Source of the DNA: Chiloscyllium plagiosum
Taxonomy: Eukaryota
Reading direction: 5' to 3'
Assembly (NCBI RefSeq): GCF_004010195.1
Contig: NC_057759.1
Location: 1,285,212-1,349,211 of the forward strand
Length of the DNA stretch: 64,000 nucleotides
Shown here: piece after piece, positions 1 through 64,000 of the stretch
Position numbering within the stretch: the first letter of the stretch is position 1
Layout: each line of letters starts with the position of its first letter
Made by a program: the position numbers and the translations under genes
The notes under the pieces: generated by a model
What the model was told of the DNA's origin: nothing
What the model saw: the letters and a program-made list of their open reading frames with translations, nothing else
The model's database searches: none

Positions 1-125
1 GGGTCATTTGCTCCAATTTGTCTAACTGACGTAAAATTGCTGGGTTTGCACCCCAGAGTGATTTTCAGACCATTTGGACAGTGTTTGAATGTTGTTCAAA
101 GTTGCTAACCACCTCACTAATTTAC

Positions 126-157
126 CTGTGTTGCCGGGAACATGCGGGAAGAAACAG
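126..157 (-). CDS. Putative 32-nt exon of an unidentified minus-strand gene
   Basis: Minus strand reads ttcctatgttctttctcttattttctccag|CTGTTTCTTCCCGCATGTTCCCGGCAACACAG|gtaaat: strong polypyrimidine acceptor and GT donor. In frame with the ATG-G exon at 1135-1119, giving MAVSSRMFPATQ. Confidence 0.45.
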
Positions 158-419
158 CTGGAGAAAATAAGAGAAAGAACATAGGAAAGTTTTACTGTAA
201 ATATTCAGCTTCTCCTGCTAGTAAATGAATCTGGATTATTTGACTGATGCGCAAGCAACGATTATTCCAATTTTAACCTTTAGTTTATATCTGTGCTGAC
301 CATTCCTCTGAACACAGCACATTTCTTTATATGTCTCCCCAAGTAATTTCGTCTGCCACTTGTTCAGCCTGCCCACATCCTCATAATGCACATTCCCAAA
401 TAGTGCTTTATTTCTTTTT

Positions 420-860
420 TAATTCACTGGTGGGTTGTGAAAATCACTGGCTGGGCCGAGAATTTATTATCCAAGCCTAGTTGGTCCCTTGAGAAGAAGG
501 TAATGAGCTGCCTTCTTGAACCACTGCAGTCCCTGTGCTGTAGGTAGACCCACGACACCATTAGAGAAGGAACTACAGGATTTTGACCCAGCGACACTAA
601 ATGAATGCTGATATATTTCCAAGTTGGGATGGTGAGTGGCTCTGAGGGAAACTTGCAGGAGGTGGTATTCTCACGTACCTGCTGTGCATGTCCTTCTCGA
701 TGGACGTCTTTGTGGGTTTGGAAGGTGCTGCCTGAGGATCTTTGGTGAATTTCTGAAGGGCATCTCGTAGCTACTACTGAGCACAGGTGGTAGAGAGAAT
801 GGATGTGGTGTCAATTAAGCAGGGGCTGTGTTGTCCCTGAATGGTGTTCGGCTTCTCAAG
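420..860 (-). mobile_element. Degenerate 3' end of a CR1/L2-group LINE (SINE3/SacSINE1-partner-type tail)
   Basis: Reverse complement resembles the tail ...ctgcagtggttcaagaaggcagctca...cttctcaaggg...ataaat...ggcccagccag...cc(c)acc...aattaaaaaa; recognised from memory only. Confidence 0.6.
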
Positions 861-892
861 TGTGGTCTACAAGGTGCACTGCAGAAGTGACT

Positions 893-1035
893 GAGTGAGT
901 GCACACGTGAAAGTATGTGTAAGTGTCAATGAGAATGTGTGTGTGTGTCTCTCTCTCTCACAGACATGCACACTTTCACACTCTCACTCAAACGCACTCA
1001 TACACATACTCTCTCATACGCACACATTCATATAC
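893..1035. repeat. Degenerate (GT)n/(CT)n/(CA)n low-complexity tract
   Basis: gtgtgtgtgtgtctctctctctcacagacatgcacac...cacacattcatatac. Confidence 0.8.
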
Positions 1036-1118
1036 TATGTGAGCAACGTCAGTTTGAAACCCACATCGAGTGCCAACTGGAGAATGATCGCCAGGGTCTA
1101 CCTGCTGGAGTGTCTCAC

Positions 1119-1135
1119 CCATCTTGTCTTCAATT
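1119..1135 (-). CDS. Putative 17-nt micro-exon with a Kozak-context ATG
   Basis: Minus strand reads ctttctctcctcatatttcttcccattaaactccag|AATTGAAGACAAGATGG|gtgaga. Confidence 0.4.
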
Positions 1136-1589
1136 CTGGAGTTTAATGGGAAGAAATATGAGGAGAGAAAGGATCAGAAACAGGGTACAATGAGTACTGC
1201 CATCTCAGTGCTGTTTGCCTGTGCTGGATTCAGAGAGGGATTTCCTGTCAATGACACCATCCCTTCAGCAAACACCAACCCCAGTGTTTCCTGTTCCCTG
1301 TTGCCCTGACCCTCTGCCAACACTCGTGTCTGTAAAATTCTCTCCAAACCCTCACCGTTGCATTAACATCATTGTTTCTGTGCAGCCTCTCTTCTTAACA
1401 ATATCCCACCGATCCAACCCAAACTATTCCATGCTAAACTCAAAAGATCGCTCTGCACCAATTCTCTCTAAATTGTCAACTAGAAATTACTGTCCCTCAT
1501 TTTCACGGCCTGCATATATCGAGGCAAAACTTCCCTTGTCCTCCACCTGTCAGTGGCAACTGGGCCATTCACAGAGAAACATCAAACAT

Positions 1590-2279
1590 ATCATCGGGGT
1601 AAGGCCATTCAGCTCCTCTAGCCTGCTCCTCCCATTCAAAGGGATCATGGCTGATCACCCAAGGCTGGTCCCTTGTCTCCCGCACTCTCTCTTTACCTCC
1701 TAAGAACTCAATCCAACTCCTTCCTGAACAACATTCAGTATTCTGGCCCTGATGCTTTCTGTGGCAGAGAATTCTACAGGCTCCCCACTCTCTGGATGAA
1801 GACATTTCTCCCCATCTCAGACCCACTCCATTTCTTTTTGACCATGACCCCATGGTTCTGGACTCTCCGCCCAGTCACCGGGAACACCCTCCCCGTATTT
1901 ACTCTGTTTCGTCCTTGTTCAAATTTATAGGTTTCTATGAGATTCCCCCTTAATTCTTCTAAACTCCAGTGAATATCATCCTAACCATTCCAGTCTCTCT
2001 CGATCTGTCATTCCTGCCATCCCAGGAATCATTCTGGGAAACCTTCACTGCACTCTCTCCATAGGCACAATATCCTTCCTCAAATAAGGAAACTTCCCTT
2101 GTCCTCCGCCTGTCAGCAGCAACTGCGCCATTCACAGAAAAACATCGAAAATATAATCAGGGGAGGCCATTCTGTGCACAGAGTTCTCCAGAGTGGGGTC
2201 TCACTCTGTTCAATTGTAATGAGACATCCCACATAGACTCAAATTCTCTCGCTATGAAGGCCTCCCAAGATCTGAGAAA
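1590..2279 (-). mobile_element. CR1 LINE 3' fragment
   Basis: Antisense CR1 ORF2 C-terminal/3' UTR motifs such as tttctatgagattcccccttaattcttctaaactccagtgaata. Confidence 0.75.
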
Positions 2280-2779
2280 NNNNNNNNNNNNNNNNNNNNN
2301 NNNNNNNNNNNNNNNNNNNNNNNNNNNNNNNNNNNNNNNNNNNNNNNNNNNNNNNNNNNNNNNNNNNNNNNNNNNNNNNNNNNNNNNNNNNNNNNNNNNN
2401 NNNNNNNNNNNNNNNNNNNNNNNNNNNNNNNNNNNNNNNNNNNNNNNNNNNNNNNNNNNNNNNNNNNNNNNNNNNNNNNNNNNNNNNNNNNNNNNNNNNN
2501 NNNNNNNNNNNNNNNNNNNNNNNNNNNNNNNNNNNNNNNNNNNNNNNNNNNNNNNNNNNNNNNNNNNNNNNNNNNNNNNNNNNNNNNNNNNNNNNNNNNN
2601 NNNNNNNNNNNNNNNNNNNNNNNNNNNNNNNNNNNNNNNNNNNNNNNNNNNNNNNNNNNNNNNNNNNNNNNNNNNNNNNNNNNNNNNNNNNNNNNNNNNN
2701 NNNNNNNNNNNNNNNNNNNNNNNNNNNNNNNNNNNNNNNNNNNNNNNNNNNNNNNNNNNNNNNNNNNNNNNNNNNNNNN

Positions 2780-3010
2780 TAGAGACCTCGCAGTCTGTAC
2801 AATATACCTCACCGGGGGAGGGGGGGGAATCTCTCCTGTGCCCCTCCACCCCCCAATAACCACCATCCTGACCCTCGGGAACGGGACATGTTGACACAGT
2901 CCGCTCTCCCTCGGCGCTTTTCCTTCCCGCGTGGCCCCGGCGCCATTTTAGCTTCAGGCCCCGCGCGAGATGGCGGTTAACGGCCGCCTCGTGCCCCAAG
3001 TGACCGTTAG
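2780..3010 (-). promoter_or_regulatory. CpG-rich promoter / candidate first exon with two YY1-like motifs
   Basis: High GC and CpG density against a CpG-poor background; CGCCATTTT at 2941-2949 and AGATGGCGG at 2968-2976; candidate minus-strand donors after 2873 (gtcagg) and 2813 (gtgagg). Confidence 0.55.
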
Positions 3011-3182
3011 CAGCTGCTTCAGGGGAAAGGCTCTTTAAAGGGACAACCCTTTCAGGAGAGAGAAACAACAGGGCCGGCTCCGGGACTCGCCAAACTCAAT
3101 AATAATGACAAATACACACACAGACAGAGAGGTGGGAGTGAACAAGAAATTGTGCGGCGGCACATCAAGACCAAAGGCCACT

Positions 3183-3272
3183 CTCCCGAAGGACGGCTGC
3201 CCCGGACTCGAAACGTTGACTCCGCTTTCTCTCTGTCTGTCTCTGGACAGATGCTGCCAGGCCTGAAGCACA
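3183..3272 (+). mobile_element. Degenerate PLE pLTR fragment, second subtype
   Basis: ...ggactcgaaacgttgactccgctttct...acagatgctgccaggcctg matches the copies at 28213, 54447 and 54623. Confidence 0.5.
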
Positions 3273-3329
3273 AACAAGGTCCTCGGGGGTGAGTCCGAGT
3301 TCAGGATCCTGTTAAGGTTCGGTTGGCAG

Positions 3330-4562
3330 ATGGATGACAGTGTGGGAGGGTATGCAATGGGATTAGAAGAATAGAGGCGGAGACTGTTTCCTAAATGGGG
3401 AAAGGTTTCGGAAATCTGAAGCACAAAGGGACTTGGGAGTCCGAGTTCAGGATTCTCTTCAGGTTAACAGGCAGGTTCAGTTGGCGGTTAGGAAGGCAAA
3501 TGTAATGTCAGCATTAATTTCGGGAGGGTTAGAATACAAGAGCAGGGATGTACAGCTGAGGCTGTATAAGGCTCTGGTCAGACCACATTTGGATCATTGT
3601 GAGCAGTTTTGGGCCCCCTATCTCAGGAAGGATGTGCTGAACTTGGAAGGGGTCAGTAGGGGGCTTACAAGAAAAATCCCAGGGATGAAGCACTTCTCAT
3701 ATGAGGAGAGGTTGAGGACTCTGGTTCTTAACTCGATGGAGTTTAGAAAGATGAGAGAGAACCTGATTGAAACTTACAGAATATCGAGAGGTCCATTCAT
3801 GCATCTGTCTAGATACATCTTTATTGATGCTATCATCTGGGAGAATGTTTCCGAACAAACAGACCGAGGGCGCGCAGGAAGACAGTTCCTTAAATGTGGC
3901 ATTTTGGCTTGACACTGTGGTGAAGTAAGCATTTGGCATGCTTACCTTCACTGGTCAAAGCACTGACGACAGGAGTTGGGGCATCATGTTATAGCTGTAC
4001 AGGATGTTGGTGAGACCATTTTTAGAATACTGTGTACAGTCCTGGCCAACTTGCTGTTGAAAGGATGTCGTTAAGCTTGTAAGGTTATAGAAAAGACTTA
4101 CAAAGATGTTATCATGGTTGCAGGGTTTGAGTTATAAGCAGAAGCTTCATAAGCTAGGAGCTTTTCTCCCCTGGAGCATTGGAGGCTGAGGGGTGACCTT
4201 ATAGAGGTTATAAAATCACGAGGGGCACAGAAAAGGTAAATAGGTATAATCTTTTCCCCAATGTAGCGGTGTCCAAAGCTAGTGAGCATAGGTATAAGGT
4301 GAGAGGGGAAAGATTAAAAAGGGACCTGAGAGGCAAATTCATCACACAGAGGGCAGTGAATATATGGAATGAGCTGCCAGAGGAAGTGGTAGAGGCAGGT
4401 ACAATTACATGGAAGAGACATTTGTAAAGGTACATGGATAAGAAAGGTGCAGAGAAATATGCGCCAAATGCAGATAAGTGGGACGAGTTGAGTTTGGGCA
4501 ACCTTGTCAGCATGGGCGAGTTGGGTTGAAGGGCCTGTTTCTGTGCTGCATGACTCTATGAA
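3330..4562 (+). mobile_element. Two CR1 (HER1-like) LINE ORF2 C-terminal fragments, the second with its 3' tail
   Basis: ORF 3433-3912 contains LYKALVRPHLDHCEQFWAPYLRKD; tail gaagggcctgtttctgtgctgcatgactctatg at about 4528-4560. Confidence 0.9.
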
Positions 4563-4679
4563 AATAGATGAGAATAACAAACTTTGCCTGAAAGACAATC
4601 AGAATGTACAGGAGGAGCTGTGAATATGTGGGGTCATTATACAGACCAATTTGTCTTGGGACAAGTCAAAAACTGACTC

Positions 4680-4872
4680 TGACAAATGTTATTTCTCTGT
4701 AGTCTGAACAGGATGTGGTCATCTCTGCCAAGGTGGGAAGTAGATGCAATTCCAAAATGTCCTTGAACTAATCGATTTGCTCAGTCAGAAGGCAGTGAAG
4801 AGTTTGCAAAGGGTTAGGAATCACATGCAGAGCAGAGCGGGTAAGGAGGTCAGATTTCATTCCCTTAAGGAC
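4680..4872 (-). mobile_element. SacSINE1-like SINE fragment
   Basis: Antisense of the ccttaagggaatgaaatctg...ccttacc...gtgattc segment shared with 12797-13114. Confidence 0.45.
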
Positions 4873-5510
4873 CACCACAGACAGGAACAGAAGAAGGCCA
4901 TTCGGCCCCTTGAGCCTGCTCATCCATTCAATAGCATTGTGGCTGATGCACCATTCCTCATGCTCACTTTCCTGCACTTAACATGTAACCCTCAATTCCC
5001 TGGCTGATCAAGAATCTATCTATCCCACCCTTAAAACTACTCCCTGTCCCCACACACAGCTTTCTGGCAAGGAGTTCCAACGACATGCAACCCTCAGAAG
5101 AAACTCCTCCTCACTTCAATCATCAATTTTGAACCAGATGATTGTTTGTTCCTGACAACAGTCATCAACTCCAGATCTGTTTTTGTTTAAAATCGCTTTC
5201 CAAATCCACCACCTGCCAAAGCAAGATTCAAATTCACATCTGCAGGGCATATCCCGGGGAGCTGAAAACATATGATTTTGCTTCCCCATTATTTCAGAAA
5301 CTGAAAGTGAATCTCATCAAAATTGAGACCGGAATAAATTGCCCCACAGCATTGAGCTAAACATTGATGTCGACAGAATCCATACAGTGTGGAAAGAGAC
5401 CATTCAACCCATCCAATCTGTCCCAAGCCAGTGAAGAGGATCCCACTCAGTCCTGACCCTACCCCCCCGTAACCCTGCATTAAACATGGCCAATCCCCCT
5501 AAGCTGTACA

Positions 5511-5858
5511 TCATAGTATCCTACAGCATGGAAGCAGGCCTTTTGGCCCATCAGCTGCATATATTGACCCTCTGAATAGCAACCAACCCAGACCCACCAC
5601 CTCTCCAATCCCTGTAACACTGCATTTCCCATGACTAATCCTCCTATCGTGCATAACTCTCACACTATGGGCAACTTAGCAAGGCCACTCCATCTGAACT
5701 GCACAGCTTTGGACTGTGGGAGGAAACTAGAGCACCCGGAGAAAACCCATGCAGAGAAGGGGAGAATGTGCAAACTCCCAATAAACAGTTACCCAAGGCT
5801 AGAATTGTTCCTGGGTCCCTGGCGCTGTGAGGCGGCAATGGTAACCACTGTGCCACCC
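5511..5858 (-). mobile_element. HE1-type V-SINE (diverged)
   Basis: Antisense tRNA-like head, V-domain core (ttggactgtgggaggaaactagagcacccgg) and CR1-like tail. Confidence 0.9.
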
Positions 5859-5883
5859 AATGTTTTTGCCAGTGGCCATGCCG

Positions 5884-6095
5884 GTGTTGGTTAGCTCAGT
5901 TGATTCTATAGTAGGCTTACAATGTACCGTCACATTAACAGCATGCGTTCAGTTGCTGCTCTGGTTGAGATTACTGTGAGTGATCATTCCCTATGCTTTA
6001 GATGTGGTGTCCCTCAGGTTAAACCAAAAAACAGTTGTTTGCTTTTTCTCCCCCACACCTTTCTCTCTCTGTCTAATGAGACAATGGTGACTTTA
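5884..6095 (+). mobile_element. tRNA-derived SINE of a third family (copies also at 8927-9125 and 39590-39790)
   Basis: A-box-like tagctcagttg, B-box-like gttcagtt, shared body gtggtg(t/a)ccctcaggttaaacca...ctaatgaga. Confidence 0.6.
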
Positions 6096-6280
6096 CATTA
6101 ACCACTTGCTAAAACATAACTCTGCTGATTAAAAATTAACTGCCCTCTTTTTCACTGCAAAATAACTTGTATGTTTCCTTCCTGATGCACTATTGGAGTG
6201 AGCTGTAAATAAAAGAAAAGACACTTTGCCAACGGTACATATCTAAACGAAGTGGGAGAGGGTGCACAGGGAGAATGAGT

Positions 6281-6594
6281 GGGCGGCACCGTGGCACAGT
6301 GGTTAGCACTGCTGCCTCACAGCGCCGGAGACCTTTGTTCAATTCCTGCCTCAGGCGACTGACTGTGTGGAGTTTGCACGTTCTCCCTGTGTCTGCGTGG
6401 GTTTCCTCCGGGTGCTCTGGTTTCCTCCCACAGTAACAAAGATGTGCAGGTCAGGTGAATTGGCCATGCTAAATTGCCCGTAGTGTTAGGTAAGGAGTAA
6501 ATGTAGGGGTATGGCTGGGTTACGCTTCGGCGGGTCGGTGTGGACTTGTTGGGCTGAAGAGCCTGTTTCCACGCTGTAATGTAATGTAATCTAA
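6281..6594 (+). mobile_element. HE1-type V-SINE, full length
   Basis: gggcggcaccgtggcacagtggttagcactgctgcctcacagcgcc...gttcaattcc (A/B boxes), V-domain, tail gcctgtttccacgctgtaatgtaatgtaatct. Confidence 0.95.
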
Positions 6595-6665
6595 GCTAAA
6601 CTTGTGGGAAACGTAAAATATGATCATAAAAGTTTACATTGATACTTGAAGAGAAAAAAATTTAT

Positions 6666-6993
6666 GGGCGGCACGATGGCACAGTGGTTAGCACTGCTGC
6701 CTCACAGCGCCTGAGACCCGGGTTCAATTCCCGCCTCAGGCGACTGACTGTGTGGAGTTTGCACGTTCTCCCCGTGTCTGCATGGGTTTCCTCCGGGTGC
6801 TCCGGTTTCCTCCCACAGTCCAAAGATGTGCAGGTCAGGTGAATTGGCCATGCTAAATTGCCCGTAGTGTTAGGTAAGGAGTAAAGGTAGGGGTATGGGT
6901 GGGTTGCGCTTCGGCGGGTCGGTGTGGACTTGTTGGGCCGAAGGGCCTGTTTCCACACTGTAATGTAATGTAATCTAATCTAATCTAATCTAA
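6666..6993 (+). mobile_element. HE1-type V-SINE, full length, young
   Basis: Same structure with (TAATC)n tail; nearly identical to 35171-35474 and 59884-60206. Confidence 0.95.
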
Positions 6994-7009
6994 TTTCCAG
7001 CATATTGCC

Positions 7010-7840
7010 TTGGGCGCTGGAGAATTTCAGTGATTGAGAGGGGTTGGACAGGCTAGAGTTGTCCTTACAGCAGAGTAGATTGAAAGAGAGGGATGTATAA
7101 AATGATGAGGGATGAAGATGGGTGAGGCAGGAAGAAACTTCCCTGCTTGATGGAGGTGGGGGAGGGGTATAGATTGAAGGTAAGGGGCAGGAAGTTTTGA
7201 AGGGATGTGAGGAAAATCTTGTTCACCCAGAGGTGGTGTGCAATCTGGAAGTCACTGCCTGTAAGGGTAGGAGAGGCAGCAACTCTCATCACATTGAAGG
7301 AGGATTTAAATGTGCACTCGTGACACCAAGACGATGGAGCCAAATGCTGGGGAAATGGGATAAGAGAATATCGAGGTGGTTGTTTGTGACCAGCACAGAC
7401 TCTGGATGCAGACTTCTCGGAAATTATGACTAACTCACTTTGAGATGTGGAAACTACATCCAAGATACCATCTAGCGTGACTTTGTACTTTTCATGTTCA
7501 GAGATGAGAGGTTTGTCGTCGAAAGAGAGATTCAGCAATTAAGGCCAATATGCTGTGAAGTTTAGAGGAGTAAGGGCGATCCAACTGAGGGATATAGGGT
7601 GGTAAAGGAGGTGGGATTGACAAAGGAGACAGAGGATGTTTCCTCAGGTGTGACAATTTAGAACGAGAGGGTCATTGTTTCAGGAGAAGGGGGTGGAACA
7701 GATTGAATCAAGAGATGTTGAGAAATGGATTCTCTCCAAGGCAGAGGGGGTGGGAATCTCTGGGAATTCACTTCCCAGTATGTGGGTGCATGTTGGGACA
7801 CTGAATAAATTGAAGGGGAGGACAGACAGATTGTTAATCA
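7010..7840 (+). mobile_element. Degenerate CR1 3' fragments
   Basis: CR1 C-terminal motifs (gatgtgaggaaaatcttgttcacccagaggtggtg). Confidence 0.7.
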
Positions 7841-8219
7841 GTCCTTCCAACGCTTCCAGAGATTTGTTTTTGTGGATCTTCCCAATCAGATGAGTACCAG
7901 CATGAATGCTGACCAGTACGTGATGATGAAGGATTAGCAGCTCACAGATTCACATTCACCATTCAATAGACTTGACCCGATCTCTGCATATTCGAAATTT
8001 CTTGCAGGTCTGTCCTCACTCATACCCTCAGCTCGATTTCTCATCACCTCACTTGGAATGAAATATTTCTAGACCATTACCCAACCAAGTTCCAATCCCG
8101 CTTGTGACAACAATTTGCTGCTGTTCGCGTGCAAAAATCCCTGACAATGAGGTCACTGAGCCAAGGTCCCAAGGAATTACCTCCTGGAATTGTCTGGAAT
8201 CTGGTTCAGAACTTTTATG

Positions 8220-10650
8220 TTCATAGAATCATAAACTTTTATTGTATGGAAGGAGGTCACTCGTGTCTGTCCCAGCTCCTGAAAGAGCTACTCAGCTAGT
8301 CCCACTCTCCAGCCTTATCTCTGTAGCCCACTCGCATTATCCCTTTCAAATTTATATCCAGCTCTCATTTCGATCCTCCTATGGAATCTGCCTCCCAAGC
8401 AGCACATTCCAAACTCAACAACCCAATAAGTTTCTCCTCATCTCAGTGTCTCACTGACAATCTTGAAATTCTTTTTAGCCAGTTACTAATAAACCAATGA
8501 ATGGGAAGCAATAACTTGCTTTCCTGTCCGAATTGTTCAAATTTTCAACACCTCAATAAGGTCACCACTTCATCTTCTCTGCTCGAAAGAGAATAAGCTG
8601 AATCTCCTGAACCTTTCCCTGTATCTAAAATCCCTCATCGTTGGTATCATTCCCATACATCTCCTTCACGCTGTCTGCAGGATCTGAATAGCCTTCCTTA
8701 AATAAGGTGTCCAGAACAGAACAAAACCAGCCTGGGTAATAGAGTGTCAATTCCCTTTGTCAAATGTATTTCTAAATTCAGCTTCTGTTGCTGGTGATGG
8801 TAAGGTGTTATACACTTGCAAAGAAATACCCAACAATCAAAGGTTTATCTCCAATATGATCTACTATTCTCCATTCAATACTTGTGCTGTCACCGGAATT
8901 AATTTCTTTTCTGCCCTCTGCTTTGAGTTGGGTCAGCTCATTTGGCTGGATGGCTGGTTTGAAATGTGGATAAAGATTGGCAGCATGGGTTTGAATCTCT
9001 CACTGGCTGACGTTATCATGAAGGACTCTCCTTCTTCATCTGTTCTCCTTGTGTGAGGCATGGCAACCCTCAGGTTAAACCACCACCTATCAGTCATCAC
9101 TCTCTCCTCTCGCTTTCTCTCTCTGACACTCCACCTGAGATCCACCAGTGTCTTGTACAACTTCAACATCACTCCCTTGTTCTTGGTCTCTGTGCCCCTA
9201 TTAATAAAGCCGAGGATGCTGTGTGTTTTATTAACTGCTCTCGTCCTGTTTTGCCACCTTCACTGATCTTTGGACGTATATCCCCAGGCTCTCTCTGCTC
9301 CTGCACCCGCTTTAGTTTTTTTTACCCCCCTAAATGTATTATCTTTTTTTTTCAACCAACTTCATTCGCCAAATTTGTGTTGAATCAATTTTGTTTTTAT
9401 TTTTGAATGTTCATAAATTAAAACCTATTTTGTTAAATCAAACTTCATTTTCTCCATCCTAGTTGTTTTGCTACTAACAATATAGCTCCACAAGAACATA
9501 CAGTCTAGGATCAGGTTGAGTCCATTTAACCCCTTAGGAACCTGCTCTGCGATCCCATCTCAGCCTCAACTCCACATTCCTGCAAACACTCGCTTTGACC
9601 CATCCCTGATTAACAATCTGTCTGTCTCCTCCAATTTATGCAGTGTCCTGGGTGGTGAGTGGTGGGGGTAGTGATCCCACAGATTTACAACCCCTTCCTC
9701 ATTTGAGAGAATTCATTCCTCCTTATCTCTGTTTTCAATCTGCCCAGCTCCTTATCCTGAACCGATAACCTCTCGTTCTAGATTCTCCCACAAGAGCAAA
9801 CATCCTCTCTTCATCTCCTTTAGCATCTGATAGCCCTCAGTTAGTTTTCCTCTCTTCCAAACTCCAGAGAAACCGCTCAGTCTCTTGTCTAAGGCAAATC
9901 CTTCATTGCTGGTAATGATTGGGTGAATCTCTTCTGAACTGCCTCTGGCCTCAAGAGATCAAAATTGTACCAGTCTCTTCTCATAAGACTAACCTTTTCA
10001 TCTTGGCAATCAATTCAGTGATCTCCTTTGAACTCTCTTGAACTCAACTACATCCCTCCTCAAGGAATGGGACCAAAACTGTCCACAGTAGTCTGGATTT
10101 GGAAACCTCAATCCCTTTTACAGATGCAGCAACAATTACCTACTTCCCTACTCAATTCCTTTCGCAATAAATGCCTTCCTTGTGCCCTGCTGTAGCTTTT
10201 GCACTGATATTTTGAACTTTCTCTCCTATTCAAATGATAACTTGCCTTTTTCAATTCTTCCAACTTCCTATTACTCCACTTTGACAGAACTGTGAACTTG
10301 AACTCCAAGTTCCCTCTATTCTACTACACTCCTTAAGGCTTTATAATTCACCATGAAACTTCTACCTTGATTTGTCTTTCCAAAATACAAGACCTCACAC
10401 ACTCAAAGCTATGCTGACCATTCCATATCAAACCTGATCTTTCCAAATGCATGTAAATCATATCTCAGAATCTTCAAGTGATTTACCTAAGATAGATTAA
10501 GGCTTAATGGTCTATAGTTCCCAAGTTTTTCTTTGTAACCATTCTTGAATAATGATACGTTTGCCACCCTCCACTCTTCTGTGACCTCACCTGTGGCTAA
10601 ATATCAGTCAGGACCCCTGCAATTTCTTCTCCAGCCTGTTGCAGTGAGGA
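8220..10650 (-). mobile_element. Cluster of old antisense CR1 fragments with an embedded SINE (8927-9125)
   Basis: catagaatcata tails and antisense ORF2 motifs; ORF MMLKLYKTLVD. Confidence 0.65.
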
Positions 10651-12180
10651 CCTAGAAATTGGACAAACTAACGGATATAAGGGCAGACCAGTTTTCTGGC
10701 CCTAACGGATTGCATCTGAGGGGACTAAAAGAGATGGCGCTCTTGGTAATTTTGTAAACTAAGCTGGACTCTGGGGCAGTTCCAGCAGATTGGAAAACAG
10801 CAAATGTGATGCCACTGTTTAAGAAGCGAGGTAGAGAAAACAAATGGGGAATTATAGACCAGTTAGCTTAACATATGTAGTGGCAAGATGCTCGAGTCTA
10901 TTATCAAGGAAGTAATAGCAAGGCATCTCGATAGAAATTGTCCGAATCGCCAGGCACAGCAGGTTATGCTTAATTAATCTTCTCGAATACTATGAAGACT
11001 TTATAAGTACGCTGAACAATGGACCAAGTGGATGTGATATATCTAGATCTCCATAAGGCATTCTACAAGGTGCTGTGCAAAAGGCTGCTGCATTAGATGA
11101 AGGTGCACGGCGTTACAGGCAATCCATTAGCATGTACAGAGAGTTGGTTAACTAACAGGAAGCAAAGAGTGGGGAAATTTGAATGCTTTTCTGGTTGGCA
11201 ATCAAGGACTAGTGGTGTGCATCAGGGATCAGTGTTAGGACTGCAATTGTTTACGATTTATACCGATGGTGTGGAGTTGGGGATCACATGTAGTGTGTTA
11301 AAGTTTGCAGATGACAAACGTTTAGAGGCATATGTTCAAGTTTGTGGGTGAAGGTCTGGCAGATGGAGTACAATGTTGGTAAATGTGAAGTCATCCATTT
11401 TAGTGGCAATAATAGTAAAAAGGACTAATATTTGAACAGTAAAAATTTGCAGTAAGCTACTGTGCAGTGGGACTTGGGGTTTCCTTGAGCATAAATCGCA
11501 GAAGGCTGGTCTGCGGATGCAACAGGTAAATACTAAGGCAAATGGAATATTGTCCTTTATTGGTGGAGGGATTGAGTTTAAAAGCAGGGTGGATATGTTG
11601 TGGCTGTATAAGGTGTTGGTGAGTCACATCTAGAGTACTGTGTGCAGTTTTGGTCTCCTTACTTGAGAAAGGAGGTACTGGCACTAAAGGGGGTGCAGAG
11701 GAGGCTCACTAGGTTCTTGAGTTGAGGGGGTTGCTTTAAGAGGAGAGACTGAGTCGGCTGGGATTATAATCATTGGAATTTAGAAGGTTGGTGGGGGACG
11801 AATCTTACAGAAACATATAAAATTATGAAGGGAATAGATGAGATTGAAGCAGAATGAAAGTTGCCACTGGCGGGTGAACCTAGAACAAGAGGGCATTGAC
11901 TCAAAATTAGGGGCAGCAGATTTAGGACTGAATTGAAAAGGAATTTCTTCACCCAGAGGGTTGTGAATTTGTAGAATTCCCTGCCCAGTGAAGAAGTTGA
12001 GGTTTCCTCATTGAATGTTTTTAAAGCTAAGATAATGTTTTGAAGAGTAAAGGAATTCAGGGTTATGGTGAGAGGCTGGGTAAGTAGAGCTGAGGCTGGA
12101 AAAAGATCAGCCATGACCTTATTGAATGGCAGAGCAGGTTCAAAGGGCCAGATTCCAACTCTTACTCCAGATTCTTATGT
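10650..12180 (+). mobile_element. CR1 LINE RT region to 3' end, degenerate
   Basis: Motifs aattatagaccagttagcttaac (NYRPVSL), SGVHQGSVLGLQLF, KFADD; 3' tail ...attcttatg. Confidence 0.9.
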
Positions 12181-12379
12181 TTGTAATTCTTAGTGGTCAA
12201 TCATCCCAAACCTAGAACATCACTGCAGGAGTTTCTCAGGTTAGTACCCTTGGCCCAATCGCTCTGAGCTGCCTCGATGACTTTACGTTTGAATGAAAAT
12301 CCAAGTTGGTACTCTGATTACACAATATGTAGCACCATTTGAGACACCTCAGGCACACGAGCAATCTCTGGCCTAACAT

Positions 12380-13700
12380 TGTAAAAGAAGATCAGTCACA
12401 TGGAACACGTTTTATGTAACAGAACATCTCAACATCCTTCAGGAGAGTTTGCAAAATAAACATTGGGCACTGACACATTGAATGGTATTCCCTTGAATGA
12501 CAAAGTTTGATTGCAGGACAAGTTTTGAACAAATATTAACAAGGAGAGAGGCAGACTGGTTGAGGGATGGAATATCAGAACGTCCTGCTCAGGCAAGGCT
12601 ATAATGGAGTAATGACAGTCAGAGATGCTAAAGTTGACAGAATGAGTGGAATGCAGCTATCTCAGTGAGGAAGTGCAGGTAACAGAGGCAGGGAGCAACA
12701 CAGCCCAATATGCAGATATCACAGAGTTACGGACTAGATATTACAATGATCAAGAGGGATTTTGCAATTTTTAACTGGAGCAAATTTCTGCTCATAGAAG
12801 CAGTAGCTTACTGGATTATTGGCAGACTATTAAACTGGGGATCTAGGTAATGTTTGGGGGATCTGGTTTTGATATCCACTATGACAGATGATGGAATTTG
12901 AATTCAATGAAAATCTGGAATTAAAAGACTAATGATGACCTGGTTGATTGTTGGAAAATCCCACTTGGTACACTGAAGTCCTTTAAAGGAAGGAAATCCT
13001 GTCCATACCCAGTCTGCTGTACGTGATTTGAGATCCACAGCAATGTGGTTGGCTCTTAACTGCCTTGGATGAGCGAGTGATGCCCACATCCTGTGACTCA
13101 ATAAATCAATAAAACATCCAGTGCTGTAGAATACACTGTCTGATAATTTAACAACAGTGGAATAACGGAGACATTGGGTAATGTCAGCGGATGTGTGAAA
13201 ACTAATGCCATGTCTTTGGATGAGCTCACCTCATGGTTTTGTGTGGTTGAGAATAGCAGGAGCTAGGGATAGGCTCCTCTCTTGGGGGTTACCAAGTTCG
13301 AGGTTTTTGGAAAGGAAAGGGAGTTTGGAAATGAGGCCACGTTGGTTTTTACTGGATGGATGATAATGGTGGAATTAAAGTGACAGGGACCTTACCAGAC
13401 AAGAGCAAGAACTGTTACCAATATCAGTGAATGGGAGGAGGTTGGATGCTTGACAATTGAGTGGGAAAATGGTCAAGAGACGAGAAGTTGGTTCTGATGG
13501 ACAAGAGGAGCTCCCAAGGTAGGAGAGGAGCTGGAGGAAGTTGAGTATTCAGGACTCTGACAAAGTGGAACTTCAGAGACAGTTTCAGGGAAAGGAGGGA
13601 CATGGAAGAGACAGCTGCTCAGATGATCTCAATCTGAATGACAAAGCAATTGCATGAGCTCCTTTATAAGATGGAGGAGAGAGAAAAGGAAACTTTTCAA
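12380..13700 (-). mobile_element. Old L2-like LINE fragments flanking a SINE
   Basis: Antisense L2-type RT segment (gaggtttttggaaaggaaagggagtttggaaatgaggcc); heavily decayed. Confidence 0.45.
12797..13114 (+). mobile_element. tRNA-headed SINE, SacSINE1-like (another copy at about 55970-56230)
   Basis: gatggaatttgaattcaatgaaaatctggaattaaaag...cctttaaaggaaggaaatc...gatgcccacatcctgtga...aataaa; tail matches the LINE tail at 420-860. Confidence 0.7.
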
Positions 13701-14612
13701 AAGCAAGTGCGAAGGACGTTAGAAAGTGTTAGCGAGCTGGGTGTTCACCACAAATTTGATATTTGACTTTTTTTAACACCTGTAACCAAGCTAGAATTTC
13801 CACACAGTCAATTGAGAAAGACTACAATGAATCAAATTGGATGCTGGATGTGATCAACAGCAAATTCCAACTCCTTCAGTTATGAAAGTTACTCTGGCAG
13901 TTATGTAGTTATCTTAGTGTTGTAATGCATGCCTGGTATCATATTACAGGGCTCCAGTAACAGATAATGATAGTGAATTGTGATAGATTAGCCGAATCAC
14001 CGGTACATAAGCTAATGCTGAAGACAGTGAGGTTGTAATGTGATAGGTTAAGTGTGATGGCGGGATCCAGTGTGGCAGACGGTGATTAGTTTAGAAAGGA
14101 AACGCAAGTCAGCATTATTGGTTATGCTAATGTTATCCTATTAGCGCGGGAAGAATAACTGTATAAGTTGCAGGAGAACAAAGAGCCTGTGGGGAGCCAG
14201 GGAAGACATTTAGCTGGCCTACACAGCTTTGATTTTGCAAGGTTAAAGTTTAATTTTGTGAAGGATTTTCTGTGTCTCCTGGTAATTTTTTATAAAACAT
14301 TGAGTGATTCTTCCATAACACAGAGGGAGATCACTTCAATGAGCACTTAGAAATTAGAAATAGGTTTGATACAGTGTTTGACACAAAGTGCATTTATTTC
14401 ACTGTCATCCAGAACAGTCATCCCTTTAACTGAGCTGGAGTTCATTAACTTCAGTAGAAACCTGCCCCAGTGGATATCATTCAGTTATCAATTACAAAAG
14501 TAATTAAGTTCTTTGACATAGCTCCATATCAGGTGGGAATTGAAACAAATTCTTCTGGCTGAGACTATGAAGCAGGGAGTTGTTCACAGTAAAAAAACCA
14601 GGCACGGTCATT

Positions 14613-15242
14613 TCTCATGAAAACGCTGGTGTTTCAGCAGCTTGGATTTCACAATGAATCTCTTCCCACAGTCAGTACAGCAGAACAGCCTCTAACTTCT
14701 GAGAGATCGCTGGTGTTTTAACAGGTTGGATTTATGAGAAAATCCTTTCCTGGCGTGTGAGCAGATGTATGGTCTCTCCCAGTGTGGATCCGCTGGTGTT
14801 TAATGAGGTTGGATGATGGCTTGATCCCACACCCACACCGAAAGCACATGAAGGGTCTCTCGTCACTGTGAGGATGTTGTTGGGATATCAGTGCCCCAGA
14901 GTTTTTAAAACACCTCCCACATTCTGCGCATTTCAAAGGTCTGTTCTGTGTGAACTTGCTCAGGTTTCAGCAAGGTGGATGATTGAGTGAATCCTTTCCC
15001 ACCCTTGGAACAGATGAATGGCCTTTCCCCAGTGTGGCTGTATTTATATCGTGACGGGCAGTGATCTGCTGAAGACTTTTCCACATGTACAACACACGTT
15101 TGGTTTCTCCCCCACTGCGAACGCTGCTTTTTTTACTTCAAAACCCAATGATATTCAGGCGGCAATAAACTCGGCAGCTTGGTCAGATTGGGAAGTGATG
15201 CCTGGTTTTAAGTCTCCTCATTGCAAATTGTCTTCTAATTCC
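14613..15242 (-). pseudogene. Decayed C2H2 (Kruppel-type) zinc-finger array exon
   Basis: KCAECGRCF...ERPFMCFRCG...SNLIKHQRIHTG; further fingers in shifted frames ([25 protein letters not shown]); frameshifts, stops and lost Cys/His; acceptor ttcacag at 15244-15243. Confidence 0.85.
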
Positions 15243-15309
15243 CTGTGAAGTTCAATGAAAACAAAAACCAAAACAAGTGAGAACCCAAAAACGAAGATGT
15301 TTTAAACCA

Positions 15310-16044
15310 TCAGATGTAAGAGCAGAAGAAGGTAACTCAACCCAGCAAGTCTGCTGTCACCATTCAGTGAAATCAGAGCTGATCCAATAATCCTCAGCTC
15401 TATTTTCCTGCCTTATGCCCTCACCCTTGAATCCCTTACTAATTAAAAATCTATTTATCTCAGCCTTGGACACACTGAGCAGCACAGCCTGCACAGGCCA
15501 TTGCAGTATTCTGTACTCTAACAGCAGGAATTCCTCCACATCCATTTTAAACAGGTGATTCCTTACTCTGAGATTATGTCCTCAACTCTCAAACAAGTAA
15601 TAACAATCTTCCTGAATCTACAAAGTCAAGCCCCTCAGAATCTTTCCATAAGGTCTTGTCTCATTCTTCTGAACTCCAATGAGTACAGAAGCAGTCTGCT
15701 CAAACTCATTTCCTGAGAAATTCCACCCATATCCAGGATCAATCTCCTGAATACTCTATGGACTGCCTTTCCCAAAACAAGGGACAAAAGCAACTCGCAG
15801 TATTCCAAGTGTGATCTGACTCATGTCTTGAACAGTTTTAGCAAAACTTCCATTTTTTTCTCCCCATTCCCTTTAAATAAAAGCCAACTGACCATTTCCT
15901 TTCCTGAATACCCACTGAACCTGGATGCTAGTTTTTCATCTTTCAAGCAGAAGGACCCAAAATTCTCTGTGCTGCAGTTTTCTGCAGAGGTTTTCCTTCG
16001 TTAAATAATATTCACCTCTCCTAGTCTTCCTGCCGAAATGCATA
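15310..16044 (-). mobile_element. CR1 3' fragment
   Basis: Antisense CR1 C-terminus (KAEINRFLISKGFKG). Confidence 0.75.
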
Positions 16045-16327
16045 TTAGATTAGATTCCCTACAGTGTGCAAACAGGCCATTCAGCCCAACCAGTCCACAC
16101 TGACCCTCTGAAGAGTAACCACCCAGACCCATTTCCCTGACGAATGCACCTAACACTACGGGCAATTTACCATGGCCAATTCACCTGACCTGCACATCTT
16201 TGGACTGTGGGAGAAAACCAGAGCACAATGTGCAAAATCCACACAGACAGTGACCCGAGGCTGGAATCGAACTTGGGACCCTGGTGCTGTGAGGCAGCAG
16301 TGCTAACCACTGATTTACCGTGCCGCC
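16045..16327 (-). mobile_element. HE1-type V-SINE with internal deletions
   Basis: ttagattagattccctacagtgtg...cacatctttggactgtggg...gctgtgaggcagcagtgctaaccact. Confidence 0.9.
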
Positions 16328-16779
16328 TGATATATTTTCCCACGTTATACTCCACAGTGCTGGAAGGAGAATGAGAGGGGTTTTATCGACCAATTGCTCA
16401 ACCATACCTTGAGCATAACCTCCCAAAACAGCTACTAACCCCATCACGAAGGACCGCAAGGCAGGCGTTTGTGACCAACACTCCCTTGAAGCTCCCTCCA
16501 ACTCCTACAACGTCCCAACATCCAGTGCTGAATGAATAGAAACTTTCTCCAATTTAATCAAGAACGTGAGAGCAGAGTCTTTCGAGGGAGATGTGAGGAA
16601 TGACTTCAATATGAAAAGGGTGGAAAAGGTTGTTAGTTTCCAATCTGAGACAGATAAACTTTTGTTCAATAAAGGTATTCAGGGATAAGGGGCCAAAGGC
16701 TGAACTCCACACAGCAGCCATGGAGTTCATTCAAGAGTGGAACAGCTGAAAGGCCTACTCCTGATCCTTTGTTCACTGA

Positions 16780-17345
16780 AGACTGCTGGCTTCAGTCCCT
16801 GTTACAAAACTTCTTAACTCCACCTGCATCGCTCCCTCTGGTAACTGTCTGAACTAGTCTCTTTACAACATTAACAGAATATCGCATTTGGAGATTAGCT
16901 TTGAACCACAAACCCACATCCTCACTGTGACATTCTATTTCAATTTCAGTAACGTAGCCTGACTCCAACACAGTCTCAGCTCCAGGTGCTGAAATCTCAT
17001 CCAGTCCTTTGTAACCGCAAGACTGAATGACCCTAACACACTGCTGATCCACCTCCCACTTTCAACCTCTCTGTAATCTTCAGCTCATCCAACACCCTGC
17101 TGCCCATGTGCACACTCACTGAGTTTTGTTCTCCTCACCCTGAGCTCATTGACCTGAAGAGGTCGCAAATTGAGGAAAAGCAACATTTTAACAAATTTCT
17201 TGTTCTTTTTAAATCACTCTATGACAGTGATCATTCCCACATCTAATCTCTGCCAGCCACACAGTCTTTCAAGATATCTGCACTTACTTAATTTTGGCCT
17301 CTTGAGCATGGTCAATTAATCTCCCCAAACAACAGTGGATGTCTT
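16780..17345 (+). mobile_element. L2-like LINE 3' fragment
   Basis: cttcagctcatccaacaccctgctgcccatgtgc...tcaccctgagctcattgacct (LQLIQN.AAR..HITPVL-like). Confidence 0.55.
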
Positions 17346-17389
17346 TCAGTATGAAATGTTTCAAAAATCAAATTAAGCACCAAGTCATT

Positions 17390-18714
17390 AAAATGGAGGG
17401 GCCAGAGCAGGCGAGGTCTTAACTGCATGATGTCAGAGCTTGTGGACCCCATAGTGGTTCATAGCTACTACAATCATAAATGTTGGTTGAGGGATTCCAG
17501 TTCAGATCGTTGAGCTGAAGTCTGAGCTCCGAACATTGCCATATATCAGGGAGGGGCAGGAGTTACCTGGATGCTCTGTTTCAGGAGGCAGTCACACCCC
17601 TTGGATTAACTACCTCAAATTGATCAGTGGTCAAGGATAGAAGGGTGTGACAATGAGTGAGGCAGGTAGACGAAACCAGAGTGTAGTGCTGAATGAGCCT
17701 CAGCCCTTCAGCTTGTCAAACAGGTTTGAGATTCTTGCTCCCTGTGTGGATAAGTGTGGGGTCTGTCGGGAGGATGAGCAAACTGACCAATGCACTGTGG
17801 GAGAGGGAGCCATTCAAGAGGAAGGAGAAAAGAGAAATGCAAGTGTAATCGGAAACCGTGTAGTCAGGGGAATAGTCAGTGTAGTCAGACTCTTCCCTGT
17901 TGCCAGAATCGAGAGTCCCGAAGGCAGATTTGCCTGCCTGGTGCCTGGCTTCACGAAAGGCACCTGGGTTGCAGAGGAACGATCCAGTTGTCGATATAAA
18001 CAAATAGAGAGAAGAAGTTCTGCTGAAGGAATATGTGCAGCTCAGGGATAAATTAAAAAAAAAATCAAAGGTAATAATCTCTAGATTACTACCTGAGCCA
18101 TAAAGTCAGCAAGATTATAACAGTAAGATGTGTGTGGCTGAGAGATTGGTGTGGGACAAACAGGAGGTTTGAATTCACTGGACACTGGAGTCAGTACTGG
18201 GGGAGGATGGAACTGTTCTGATGGGACAGGCTACACGTGAATGACGCTGGGATCGGAGTCCTGGAGAATTGTATAACCAGGGCCTATATATTGGACTTTA
18301 AATTTAAACATGGGGATTGTTTTTCAGCTGCATGCAAAATTATGGAGAAGTCAAAATGGGGAAGTGCTCAGCACAGGTTAAAGCTTTCACAACATGTTGC
18401 AAGACAGAAAGTATGGAAAGGATCAGGAATCTAACTTTAAGCACAGCAGATAAGGAGACAAATATGAGAAGAGGGAAAATTAACACAGGGCTGAGGGACT
18501 TGTAACTAAATACACATGGTCTACAGAACAAGGTAAATCAGCTGCTACGCCAGAGTAAACTTGGCATTCACAATGTTGTAGGTATCAGAGAAAAGGCTGC
18601 AGGGGGTTCAGGACTGGTAACTAATTATCCAAACTATCGAAAAGGCAATGGCAGAGTCAGAGGGGTTGCCTTGTTTGCAAGAAATAAAATAAAATTGACA
18701 GCAAGAAGCGAAAT
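17390..18714 (+). mobile_element. CR1 LINE 5' part: ORF1 (esterase-like) and start of ORF2 endonuclease, degenerate
   Basis: LSNRFEIL...VIGNRVVRGI resembles CR1 ORF1 LSNRFxxL...VIGDSIVRG; decayed endonuclease start (ttgtaactaaatacacatggtctacagaacaag) and ggggttgccttg (GVAL); runs into the gap. Confidence 0.75.
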
Positions 18715-19677
18715 NNNNNNNNNNNNNNNNNNNNNNNNNNNNNNNNNNNNNNNNNNNNNNNNNNNNNNNNNNNNNNNNNNNNNNNNNNNNNNNNNNNNNN
18801 NNNNNNNNNNNNNNNNNNNNNNNNNNNNNNNNNNNNNNNNNNNNNNNNNNNNNNNNNNNNNNNNNNNNNNNNNNNNNNNNNNNNNNNNNNNNNNNNNNNN
18901 NNNNNNNNNNNNNNNNNNNNNNNNNNNNNNNNNNNNNNNNNNNNNNNNNNNNNNNNNNNNNNNNNNNNNNNNNNNNNNNNNNNNNNNNNNNNNNNNNNNN
19001 NNNNNNNNNNNNNNNNNNNNNNNNNNNNNNNNNNNNNNNNNNNNNNNNNNNNNNNNNNNNNNNNNNNNNNNNNNNNNNNNNNNNNNNNNNNNNNNNNNNN
19101 NNNNNNNNNNNNNNNNNNNNNNNNNNNNNNNNNNNNNNNNNNNNNNNNNNNNNNNNNNNNNNNNNNNNNNNNNNNNNNNNNNNNNNNNNNNNNNNNNNNN
19201 NNNNNNNNNNNNNNGGAGAGAGAAAGAGAGGGGGACGGATCTGGTTGAGTGGAGACGGGGGAACGGGGTAGAGAGGTGAATTCTGCTGAAAGCGAGGTCA
19301 GAGCGGGGGACCCAGAGGAGAAAGCGAGGAGACAGTGACTTGAACCAAACTCCTGGGCTCGGGCCCGATCACCTCCACTTTCGTGTGGACCAGGACATGG
19401 GGCTGAGCGTATCTATCTCCTGCTCAGCTTTCTCAACACAAAAACAAACAGCAGTATCGTTCAGTCTCTGTTTTGCAATTTATAATTAACAGTTTTAATG
19501 TTTACAAATGGAAGTGAGTGGGATGGTGACTTTTCTCACTGGCCCCTGAGTTGAAAGGCATATTGAAATCTGTTCTAACTCCATGTAGGATAAGGTTGGA
19601 CAAACTAACGCGACCCTCAGTCTGGTGACTCATTGCTGAAACACTGAACTGATATGAGAAAATCTCGGATGGATTGA

Positions 19678-20585
19678 TTAATGAGTGAATTTGGTTGACT
19701 GATAAATTGGGGTCGAGGGACATTTCAGCACATTCTTCAGTTGCTGTCTGAACTTCGTCTGGGTAATGCCATAAATCGTGGTGTTTGTGCAGCAACGGAG
19801 GAGCTGCAGCATGAAGCCTAATTCCCGCACAAAGGCATGTAGAAACACACCGGTATTCACAATATATGACATCCGTCTCCATAGTGAAAACGCCATTAAC
19901 GTTGACCATAACAGGATGAAATTGGCCGAGATCACAATCAGTAAAATGTTGGATTTTTTTCGATTTCTCATTTCTGTGTCAGACTGAGCGTCCCCATTTT
20001 TATGGGCCCGGACTCTCCTGCGTGCTCTGCTGGTCACTAAAATGTGTCTGACGGTGAAAAGATTGAGCAGCAGAATCAGGAGAAATGGGAGAGGCGGTGT
20101 TAGAATGTTATGGAGGAACCCAATTGTGAGCCAGGCACGGGAGAAAAGAACATCGATTGTTACCAAACAAAACCAGGGCACGTTCCCCAGCCAATACCGT
20201 GCTTTGAGCATAAACTACCAGAAAGTGTTCTTTGAACAGCTCAGCACAATCACTGTTCCCAAAACCACAGTCGCCGTTTTCTCACTGCAATATTTACTTT
20301 TCAGCTTCTGGAGACAAATGGCCACAAATTGATCAAAGGTCAAAGTGACTGTGAACCAGACAGAACAGTCAGTGGCTGCATAAAGCAGGACGGCGTGGAT
20401 ATTACACAGGTGGATTGACTCCAGGAAATAAAACTGCTCCTTATAAACAATGGGAATGTGTCTCAATATCAGGTCGAGGATAATGACCAGTAGGTCCGCT
20501 ATTGCCATAGCTCCCAGGTAACGTCTGACACATGGAGACAATCCACAATCTTTAGAAAGCAGGACATATACCGTCACTACGTTAA
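19678..20585 (-). pseudogene. GPR139/GPR142-like class A GPCR, exon 2 (end of TM1 to TM7), with an in-frame stop
   Basis: YLGAMAIADLL (TM2), DCSVWFTVTLTFDQFVAIC (TM3), ILTPPLPF (TM5), CCTNTTIY..TQTKFR (TM7/H8). The two ORFs are in one frame, separated by TGG TAG TTT at 20217-20215. Acceptor tttccttcctcacag|TTAAC, phase 1. Confidence 0.9.
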
Positions 20586-21145
20586 CTGTGAGGAAGGAAA
20601 ACAAACAAATTATGCATCAGCCTGGAGGCAAAGTTACCAGTTTAATTTAGGATCCAGTGAGAATCACAACTGTACCACACTATGCAGAGATTTTTTAAAA
20701 TAGTTGAAGATGAAATAACATGCAGGAAGGTCTGAATTAATGACAAAAATGTGTCATAAAACATAAGAAATTCTCCCTCCCCAAACACACAGAAATACAT
20801 CCATAAGAACAGATGGTTTCTTGGAACATTTTCACTAACTCATTCACTCGAGAGCAGACACAGGTCAGTTCTTTACAGTTCCCAATACGGATTGTGAAAA
20901 CGTTGCTAGCCCGAAGTATTCTCCCCCAATTCCTTGAAGACAAATCGAGGTTGGAGACTTCTGTCTTTTAGTATAAATTATGGTAGATCCTCTGTTATGA
21001 AGAAATGTAACGAAAGGGAAAAGCATTCACTGATTTAAATGCCTGAGGGACGTCGGAAGAGTGTCTCCTTCTCCCTGGAATTGGACCTGTTCCATCTTTT
21101 GTTCAATTCATTGACGTCCAGTCACTCATAAATAATGACACTGAC

Positions 21146-21359
21146 AGAACGTTCCAGAGAACGTCGGATCTAGAATCTTCCGGAAACGTCAGTTATAAAA
21201 TGTTCTGAAGAATGTCGGTTGTAGAATGTTCTGGGGAAAAGCAGGTACAGAATATTCTGGGGAATGTCGGCTGTAGGGTGGTCTAGAGAATGTTGGTTAT
21301 AGAATGTTCCAGATAATGTCGGGTGCAGAATTTTCTGCAGAATGTCGGCTATGGAATGT
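21146..21359. repeat. Minisatellite, about 8 x 26 bp (13-bp subunits)
   Basis: Consensus AGAATGTTCCAGAGAATGTCGGCTGT, diverged copies. Confidence 0.85.
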
Positions 21360-21749
21360 GATAGTGTCATAAAGACCCACATCACAAAGGCCATTCTGTG
21401 CATCAAGTTTGTTGGGACACACTTAGCCTCACGGTCGGAATATCTCCCCAAACGCACCTCATATGACACTTTGCAACAAGAAAATACGATTAAGACAATA
21501 TCTCAATCATTTGATGTAAGACCCTCTTATCAAATCATACAGATACCAACACTTATTTTGAGATCTCCCCAATTCCTTTTCGTTTTTGGATAACACTCCC
21601 AAATATAAATATTCTGAATATTCAGCTCCCAGTATCGGTCACCCTGTCGCCGTCTCTCTCTAATGCCATTAAAGCACATAAATTTCCCTCAGTGTATGCA
21701 GTGAATTTCTCAATCTGTTTTAAGAATATAACACTGTTTTTCATTCAGC

Positions 21750-22565
21750 TCTTTAACCCATTATTCCTTGCTCCATTGCTACATGTATTCCTCATGTTGA
21801 TGGGTCAGAAAACAGTCTGACTTCATCATACTCACAGAATCAGACTTGATCGGTAATGTTTCATGAAACTCCATCAACATCCCTGCGTATATACACTCCT
21901 ACCTGCAGAACAGACCCACTATTAGTGGAGAGACCATGGAATAGTCAGGAAAGGAGTTACCCTAGAATCCTGGAAATCCCATCGCAACAGGTAAAGTGTG
22001 GTCAAGGAACTCTCCTGAGTGAGGACATCTACTGCCCTCTACACCAACTGTGGATGATAACTCAGTTCCCCTCGACTTTGAAAATAAATCAGAGGAAGCG
22101 CTGAGGATGACAAGAACACAGAGAGCACTCTGTGTGTGACTTCACTGTCCTTTATCAAGAGTGTCTCCACAGGCTCATCACTGATGGAACAGGGCGAAGC
22201 CTCAAATACAAAGCAGCCAGACGGTGGGAAGTGAATGAGGAACCAATAAGATGGAAGCATTGTCACCAAATTACTTGTCTCAGAAGCATCTGCCCCTAAC
22301 AGTATCTGATGAAGCACCAAGCAGACAGTCCTGGAGGCGGAACGTCTGAGCATCATGTTGAAGATGCTGTCCGCTGTGTTATGTGGAACTACCTCCTGTG
22401 AAGTCGGACATACTTCTAAAGTACCAAACAAATGGAAACCGGACATCCATTAGGGACTATGAGCCATCAGCTGTTGTAGCATCAATGGCTTTCCCTCGAT
22501 CATAAAATCAGAAGTGGGTTGTTCACTGATGATTCGAAAATGTTCAGCACCATTCACAACTACAC
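21750..22565 (+). mobile_element. Degenerate CR1/L2-group LINE fragments (endonuclease and RT)
   Basis: Decayed endonuclease motifs and gttcactgatgattcgaaaatgttcagcaccatt (FADD-like). Confidence 0.5.
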
Positions 22566-23606
22566 CTAAAGCAGGCTGTTGAGCCCAGTAAGAGTTTTAA
22601 ACAGCAACAGAATAAGGCCGTTCAGCAATTCGAGGCCGAATTGAAGCAGAACTTTTAATCGCTCATGCCTGTTACACAGGAAATGGAACATAATATTCAG
22701 CCTTTCAAAGCTGCTGCGCAGGAATACGAGGAGGACTGGTTACTGAACTGGAAACGGGGTAAATTAGCTTCTATCAGATTAACAGAAATTAACGACTTCA
22801 GTGACAGAGTGGTCAGCACTGGCTCCTCAGCTATTTGCAAATTGTGTCAATGATTTAGATGAAGGGTGCAAATGCATTCTAACTAAAATTGCCAATCACC
22901 TTAACATAGACAGGAAACTAAGTTATCAAGAGGAGGTGAAAAGTCTATAAATGGATAAGCATAGGGCAACAATTTGACAGATGTAATTTAATATAGGTAA
23001 CTGTGAATCTGTGAATTCTTCAGGAATAATAAAATGCTGTATATTACATAAATGGAGAAAAAATACTTAGTGGTGACCGTGTGTACTGGAGGGTTCATTC
23101 TGACCCGTTCTGACATCGGAAGTGTTGCTCCCGATGGCCTGTCCCCTGATGTTCCCAGTGGTCCCATTGCTCTCAGTACACATGGAATAATTTGATGTGT
23201 TTCGTTACGAGTGGGGAATGATGAATGTGAGAGTGTTTTGAGCCCTGTATAAGGGGGACAGCCTTTATCCGAGAGATCATCCTTTCTTTCTATGTGGAGA
23301 CCCAAAGATGATGGGAATGGATTTCTGCTTCTGAATGAAGAAGTTGTCGCTGTTACCAGGACAGTGGGTATTCACCAATATGATGTACTGTGCATAGTCA
23401 GACCGCAATATTCATGGAATCAGAGACAAGCGGATTACTCACAGCAATCAGAATATAAAATAAAGGCATTGCGAGATCTGCTGAAATGTGTAGTTATATC
23501 ACATTCTCAATCCATCTCATTGAGCCAGTTCAGACACGATAAACCCAGAGGAGATATCTGTTCAGCACGGAGCACTGTGTAGACCAAGCTCTGCTCGCTT
23601 CAACCC

Positions 23607-24040
23607 AGCAATCTGCTGAGTATGGAAAACTGTGCCGACCACAATGTGCATTGATCTATAAACTCAAATTAGATATCCGTCCAGCACCGTGAACTATGCA
23701 GACCACAGCAGGCCATTGATCTATAAAGCTGGATTTGATATCTGTCCATGACAGAAAGCTATGCAGACCAAGACATTGCATTGATCTATAAACCAGGACG
23801 AGATATCTGTCCAAAACCGGGAGATATGCCGACCACAACAGCACATTGATCTATAGACCAAGACTCGATATCTGTCCAGCAGAGGAAACTATGCAGATGA
23901 CAGCGGCCCATTGATTTATAAACCCGGATTATATATCTATCCAGCACAGGGATCTATGTCAACCACAGCATTGCATTGAGCTATAAACTCAGTCCAGATA
24001 TCTGTCCAGCATCGGGAACTATGCAGACCACAGCAGTACA
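23607..24040. repeat. Minisatellite, about 6.5 x 65 bp
   Basis: Units start at about 23672, 23737, 23802, 23867, 23932 and 23997; consensus GATATCTGTCCAGCACCGGGAACTATGCAGACCACAGCA..CATTGATCTATAAACC. Confidence 0.9.
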
Positions 24041-24538
24041 GTTGTATCCAGGTTTCTCTGAGTGAAACATCCTGGAAGAGGTTGAGATAAATTTTCTGGC
24101 ACTTCTTCTAATTTTCATTGTTTTTGGATGTACGCTTCCAAATTATCGTGATAATGGATTGTAAAGCCCTAAACTAAACTCAATGGCAGCATACGGGCCA
24201 GCAATGGACAAATTCATCTCATTTTGTTAATATTTCAGTGCCAGCTTTGCAAGGAATCGGAAAACACTGCTCTGAGTCTCCAAAGTCAATCTTTGAAGAA
24301 GCAAACAGCCTTGAAGTGTCCCCAAGATGGCGGCAGAGTCGGAATATTCCAGCTGAAGCTACTCTGCTCCACCCCCATTTCATTCATTTTCTGCTTTTTT
24401 GTCTCTTTTCTGGAAAGTTCTTTTTTTTTTCAAACCTTTAAAATTTTTAAGTTTGTTTGACGTGAATGGACTAGGGGAGTCCAAGACCGAAGGCTTGCGT
24501 GGGTCCTCGAGTCGTGAAATGTTCTGGGTCAGGTGCGA

Positions 24539-24728
24539 TCTGGAGACTGGGACAGGTGCATTCTGGAGTCTCGGCCTGTTGTGGTCTGGACTTTCAGCGC
24601 AGTACAGTCTGGAGACGGGCCTGGCGCGGTCTGGACACTGGGCCTATTGCAGTCTGGAGTGTGGGCTGATTGCAGGCTGGAGACTGGGCCCAGTACGGTC
24701 TGGAGATTTTGTGCTCGCACAGACTGGG
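24539..24728. repeat. Minisatellite, about 8 x 23 bp
   Basis: Consensus TCTGGAGACTGGGCCTGTTGCAG. Confidence 0.85.
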
Positions 24729-24841
24729 TTATAATGACTGCAAATCGAGTCTTTACGTCTTTGATTTTTTATTCATGCACTGGACTTCTATTTATTATTG
24801 TTTCAAATTTGTACAAAATGTTTAAGTATCTGTATCTAAAT

Positions 24842-25187
24842 ATAGAATCCCTACAGTATGGAAACAATACACGTGGCCCAGCAAGACCACACCGACTCTC
24901 CAAAAAGTAATCCACCCAGACCCATGCCCCATGCCTAATACTTCACATTTTCCATTACTAATGCAGCTAACGTACACATCCCTGAACACTATGGGCAATT
25001 TAGCTTTGTCAATTGATCTATCCTGCACATGTTTAGATTCTGGGACAAAACCGAAACACCCACAGAAACCTACGCAGACATGGGGCGAATATTCAAACTC
25101 CAGCGAACTGTCGCCCAAGGCTTGAATTGAACCCAGCTTCCTGGCACTCTGAGGCAACAGTGGTAAACACTGAGCCACCACGCTGAC
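24842..25187 (-). mobile_element. HE1-type V-SINE (old)
   Basis: atagaatccctacagt...actatgggcaatttagc...ctgaggcaacagtggtaaacactgagccacc. Confidence 0.85.
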
Positions 25188-26727
25188 CAAATTGTGCATT
25201 AGCATAAAAAAAACTGAGGACATTGCAAACATTTCAATGCATTCATTGGCGTTCACACAACAATCAAACCAATTCAACTCAAATGTGAGAGAGTCACATT
25301 TGATACCTTTTCCAAACAAAGCTGCTGTTTGTGCCTTGGTGCAGGCCAGCCAGCAGAGGATGGTATAACATCACTTTAAACAGAAGAGAGAGAAACAGAC
25401 TTAGAGAGAGAGATAAACGGAGGCAAAACATTTTGATCCCCATCTCAATGTATTCACTCCTAAAAAACCCAGAAACCCTAATGGTCAGAGATGCCAATGC
25501 AGAGATCCACACATTTGTACACTAAAGCATACACATAAAGATAGAGGCAAACACAGATCTACACACGCACATTCACACAATCTGAAACACAGAGACACAT
25601 GCACACTTTCAGCCCATCTTGTCTTCCTTGCCATTCAATTATACCATGGCTGATCTGATCTAAGCCTGACCTTTATTTCCATTTGGTAAAGCTGTTAGAG
25701 TGGAAGCAGTTTGGGATCAGTTACCGTAATTCTCTTAGTTTGAAAGTAATTCTTCAAAAGGATAGGCATAGTCTACAAGTTAAAACTATAAATTAAGGCA
25801 AGGCTAATATTGATGGAATTAGGCAGGGACTTTTAAAACATGTTTGGAGAAGTTGTTTGCAAGTAGATGGATGTCTGTCAAGTGGGAGTCTTTCAAAAAC
25901 GAAATTAAAAGAATTCAGGGACAGCAAGTACCTGTTAGTGTGAAGGGTAATACTGGCAGGAATAGGGAACAGTACATGATAGGGGATATTGAAGCCCTCG
26001 TCAAGAAAAAAAGGAGGTAGATGCCGGACATTGACAGTGGGGATGAAGGGAGCATACCGGGTATAGGATTATAGTTCCAAGAGCAAAAAGGGGCAAGAGA
26101 TAGATTTGGCTGATAAAGGTGATGTGAATTGCCAGAGGTTCTCCACCTATATTAGGGTCAACAGTTAAAATAGAGACAGAATTCGGCTCCCTAAATGCCA
26201 AAGAGTCAACTCCATGTTCAACCACGGGATATGAATTAATTTTATTAGATTTATTGTCACATTTACTCACATGAGGACAGCGAAACTTTTACAAGTTGCC
26301 ACATCTGATGCAATCTTGCAAATAGGGGAAAGCTCACACCCACCACCACCCACTCCAGGTACAGAATCTTAGTGAAATATGGAATAATAAAGAAAACAAA
26401 GTTGAAATGTAAAATAATACAGCACTTCCTATAAAAAAGGAAAACACAGGAACGCAGTTAACAGTTCAATAACACAGGCATAAGCGCCTGACCATGTTGG
26501 GTTCAACTCCCCACAAGATCCCAAACTTCCACAACCCGCTCCCTTACAATGTGCTTTTGCTTGATTGATGAGATCCTACATGAATATATTGCGTCAGTAT
26601 TTACGTTGGAGAAAGACATGGAAACGAGGGAACTCAGGGAACCAAAAAAAAAGTGATGTTTTGAAACGAGACCACATTACAGAATACGAAGTGCTGGAGG
26701 TTTAAAATGCATAAAAGTAGGTAAATG

Positions 26728-27052
26728 ACATACAATCCCTACAGTGTGGAAACAGGCTCTTCCATCCAACAGGTTCGCTCTGACTCTCTGAAGAGTAACA
26801 CAACCCCCTGCATTTACGCCTGACTAATGCATCTAACCTACAAATCCCTGAATACTATGGACAATTTAGCATGGCCAATTTACCTAACCTGCACATCTTT
26901 GAATAGTGGGAGGAAACCAGAGCACCCGGAGAAAACTCACGCAGATAATGTGGACACTCCACACAGAGAATCACCCGCAGGTGAGAATCGAATCCGGGTC
27001 TCTAGCGCTGCGAGGCAGGAATGCTACCCACTGAACCATCGTGCTACCCCAG
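26728..27052 (-). mobile_element. HE1-type V-SINE with 8-bp TSD
   Basis: V-SINE body; GGTAAATG at 26720-26727 and 27053-27060. Confidence 0.9.
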
Positions 27053-27122
27053 GGTAAATGCCCATGATATGTTCAAGTGTATCCCAGATCACTGAGGGAA
27101 TGTGGGGAAGAACTTGCAGGGA

Positions 27123-28162
27123 CTTGGGGGAGGGGCGTTGGGAATGCGATAGGTGGAAGGAGGTTAAGGTGAGGGTGATAGGCTGGAGAGGGGGTGGGGG
27201 CGGAGAGGTCAGGAAGAAGATTGCAGGTAAAAAAGGCGGTGCTGAGTCCGAGGGTTGGGTCTGAGAAAAGATGGGGGGAGGGGAAATGAGAAAGCTGGAG
27301 AAATCTGCATTCATCCCTTGTGGTTGGAGGGTTCCTAGGCGGAAGTTGAGGCACTCCATTGCCATGGTCTGGCGATGGAGGAGGCCAAGGGCCTGCATGT
27401 CCTTGGCGGAGTGGGAGGGGGCGTTAAAGTGTTCAGCCACAGGGCGGTTGGGTTGGTTGGTGCGGGTGTCCCAGAGGTGTTCTCTGAAACGTTCCGCAAG
27501 TAGGCAGCCTGTCTCCCCAATATAGAGGAGGCCACATCGGCTGCAGCGTGTGCAGTAAATGATGTGTGTGGAGGTGCAGGTGAATGTGATGGATATGGAA
27601 GGATCCCTTGGGGCCTTGGAGGGAAGTGAGGGGGGAGGTGTGGGCGCAAGTTTTGCATTTCTTGCGGTTGCAGGGGAAGGTGCCAGGAGTGGAATTCAGG
27701 TCCTTGACCTCCTCCATCTCCAGACTATGGCAACACGACGCCTAGAGGAAGAGCGCCTCATCTTCCACCTTTGAACCCTCCAACCACAAAGGATGAATGC
27801 AGATTTCTCCAGCTTCCTCATTTCCCCTCCCCCCACCTTTTCTCAGTCCCAACCCTCGGACTCAGAACCGCCTTCTTGACCTGCAATCTTCTTCCCGACC
27901 TCTCACCCCCACCCCCCTCTCCAGCCTATCACCCTCACCTTAACCTCCTTCCACCTATCGCATTCCCAACGCCCCTCCCCCAAGTCCCTCCTCCCTACCT
28001 TTTATCTTAGCCTACTTGGCACACTTTCCTCATTCCTGAAGAAGGGCTTATGCCCGAAACGTCGATTCTCCTGCTCCTTTGATGCTGCCTGACCTGCTGC
28101 GCTTTTCCAGCAACACGTTTTTCAGCTCTGATCTCCAGCATCTGCAGTCCTCACTTTCTCCT
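27123..28162 (+). mobile_element. 5'-truncated Penelope-like element (Neptune-like GIY-YIG) with an inverted 5' segment
   Basis: Minus arm 27118-27693 encodes PGTFPCNRKKCKTC and the GIY-YIG region; plus arm 27694-28162 encodes RRLEEERLIF then the pLTR ending CTCACTTTCTCCT; TSD agaac(t/g)tgcaggga at 27109-27122 and 28163-28176. Confidence 0.9.
28036..28063 (+). ncRNA. Minimal hammerhead ribozyme core in PLE pLTR
   Basis: CTGAAGA-A-GGGC-TTAT-GCCC-GAAAC-GTC: CUGANGA and GAAA boxes, 4-bp stem II, palindromic ACGU stem III, GUC site. Confidence 0.75.
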
Positions 28163-28212
28163 AGAACGTGCAGGGAACCTACTGATATATTTGTATCATT
28201 CCTTGGGTGTTT

Positions 28213-28345
28213 TGAGGAACGATCACATGACCAGAAAAATTAACTCTGATTTCTCTGCAGAGATGCCGCCAGTCCTGCTGACCTTTCCCAGCAATGTCTT
28301 TTTTTATAACGAAATGACAGAATCTGCAATTCTTTCAATTTTTAT
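28213..28345 (+). mobile_element. Degenerate PLE pLTR, second subtype
   Basis: taactctgatttctctgcagagatgccgccagtcctgctgacctttcccagcaat. Confidence 0.6.
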
Positions 28346-30779
28346 TAGTATCTTTGAAAGCTATTAGTGAGTTGCTGGAGGACTGGAAGATAGCTAATGT
28401 TATGACTTTTTTTTAAAAGGGATGCAAGAAAAAAGAGAACTAAAGTCATGTGAGTCTGACGTCAGGGGTGGTTATGTGTTTTGAGGAGATTCCGAGAGAC
28501 AGGACATATATGCATTCGGAAAGGCAAGGACTGATTTTGAATAGTCAGGGTCGGCTTTGTGTGTGGTGAAACGTGTCTCAGAAACAAGATTGAAAATTTT
28601 CGAAGGGTAACCACAAACATAGATGAAGGTAGAGAAGCATATGATGTCTACGTGGACTTTAGTGAGGCCCCACAAGTTTCGACATGGTACCTGGTTAAGA
28701 AAATTAGATCACACGGGATCAGGGGGAACCCGCCAATTAGATGTAAAGTTGGCTTGACAGTAGGAGACAGAGAATTTTGGGAGAAATTTGTTGTTCCACT
28801 TGGAGGCCTGTGACCAGCGATGCGTCACAAGGTCCAGTCTGATGTTGTTTGCTATTTTTACAAACAATTTGGATGAGAATATGGGAACAATTAAGTCCAT
28901 AGGCAAAACCAAAATTGGTTTTGTAGTGGACAGTGAACAAGATCATTTAAAAGGACAAGGAGATCTTCGTCAACTGGGCCACTGAGCCGAGGAAAGGCAG
29001 ATGGAGCCTCATGCAGATAAATGTGATTTGTTGCATTTTGTTTGACAAACCAGAGAAACACTTACACACTTAACGGTAGGGCTCTGCAGAATGTTGTTGA
29101 GCAGACAGCTCCAGAGGTGCAGTTAGAGAGTTCATTGAAAATGCAGTCGCAGGTATACAGGGTAGCGAAGAAGGCATTAAGTATGCTTGCTTTTATCAGT
29201 CAGAGCATTGAATATAGTCTGCTCAAGTGAATGGTAAGATCGCTTTCGGAGTATTGAGTGCAATTCTTATCACCCTGCTTTAGGAAGGATATTATAAACT
29301 AGAAGGTGTACAAAAACATTTATAATTATGTGACAGAGGTTTCGAGATGTAAGGGTAGACTGAGATTTTGTTACATTTACAAAGGATGGTTAAGGGTGGC
29401 CTTATAGAGGTTTATAAAATCATGAGGGACATGGATAGTTGCATGGCCAATGTCTTTTTACCAGTGTATGGATGTTCAAAACCAAACAGTAAAGCATTAA
29501 GGTATGAGGGAAGAGATAAAAAACGGATCTAAGAGGAAGTTGTTTCTCACAGAAAGTGATGTGTATATGTAACGAGATCTCAGAGGAAGTGGTAGAGGCG
29601 AGTATAATTACAATATTTAATACAGAATTGGTTGGGTGCCCGAATAGGAAAGTGATGAGAGGGGTATGTGCCAAAAGCAGAAAAATAGGACATGACCAAT
29701 TTAGGAAAGCTAGTGAGTATGGACGGTTTGGGCTAAAGTGTCTGCTTGCATTTTGTATGAATGTAAGAGTTTATGATTCTATGAAGCCCCTTTCATCATC
29801 AATTCTTCATTACTCTCAATTCGTTTCCAGGTCAATAATACTCTGTAAACACGTCCAGTGATCCAGCTCTGTGAACTTGCATGAATAGCGAATTCCGAAT
29901 ACAGATGTTGATCTGCAGGCCATTGCAGAAGCAGAATTGTGTTCGATCACAATCTGTAAATGTTTGCCCTGGATAATCCCTCAGTCTTCAATTTAACATC
30001 AACCTATTCGATGGTTCAGTGAAGAGTGTGGGTGAACATGCCAGGGTCAAAATCATCTGTACATAAACCTGATGGCATACCATTAAAGCTAACACACTTG
30101 GCTGCGTACATTCATAACATCTGATAGAGAGGGCTAAATGATCCCAAGAATAATCTAAGCTCTGCTGTCCTGCCAATCCAACGATAAATGGTGAAGAACG
30201 ATTAAGCAACTCACTGGAGAATATGTCTATTATACACGATTTGGCTGTAACAAAATTAATAATTGTGGACCTTAGTTGTATACAGCAAACTCTTGACCAC
30301 TGTTCGGCTACCCATCCCTAGCATCAGCTGAATAAAAAAAAAACAAGCCTCTGTCTGCAAAATGCACATTCAGTGTGTTCAGCTAAAACAGGAATTCAAT
30401 CAATTTTGCAAGCCTGGAAACTAAGGAACAATACTGTCGTCAGCGATTATAGTGTTAACGTGTTATATTTACTGTCTTATTTCATTACAATATATGATTT
30501 AATGATTTACATGGACTCTCCTACGCTTTGTGTTAGGCTATTACTTTTGTTTTGATTTTATTGGTATTTTTGGCGATTTGTCGCTTACCCTGTTTTGCCA
30601 ATAGGCCACATCATTTATATTGCAAGATTTTCTACAACAGGGTATTGCACAGGAAAGCAGCTACTACGTCTTAGAAAAACTACGTATGATGTTGGCAGAT
30701 CCTCTAGCTCCGCAATACTCCCTTGCTCTCTTCCCATTTCTATTACGTCCAAAAATCCTTATTTATCTTCAGCGTTTTG

Positions 30780-31790
30780 GCTTCCACAGCATTATGTTTT
30801 GGAAAACTCCCCAGGGTTCAACAGTCTCTGAGTGTCGCCATTTATTGTCATTTCAGTGCGGTGTGGCCTGCCTGTATCTAACACTGTGACCCCTGTTTTC
30901 AGACGTGCCAGCATAGGGGAATTATGATCCCTGTTTTCAATCCGTCTTGACCTGTCAGAGTTTTATAATTTCTCTTGAGATCTCCATCATATTCCTAAAC
31001 CTCATGGAATAACGGTCAAGTTGACCAAACATCTGCTCCTACAACAAGACTGACGTCCCAGAGATCAGTGTGGTCATCTCTCGCTGCACTCCTTCAATGT
31101 CAGTTTTGTCATTCATTAAGTAAAAAGACCAAAACTGCATACAATACTGCAAAATGTTCGCGATGATGTCTCGGCAAGGCCCTATACAACTGCAGTAAGG
31201 CACTCTTAGTCCTGTACTCAAATCCTATTAAATAAAGTCAACGCACCATTTATCTTCCTAACTAATTTCTGTTCCTGCAATATTGTTTTCAGTGACTGGT
31301 GTACAAGGAGATGCGGATCCTTTTCAATGTTACAATGACGCAATTGGTAGGCCTATATACAGCGGTCAGTGTGGCAATGACATTCCCCATATTGCCTCCT
31401 GGCTTCAGAACTCACTGCCCTGCAGGACGTCAAACTGCCCTGCAGTTAGAGGTCTGCACAGAAGGAAAAAAAAAAGCATAAATCCCTTTATTGATCAAAA
31501 TTTTAAATCAATTCCTTTTCAAATGATAGGACGCCATTCTATTTTTTCTAACAAAGGGCAGTGTCACATTGCTCTTCATCAGCCAAGCATTTGCCATTTC
31601 ACTCCACTTGTCTCAAGCAACTTGTAGCTTTTTCACATTATCCTCTCCTGCTCACAATCCAACATCGTCTAGTGCATTATCAGACTTTGAAATATTGCAT
31701 TTGATATCTTCAATCAAATGTTTGAGACGTATTGGGAGTAGCTGGTGCTCAATCCTCGTTTCCTGTGATATCCTCCAATAAAAGGATACT
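30780..31790 (-). mobile_element. Old CR1 fragment carrying an internal non-CR1 insert (31330-31500)
   Basis: ORF LQYCMQFWSFYLMNDKTDIEGVQR; paralogous to 58880-59700. Confidence 0.75.
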
Positions 31791-31804
31791 TTGATTCCGG
31801 TATT

Positions 31805-32580
31805 TCATGTCAAAGTGCTCCTGCACTGGAGCGTCTCCACCCTGACCTCTTTTTATTTTCTTACTTTTTGCCCTGTTTTCATTTCGTAACTTACTGAAAT
31901 GTAGCTTAGACAGCTGTGCGAGAGTCCAACATGTGGACTTTGAGCAGACTCAGGACATGTCCCTCGACATATCTCAAGCTGGACCCAGGATATACACCTC
32001 GATCTGGACCCAGTTCGGAAATGAGTGAGCCCCTATTAACCTATCTGAGGAAAACACAGTATCTGGAATAGGCGGCTGCTGCATTGGCAAAGGCGACATA
32101 AGCTAGATGGGGTCCAGCAGCAAAAGATGATTCTTGAGGTTCAGAGATTTTGTTGTTGGTTGTTCCTTATGCTGATGAAGTGGATGTTCGAAAGGCATTA
32201 TGGCAACATTGATGAGGTGGCCCAACCGTAAAGAGACATGTCTCCGACATTGGAGGGTCTTGCACAGGGGCAACGAGGTGTTGTTGGAGAGTTCTTGGCC
32301 CAGAAGCAAAGAAGGTGCTTGAGGACCAGCAGCTTCCATGTTGGTAGGACGGTGTTGATGGTGATGAAGTTGCTGTACAGGAATGGTGGTACAGGCGTCG
32401 TCGACGGTGAGGAGCTGGCTCAGGATCCATGAAATCGTATGAAGCTATATCTTTTGCTTTTTCTATTTTCTTAAATTGTTCAAAATGGCATTATTTTGTG
32501 GTGACAAATGAAAACTTGTCAGTTATTTTATTAATTTGATCCTGTAAAATGCACCTGATAATAAAATCAAAACGAAAATC
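31805..32580 (+). mobile_element. Unclassified non-autonomous retroelement ending ...tgataataaaatc (related pieces at 24320-24840 + and 26230-26560 -)
   Basis: Shared terminus caa(a/g)atggc...gtgg(t/c)(g/a)ac...tga(c/t)aataaa; family not identified. Confidence 0.35.
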
Positions 32581-32803
32581 TTTAACGCACTGTCTCCTGC
32601 CTGCTCTCCCATTCTAATATCATGCCGTTATTTTAGCCACAATCCAATAAGATTTGATTTTGTATAATGGCTTGTGAATTGATCAAAAATCTTTCCAAAA
32701 ATCCAAACACATTGCATACATTGCTTTTCCTTAATTGTTCAAACAGACAGTTCCTCAAATATAAATCCCATTTCAAAATCTATGTAGATGTTGGTTATGC
32801 CAT

Positions 32804-33021
32804 TAAAGCTCAGCAGGTCAGGCTGCAACTGAAGAATAGGAGAGTCGAAAATCGAGCATACGCTCTTCATCAAGAATGTTGGCACCATTTGTGATAAAGA
32901 GCTTGTGCTAGAAAAGTCTACTGTCCTGCTCCTCGGTTGCTGCCTGACCGGCTGTGTTTTTCCAGTACCACACTTTTTGACTCTGATCTCCAGCATCTGC
33001 ATCTGCAATCCTCACTTTCGC
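32804..33021 (+). mobile_element. Old head-to-head PLE pLTR pair
   Basis: Minus copy 32804-32878 and plus copy 32891-33021 ending ctcactttcgc; decayed hammerhead cores. Confidence 0.8.
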
Positions 33022-33111
33022 TCTATCCTATTAACCAGTCGAGTCACATTCAGAGATCTGAAGTGAAGCAACGTCTCAGCATCCTAGTGTGCTGTCAGTC
33101 ATTGAGTATTC

Positions 33112-33203
33112 CTGATGAAGAGCTTATGCCCGAAACGTCGACTCTCCTGCTCCTCAGATGCTGCCTGATCTGCTGTGCGTTTCCAGCACCACACTCTCGA
33201 AAA
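33112..33203 (+). mobile_element. Short PLE pLTR insertion with hammerhead core (33112-33139) and 10-bp TSD
   Basis: CTGATGAAGAGCTTATGCCCGAAACGTC; TGAGTATTCC at 33103-33112 and 33204-33213. Confidence 0.85.
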
Positions 33204-33813
33204 TGAGTATTCCCCTGTCTGGTTTCTTATTCAAAAGTGCATCACCTAATACTTGTCACAGTTATATTCCATCTGCCAATGATCTGCGTACCTGACCATT
33301 CCATCTATATCTTCCTGCAAAATAAGACCTCCCTCCTCAGTGGCAACCACCCAGACAATCTTTATGATTCATACAAATTGCTTATCACGCCCCCCGCCCC
33401 ACGTCTACGTGCCCTCCACATTCATATCTAATTGTTTTATGAATAACACAAATAATAAGTAACAATTCCCTAACCCTGTGGTACAGCAGGGGACACTGAT
33501 CTCCAGTCACTCAAAGAGCCCTCTCCCACCACCCTCTGTCTCCTGCAACTAAGAATATCTTGGATGTAACTTGTCAAGTTATCCTTAATGCCATAATATT
33601 TTACTTTCTTTATCAGTTTCCCATGTGGGGTATTGTCAAAGGCCTTGCTGAAAATCCCATAAATGACCTCTTCAAAAAACAATCAAATTCGTTCATCGTA
33701 ACTTTCTTCTGATGACATCATGCTGACTATCCATGTTCAAACCTTGCATCTCTAAATGGAGCTCAATTTTCTCCTTTCCTATTTTCTCCAATATTTTCCC
33801 TAAAACCGACTGC

Positions 33814-34137
33814 TCATAGAATCCCTACAGTGTGGAAACTGCCCCTTCGGCCCAACAAGTCCACACTGATCCACACCCAGACCCATTCTCCCTATCCTAC
33901 ATTTACCCCTGACTAATACACCTAACTACACATCCCTGAAAACTATGGGCAATTTAGAATAGCCAATTCAACTAACCTGTACATCTTTGGACTGTGGACA
34001 GAAGCCAGATAATCCAAAGAAAACCCACGCAGACATAGTGAGAATGTACAAACTCCACATAGGCAGTCACCCAAGTCTGGGATTGAAGCCGGGTCTCTGG
34101 TTCTGTCAGGCAACATTCTAAACTGAGCTACCATGCT
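33814..34137 (-). mobile_element. HE1-type V-SINE inserted in an antisense CR1 (33215-34410)
   Basis: V-SINE body and tail; CR1 RT motif FSKAFD on the flank. Confidence 0.85.
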
Positions 34138-34408
34138 CTATTAACCCCAGGGCTATCACCACCACTCATCTTTTCAAATGAGACCACATTAGCTGTTCTC
34201 CAGTCCTCTGGCATCTCCAACTTCCCTGTGGCCAGATTCGACTTAAATATTTCGGTTATGGCTTTTCCTCCCTTGTCTCCACCAGCAGCCTGAGATACAA
34301 CTCATCCAGATCTGAAGATTGGTCAGCCAAAGCCTCCAGTTCCATCTTATATTAATCTGATGAAGAGCTTCCCAGTCCATATTCTGGAATTCTGTGCCTT
34401 CATCCTCC

Positions 34409-35041
34409 TTCTGGAATGATTCAAAAAATGAGAGGAGATTGCAGTGAAACTTATAAAATTCACACAGAGGGACCGACTAAAACAGGAGCGTGGAGAAGTG
34501 TTCTCAGGCAATGTTTGGAAGAATCCCAAGATATTCTGCAAGTATATTAAACAGAACAGATTAATGAGGGAACAATTATGGGCCTATTAAACACCAAGGC
34601 GACAATCTGGGTGTGACGGTGCGGACCGTTGATAGATCCTGAAGAAGGGCTTATGCCCGAAACGTCGATTCTCCTGTTCCCTGGATGCTGCCTGACCTGC
34701 TGCGCTTTTCCAGCAACACATTTTCAGCTCTGATCTCCAGCATCTGCAGACCTCACTTTCTCCTTCATCCTCCTTCTCCCAAGTAAAGCAGATGTAATGC
34801 TTTCATGTAACGATCTATCAACGGTCCGCAGCGTCACACCCAGATTGTCCCCTTGGTGTTTAATAGGCCCATAATTGTTCCCTCATTAATCTGTTCTGTT
34901 TGATATACTTGCAGAATATCTTGGGATTCTTCCAAACATTACCTGACAACACTTCTCCACGCTCCTGTTTTAGTCGGTCCCTCTGTGTGAATTTTATAAG
35001 TTTCACTGCAATCTCCTCTCATTTTTTGAATCATTACAGAA
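34409..35041. repeat. 230-bp inverted duplication (arms 34409-34638 and 34812-35041)
   Basis: Arms are reverse complements with about 6 mismatches and no indels by eye; near-identical ORF text LQNILGFFQTLP appears on both strands. Confidence 0.95.
34639..34763 (+). mobile_element. Short PLE pLTR element with intact hammerhead core (34639-34666)
   Basis: CTGAAGAAGGGCTTATGCCCGAAACGTC...CAGCATCTGCAGACCTCACTTTCTCC; 16-bp direct repeat CCTTCATCCTCCTTCT at 34397-34412 and 34762-34777. Confidence 0.9.
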
Positions 35042-35170
35042 CACAGAGTGATATTCCACATCAAATAATCTTGCATCTATGAAGACAGACATGAAAATAG
35101 CCGTGCAGTTTCTCTGTAATTTGCCAGTTCGCTGCAAGAAATTATCCTCTCTGAATATTCACCATTCCAC

Positions 35171-35474
35171 ATGGTGGCTGCACGGTTTGAGGCACTCTGC
35201 CTCACAGCGCCAGAGACTCGGGTTCAATTCCCGCCTCAGGCGACTGACTGTGTGGAGTTTGCACGTTCTCCCCGTGTCTGTGTGGGTTTCCTCCGGGTGC
35301 TCCGGTTTCCTCCCACAGTCCAAAGATGTGCACATCAGGTGAATTGGCCGTGCTAAATTGCCCGTAGTGTTAGGTAAGGGGTAAATGTAGGGGTATGGGT
35401 GGGTTGCGCTTTGGCGGGTCGGTATGGACTTGTTGGGCCGAAGGGCCTGTTTCCACACTGTAAGTAATCTAATC
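35171..35474 (+). mobile_element. HE1-type V-SINE
   Basis: V-domain and tail nearly identical to 6666-6993. Confidence 0.95.
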
Positions 35475-36489
35475 ACATGTGATCTTGCCTTCACTTCCCG
35501 TTCACGTCGCCCTTATGTTTCTTGTTAGTTTGCATTCTGTTTATTTTGATTTCCTTTTCAGTTCATTGGTCCTCCTTTGCTTGGTCCCAAATGTCTGTAA
35601 ATCCACGTCTTACCACAATATCTGGCATTTTAACGCCGTTTCTTTTTATCTAAAACAATCATAAATCTCTTTTGTTAACCACAATTGACTTACATTAATC
35701 TTTTGCTTTTTGCACTGTAGTGGGTAGTTTTATATTTGACATGTTACATTGTTTATTTAAACAAGAGCCATTCCCTGTCTTCTGTTACATCTTTTTCATG
35801 TACTTGTTCAATTCATTGAAGCCAACTTGCCCCTGACACTTTCATGGCTTATATGACTCATGTTTATAACTCGTTTAAAAATGTTTTGTATTCAGATGTC
35901 ATTAAAATTCAACATATTATGATCACTGTTCCAAAAATCTCCGTTACAGCAAAGTTTTCAATAAGCTCTTCTGATAACACAAGACCAATTCCAAAACAGC
36001 CTGATCTCTAGCTCGGTGATCAACATCATTAATGTGAACCTTCTCAAACACGGTCGTGAGATCATTTTTTCCAAGCGTCAGCATTCATATGATTCAACAT
36101 AGTTTAGTTATAACTTGAAGCTGTCCATTATTACTGCTGCTCCCACAAACCTGCATATCTAATTTCCTGTTTTACAACATGCCTAACATTTGTATTGCAG
36201 TTTTGACTTTGACTTAACACCCATCAATGTATGCTTCTGCTTGCTCTTTCTAAGCTCCACCTTCGCAGATTCTGTGGAACCTGAGCGACGTGGATCTGCG
36301 AAGATTAATGGCCGATTCACGTTTGGCGACGCCTATCTGGACGTTGAGATCATCTCATCATATCTTATTCGCTCTTTACAAGTGTCATTGTGATATTTTC
36401 ACCAAATCTCCCGTTATGCTGATGGAGTAAAGAACGGAAAAAATCTCTCATTCCTCCAGACAGCTGAGTAGTAACCATACGCCAGGCTG

Positions 36490-37690
36490 GCAAAGTGTTG
36501 CTGCTGCTGTACAAGATCTTAGTGAGATCACATCTGGGGTATTGTGTCCACATTTAGTCTCCTCAGTGATGAAAAGATAATTTTATTATGGAAACAGTTC
36601 AGAGATGGCTCCCTCAATTGATTCGTGCAATGCCGGTTTTAACGTACAAGGAAAGGATGATGAGGTTGGTCCAAAACTCATTGAAGTTTACAAGGATGAT
36701 AGATTATCTTTTTTTTTAGATAGAACACCGGAAACAGTCAGCAATAGGAACTAAATTAACAGCAAATGGAGAAATCCATTCCACTTCTCCAGCCTGTTAC
36801 ACAGGAACAGCAAAATGATATTCTGGCCTTTGAACCTGTTACAGCAGAACACGATATCACAGAAAACTCACTTGCAAGTGTAGCAGATAATGAGAAAGGC
36901 AAGCGTAATTTCGTTGTTTATTTGTAAAACAATAGAATGTAAAACTGGGGAAGAATTACTGCAACTCTGCAAGGTATAGGTGATTCTGTACCTGGAGTAC
37001 TGTGTACAGTTTTGGTGCCCTGAATGCAGGAGGGATGCAGTTATATTTGAGGCAATTCAGAAGCGATTCACTAGATTGATTCTTGAGATGATTAGTTTGC
37101 CTTTTGAAGATTTTTCAGTTCAGGCCATACTCTGGAATTTAGAAGAATGAGTGGAGATCACACTGACGTCTTCAAGATGCTAAAGGTCATTGACAATGTA
37201 GATGTAGAGTGGATAATTCCTCACGTGGAACAATCTAGAACAAGAGATCATAGTTTTAGGATAAGGCGGGGCAGATTTAAAGCAAGGGTGAGGAAAACTT
37301 ATTTCTCCCAAAGGGTTGTGAATTTGTATAATTCATTGCCCCACACAGGGGTGGATGCTGGGACATTGAATAAATCAGAAGTTATGGACAGCAGGCAGGA
37401 AAGTGGAACTGAGGCGGAGAACTAATGTTCTTTGTTCTTATTCAGACCTTTGAAAAGGTAATGCAGCAATGGGAGAGGGCTGGTTATCAAACAGGAAGCA
37501 GGCACTTGGGATAAACCAGTTTTGGTCAGTTTGACAGAATCAGTGGATTCACAAAGTGACCAGTGCTGGGTCTTCAAATATTTACAATTTATATAAATGA
37601 TCTGGAAGAGTGGAACAGATATTTTGTAACTAAGTTTGGCGATGACACTGCAATTAGAAGGAAATTACATTATCACGAGAAGATGGATAG
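36490..37690 (+). mobile_element. Degenerate CR1 fragments
   Basis: ORFs SRTRDHSFRIR...FSQRVVNLYNSLP and FTIYINDLEE...KFGDD. Confidence 0.8.
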
Positions 37691-38049
37691 CTTGAATCAA
37701 TGGATAATAGTTTCGCAATCAGAAGCCCCTCAGCTTCAAATTAGACTTTTTGAAAAATTCTCAAGGGGCTTCGTTGTGCTACTGATCACACGATGAGCTG
37801 AGAGGGTCAAACACAAGCGTTCAGTTGACAGGAGCAGACCAATTTTCGAAGACGTGTCTCGAAGCCACTGAAACCCCCTGTCCAACACGTAACACAACAT
37901 GGGAAACATAGGGACGTGAAATAGAGTGCGAGGTGACCAGTGTCTTTTTACTTGGTTCCTGAGTTTCATAACGATGAAACCTGACAATCCAGCGAGACGA
38001 ACACCAAAGGGCAGGGGAAGATTAATAAGGACTGATATTTGCATTAAAA

Positions 38050-39070
38050 TTGGATGGACAACTTACTGGACATCAAACTTCAGAATGAAGTGACAGGATG
38101 TGCATCTCTCATCCATTTGCAGTTCCTTACCTCCATTGTGCCATGCCAAGTGGTGCTGTGGGTGTGAAATTCACTACCAGAGAGAGAAGTCGGGGGAATC
38201 CGTTTAAATACAAAGCAATGGAAAGTGTTTTGGATATAGGCAGAGGAGGAGATTGAGAGACAATTTTATGGAAGGATAGGTTCAGAGGTTTGAGAATGCT
38301 GAAATGAAGATTTTTCGATAACATCCTGCAAAATGAGCCAGCGTTTACAATAATGGGTGAAAAGGATATTCGTGTGAGGTCAGGAGTTGCAGATGTTTGG
38401 ATGAACATTTGTTCTGCAGTTTTGTAACTGTGAGTGGAGTCAGCACAGTCTTCTACTAATTGGGCTGAATCTAACAATAATTTTTCTCAGTGTGGTTTTC
38501 ATTGTGTGTGACAGAAGCAGCATCTGCACGAAGCTGAGCTCATTTCCTGGTGCTATCCTATCAAAATGTCCTCATTAACAGTCTACCCCACCCCATGGTG
38601 TCCCTCTCATTCAATGCCAGCCCGATTCTCTCACCCATCACGGCACCATCGCCTGGATACCCCTGGATATTCCGTGATCGCTGGCACTGGTGTCATCTTT
38701 TAAATGTCAATGGGCATACTGTTGAGCTTTCTCAGTTCAGAACTGCCCTGTACAGTTTACCCTGAGTATGGCACATAAGGGACAATTACGCCATATTTTA
38801 TCAACAGTGGCATGGAGCGCTTGGTGGATGGGCTAGTACAGAGGAGGATCATTCTCTTCGCAGAGAAGTCCACACCAACAGACCAACCGAGTTTGGTCTG
38901 AGCTCACCACTCACCTCAGTGCAATCTCTGCGGTCTGAAGAAATGCCCATCAATATAGGACTAGCATCAGTAGTATTCTCCATTTTGCCAGGATAAGTGT
39001 CACTGTATTCTGTCTGCATCCTCATTCTCACTGTACACCTGTTAAAGGATTACACACGAACAAGGCTTAT
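38050..39070 (-). mobile_element. Degenerate CR1/L2-group LINE fragment
   Basis: Antisense LINE-like segments (tgccatgccaagtggtgctgtgggtgtg). Confidence 0.4.
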
Positions 39071-40554
39071 GTTCCACTCCTCTAACTACTGCATGCAGCA
39101 TCTTCATTCCTCTCTTTCTCTCTCTCTCTTTCTCTCTCTCTCTCTATCCTCTGTCTCGCTTATGCATTAACACCCAAACGGTTATGGAATATTCTGGAGG
39201 ATGCTACTTTACGCATTGTCTGGATGATGTCGTTTGTCGAATGTTCCAGATATTTTTTCAAACAATTCCCATATTCACGAAAGTATCTGTCAACCAGCCT
39301 CTAACACATTAGTGAAACCACCACAGTTGTATATTATTTTCCAATCCCACAGGGAAAATGTGCATCATAAGGCCATTCATCTCTTCAAACCTGCTTCACA
39401 ATTCACTCAAAGGCAACGTCTTAACATTTGATTCATTATAGAAACACAAGGCCTACCAGAGAACGTTTGTATTTTGTCCTCAGTCGTTACCTTTATCATT
39501 ATTTGGCTTATAGCTGCTTCATTGTACTCAAAGTTTCAAGGCCCTTTATCTGTGACTGTTTCTATCTATAGCAGTTTCGTAGTCTCCCACTTTATAGGCT
39601 GGACGTCTGCTTTGTGGTGCAGAGGGAGGCCAACAGGGCAGGTTCAGTTCCTCAGACTGACAGAAGTTAACGTGAAGGGCCTACTTTCTCAACCTCTTCC
39701 CCTTAATCGAGGTGTCGTGACTGTCAAATTAAACGACTACGAGTGGTGCCTCGCTAATGAGAGAGTGTCATCAGGGATGATGGCGATTTTGTTTGATCAC
39801 TGTTTAATTCTTTTGAACTTTTCTTACATTGCTATTTCAATTCCCATTGTATTTCTGGATGTTCTGATCATCCACAGTATCGTTTTATACCACGGCCATC
39901 ATTTCTTCCGAGACTTAATATTCCTGCCTACTCCCCAGTAATCTTTCACTCCATTGTTATTCATGAATTTTTGTGCCTGTGTCTCAAAAAATACTCAATG
40001 TCTACCTGCAATGTACTCTGAGGAGAGAGGTCCAAATTCTCACAACACTCTGAGAAAAGAAAACAAATCTCCTTGTCTCCTCATTGGATGGAAAATTATT
40101 TTTCAAAGAAAGCAAAAAGACATAAAATGCGACTGCTAGCTGTACTTTAATTCAACTCTGTCAGAAGGACCTGTTGCAGAAGCTGTACCCAGTCGGACTG
40201 AGAATACATCCGGGAGGCTGTTGATAATGTTTTTTTTTCTGGTCGCCTTAACTGAGAAAGGATACAGTTTCATTTGAAGCTACCGTTGCTAATCTTATTG
40301 AATAAAACAAAACCTTGAGCAGAATTTTGTCAATGCTTGATGGATGCCTGTATTGTACAAATACTCCAAGCCCTCTTTCTAGACTTCACCTTTCTGCAAA
40401 TTCTGCTCCAGATTTTGTCACGTTACAGAATAGATTCAATCTGAATACAAACCCCATACCCCACTCAGAGTTATCTCAACTAAATCCTCTGTTTTCCCTG
40501 AATGTAACATTGCAGAACACGACTTCGAGTAAAATGATCAGTCATTTTCCAATG

Positions 40555-41880
40555 ACAGAACATAAGAAATAGGAGTAAGCGTAGGCCATTCGGTCCCTCA
40601 AGCCTGCCCTTTCATTCAATAAAAACATGACCGATCTGTCTGAGGGCTGAACTTCATTTTCCTGACAACCTCTTCTATCCCATACCTTGCCAGTATGTCA
40701 AAAACCCATCCAACCCATCTGTAAATGCTCTCAGTGATCCAATCTCCAAAACTTCTCTGGTCTAGGGAATTCCAGACATTCAATGCCTTATGTGACAATG
40801 CATTCCTTTGCATTTAAGGTTTCAATCGATGTTCCTTATTCTTTATCTATGTCCCCGAGTTTTGGATCCTTCCCAGGAAGGGAAACACTTGCTCAACATC
40901 TATCTTGTCAATCCCCCTCTGTATCTTGCATGTATCAGTAATATCGCTGCTCATTCATTTCAATTACAATGGACAATCGACTCTCCATTCTTGACATTCT
41001 TGATAAATCAAAACATTCATCCCAGGAATCAACCTAATGAACCAATCTGGTGACTTGCTGCACCAGCATACTTACTTGATGCTGCATACACAGGAGCACC
41101 CCAATCCCTTTGTATTGCTCTTTTGTTTGTACTCCTCTCCATTAAACAATAACCAGGCTTGCAATTCTCAGTGCCAAAGTGCATGACCTCATCATTTGTT
41201 TGTACAATAAATTTCATCTGTGAATTATTTGCCTCCTCACTGAGCTTCCATGCATCGACTTTCCGATTCCTCACATCTTACTCAACATACTTTTGCGTCA
41301 CCTGCAAACTCAGATATATATATTACACTCAACCCCAGCCTTCATGGCATGTAAATAAGTGCTGCCATAGGACTGATAGTTGTGAAACACCACAAGATAT
41401 ATTCTTTTATCCTGATAAAGACCTATTCTCCCTGACTCCCAAACGTCCGTGTGTTAACCAATCCTCAGTCCATGCTCAAGCAGTATCCGTCATAAATGAG
41501 CTACTCTCTTGTATAAGGATCTTTATTTTGTCGTACTTACAGAAAATATCTAGAAACTTCAATTAACTGTCCACAGTTCCTCTTCATCAAGCCAGCTTTT
41601 TATATTCTTAGGGATCTCCAGCGGACGTTTTCATTATTTTATGCAGCAAACATCATCCCCCTTTCACAAAACCATGTTGACTCTGCGTGAAGCCTTTCGA
41701 CATACCTTGCTATTCCTTCCATAATAACGGACTCCAGCAGATTCTAGGCAATAATTGATAGGCTAAATGGCATAGAGGTTCCTGCTTTCTGTTTCATTCC
41801 CTTGTCGAAGACAGGCGCCACACTGGAGCTTCTCCAGTTTCGCTGGAACATTCCCATAATCCAGAGAGTTATGGAATATT
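40555..41880 (-). mobile_element. Old CR1 fragment
   Basis: agaacataagaaataggagtaagcgtaggccattcgg tail; EVMHFG motif. Confidence 0.75.
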
Positions 41881-41889
41881 TCACACCGT

Positions 41890-43540
41890 GCCAGAATTTC
41901 CCAGAAGACTGGAGGCTCGCAAATGTTTACTTTTACTTAAGAAGGGTTGCAAAGAGATACCTGAGAGCTGTAGACCAGCAAGTGTAATATCTGTGTCAAG
42001 TAGTTTAGTTGAGAAGATTCTGAGAGAAAACATATATATATATTTTGGAAGACAGGGTTTGATGAAGAGTCATCAGCATGGCTTTGTGCGTGGAAGATCA
42101 TGCCTCACAAATTTGTGCTTTGATGAAGTGACTAGAAAGCTGTCGAGGGCAAAATGGTAGGCTCAGTCTACCGTTATGGAGGCGAAAGTGAGACCTGCAG
42201 ATGCTAGAGATTAGAATCGAGAGAGTGATGCTGTGTCAAGCAGTATCCGAGGAGCAGCAGAATCGACGGTTCGGACGTTGCTGTTGAAGGGCTTTTGCCC
42301 AAAACGTTGAATCTCCTGGTCTTTGGATGTTGCCTGACCTGCTGGGCTTTTTCAGCACCACAATCTCATTCGAGATGGAGTTCAGTAGAGCCTTCGATAA
42401 GGTTCCACATGACAGGCAGTTTGTAAAGTAATTTTGAATGGAATTCAGGAGGCACTGGCAAATTGGATAAACAACTGGCTTGATGGCGGGAAGCTGAGGG
42501 CAACATTGGAAGGATATTTCTTGGATTGAAGGCCTGTGACGAGTGGTATGCCTCAGAAGTCAGTGCTGGGCACATTGCTGTTTGTTATCTATGTTTATAA
42601 AATTGCTGATAATGTACAAGGCATTATTAGTAAGTTTACTAATGACACTAAAATAGCAGGTATTGTGGACAGTGACGAAGGTTATCAAAAATTGAAGCAG
42701 GGCCTTTATCAGCTGGAGAAGTGGGCCAACAAATTGCAAATGGAGTTTAATATAGGTAAGTGCGACGTCTGGTATTTTGAAATGCAAATAAAATGATGAA
42801 TTTTATGGTGAATGGTATGGCCTTTGGAAGTGTAGTGGAACAAAATGACCTTAAATTTCAGGCACATGGTTCTCAGAAAGTGGACTCACAGATAGGCAGG
42901 GCAGTGAAGAAGATTAATGTCACACTGTCCGTCATCAATCAGGGCATTGAGTATAGTAGTTGGGAAGTTATGTTGCAGTTGTACAGGACGTTGATGAAAC
43001 TGCACTTAAATTGTTCTGTTCAGTTTTGGTCATCTTATTATTGGGAGGATTAATTAAACTGGAAAGAGTTGAGAAGAATTAACAAAGATGTTGCCTGACT
43101 CAATAGTTTGAGTTTAAGGGACTGGTTGGACAATCTAGGACTCTTCTCGTTAAAGCATAGGAGACTGAGAACTAATCTTATCGAGTTGTATAAGATCATG
43201 AGAGGCACGGATAGGGTGCGTGCACTCAATATTTTGCCCAGGGTTGGGGGCTCAATGACTAGATGGCATTAGTTCAAAGTTAACGTGGAAATAATAAAAG
43301 GGAATCCGAAGGGAAACTTTTGTATACAGAGGGCGGTACACATATGGAATGAATTGCCAGCAGAAGTAGTTGAGGTGGATAAATGAACAAAGTTTATAAG
43401 GCATTTGGACAATGACATGGATAGGAAAGGTTTAGAAGGGTATGGGCCAAGTGTTAGTGTGGATGGACAATTTTGTCAGGACGGACCAGTTTGGGCCAAA
43501 GTGCTTGTCTCCGTGTGTGGGCCTCTATGGCTCTATAAAT
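41890..43540 (+). mobile_element. CR1 RT to 3' end, interrupted by a PLE pLTR pair
   Basis: QHGFVRGRSCLTNL, SGMPQKSVLG, KFTNDTKI; tail gcttgtctccgtgtgtgggcctctatggctctat. Confidence 0.9.
42178..42367 (-). mobile_element. Head-to-head PLE pLTR pair
   Basis: Minus copy 42178-42276 with the complete 3' end; plus copy 42281-42367 starting ctgttgaagggcttttgcccaaaacgtt. Confidence 0.8.
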
Positions 43541-43930
43541 TGAATAACATTTGAATGAAACGCTCATTCTTCCTTTTGTCAAGAGAACAAATAATATTTG
43601 AACTCATCAAAATGACACCAAAACTGTGGTCCAGTCGACAGTGAAGAAGATTACCACGTGGTACAAAGGGACCCTTCACCATAAGACGGCCAATGAGTGG
43701 CAGATGGAGTTCAATTTACATATTTTTGAGGCGTTTTGTTTTGGTAAGATAAAACCCTGGAGAGTGTTGCTCAACAAAGACTGGAGTCAGAGGTAGACAG
43801 GGTGGTGAATAACACTTTGAAGTATGTGTTTTATTCTTTCGGAGCAGAGAATATAGGATTGTGGTTAAATACTGCTCCTGTACAGGACATTGGTGAGACC
43901 ACTTTAAGCATACCACGTGCAATTCAGTTC

Positions 43931-46522
43931 AGAGTCATAGAGATGTACAGCATGGAAACAGACCCTTCAGTCCAATCCGTCCATGCTGACCGGATATTCC
44001 AAGCCAATCTAGTCCCACCTGCCAGCACACGGCCCATATCCCTCCATCCCTTCCTATTCATATACACATCCAGATGCCTCTTTAATGTTGCAATTTAACA
44101 AGCCTCCACCACTTCCTCTGGCAGCTCATTCCATACACGTACCACCGTCTGCGTGAAAAATTTGCCCCTTAGCTCTCTTTTATATCTTTCCCCTCTCACC
44201 CTAAACCTATGCCCTCTAGTTCTGGGCTCCCCGACCCCAGGGAAAATATGTTGTCTATTTATTCTATCCATGCCCTTCATAATTTTGTAAACCTCTATAA
44301 GGTCACCCCTCAGCCTCCGACACTTCAGGGAAAACAGCCCCAGNNNNNNNNNNNNNNNNNNNNNNNNNNNNNNNNNNNNNNNNNNNNNNNNNNNNNNNNN
44401 NNNNNNNNNNNNNNNNNNNNNNNNNNNNNNNNNNNNNNNNNNNNNNNNNNNNNNNNNNNNNNNNNNNNNNNNNNNNNNNNNNNNCATGCAATATTCCAAC
44501 AGTGGCCTAACCAATGTCCTGTACAGCCGCAACATGACCTCCCAACTCCTGTACTCAAAATTCTGAACAATAAAGGAAGGCATACCAAAGGCCATCTTCA
44601 CTATCCTACCGACCTGCGATTCCACTTTCAAGGAGCTATGGACCTGTACGCCAAGGTTCAGCAACAGTCCCTAGGACCTTACCATAAAGTGTATAAGTCC
44701 TGCTAAGATTTGCTTTCCCAAACTGCAGCACTTCGCACTTGTCTGAATTAAACTCCATCTGCCACTTCTCAGCCCATTGGCCCATCTGGTCCAGGTCCTG
44801 TTGTAATCTGAGGTAACCCTCTTCGCTGTCTACTACACCTCCTATTTTGGTGTCATCTGCAAACTTACTAACTGTACCCCTTATGTTCGCATCCAATTCA
44901 TTTATGTCAATGACAAAAAGTAGAGGACCTAGCACCGATCCTTGTGGCACTCCACTGGTCACAGGCCTCAAGTCTGAAAAAACAACCCTCCATCACCACC
45001 CTCTGTCTTCTACCTTTGAGCCAGTTCTGTATCCAAATGGTTAGTTCTCCTTGTATTCCATGAGATCTAACCTTGTTAATCAGTCTCCCGTGGGGAACCT
45101 TGTCGAACGCTTTAGTGAAGTTCATATAGATCACATCTACTGCTCTTCCCTCATCAATCTTCTTTGTTATTTCTTCAAAAAAAAACTCAAGTTTGTGAGA
45201 CATGATTTCCCACGCACAAAGCCATGTTGACTATCCCTAATCAGTCCTTGCCTTTCCAAATACATGTGCATCCTGTCCCTCAGGATTCCCTCCAACAACT
45301 TGCCCACCACTGAGGTCAGGCTCACTGGTCTATAGTTCCCTGGCTTGTCTTTACCGCCCTTCTTAAACAGTGGCACCACGTTTAACAACCTCCAGTCTTC
45401 CGGCAGCTAACCTGTGACTATCGATGATGCAAATATCTCAGCAAGAGGCCCAGCAATCACTTCTCTAGCTTCCCACAGAGTTCTCGGATTCACCTGATCA
45501 GGTACTGGGGATTTATCCACCTTTAACCATTATAAGACATTCAGCACTTCCTCCTCTGTAATCTGGACATGTTGCTAGATGTCATCCTTTTATTTCCCTA
45601 CAGTCTATATCTTCCATATCCTTTTCCACAGTACATACTGATGCAAAATATTCAATTAGTATCTCCCCCATTTTCTGTGGTTCCACACAAAGGCCGCCGT
45701 GCTGGTCTTTGAGGGGCCCTAATCACTCCCTTTTGTCCTTAATTTATTGGTAAAAACCCTTTGGATTCTCCTTAATTCTATTTGCCAAAGCTATCTCATG
45801 TCCCCGTTTTTCCCTCCTGATTTCCCTCATAAGTATACTCCTACTTTCGTTCTACTCTTCTCAGCATTCATTCGATCTATCCTGTCTATACCTGACATGT
45901 GCTTCCTTCTTTTTCTTAACCATACCCTCAATTTCTTTAGTCATCCAGCATTCCCCATACCTACCAGCCTTCCCTTTCACCCTGACAGGAATATACTTTC
46001 TCTGAATTCTTGTTATCTCATTTCTGAAGGCTTCCCATTTTCCAGCCGTCCCTTTAACTGCGAACATCTGCCTCCATTCAGCTTGCCTAATACCGCCAAA
46101 AGTGGCCCTTCTCCAATTCAGAATTTCAACTTTTAGATCGCTCTATCTTTTTCCATCACAGTTTTAAAACCAATAGAATTATGGTCTCTTGTCCCAAAGT
46201 GCTCCTCCACGAACACTTCAGTCACCTGCCCTGCCTTATTTCCCAAGAGTAGGTCAAGTTTTACACCTACTCTGGTTGGTACATCCACATACTGAATCAG
46301 AAAATTGTCTTGTTCGCACTTAAGAAATTCCTCTCCATCTAAACCTTTCACACTATGGCAGTCCCAGTCGACGTTTGGAAAGTTTGGAAAGTCGCCTACC
46401 ATAACTACTCTGTTATTCTTACAGATAGCTGAGATCTCCTTACAAGCTTGTCTCTCAATTTCCCTCTGACTATTAGGGTGTCTATAATACAATCCCAATA
46501 AGGTGATCATCCTTTTCTTATT
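43931..46522 (-). mobile_element. Young 5'-truncated CR1 (HER1-like) LINE nested in an older plus-strand CR1 (43680-43930 / 46523-47020)
   Basis: Endonuclease tail (VMVGDFPNF, LDLLLGN, DHN), NYRPVSLTS, KAFDKVPH, GVPQGSVLGPLLF, KFADD; frameshifts; spans the 141-N gap. Confidence 0.95.
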
Positions 46523-48310
46523 TTGCTCTGCTAGAGGAAGGATTGTTAAACTTGAGACAGTGCAGAAAAGATTTATAACGATTTTCGGGTACTGAAGGAT
46601 TTGAGCTACAGGAAATCGCTGAATAGATTGAGCCTTTCACATTTGGACTATCAGAGGCTATTGGCGACATGAAGGATGTTTATAAAGTCATGACATTCAT
46701 GGGTAGTCTGAATAGCCAAGGTTTTTTTTAGCAAAGGGGAGTCCAGAACTACAGGGCATACGTTTTAAGACGGAAGGGGAAGGATTTAGAAGGTATGTTA
46801 GTGGTAACGTATTCAGGTAGAAGGTGGTTCGTGTACCTAAAGTACTGTCAGAGGAAGTGGTGGAGACTGACACGTTTAAAACATGCCTTGATAGGTACAT
46901 AATTAGGAATGCTTTAGAGAGTAATCTCCAAAAGCTACCAAATTGAACTAGGTCAGTCGAGGATACCTGACCGGTGTGGACAAGTTGATGTAAAGGGTCT
47001 GTTTCTGTGCCATATCACGTTCTGAGTGATGAGGAGAAATTCTGAAAGTGCTTTTGGAGTGAGAATTCTCGTTCCAGAAGTTTGTGATGCCTCTATGTTC
47101 AATTTTTTCTAACGTTGAGTTCGTTAAATATTTGACATGCAAGGGAGTCATGGATAATGGGATACTGACAGGAAAGTGGGGCTGAGACCACAACTAGAGC
47201 AGCCCCATTCTTCGTGCCTGTTGGACAAAGTTCAAAGTGAATAATGATTCACTCCTGCTCCTTAGTCCTACATTCTTATGTCCCATTGAACGCCTCAAAC
47301 CTGCTAAACAGGAGGACTTGGAGGTTTTAGACTGCTATCACAAGATGCACAGAAACAGAGGAGTCCCTCAAGAGTGTCACACACGTTAGGGGTGATTTGA
47401 AAAATGCAACTGAAAAACCAAACTGTATATAAACCGCAGACCCTCATTCGTCTTTATAGAGCTCACAAACTTTGAATCTTTATAGAGCTTCCCCTCTATG
47501 CAACTTTTACTTCATTTGTTAGTCATGTTGTGGACCTTTTTCACTGTGAACACAGCCCCCATAACACACCTAAAATTTCTGGAAGATTTTCTGTATCTTC
47601 CTCTGTCAGACAGAACTAATGTATTCCCCTCAGTTGGGGGTGGAGGTGGGTGGGGTGGGGAGTCTGGGTGGGCGGAACTGGCTTCCGTTACTGAGTAAAT
47701 ACATCAGAGCACAACACCTGGGAGATGATGGACATGGCGCCCACTCGTGTTCTGAAAATTCTACACTCATAGCAGTTTAATGCAACTGTTACTTCATGGT
47801 CACTGACAGCACAGTCCTCTCCCAAGTGTGAGGTTGCAGGTAATGCTAAAGCAGATGACATAAAGCTGTGACCGCTTCATTTTCGAATCAAATAGGCTTC
47901 CCACTTTGCACCTGGAGTAGGTCCAGGTATAGACAAGAATAATATTGTGATCAAAGTACTTGTAATTGGGAGAGTGACGAGAAGAGAACTGCAACCGGAA
48001 TGGTGAGACAATTGTTTATTTACAAACTGCGGCAGAAGTGTATTATGGAGGTAGCGGTGAAAAAGTTTAGTGTGAGAGAATATGGAGATATATGTCAGCG
48101 CAGGGCAAAATTGGCCACCGTGGTAGTGAACACCTCTGCTCCTCGTCATGTGTTTGTACGTGAAGAGTACGAACTTCATGTAATTGGAATGCAGTTTTTT
48201 GGCTGAAAGCGAATAAAATACTTCATATTTTTGCCAAACATAGATAACAGAAATAATGATGGCTTTCAGAACAATTTACAGAATTAATAAATAGACAGCG
48301 ATAGACTTAC

Positions 48311-48485
48311 CAGGTACACCAACAATAGCGAGGATGGCATAGTATCCGGCCTGAATAATCATCAGTACACATTCTATCCGAAATGTTAACCGTACCCAAT
48401 CCTGAGAAATATACTGAAGACCATAGGATAAACCCTTGTCCATTGTTGGAACATTCCAGTCGAATGTTCTCAGATTCTGATCCAT
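48311..48485 (-). pseudogene. GPR139/GPR142-like GPCR exon 1 (N-terminus and TM1)
   Basis: ATG at 48485, MDQNLRTFDWNVPTMDKG...IQAGYYAILAIVGVP-G|gtaagt; the phase-1 donor joins 20585 to restore GVPVN. Confidence 0.8.
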
Positions 48486-48937
48486 TGTTGGAACATTCGT
48501 GTCTACTGGTCTCAGATTCTGATCTCTCTCTCCCTCTGGAGTTGTTGCTCCCAATCGTGTTAAGGACGATGCTGCTGCTGAAACTATGGAATAACAAATT
48601 GAAAGAATCCCCTCACTTCAACAAGAGGGAAGCCCTCCAAGGACACAATTAGGTTTCATGGAGACTGATGTCAATCACACTCACTGAACAAACAGCTCCA
48701 GTTAATCCTTTGCACTGCAACACTCTTAATGGGACAAAAGAAGCTGGTCTGGGTGGCATGTTGTCATTGCCTGCTACTGGTCTTATCGACCATATCCAAT
48801 TAGTTAACAATGTTAGACGTAAGAGAGATGGACTATGGTTTCTCTTCACACGCTCGATGATTCTGTTGTGATATCCACATGTAATGCTCCATGTAACCTC
48901 GTTCCTAAAAGCCAATCGAGAGGTCGTTACTACACTC

Positions 48938-49003
48938 CTGATGAAGGGCTTTTGACCGAAACGTCGATTTTCCTGCTCCTCGGGTGCTGCTTGACCTGCT
49001 ATG
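48938..49003 (+). mobile_element. Short PLE pLTR fragment with hammerhead core (48938-48965)
   Basis: CTGATGAAGGGCTTTTGACCGAAACGTCGATTTTCCTGCTCCTCGG. Confidence 0.8.
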
Positions 49004-49013
49004 TTTCTATCTA

Positions 49014-49071
49014 TAGAGTGAAATCCCCTCTATCACACTCTATTCTGTAGAGTGAAATCCCCTCTATCACA
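49014..49071. repeat. 24-bp direct repeat, period 34
   Basis: TAGAGTGAAATCCCCTCTATCACA at 49014-49037 and 49048-49071. Confidence 0.85.
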
Positions 49072-50613
49072 ACAATTGTCAATCTAAAAACTATCTCTGG
49101 GCACAACTGCGGATTTCGCTGAACTCCGCTCCCACTGCTGTAAAAAGGCAATATTGCATCTTTAACAATAATTTGTTTATAAGGTGAAAACATGTTATTG
49201 CACAGTTTATATGCCTTTTTTCAGATTTTCTGGCCTTAGCCCAAAAGCAAATGTTGCATTTACAAATGCTATGTTCATTGGGATAAAAGAATCAGAGACA
49301 GAATGTATATCTCATTGGTTAAGGAACAGAAAGGAATATGAGACAGTACGTGTGGTGACTGGAGAGGATTAAAGTGATATCGCTCAGTCACCAGTTGATA
49401 CACATCTTGATACACAGAATAAAATAAAATGCAGGGATATAAATAGAATAAATTTGGAACAAGTAATGGCGAGTGCCAATGCAAATTAAACAGTGTAATT
49501 CGAAATGGAAGACAAGAAATGATTTAATATACACTGTTTAATCACTGTTTGTGCCGATAGATAAAATTGGTCATATGTGCAGAACCCTTCATTTATAATT
49601 TATGTAACATTAAACCTTTAATTGATCCTCAGACGAGTTCTTACATTTCCAATTTCTGTGATTCCCTGGCCAAGACACTCATTCTATTCGGGATATATAT
49701 TATATTATTCAGCTCCTCGTATCCCAACCTATTTCAACCAACCGCCTTTCTACCAGGAAATAAATGCTTTATCCTGCTGGGATCTATCACAACTTGTGTC
49801 GTCATATTATTGGATATAAAAGTTGTTGCTTTCGATCCAGAAGTTCAACATGTTACTCTGTTGTACTGCCACTGTACAAAGGATCACATTACACGGGAAT
49901 TGCCAGAACAAATAGAGAAGTCTACTTCTGTCGATAACCTAGTTTTCACTATTTTATTAATTTTCTCCTTATTATATCTGCTCCCTCTCTTTCTCTCTTG
50001 GTAGCCAGTTAATAAATCCTCCAATTGGTTTCGGTGCCTTATCTCTCAAAACTCCTTCTGTCAGTTCATATCTATTGGTAACACTTGGTTGGAAAGTGAT
50101 TGCAATTGAAAAACATAACTGAAAAAAAACAAGGGGCATGAGCTGGCCAGAGTTTATTGAAGGGCGAGCCTAGCAGGGAAGATGGTGAAGCAGCAATGAC
50201 AGGAGTCATTCGGACACAGCTGAAAATCATCTGAACGAAGAAGATGCATACTCAGGGAGGGCAAGGTAAATCTGGATGATAAGGGGAGTCAGGGACAGCA
50301 ATTAACCAAAAGCAAAAGTTAAAATGTGGTGAAGTTATTGAAAATCTAGGGGATGAATATAGAGGAGAACTAGTTCAAGTAATAGGGAGGATTAGATGAA
50401 ATACGACGGTAAGCTTTTTAATAATCTAACAGAAGATTGCAAGAGTTTTAGGATAAATAACAGCGAAGAGAGGCAAGCAAGAGGAAAGAAACTGTTGCAA
50501 AGTGGGCCTAGAATACTTATGGGAAACAATGAATTGGCAGAGAAAGTGAATACATGTTTTGCACCCGTCTTTACAGTAGAAGACGCCAGCAATCTGACAG
50601 AACATCAAGAGAG

Positions 50614-53522
50614 GTGAAAATGTGTACTGCAGATGCTGGAGATGAGAGTCAAGAATCTGGTGCTGGAAAAGCGCAGCAGGTCAGGCAGCGTCCGAGGAGC
50701 TGGAAAATCGACGTTTCGGGCGAAAGCCCATCATCAGGAATGAGGCTGGAAGCCTAGGGGTTGGAGAGGTAACTGGGAGGGGGTGGGGCTGGGGGCAAGG
50801 TAGCTGACAGTGCAATAAGTGAATGGAGATGGAGGTAAAGGTGGGAGAGGGGGATGGAGTGGATAGATGGGAAGGTGAACAGATTGATCGGATCATGAGG
50901 TTGGTGCTGAGCTGGAAGGTTGGACCTGGGGGTGAAATGAGGAAACTGGTCAAATCCCCATTGATGTCATGGGGTTGCAGGGTCCCAAGGTGGAAGATGA
51001 CGCGTTTTTCCTCCAGGATTTTGGTGGTCAGGGAGTGACAATGGTGGAGGCCCAGGATCTGCATGTCCTCAACAGAGTGAAAGGGGGAGTTGAAGTGTTC
51101 GGCCATGGGGCGGTAGGGTTAATTAGTGTGGCTGACCCAGAGATGTTCTCCTAAGTGCTGTGTGAGTAGACATCCTGTCTCCCCAATGTATAACGCATCG
51201 GAAGCAGGATGGAAGGAGGTGTAATTCAGGTAGCTGTGGGTTTTCAGACAATGTCAATTTTGTGTCGGTCAACGTTGATAGAGATGGAGAGATCCAGGAA
51301 AGGACGAGGGGTATCAGAGATAGTCCGGATGAATTTAAGGTCGGGGTGGATTGTGGTGGTGAAGTTGATGAACTGTTCAACAACCTCGAGAAGCATCAGG
51401 TGGCGTTGATGCAGTCATCAATGTAGTGGAGGCAAGGTAGGGGAATGGTCCTGTTGTAACTGCAGAATACAGGCTGTTCCACATAGCCAACAAAGAGACA
51501 GGCACAGCTGGGGCCCATGCGGGTGACCATGCCCACCCCTTTCGTCTGGACGAAGTGGGAGGATTCGAAGGAGAAATTGTTGACGATGAGGACCAGTAAA
51601 GCCAAACTAATACGAGTGTCAGTGGAAGGGTACTAGTGGGGACTTTGGGAGAGGAGGAAACGGTGGGTTTGGAGGCTCCGATCATTGTGGATGGAGGTCT
51701 ATAGGGACTAGATGTCCAGGGTAAAGATGAGGCATTGGGGGCCAGGGAACGGACGTGTTGGAGGAGATTGCGGGCGTGGGTGGTGTCCCGAACGCATGTG
51801 GGCTTCTTCGACCGGGGGGAGAGGACGGTATCGAGATATGTGGAGATGAATTCTGAGGGGCTGGAGCAGGCAGAGATGATAAGTCATTCGGGGTAGTCAG
51901 GATTGTGGATCTTGGGTAGGAGGTAGACTCGGGCTGTGTGGGGTCTTGAACTATAAGGTTGGAAACTGTGGGTGGGAGATCCCCTTAGGTGATTAGTTTG
52001 TGTACGTTTGAGGAAATGATGGTTTGGTGATGAGAGATGAGGTCATGGTCGAGGGGATGATGGTTTGGTGATGAGAGGTGAGGTCATGGTCGAGGGGCCA
52101 GTAGGAGGAGATAACTTCAAGTTGGCGCCTGGCATCAGCGGTGTCGAGGTCAGTGCACCAAGCTACCACTGCAAGATCACCCCCCCCCCCCCCACACACA
52201 CACACCCCACCCCCGTCAGCTGGTTTGATGGTGCGTTTGGGTTGGTGCAGAGGGAGTGTAGAGCTGGACGTTGTGAGGATGATACGTTGGAGTGGGGAGG
52301 GGTTTGGACAGTTTGAAGTGATAAAATGTCTCGGCAGCAATTGGAAATATAGAGGTCGAGGGCTATTTACAGACCGTCACAGGGTATTCACGTGGATGGG
52401 GTATATTGCAGTCGAGCAAAGGTGCCCTCATAAGATGTGCAGGAGTCTTAATTGTAAAAAAAAAGCTCGCTGAGAGAGGCAGCAGAAAAAGTTTTCAACG
52501 TCATAATGCGTATTGAATTTATTGATGCATGAATGCAGGGGGTTGAAGATAAGGCCTTTGCTGAAGACTGGTCATTCTTTCTCATTGAGGGGGAAGTCTG
52601 AGGGGGGAAGGTGAAAACTCGCAGGGCTGGGAGCAAGGAGCGGTTTTATGGCTGGAGCTGGGAGTGAGGGCGCACACTGTAACTGGAGTGGGTGCGGGAG
52701 TGGGGTGAACGGGGCTAATGTCATTTGCAGAGATGATGCTCACCCCGGCGTTCTTGGAATGGGGGGAGTTGACAGTGTGATCCGTGGGGCCCGTGTCGCG
52801 TGTGTATAGTGGCATAAATGTGGGTAGAAGTGGTTGTGATGATGGCAGCTGTGGGGTCAGAAGTGGCAAAACGTGTGATGTAGGTGATGTCAGTGGAGGT
52901 GGAAGTGGCTGCGGCAATGATCACAAACTGGGCAGAAGTTGTAGGACATATGGCGTGGCTGATGGAGGAAGGTACAGACGTGGCTGCGGCAGCACAACAG
53001 TGGGGGCAGAAGTGTAGTTCCAGTTGAGCTTGTGTTTGTCTCAGTGGTGGCGGATCTCATAGTGATTGTGGCAGTGGTTGTATGGCCATCAGTCACGGAG
53101 GCGGCATGAGGAGCCGTGGCTGCAGCCTGTCGGGCGGCGGGGACGGAGATGGCGTCGATTACTGCAGTGATGGTGGCTGGCAAAGCCTCGCGGCTGTCGC
53201 CAGCCAAGCAGCTCTGGAGGCCGGGTAAGCTTCTGGAATGTTCGAGGAATGCTGACAGTTGAGGTGGATATATGAAAGTTTTTTTTTATACTTACAGTAT
53301 TTAATGCTTAAATGGTGTAGAAATATTGTTTTTAATTTTATAAATTCTTCTGAGGATAAAATGCAGTAGGGTCCTTTGCAATTCTGAGAGCGTGTGGCCC
53401 TCAGCTGAGAGAGGGCTGACTGTAGATCAATAAAGTGGAGGCGCATGGATGCGACTGTGGAACGGAGGATCCGAAGAAAAACCGTTGCTGGAAGTTTTGA
53501 ATTTGTACTCTTTATTGGTTGT
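50614..53522 (-). mobile_element. Long degenerate Penelope-like element (N-terminal region, RT, GIY-YIG C-terminus, pLTR) inserted in an old CR1
   Basis: RT motifs FSFESSHFVQTKGVGMVTRMGPSCACLFVGYVE and YIDDCI; AEHFN...LEEKRVIFHLGTLQP; hammerhead core at 50737-50710 (CTGATGATGGGCTTTCGCCCGAAACGTC); degenerate TSD aacatcaagagag / aactacatgagag. Confidence 0.9.
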
Positions 53523-53849
53523 AACTACATGAGAGTCAGGAGGCAAAACTGAATGTAGTGACCACCACTAATGAGTAAGGTTAAAGCTCTGAAGCTGAAT
53601 ATTCACGCAGAACAGTTTGACTACACGCTCTAGTTCTAAGGAGTTGGCTGTTGAGATTTTGAGGGCATTGCTGGTGATCTTCGATGAATAATTGGAATCA
53701 GGAAGGGTCCCAGAGGACTGTCGAATATAACCCCCACCCACACAACCCGTTTAAGAAGAGAGGACGCAGAAGACAGCTAGTTATATGTGGTCAGGAAATT
53801 TGAAACTGTTGTTAGGAGGTAATAACGCCAGATAATTGACACGTTCTCC

Positions 53850-54720
53850 ATTTCTTCGCACTCCAACACACATCTTCCAGGTGAAGCAACATTTACTGGC
53901 ACTCTTTCACTCCAGTCTCCTGTCATTGCTTCTCACAATGCAGCCTACTTTCCTGAGACCAAACAGAGACTGCTTTCTGGAGCACTTTCACTCTGTCTGT
54001 AGGAAAAATTCTGAGCTTCTCATTCCTTTCCATTTCAATAACCAACATTACTTTCATGCTAACATTTCGATCCTGGGCTGATGCAATGTTCCAATGAAGT
54101 ACACCTTAAGCTTGAGTAACACCAACTTTACAACTTGATACGTTACAACATTTAATTCCACAACATCACAGCCGGAACCCATCATGACTGTTTTCCATTT
54201 TTCATACATTCTCGCTTCTGGTCTTCTGATGAACTTAACTTTTCATCTTGCACTTAATAGAACACATTCACGTTTTTCGCAAGTGCCCATTTCCCACATT
54301 CACAAAATAATTTCCACCCAATTTACATCTGTTTCTCTTTCACCACAATTTAAAAAAAACATTGTCCTTTGAAATACATTTTTTTTCCCATCATCCAACT
54401 CCACCTCTGACGGTATTAGAAAACATATTTCCCACTTTTTTTTCAGTTCTGAAGAAGTATCATGTCGGTCGTGAAATGTTGAGACTGTTTTCTGTCTCCA
54501 CAGATGCTGCCAGACCTGCTGACTTTCTCCAGAGATGGACAGGCAAGGAGATACTTCCAATAAAGATTTCTGCATCCCGGGAATCCAAAACAAAATTAAA
54601 ACTTGCTGCAGAAACTGGGAACTTTGACAAAGGGCCACTCGACCGAAAGTTTAAGTCTGCATTCACTCGGCAGATGGTGACAGACCTGTTTAGTTTCTCC
54701 AGCAATTTCTGGTTTTGAAC
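53850..54720 (+). mobile_element. Very old PLE GIY-YIG fragment and two second-subtype pLTRs (54447-54532, 54623-54718)
   Basis: FQVKQH...HFN remnants; tctgaagaag...gaaatgtt...acagatgctgccagacctgctga. Confidence 0.6.
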
Positions 54721-55239
54721 AAGTTTTAAAGACGTGTACAAAGCTGCTCAAACGCCCTGGCCAACATGGAGTGCCTTACACCGGGAAGTGAACGATGATG
54801 CAAGGTGCACCGGTTCATCCGTTCCAAAACTCCATCAGGCTGGCTTCACGTACACTATAGCACTCTTAATCACGGGTAGGGAGAGAAACAGAGGGAATCA
54901 CATTCACTTTAAACGCAGCGGATGTCACTATTGGAAGGAAAACGATTCAGATAAATCTGTTAAAGGGTTTAGAGGAATGTGACAGTTTGGAAGCGAGGCA
55001 GCCTGCAGAAAAAGGAGAATATTAAAATGGGCGTGTTACGACATTAGAAACCAGAACAGTCACTGTTCACAAAGGTAATGTGTGAGTGAGTCTCGGTGTG
55101 AATTAGGGGACAGGCAGCAGAACGGTATTGCAGCTGAAAATTGGACATTCATGTAGACCACAGCAACAGCACGAACAAAATTGTTTTCAAACTCAATCTG
55201 TAACTTTTTTTTTGCCCGTTAGAATCCCTCAGTACCATC

Positions 55240-55950
55240 AAGCTGATGAATGATTCAGTGAGGACTGTGGGTGAACATGCCACAGTCAGAACCATATGTA
55301 CTGCAACTAAATGACAACCCGTTAAAACTACCGCAATTGACTGCTTTCCATAAAAAAAGCAAGACTAACATCTGATACGCGAGGTTAGAATGATCCCAAG
55401 AATAACAGATGTGATCTAACCTCTGCAGTGTGCCACATCCAGTCAGAAATAGTGATGGACGATTAAACAATTCACTCTAGGAGAGGCTCCACAAGTGTGC
55501 CCATCATAATTAATGGAAGAGCCTTGCACATCTCCGTAAAAGGCAAGGTTGTAATTTCCACAACATCCTCAGCCAGAAGTGCTGAGTTGATGATCCATTG
55601 CTTTCCCGTTATGATGCCCACGCAATCACAGATGCCAGTTTTCAATCAATTCGATTCACTGCATGTGACACAGTAGACACAACAAAGACAATGGCCGCTG
55701 ACATAATTTCTGCAATAGGACTGAAGACTTGAGCAGTACAACAAGCCCCGTCCCTGGGGAAACTGTTTCATTCCAGCTCCAATTCTGACATCTCCCTGAC
55801 AATGTGGAAAATTACTCAATCGTGCCTGTAAGAGAAGAATAATTAGAACCTGACGAATTACTGTGCCCTCAGTCCCATCATGATAGTCAAACTAGTGGAA
55901 TTCTTTTTGACAGAGTTGCCAAGAAAAGCAAAGGAGACCTGCTCAGTGTG
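55240..55950 (+). mobile_element. Degenerate CR1/L2-group LINE fragment (paralog at 29880-30340)
   Basis: catcctcagccagaagtgctgagttgatgatcc...gaattactgtgccctcagtc (NYxPxS-like). Confidence 0.55.
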
Positions 55951-56789
55951 ATTTCCGATTGATCCCCATGTGGAGATGGCGCTGTTGTGAAAATGTGACT
56001 GGATTACTAATGCAGACCACTTTAATGTTCTGGCAGCTGGTGGATATTAAAAAAAAATCGAGATCTAAAATCTGGTGTTAGTAATAATGATCTGTAAGCC
56101 AATGGCGATTGTGAACACCAATTTGCTTCTGCAACGTACTTTTAGGAAGCAAATTTCCTGTGCTTTCCTGGTCTGGCTTAAAACTGACTCCAGACAAACA
56201 GACATGCGATTAATTCTCAATGGTCTCTGAAAAGGCCAAACAAGACACTCAATTGTATCAAATTTTTCTGTTGTCTTAACGTACACCCAACACCAGCCTC
56301 GGTACTGGTAAAAGGAATGAGAAGCACAATCCTGTTGATCCTGCAGAGACTGCTATCCTAACTTCTGAGAGCTTGTGACAACGACTACAGACATTTCCAA
56401 CGGACTGCAAAGAAACATCAGGAAGGAGTAGGTCATTCAACACATTGATACTCTGCCCATTCTAGGTCATGGTCAAGTATCTCTTCAGTGCAATTTTCCC
56501 ACACAAATTACACACTCCGTAATGCAATTACAAACATAAAATATATGCCATTAACAGCAGTTGTGGCTTTAGTCCATTGGTTTCGCTCCCCCAGTAAACA
56601 TAATGGTGACTGATCATATTTTCTAGACTCCTGCTCTCGCCTGATAACCTTCGAGTTGAGAAATCCTGATTTATATTGAGTGCCTTAGCTTCCAAAGCCG
56701 TATGTGGGAAAGAATTCCCTAGCTTCACCAGTCTCTCAGCGCAGACATTTAGTCTCATCTAAATGCAGAGTGGCCTGCCTGTTCCTCAT

Positions 56790-58869
56790 AGAGAAAGGCT
56801 TGGCAGAACGGATTAGGGAGAACACAAAGGCATTTTACACTTATATGAGGAATAAGAGCATGGTCAAAGAAAGAATAGGGCCGATGAGGAATAGCATAGG
56901 GAATTTGTGTGTGGAGTCTGGGGAGGCAGGGGAATCCCTAAATGAGTTTTTTGCTTCTGTCTTTTCGAAAGAAACGAACTTTGTAGTGAATGAAACCTTT
57001 GAAGAGCAGGTGTGCATGCTGGAATGGATAGAGATGGAGGAAGCTGATTTGCTGAAAATTTTGACAAGCATTAAGATTGCCAAGTCGCCAGGCCCAGACC
57101 AGATTTGTCCTCGGCTGCTTTGGGAAACGAGAAATGCAATTGCTTGGCCACTTGCGAACATCTTTGCATCCTCGCTCTCCACTGGAGTCGTACCTGAGGA
57201 CTGGAGAGAGGCAAATGTAATTCCTCTCTTCAAGAAAGGAAATAGGGAACTCCTCGGCAATTACAGACCAGTAAGTCTCACGTCTGTCGTCTGCAAGGTG
57301 TTAGAAAGGATTCTGAGGGATAGGATTTATGACCATCTGGAAGAGCTGAAAATGTGTTGCTGGAAAAGCGCAGCAGGTCAGGCAGCATCCAAGGAACAGG
57401 AGAATCGACGTTTCGGGCATAAGCCCTACTTCGGGCTTATGCCAGAAACGTCGATTCTCCTGTTCCTTGGATGCTGTCTGACCAGCTGCGCATTTTAAGC
57501 AACACATTTTCAGCTCTGATCTCCAGCATCTGCAGTCCTCACTTTCTCCTCGACCATCTGGAAGAGAATGGAAATGTGTTGCTGATTAAATGCAGTCAAC
57601 ACGGCCTTGTGAGGGGCAGGTCTTGCCTCACAAAAATATCGAGTTCTTTGAGGATGTGACTAGAAACGTTGATGAGGGTCGAGCTGTGGATGTGGTGTAT
57701 ATGGACTTCAGCAAGGCATTTGATAAGGTTCCCCATAGTATGCTCATTCAGAAGGTCAGGAGAAATGGGATACAGGGAAACTTAGTTATCTGGATACAGA
57801 GAAACCTAGTTGTCTGGATACAGAATTGGCTGGCCAACAGAACACTGTGAGTGATAGTAGAAGGAAAATATTCTACCTGGAAGTCTGTGGTGAGTGGTGT
57901 TCCATAGGGCTCTGTCCTTGGACTCTACTGTTTGTAATTTTTATTAATGACTTGGATGAGGGGATTGAAGGATGGATCAGCAATTTTGCAGACGACACAA
58001 AGGTTGGAGGTGTTGTTGATAGTATAGAGGGCTGTTGTATGCTGCAGCGGGACATAGACAGGATGTAGAGATGGGCTGAGAGGTGGCAGATGGAGTTCAA
58101 CCTGGATAAATGCGAGATGATGCATTTTGGAAGGTCGAATTTGAACGCTGAGTACAGGATTAAGAATAGGATTCTTGGCAGTGCGGAGGAACAGAGGGAT
58201 CTTTGTGTGCAGGTACATAGATCCCTTAAAGTGGCCACCCAAGTGGACAGGGTTGTTAAGAAAGCATATGGTGTTTTGGCTTTCATTAACAGGGGGATTG
58301 AGTTTAAGAGTCGTGAGATCTTGTTGCAGCTCTATAAAACTTTGGTTCGACCGCACTTGGAATACTGCGTCCTGTTCTGGTCGCCCTATTATAGGAAAGA
58401 TGTGGATGCATTGGAGAGAGTTTAGAGGAGGTTTACCAGGATGCTGCCTGGACTGGAGGGCTTATCTTATGAAGAGAGGTTGACTGAGCTCGGACTTTTT
58501 TCATTGGAGAAAAGGAGGAGGAGAGAGGACCTAATTGTGATGTACAAGATAATGAGAGGCAGAGATAGAGTCGATAGCCAGAGACTATTGCCCATGGCAG
58601 AAATGACTAACACGAGGGGTCATAGTTTTAAGCTGGTTGGAGGAAAGTATAGAGGGGATGTCAGAGGCGGGTTCTTTACACAGAGAGTTGTGAGAACATG
58701 GAATGCGTTGCCAGCAGCAGTTGTGGAAGCAAGGTCTTTGGGGACATTTAAGAGACTACTGGACATGCATATGGTCACAGAAATTTGAGGGTGCATACAT
58801 GAGGATCAGTGGTCGGCACAACATCGTGGGCTGAAGGGCCTGTTCTGTGCTGTACTGTTCTATGTTCTA
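56790..58869 (+). mobile_element. Young 5'-truncated CR1 (HER1-like) LINE
   Basis: KSPGPDQI, NYRPVSLTS, DFSKAFDKVPH, NFADDTK, RPHLEYCV; tail gaagggcctgttctgtgctgtactgttctatgttcta; several stops and frameshifts; inserted in an older antisense CR1. Confidence 0.95.
57346..57551 (+). mobile_element. Fold-back PLE pLTR insertion with perfect 15-bp TSD
   Basis: Minus arm 57342-57427, plus arm 57433-57550 ending CTCACTTTCTCCT; GACCATCTGGAAGAG at 57331-57345 and 57552-57566. Confidence 0.92.
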
Positions 58870-59883
58870 GTGGCGCCTTGATTTTACATGTTTCACAAAG
58901 ATTTTCACTAATTTTCCAAAACCCCATGGAATAAAGGCTCAGTCTACCCAAACCCTATTCTCACAACAAGCCAGCCATCCCTGAAATGTGTCTGGTAATC
59001 CCTGAGTGTCAGATTTGTCCTTTATGAGGTAAGGAGACATAAACCGTATACAATATTGTACAATGTTCAAGATGGAGCCCCACAAAAGTCCTGTACAGCT
59101 GCAGTAAGACACCCTCACTCCTGCACTCAAATCTCCTTGAAATGATTGTCAACACACCATTTATCTGACTAACTGCAATCTGCTCCTGCAATGTTGTTTT
59201 CAGGGACTGTTGTGCAAGGAGATCCAGATCCTGTTAACGGTTACAGCTATCCACTTGGTGAGTCTATGTACACTAGACCGCTTGTCGATTCCATTTCTAG
59301 TACTGACTTCTGGCATCACAACTCACTGCCTTGCATGGATGTCGGAGGTCTGCGCAGAAGTAACTGAAAAAAAAGAACATAACTCCCTTTCTAGATCAAC
59401 ATTTCTCAATTAATTCATTTTGAAACGATGGGATGCTGAACGATTTTTCCTGATAAATACACAAAGTCACATCAAACACATTGCTCTTCATCTGCCACGT
59501 ATATGCCCAGTGACTCCACTTGTCTCAGTCACCTTGGAGCTTTTCTTACATTCTCCTCATTCACTCACAATCTGACATCAGTTAGTGTCATCAGCAGACT
59601 TGGAAACATTGTGTGTGATTCCCTTACCTAACTGTTTGATATGTATTGAGAATAGCTGCGGCCCAAGCATCGATCAATGCGATGCCCCATTAGCCATCCG
59701 GTCCAAACAAATATACATTTATTCCTTTTCACTGTTGCCTGTCAGCTGACCCGTTGTAACACCATGTCCGGAACGTGACCCCTTCCCACGTGCTTTTACT
59801 TTGCACAGGAGGCTTAGCACTTTCTCAAAAAATCTTACCAAACATCCAATTTTTTTTGCCACCATTGCTTTTCCGTAATTTAT

Positions 59884-60206
59884 CACGGTGGCACAGTGGT
59901 TAGCACTGCTGCCTCACAGTGTCAGTGACCCGGATTCAATTCCCGCCTCAGGCAACTGACTGTGTGGAGTTTGCACGTTCTCCCCGTGTCTGCGTGGGTT
60001 TCCTCCGGGTGCTCCGGTTTCCTCCCACAGTCCAAAGATGTGCAGGTTAGGTGAATTGGCCATACTAAATTGCCTGTAGTGTTAGGTAAGGGGTAAATGT
60101 AAATGTAGGGGTAGGGGTACGGGTGGGTTGCGCTTCGGCGAATCGGTGTGGACTTGTTGGGCCGAAGGGCCTGTTTCCACACTGTAATGTAATCTAATCT
60201 AATCTA
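59884..60206 (+). mobile_element. HE1-type V-SINE
   Basis: Full V-SINE body with (TAATC)n tail; absent from the paralogous site near 32735. Confidence 0.95.
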
Positions 60207-60469
60207 CCAGTCGATTTCTCAAATATCTTTCCCATTTCATATATCGACATTGACTTTGCCTATGCCCATTACTGTCAGCATCAATAATTACTCTAAATCG
60301 TTTATTTACTAATTTCACTCTATTTCCATTTCTCATCAGACTTACGTTTTCTTATGTCACTTTTCTGTGAATACAGAACTGAAGTTGTTGTGTCATCGAC
60401 CTGCCATTTCCCTGTTCTCCATTCTCCATTCTTTGATTTCAGACCGTAAGGAAGCTGACACTTGACTAA

Positions 60470-61800
60470 AAGGCACAGCTGCTTTCTGTTCACCCTCTCC
60501 ATGCTCATTATAACCTTATAACTTAATTACTTACCCTCTGAAGTTTCCCTGCTCCAAGGCAAACAACCTGAGCTTAGCCAGCCTCTCTTCATAGCTGACA
60601 TGCTCCATCCTAGGCAACATCCTAGTGAATCTCCTCTGCATCCCCTCCAGTGCAATCACATCCTTCTTCCTGTAATGTAGCACCCAGAATGGACAACAGA
60701 ATTCTATCTTGGCGTAAACAAAGTGCGACATCGCTCTTATAGTCTATGATTCAATGAATAAAGGTTATGTCTATGGTCCTGCTTGACTCTCCAATTATCA
60801 TGTCCCGTCACATTCACAGTTCTGTGAAGAAGAACCATCTGAGATTCATCGTGTGCTGCCATTCATTGAGTATTCCCCTGTCTGGATCCTTCTTCGAAGG
60901 TGCATCACTTCATATCTATCAAGTTTGCATTCTATCTGGCATTGATCTAGCCATCTGACCATTCCATCTGTAGCTTGCTCTGATATAAGTCCTTCCTTTT
61001 CACTGACAACCATCCAGCCAGTCTTTGTGTCAAAGAAAACTTACTTATCACACAACCCGCATCCCACATTCACAATTGCATCAGTTATGAATACCACACA
61101 TAACAAGGTACATAGCAGTGACCCATATGATACACTACTGGACATTTGTTTCCAGTCACACAAATAGCTATTGACCACTACCCTCTGTCTTCTGCCACTA
61201 AGTTAAGTTTGGATGCAACTTGGCAAGCCACTAATGGGTCCTACCTGTTCGCTCGTTTTTGTGTTCTGCTGACAAGCTTGTAGATTACCTGGAGGTTGTC
61301 CCTAACTTTGCCTGCTAACAGTTTCCCATGCCCCAGCTTGAGTTAGTCCCTTCTGAGTGAAGGATTTTATGCTTTTTGCAGTCTTAATGCCCTGTCCCTT
61401 ATCCTGCGATGATATGCTTTATGTAGGAATTGGATAGCCAGAAAAGCGTTCTGTTTATTTCCACTTTGACACATGTTTTCTGAATTTACTAAATTTTACT
61501 GTGACCACTTCTCGTTCTTTGAATTTGTAGAGAACAGAAGACAAGTTTCCCCATCAGGCAATCTTGCCATCTGAGATTCTAATCTGGAAAACGTCCTTTA
61601 CACTTCCTCTGTGGTCAGTATACTTTTTCTTAGTTTGAGTCATCAACACTGTACATAATACTCCAGGTACAGTCTCACCAACATTCGATGCAAATGCTTC
61701 ATGATGTCTTTACATTTATATCCGATTCCCTTCAATGAAGACCAACATAACTTAACTTTCCACTTACATGTATTCCTCCAAATATATTGCACAGTAGTTT
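60470..61800 (-). mobile_element. Old antisense CR1 fragments
   Basis: ALEGMQRRFTRMLP and LVRLYLEYYVQ motifs. Confidence 0.75.
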
Positions 61801-62496
61801 TATTTGCGAACCCACTGTGTTGGTTATTGTGGATCATCCCTTTATAGATCAACATTTCTCAATTAATTCATCAGATTGTTCTAAAATGCCACATCTTCCG
61901 TATATTCTAAAAAGAAATTCGAAGTTTATCAAGTATGAATTCTTTTTCAAGAATGCTTACTGTTTCTCTACAATGGTGTTGTTAAACGTGGTGTTGTTAA
62001 ATATCCATTACCTCATCCTATATAATAGATTTTAACAGTTTCCCTATAGACGTGAAGTTAATTGATCTGCAGTTCTCCACATTGTTTTCTTTCATTCGTA
62101 AATGGTTGGATCACGTTTACTACCTTCTAGTCATTCAAAGTGGCTTCCAACTGTATAGGGTGCAAAGGGAAATGAAATACATTCATCGACAGTGCATTTA
62201 GTACATCTGTTGTTGCTTTTTGTTTCCTGGCATTTTGATGTACATCTGGTCCGTCAGACTTAACAATGCTCTATCCAACTAGATTTTCAAGTGCTACGTT
62301 GTTACGGATATGAACTGGCTTTATGTCCATAGTTCCACAATTCTCAAGTTTTGACTCTTGGATATTTTTGGAATCTTCCACCATGAAGACAGTTCCAAAG
62401 TAACTGGTTGGTTTTTATAAAATTCGTTCTTATCCACAGTAAATACCCCGTCCCCATTACAAATTTCCACGTTTAACTTTGCTTTTATTTTGGAAC

Positions 62497-63732
62497 AAAG
62501 TGAGCACTGCATATGCTGGAGATCAGAGTTGAGAGTGTGGTGCTGAAAAAAACACAGCAGTTTAGGCAGCATCCGAGGAGCGGGAGAATCGACGTTTCGG
62601 TAAAAAGAAAGACCTTCATCACGAATATGTGTTGTGAGCTGAGGGGGTGGAGAGATAAATGGGAGTGGGCTGATGCTTGGAGGAAGGTAGCTGAGAGTGC
62701 GATAGGCAGATGGAGGTGGGGTTATCGTGATAAGTCGGAGAGAAGAGTTGAGGTGTTAGGTGGGAAGGAAGATGGGCAGGTAGGAGAGGTCACGAGGGTG
62801 GTACTGAGTTAGAAGGTTGGAACTGGGAGAAGGTGGAGGAGAGGAACTGAGGACACTAATGAAATCCGCATTGATGCCGTATGGAAGATGAGATGTTCTT
62901 CCTCCAGGCATCGGGTGATTAGGGTGTGGCAATGGATGAGGCCCAGCACCTGCTAGCCCTTGACAGAGTGATAGGGGGAGTTAAAGCATTCGGCCTCGGG
63001 CAGTGAGGTTGGTTATTGCAGGTGTGCCAGAGAAGCTCCCCGAAGCGCTGTGCAAGTCAGCATCCTGTTTCCCCAGTGGCGAGAAGTCCACATCAGGAGC
63101 AACGGATACAGTAAATGGCATGTGTGGAAGTGCAGGTAAACCTCTGATGGATGTGGAAGGCTCCTTTGAGGCCTTGGATGGAGGTGAGAGGGGAGTTGTG
63201 GGCGCAGGTTTTGCAATTCCTGCAGTGGAAGTGAAAGGTGCCGAAAGCATGTGGCGATTGGTAGGGGGCTTGGACCTGACAAAAGAGTTGTGAATTCAAT
63301 GGTCTTTACTGAAAGTGGTTGGGGTGGGGAGGGACATATATCTGTTGTGGTGGCATGTGTTTGTCGGTAGTTGAAATGGCAGAGGATGATGCGATGTACA
63401 TCGAGTTTGGTGGGGTGGTCAATGATGCTATCCAGCGCATTTCATTCACTTCCCGCATCTTATCCCTCGAAACCCATCCCTTGAAACCCACCCCTCCAAT
63501 CGCACAAGGACGGAACTCCCTTGGTCCTCACCTTCCACCCCATCAACTCCGTATATGTCGCATCATCCTCCATCATCCTGCACCATTTCCACGACCTACA
63601 AAACGACCCCATCGCTAGAGATATATTTCCCTCTCCACCCATATCCGTTGTCCATAAAGATCATTCCCTCCATAACCTACTTGTCAGATCCACAGCCGCC
63701 ACCAAACTACCCTCCCCTCCCAGCACCAGACT
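62497..63732 (-). mobile_element. Truncated Penelope-like element with an inverted 5' segment
   Basis: Minus arm 62497-63420 (pLTR; CRNCKTC...FTCTSTHAIYCIRCS GIY-YIG linker); plus arm 63421-63732 (LTFHP...HFHDLQNDP..IFP). Confidence 0.85.
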
Positions 63733-64000
63733 CTGAATCTTTCGTTTATTTTGTTTTCTTTGAAATGTAGATCGTAGATTTAGGTAATCTTTGTCTTTCC
63801 TGGTTTTGCATTTGTGTTCTCCTTTCGATTTATCAGTTTCATGGCCATCATTTTTTGAGGGTAAATTTCTCAGCGTTCTCAGGTGTCCATAATATCTGGA
63901 ATTCTTCTGAAGCTGCTTCCTTTTAGTTAACACAATCTTTAATTTCTTAAGTTAAACATTGGGTTTCACCTTCCCGTTCTTTGGTGTATGTTCCTTAGAG

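Follow-up and report, generated by a model that had tools for sequence, protein, structure and literature searches.

The closest described relatives of the sequences considered here are the minimal hammerhead ribozymes (min-HHRs) of metazoan Penelope-like elements (PLEs). According to the available text of Cervera and De la Pena (2014, PMC4209133), these have a type I core with an extra base before stem II and a palindrome for helix III, and they occur mostly as single dispersed motifs, with some close pairs on opposite strands. All of these traits are shared by the copies in the window, which is the whole stretch of 64,000 nucleotides of Chiloscyllium plagiosum DNA that was analysed (NCBI RefSeq assembly GCF_004010195.1, contig NC_057759.1, positions 1,285,212 to 1,349,211). 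Compared with the min-HHRs of that text, stem II here is only 4 bp and stem I 2–4 bp, the copy number is far above the 4,000–9,000 given for coelacanth and Xenopus, and the ends of the single motifs, which the text does not map, are mapped here.

A second relative is Poseidon PAc of the green anole (Frangieh et al. 2024, PMC11167929), whose available text describes a hammerhead near the open reading frame (ORF) start, a tail delimited by two internal priming sites, and an uncut RNA template; these are shared. The ATG here lies at +163 (with the C of CTGA as +1), past the tail, whereas in PAc it is inside the hammerhead, and the linker here, unlike that of PAc, has a Cys motif. Run-off copies ending at the RNA start are not described for PAc in that text. 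The EN+ PLEs of the Neptune/Nematis type, as far as the available parts of Craig et al. (2021, PMC8557442) and Arkhipova et al. (2013, PMC3846280) describe them, share the GIY-YIG endonuclease after the reverse transcriptase (RT) and a Cys-rich linker. Their insertions also share the inverted 5' copy, a tail of 30–40 bp that is often one-ended, and duplications of 8–16 bp. In contrast to those insertions, most copies here consist of the leader only, and a rule that pairs a long arm with a short one is nearly strict (72/78).

Non-LTR retrozymes (Cervera and De la Pena 2020, PMC7229834; Li et al. 2026, bioRxiv 10.64898/2026.07.22.740005) are, in the available text, likewise non-coding, hammerhead-bearing and akin to PLE pseudo-LTRs. 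Rare tandem units of 224 and 320 bp in this genome fit that description, whereas the short solo copies, or minis, differ from it in not being head-to-tail, in having one minimal core and in having ends away from the cut. The PLE pseudo-LTR contains a start site and promoter (PMC2377424). A search for open-access literature on shark Penelope hammerhead ribozymes gave one review only. The element and its ribozyme are of an already known kind, with an unusually clear record of copying in their ends.

The hammerhead core and its copies

Within the element, −4 is the A of the ATTC preceding the core, and the predicted cleavage site follows GTC, at +28. End positions are alignment offsets with a precision of about 1–2 nt. 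The pattern CTGAWGANGGGCN4GCCCGAAACGTC, allowing up to three mismatches, matches the window seven times against 0.00 expected (100 shuffles). A first-pass annotation of this DNA had placed intact cores at 28036, 34639 and 50737(−), all of which match the pattern exactly, and cores with one stem mismatch at 33112 and 48938, which the pattern search confirms. The decayed or partial copies that it listed at 32.8, 42.2, 57.4 and 62.6 kb are all found as well, with two mismatches at 57434(−) and three at 42281.

It had taken these copies to be dispersed mini-elements, and here the result is mixed (Table 1). Solo minis of the main subtype are limited to 33112, 34639 and 48938, while the copies at 28036, 50737(−) and 62625(−) have 3' UTR and GIY-YIG coding sequence upstream. 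Since 28036 and 50737(−) end long PLE fragments, two of the three intact cores are not mini-elements. The copies at 32.8, 42.2 and 57.4 kb are decayed, as had been said, but they are head-to-head pairs rather than single minis. A second subtype had been proposed at 3183, 28213, 54447 and 54623; a downstream block, GATGCTGCC, is common to all four, but none has an intact core.

Table 1. Copies of the element in the window, with flanking duplications
Feature	Position	Strand	Details	Target duplication
Inverted arm of PLE insertion (Cys-rich linker, GIY-YIG remnant, 3' UTR)	27118..27684	−	PF01541 E 0.009, under curated cut-off
Direct arm of PLE insertion (ORF end, 3' UTR, CATTC, core, long tail)	27694..28162	+	Not a mini; core 28036-28063	Possible 8 bp, 27115 and 28169
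Decayed head-to-head pair	32805..33019		Arms 32805-32878 (−) and 32886-33019 (+)
Solo mini, ATTC (−4) to about +84-90	33108..33195	+	Core 33112-33139, one stem II mismatch	10 bp, 33103 and 33204, overlapping element start
Young solo mini, −2 to +126	34637..34764	+	Intact core 34639-34666; 98% identity to a long copy	Sought around this copy, none found
Decayed head-to-head pair	42180..42366		Long-tail arm 42180-42274 (−), short arm 42278-42366 (+)
Short solo mini, 3' part missing	48933..49000	+	Core 48938-48965, one mismatch
Decayed PLE of about 3 kb	50612..53620	−	Not a mini; 5' limit approximate; core 50737-50710 and tail at its end; remnants of N-terminal, RT-region and GIY-YIG sequence, the N-terminal likeness to the ORF of locus L173 judged by eye
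Head-to-head pair joined inside core	57342..57551		Short arm 57342-57435 (−), long arm 57433-57551 (+)	15 bp, 57331-57345 and 57552-57566
PLE 3' fragment	62497..63242	−	Not a mini; decayed core about 62625-62591
Second-subtype copy	3184..3265	+	Core decayed
Second-subtype copy	28209..28333	+	Core decayed
Second-subtype copy	54446..54532	+	Core decayed
Second-subtype copy	54621..54715	+	Core decayed

The features of the PLE minimal hammerhead, taken from the list in the available text of PMC4209133, are present: the CUGANGA and GAAA core segments, the G10.1-C11.1 pair, an extra base before stem II and a palindromic helix III. Both the additional base that the first reading placed after CUGANGA and its stem III of ACGT alone are confirmed. 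Stem I of the window cores has 2 bp, a U.U mismatch and one further pair. Stem II had been described as kept while its loop varies. In the window the stem is broken at 33112 and 48938, and covariation is seen only across the subfamilies of the genome sample. There the stem is GGGC/GCCC with six loops, GAGC/GCTC in two copies and, in the second subtype, GGGTC/GACCC or AGGTT...ACCT; stem I of subfamily C is ATTC/GAAT. The helices covary across subfamilies with compensatory types few in number, and this pattern points to selection in active lineages, with dead copies decaying. Judged by its sequence, the motif is the known minimal hammerhead of PLE pseudo-LTRs, of the predicted dimer type.

An Rfam scan of the window at E up to 1 gave no match to a hammerhead family. 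A match to mir-680 at 57.4 kb is the palindrome of the head-to-head pair there. Predicted monomer and homodimer folds did not give the active form, and no pile-up of reads at the predicted cut was found among 2,154 reads of one single-cell RNA run.

An exact 30-mer of the core occurs 31,859 times in the 3.56 Gb of genome searched (reversed control, 0). In 569 kb of unselected DNA there are 88 matches to a downstream anchor, or about 150 copies per Mb, a density that makes the element a major repeat class of the genome.

The parent element and its leader

The long copies give RT-region matches; downstream of these, one commonly finds 3' UTR, then (C/T)ATTC, the core and the tail. The order of parts is that of an EN+ PLE, with RT and then the GIY-YIG endonuclease upstream of the repeat, in copies that are decayed; for example, RVT_1 in the decayed copy L134 has an E of 8e-5, under the curated cut-off. 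The linker between RT and endonuclease has a C-x4-C-x2-C motif, and a Zn-finger-like Cys motif in this linker is common to Neptune and Nematis in the available text of PMC8557442. An intact full-length element, sought through RT-region matches at 20 loci, was not found; the long open frames there are gap-filled or lie in other frames.

Past +127, the element continues into its own ORF, which is open over the 99 codons read from the ATG. The same sequence both follows the 3' UTR and precedes the ORF, with an optional tail of 30–40 bp and with inverted copies, as in a pseudo-LTR. Because the mini sequence is found in both places, it is the pseudo-LTR leader of a PLE. An exact 47-mer at the ORF start occurs 522 times in the genome, less than 2% of the core count. 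Folding of the leader with the ORF start is not unusual (z −1.39). No clear case of a UTR-tail chimera was found in the long copies, so there is no sign of strand transfer between subfamilies.

Ends of the minis and their origin

Among 149 core-reaching copies, a pooled set that includes stretches picked for an intact core, 113 have their 5' end at 0 to −6, seven at −7 to −40 and 29 further upstream, which bears out the earlier claim that 5' ends are non-uniform. The unselected DNA, with 54 copies kept at 85% identity and away from gaps and edges, gives 23 ends at −5 to 0, one at −9, three upstream of −180 and 27 within the core or tail. With the anchor filter alone, 26 lie at this wall, 30 inside and five are long. 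The wall is seen in every subfamily sorted and is weaker in subfamily B, where about 72 of 100 among the matches listed continue into the 3' UTR (hand count); in subfamily A, 9,660 copies extend at least 11 nt upstream. At the other side, the minis end in two clusters, near +88-96 and +123-128. Duplications of at least 7 bp (range 7–16 bp) flank 40 of 78 solo minis compared with 4 of 379 controls, as would be expected from the proposed mobilisation by PLE machinery, and because of these duplications the true minis are single insertions.

The account that we favour, and hold to be moderately probable, is that the minis are insertions of the leader, primed internally on uncut RNA at two sites and run off at the 5' end. 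The PLE reverse transcriptase would be primed within the uncut RNA, at either about +90 or about +127, and cDNA synthesis would run off the 5' end of the RNA, its predicted capped start, 4 nt before the core. Internal priming on uncut RNA at two sites has been described in vitro (PMC11167929, available text). What is directly seen in the genome is the fixed ends, the duplications, the identity with the ORF leader, the long and short arms of the palindromes and the composites that are single insertions. The 27 of 54 unselected copies that end within the core or tail count against this account, as do the copies of subfamilies A and B that continue upstream into the 3' UTR, the lack of clear UTR-tail chimeras and the failure to recover an intact full-length element. 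The RNA start was also sought in the 2,154 reads of the single-cell run, which gave no pile-up of starts or ends; 94% of these reads continue into unrelated sequence, mostly host read-through.

One could also consider a cycle like that of the retrozymes, in which hammerhead cleavage and a circular RNA set the unit and the minis are its monomers. The tandem units (224 and 320 bp; two or three cores) lend themselves to this idea, as does a joint in RNA contigs from about +255 back to −5 in two of four runs, although contigs cannot reveal circles and the exact joint tested was not found in the genome. The ends of the minis tell against it. Most 5' ends fall at ATTC, some 32 nt before the predicted cleavage site, so the minis do not begin at a cleaved end. 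Among 232 5' ends, five coincide with the cleavage position, which is no enrichment over the roughly 4 expected, and 67 fall at −5 to −3. Moreover, the cleavage site lies uncut within the minis, and their single or head-to-head arrangement does not yield a same-strand dimer; head-to-tail hammerhead units are seen in the 224 and 320 bp units but not in the minis. We consider such a cycle highly improbable as the source of the minis. On the run-off account, the hammerhead would be a passenger in the mini copies.

The first-pass annotation had seen in the minis a SINE-like family of their own. Such a non-autonomous family would be transcribed from an internal promoter and recopied by the PLE protein. 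Its defined ends, duplications and very high copy number are all present, and at the 5' end there is an initiator-like CTCATTC. Genuine non-autonomous derivatives do occur. What the minis do not have is a lineage of their own with diagnostic changes: nine of the ten haplotypes found in at least three of 221 short copies recur in long, UTR-bearing copies (142 of 145 copies), in a comparison with 60 long copies that could miss rare mini-only lineages. Since minis and long copies have haplotypes in common, a separate SINE lineage is unsupported. Recurrent derivatives also retain the ORF start, and the template of the anole PLE requires sequence downstream of the priming sites (PMC11167929, available text). 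We strongly doubt a SINE-like origin. The minis, which are without the ORF-start region, are likely dead ends, because the sequence that the anole template needs in vitro would be absent from them.

The base just before ATTC bears on run-off from a capped RNA, since in L1 and SVA a 5' G has been interpreted as a reverse-transcribed cap (PMC2912911, available text). In subfamily A, 100 among the matches listed with ATTC and no preceding C have G 64, A 19 and T 17 (hand count), many of them being inverted arms; one base further in, G is found in 13 of 100 among the matches listed (hand count). Flanks were compared for 40 of rows 19–62 of the subfamily-A matches, with four rows (two perfect palindromes) left out. 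The solo copies among them have G 17, A 7 and T 4, and with one duplicate removed G stands at 16 of 27 against 25.6% expected (p 2e-4). Control ends at −3 to 0 have G in 5 of 24 (Fisher p 0.01 vs the solo copies). Where a single non-target base is present in subfamily A, it is G in three of four cases; of the 17 G's, eight are part of the target duplication, and two of the 16 G copies briefly repeat the start of the element itself. The extra G likely reflects a cap, a reading that fits subfamily A and is weak in subfamily B. There, 100 among the matches listed have G 52 and A 48 against 41:59 expected (hand count), and the solo copies have G 6 and A 6.

The same G bears on ordinary 5' truncation, in which copies primed at the 3' pseudo-LTR would stop at a hot spot at the foot of stem I through fold-back or microhomology. 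The 5' strand of stem I also begins at −4. In subfamily A the G at −5 can pair with C+33, and fold-back at stem I is thus a live rival source of the G; in subfamily B, where +33 is mostly T, the G is weaker, yet still slightly over expectation (p 0.014). Pairs joined at +33 occur (L143), many ends lie inside the core, and the available text of PMC4209133 terms single motifs probably truncated PLEs. The wall, however, is at the 5' edge, though a polymerase would presumably meet the 3' side of the structure first, and the fall from 113 ends in 7 nt to seven in the next 34 nt is sharp. The wall is also identical in composites whose template had entered the ORF. Truncation seems to us unlikely to explain the minis.

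Pairs, composites and the proposed fates of the cDNA

On run-off, three fates would be open to the cDNA at the 5' end of its template. It may join the target, giving a solo mini; it may be joined to another cDNA that began on the opposite strand at the other priming site, giving a head-to-head pair; or it may jump to a more downstream position in the leader or ORF start, giving a partial tandem that is pseudo-LTR-like.

The pairs and composites can be set beside these fates. An anchor-based search gives 78 head-to-head pairs, with 72 long plus short, six short plus short and none long plus long (p 6e-16); under stricter alignment filters there are 14, of which 13 are long plus short. Such pairing is in keeping with the one-sided tail and the pair of priming sites already described in the available text of PMC8557442 and PMC11167929. 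Copies that reach the ORF start were followed at 29 loci, which are 28 of 30 loci (two overlaps dropped) and L124. At eight of them the sequence breaks at scattered points from +187 to +275 and a new core begins 3–7 nt on; at 14, the next core is 11–196 nt away, mostly past 3' UTR sequence; six are without a next core, and one (L173) reaches the end of the stretch read. In composites L159, L165, L170, L171 and L178, a single duplication flanks the entire structure (by eye), which means that in those copies the RNA template extended into the ORF and that the join was again at the wall.

The tandem units are a separate matter. The units of 224 and 320 bp keep the ORF start, and their junctions recur with 40 and 68 exact matches on many chromosomes; recurrent derivatives extend through the ORF start as far as +205 or +252. 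Non-coding derivatives that propagate themselves occur in this genome as these tandem units and not as the minis.

The copies give predictions at the level of single bases: the RNA would start at −4, priming would take place at about +90 and about +127, one of each per palindrome, and a reusable template would need the ORF-start sequence. A wider and more tentative proposal, which we see as plausible but a little short of probable, is that PLEs make strong-stop cDNA in the manner of retroviruses, in which the capped leader is copied to its end from two priming events, at +90 and +127 on opposite strands of the target, and the fate of the run-off product gives rise to minis, palindromes and new pseudo-LTRs. 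No prior account of strong-stop reverse transcription in PLEs was found in open-access text; short copies of this sort may already appear in the figures or supplements of PMC11167929 and PMC4209133. If true, the strong-stop reading would account for both the regeneration of the pseudo-LTR and the one-sided tail, and its record would be several hundred thousand copies in the genome.

Other features of the window

Beyond the ribozyme-bearing insertions, the window holds several further features. The receptor sequence is split between two open frames and is probably a broken gene. Copies of the 300-bp dispersed repeat are about 70% alike and carry a tRNA-like box, and the family is probably a SINE. 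The palindrome at 57.4 kb, a head-to-head pair of the short Penelope-like element (PLE) insertions, sits inside one of the open frames that by eye resemble CR1/L2-type LINE fragments.

Further features of the window
Feature	Position	Strand	Basis
Rhodopsin-family 7TM receptor coding sequence, two open frames	19678-20616	minus	Pfam 7tm_1
CR1/L2-type LINE fragment-like open frames	3367-3912, 41762-42160, 44095-44670, 46133-46636, 56689-58788		judged by eye
300-bp dispersed repeat family	5620-6962, 16056-16313, 26740-27045, 33815-34112, 35197-35462, 59881-60186		
Minisatellite, period 26 bp	21146-21359		
Minisatellite, period 65 bp	23627-24040		
Minisatellite, period 23 bp	24524-24706		

Element starts and an RNA joint

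Two loci, L117 and L258, show a direct repeat of the first few bases of the element immediately 5' of its start, as if the polymerase had slipped back at the template end, and the repeats may be likened to telomerase-like reiteration. In RNA contigs of runs X1 and X3, about +255 is joined back to -5 (L173:1426-1673; the C of CTGA is +1). The exact junction has no match in this genome; the joint could stem from a circular RNA, or else from a related species in which such a composite copy exists.

Other hammerhead-bearing families

A separate minimal-hammerhead family has a 6-bp stem II (GTTATC...GGTGAC type) and other flanking sequence, with at least five copies in the 1.76 Mb of loci scanned.

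Two units, of 224 bp (L154, L156) and 320 bp (L151, L174, L177, L180), carry two or three hammerheads in tandem and retain the ORF start. Their junctions were found 40 and 68 times across many chromosomes and in many cases nested. These units are rare, non-autonomous PLE derivatives, retrozyme-like in organization, and are the best natural substrates for testing the predicted cleavage of hammerhead dimers.

Follow-up and report, generated by a model that had tools for sequence, protein, structure and literature searches.

The window, by which we mean the whole 64,000-nt stretch of Chiloscyllium plagiosum DNA analyzed here, contains the truncated 3' end of a Penelope-like element (PLE) that was inserted into an old LINE fragment together with an inverted copy of about 226 bp of the LINE sequence just downstream. 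A single insertion event, by one of two related routes of copying, very probably produced both parts. The insertion is a neutral, dead product, and we regard it as a rare repair scar in which the PLE, the primed side and the long loop are new within a known class of insertion by-products.

A repeat search of the window found identical 16-mers at 34397-34412 and 34762-34777, confirming the pair of 16-bp direct repeats (target site duplications, TSDs) proposed in the initial annotation. The pair encloses the inverted arm and the PLE end. The locus is composed of the following features, where X1, X15 and X19 are sequencing runs.

34140 to 34396, minus strand: left flank, a decayed LINE ORF2 fragment and the target of the insertion (tblastn match at 34259-34137, E 5e-4; colinear with two LINE copies of the window)
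34397 to 34412: left TSD, 13-16 bp, sharing its final 4 nt with the source arm's outer end (junction bridged by X1 and X15 contigs)
34413 to 34638, minus strand: derived arm, an inverted copy of 34812-35037 whose last 2 nt are common with the element (enclosed by the TSDs; X1 and X15 contigs carry the letters of this arm)
34637 to 34764, plus strand: 128-bp pLTR, the 5'-truncated 3' end of a Penelope-like element of GIY-YIG type (95% like the terminal part of the 28034-28162 copy; X19 family depth 56,000-102,000)
34639 to 34666, plus strand: minimal type I hammerhead core, predicted to cut after 34666 (from sequence, with stem II in the fold and features as in the available text of PMC4209133)
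34728 to 34764, plus strand: PLE 'tail', 37 nt (the inverted arm of the insertion at 57331 stops at the equivalent of 34727; read joints at 34728/34730)
34762 to 34777: right TSD (repeat search)
34778 to 34811: uncopied spacer, 34 bp, of the same LINE fragment, with a 6-bp DNA hairpin at 34785-34803
34812 to 35041, plus strand: source arm, an original part of the LINE fragment (colinear with the spacer, one TSD and the left flank in comparison with two LINE copies)

The arms of the inverted repeat (34409-34638 and 34812-35041) are 230 nt long and 97% complementary, with 173 nt between them. They match each other with a blastn E-value of about 1e-108, and the single further match of the arm in the window is a 70% LINE remnant. 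The mismatches, first estimated at about six, number exactly six of 230 places (34414, 34503, 34509, 34548, 34600 and 34619). The described inverted copy of 34812-35041 is thus present in full as a pair of arms, but the part that was copied without ambiguity is 224-226 bp (source 34812 to 35037). It lies 34 bp beyond the right TSD, as had been noted. The pLTR does directly adjoin the copy; yet its 3' end is at 34764 and not 34761, as family reads depart after 34763/34764 and sibling copies agree, which makes it 128 bp instead of 125 bp. Since 3 nt are therefore common to element and TSD, the TSD measures 13-16 bp. Both reported junction microhomologies were found, with 4 nt at the outer (TSD/arm) junction and 2 nt at the inner (arm/element) junction. 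The chance of at least that much homology at a random junction is 1.7% for the former and 16% for the latter, so that the 2-nt homology is at chance level and, taken alone, no evidence.

Three of the six arm differences (34503, 34600 and 34619) are C/G transversions, compared with 8.8% among X19 variant places (post hoc P 0.011). The LINE copies of the window gave no polarity for the six differences, being 65-70% identical, and two copies disagree at 34600. Around the locus, a 300-bp SINE-like repeat is present in two opposite copies (33817-34137 and 35171-35475; 72-77%), which form a second, imperfect inverted repeat enclosing the hairpin.

As an internal substitute for an empty-site test, we removed the insert in silico and aligned the remainder to LINE copies. 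With 34413-34777 deleted, the sequence aligns colinearly across a single 16-mer to the LINE copy at 56787-57241, with a score of 122.5 against 51.5 for the best of 100 shuffles. Without joining, the right arm, spacer and TSD align to 132-390 of a second LINE copy, and the TSD and left flank to 409-663. Colinearity with two LINE copies indicates that the target was one old LINE fragment in which the 16-mer, present once before the insertion, was duplicated, and that the left arm was copied from the original right arm. Nearby copies of the target LINE repeat, which we take to be CR1-like, have RVT_1 and endonuclease domains. The source of the arm had been termed host DNA; the local template and the left arm as the copy are borne out, but the template was a decayed LINE fragment.

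The element was initially described as a ribozyme mini-element, and this has to be replaced: what is present is a truncated 3' end from a PLE family of autonomous type that numbers about 10^5 copies. The sequence 34637-34764 matches 11 other places in the window, representing at least eight further insertions. One of these, at 28034-28162 (95%), directly follows the C-terminus of an endonuclease frame. The related stretch 27027-27695 has a Pfam GIY-YIG match below the curated cut-off (E 0.0093) and Atlas feature matches of 0.94 to GIY-YIG clusters. A CX4CX2C motif is located upstream of GIY-YIG in the arm at about 27123-27700, and CX2-5CxxC in this position is given as a mark of Neptune, Nematis and Naiad in the available text of PMC8557442. 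The element is thus the pLTR end of an EN+ PLE, probably of the Neptune type, with Neptune chosen over Nematis by vertebrate range. Its 37-nt tail is within the 30-40-bp range of PLE tails. In a decayed PLE copy at 51100-52400, RT-like motifs can be recognized by eye, with no Pfam match there. An older subfamily is represented at 50612-54532 on the minus strand by a decayed PLE that is almost full-length and contains pieces resembling RT and GIY-YIG.

The X19 depth of 56,022 at 34738-34760, from 1,934 million letters, corresponds to about 87,000-145,000 copies if the genome size is assumed to be 3-5 Gb. Loose letters before 34637 are found in 37,816 X19 reads, and their consensus corresponds to PLE body at an agreement of only 0.57; short copies starting near 34637 are common in the family. 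At least 935 X19 reads (in the ten rows listed) switch strand at the 5' edge of the element; head-to-head arms are a habit of this PLE family, as the available texts of PMC3846280 and PMC8557442 describe for PLEs. Two scans of metagenome contigs with pLTR patterns returned no stretches. Non-LTR retrozymes, in which tandem units each carry a type I hammerhead (available text of 10.64898/2026.07.22.740005), were considered as an identity for the element and rejected, as a single unit between TSDs rules them out.

Two further insertions of the same PLE subfamily in the window have clear TSDs.

27109 to 28176, plus strand: 14-bp TSD (one mismatch), inverted 5' arm of PLE body, 5-nt outer microhomology
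57331 to 57566, plus strand: 15-bp TSD, head-to-head inverted pLTR pair, 4-nt outer microhomology

The latter consists of an inverted pLTR without the 37-nt tail, followed by a forward pLTR. In the former, the arm (about 27123-27700) overlaps the forward piece by about 290 bp and then continues about 300 bp further 5'. Arm and forward piece are 92.9% identical over 239 bp (86.8% over 296), plus a 15-bp gap. Being longer than the forward piece and divergent from it, this arm was not copied from its own cDNA, and 27109-28176 would thus combine two different templates in one insertion. In all three clear-TSD insertions, the focal one included, the inverted piece meets the 3' end of the TSD with 4, 4 and 5 nt of homology; this count covers three of nine insertions, with six older copies of absent or doubtful TSD left out. 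The focal insertion therefore has the usual layout of the family, with local DNA in the slot of the inverted arm. A search of other pLTR copies for flank-derived segments had been suggested, and among the nine pLTR 5' flanks in the window only the focal one matches nearby non-element DNA at high identity. One other flank has a 73% match between old LINE copies.

Some peculiarities of these copies are recorded here in their own right. In the right flank of 57331-57584, an exact 13-nt match to the beginning of the inverted arm lies 5 nt beyond the TSD, and this flank has about 8-9 extra bases in comparison with two other LINE copies; this may be either a small templated insert or an assembly error. 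The forward arm there has six differences from the inverted arm. Older head-to-head pLTR pairs are found at 32805-33019 and 42180-42368, with doubtful or absent TSDs.

Support for the locus was sought in independent reads. A run search with 34140-35170 listed 21 runs, 18 of them with some of that sequence, and four of the 21 (X1, X15, X19 and X5) were aligned at 85% likeness to 34140-34811, which contains the left arm and no right arm. The outer junction is bridged with no differences by an X1 contig at 34285-34444 (depth 6.4) and an X15 contig at 34339-34444 (depth 6.6). These are two samples of two studies, although X1 may be the source of the assembly. Left-arm letters at 34503, 34509 and 34548 are present in further contigs from X1 (34415-34599, depth 10.7) and X15 (34415-34584). 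Both start just past the difference at 34414, and the X1 contig stops just before the one at 34600, so that these ends look like the forks expected of an assembly graph containing both arms. Summed contig depth at 34600-34622 is 12.8 in X1, 7 in X15 and 0 in X19 and X5. In the X19 raw reads, which represent about 4% of that run, depth is 0 at 34577-34622, and in X5 (organism B, word share 0.10; 85% likeness) neither the flank nor the arm is covered by a long piece. Among the 15 joints listed (613 others), the empty-site joint 34412-34778 does not appear. Unbroken X1 and X15 contigs through 34412 suggest that these samples have no empty allele there, with the qualification that assemblers drop variants. 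The insertion is probably common or fixed in the species.

An assembly artefact at a hairpin-prone repeat is nevertheless the first alternative to weigh. The arm/element junction is bridged by none of the 24 pieces listed (194,446 others), complex PLE insertions trouble short-read assemblies (available text of PMC8557442), and the window has three runs of N. These runs, of 500, 500 and 141 bases, are located at 2280-2779, 18715-19214 and 44344-44484, none of them near the locus. Against this, contigs from two studies cross the TSD/arm junction without differences and break where arms would fork, and an artefact is in our judgment extremely unlikely. The locus is real, with its inner junction supported by the assembly; the earlier argument against an artefact is therefore upheld by independent contigs for the outer junction, while the inner one is taken from the assembly.

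For the origin of the arm, the reading we prefer, at slightly better than even probability, is one PLE insertion in which the cDNA folded back onto its own resected downstream flank. The single event, the order of steps and the enzyme are what we infer. The PLE endonuclease would make a staggered cut (13-16 nt) in the old LINE, and reverse transcription from the bottom-strand end would copy 128 nt of the pLTR and halt at the 5' edge of the hammerhead. The top strand of the same DNA end would be resected. The 3' end of the cDNA would then fold back onto its own bottom strand, with a 173-nt loop and 2-nt pairing at 34812-34813, and either the PLE RT or a host polymerase would lengthen it by about 226 nt. 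Once freed, this strand would pair over 4 nt with the overhanging top strand at the left end, followed by fill-in and ligation with the TSD kept. The direction of these steps follows from the strands: the hammerhead and the endonuclease frame place the sense on the plus strand, so reverse transcription would have begun at the right, and the arm on the cDNA strand equals the downstream top strand, which points to the bottom strand joined to the cDNA as template. In favor of fold-back, one TSD pair holds both arm and element, and the siblings with 14- and 15-bp TSDs have an inverted piece in the same slot. The start of the copy only 34 nt from the cut is what a resected end would be expected to give. 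The arm divergence of 2.7% (95% range 1.0-5.8%) also fits the 2.3% (0.3-8.4%) between the pLTR and its nearest copy in the window, although this agreement is weak. Points against fold-back are the 2-nt pairing at chance level, a 3-nt site further down that was left unused, and the 173-nt loop in contrast to the small loops described for L1 inverted duplications, which arise at the reciprocal, upstream end in the available accounts. In addition, none of the contigs listed spans the inner junction, and neither an empty allele nor an ortholog appeared among the pieces and joints listed for the four runs.

The same single event may have run differently, with synthesis starting from the reciprocal left end, whose top-strand 3' overhang would pair over 4 nt with 35038-35041, either on the top strand of the downstream DNA or on a nascent plus-strand RNA. 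A host polymerase or the PLE RT would then extend this overhang in the direction of the cut before its 2-nt joining to the cDNA, as in PLE or L1 twin priming on a wrong, local template. We consider this possible, though clearly less probable than fold-back. All three measurable TSD-flanked insertions have 4-5 nt of outer homology (about 1.7% each by chance), but fold-back predicts this homology as well. The arm at 27109 cannot derive from its own cDNA; reaching beyond its own forward copy, it argues that the family can prime the other end independently, and so favors this course. In available published data, a PLE protein from Anolis cuts the two strands of its target in vitro and extends each of them (PMC11167929), and local pre-mRNA co-inserted with L1 is on record (PMC10191854). 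A weak point in its favor is the 6-bp spacer hairpin, at which copying could have stalled near 34812. On the other hand, the template needed is the strand normally resected at that end, and an RNA or sister template gives no reason for a stop 34 nt from the cut. Junction duplex energies of -4.0 and -3.9 kcal/mol do not separate the two courses. Two separate events are a more distant option and, we think, an improbable one: an ordinary truncated PLE insertion would have been followed later by template switching in replication, which added the inverted copy and may have replaced a longer 5' part. Short-range template switches are described as giving inverted copies without retroelements, but here the left breakpoint falls exactly at the 3' end of an intact TSD and the right one at the usual 5' boundary of the family, and the ages of arm and pLTR agree within wide error. 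Fold-back thus remains our leading model. It retains from the initial proposal, a jump of the cDNA onto nearby genomic DNA, the single event, the direction of copying and the local template, while the sequence alone cannot separate it from priming at the other end.

The hairpin and its hammerhead also raise the question of function. In the hammerhead core, an unpaired A precedes a stem II of 4 bp, and there is a G10.1-C11.1 pair as well as a palindromic 4-mer instead of helix III. The same features define the minimal dimer-type hammerhead, of which a single motif showed no cleavage in the available part of that study (PMC4209133), and the Anolis PLE hammerhead requires protein (available text of PMC11167929). 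Rfam at the gathering score gave no match in the whole 64 kb, and the predicted fold of the element by itself is no more stable than that of shuffled sequences (z -0.03). It had been claimed that the arm supplies a 3-bp stem I. This claim fails, as two of these three pairs already belong to the element and recur in the 28034 copy, there is no helix III, and the stem-I bases pair into the predicted duplex of the arms. What the arm adds is one A-U and one G-U pair in stem I (-0.9 in comparison with -0.3 kcal/mol). For a transcript of either strand through both arms, a duplex of 230 bp at about -450 kcal/mol is predicted, with the stem-I bases inside it.

The duplex and the two added pairs are what speaks for a functional or mobile hairpin-ribozyme unit, as a source of dsRNA or small RNAs or as an activated hammerhead. 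Such a unit is very hard to credit, however: the arm occurs at this locus only (contig depth 7-24 at 34577-34622, and no second locus in the window), it decays at 2.7% as LINE junk, stem I competes with the duplex, and monomeric minimal hammerheads did not cleave in the available text of PMC4209133. There is also no Pfam host gene within 13 kb, judged from 135 frames of at least 85 aa, a threshold at which short exons would be missed. A dsRNA role for the locus is accordingly unsupported. The only non-repeat Pfam matches among the 135 frames are two pieces of a 7-TM receptor 14 kb away. This single-exon rhodopsin-type frame (19678-20616, minus strand; Pfam 7tm_1 E 7e-9 and 1.7e-5) has one in-frame stop at about 20215 and is either a pseudogene or affected by a base error. 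At 34666-34669, X1 and X15 contigs (depth 47-90) link the predicted cut site to 34637 through 3-4 extra letters, possibly a trace of cleaved or circular RNA templates.

The locus itself is one dead insertion in junk DNA, and it matters only as an entry to a family-wide count. At an L1-like rate of 0.4% per insertion, one such case would be expected in about 4% of 64-kb stretches that contain nine PLE insertions each, and hence several cases in 153 stretches of this kind. With low confidence, we can suppose a rate well above 0.4%, if the PLE machinery in this genome routinely builds the 5' arm at the target by microhomology-primed copying of nearby templates, be they element RNA, other RNAs or local DNA. 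If this were true, the approximately 10^5 copies would be a main source of long inverted repeats of local DNA, numbering in the hundreds to thousands, and some of these would be transcribed into dsRNA or small RNAs. Flank-derived arms would then serve as a genome-wide fossil assay on the origin of the PLE inverted pLTR, at the target or by RNA self-priming. Published proposals for the inverted 5' arm are self-priming on antisense RNA (PMC3846280) and extension of both target strands (PMC11167929), according to the available texts. An arm of flank DNA can be made only after the target is cut, and this fossil therefore favors arm building at the target, at least here.

In a literature search with most subscription papers outside its reach, no flank-derived inverted arm in a PLE insertion was found. 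The insertion otherwise resembles canonical EN+ PLE insertions, in which a TSD, an inverted piece, a forward pLTR with a 37-nt tail and a second TSD follow each other and the pLTR contains a hammerhead (available texts of Arkhipova 2013, PMC3846280; Craig 2021, PMC8557442; Frangieh 2024, PMC11167929). It differs in that the inverted piece is local LINE DNA, in contrast to the 5'-truncated, element-derived piece of the canonical inverted-pLTR insertion. Host DNA capture by PLEs of Adineta vaga likewise places non-element DNA inside the TSD with the pLTR (available text of PMC3846280), although there the DNA lies between two pLTRs and was moved to a new site, whereas here there is one pLTR and the source is 34 bp away. 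Flank sequence copied during end joining is also seen in the flank-derived 5' extra nucleotides of zebrafish L2 LINEs (PMC4245944) and in the fold-back templated inverted duplications that are a general product of yeast break repair (PMC11724301). Those cases are mostly short (several nt and 5-34 bp, in the available texts) in comparison with 226 bp here.

The closest comparison is with L1. Foldback inverted duplications of target DNA, 52-220 bp long and upstream of the target, are reported for four somatic L1 insertions (0.3% plus 0.1%; Nam et al. 2023, PMC10191854, process C). Inverted duplications at the reciprocal end, with 2-bp homology and the TSD kept, are described by Mendez-Dorantes et al. 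(10.1101/2024.12.14.628481 Fig 4D,E, equivalent to PMC11702581 Fig S9C). The available text of the same work (PMC11702581; bioRxiv 10.1101/2024.12.14.628481) includes one inversion on the primary end and proposes, for an L1 foldback, that the cDNA annealed through its 3' end to the resected end from which it had been primed. The focal insertion shares with these a target-adjacent inverted copy at the 5' junction, a preserved TSD, a size near the range of about 50-220 bp and a 2-bp fold homology. The L1 cases come from somatic or cultured cells, are at the upstream reciprocal end and have a small loop, while the insertion described here belongs to a PLE, is inherited, and lies on the downstream primed side with a 173-nt loop that holds the element. 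The suggested route to local inverted duplications is thus real for this PLE but not new in kind, as L1 does something similar in the available text of PMC10191854.
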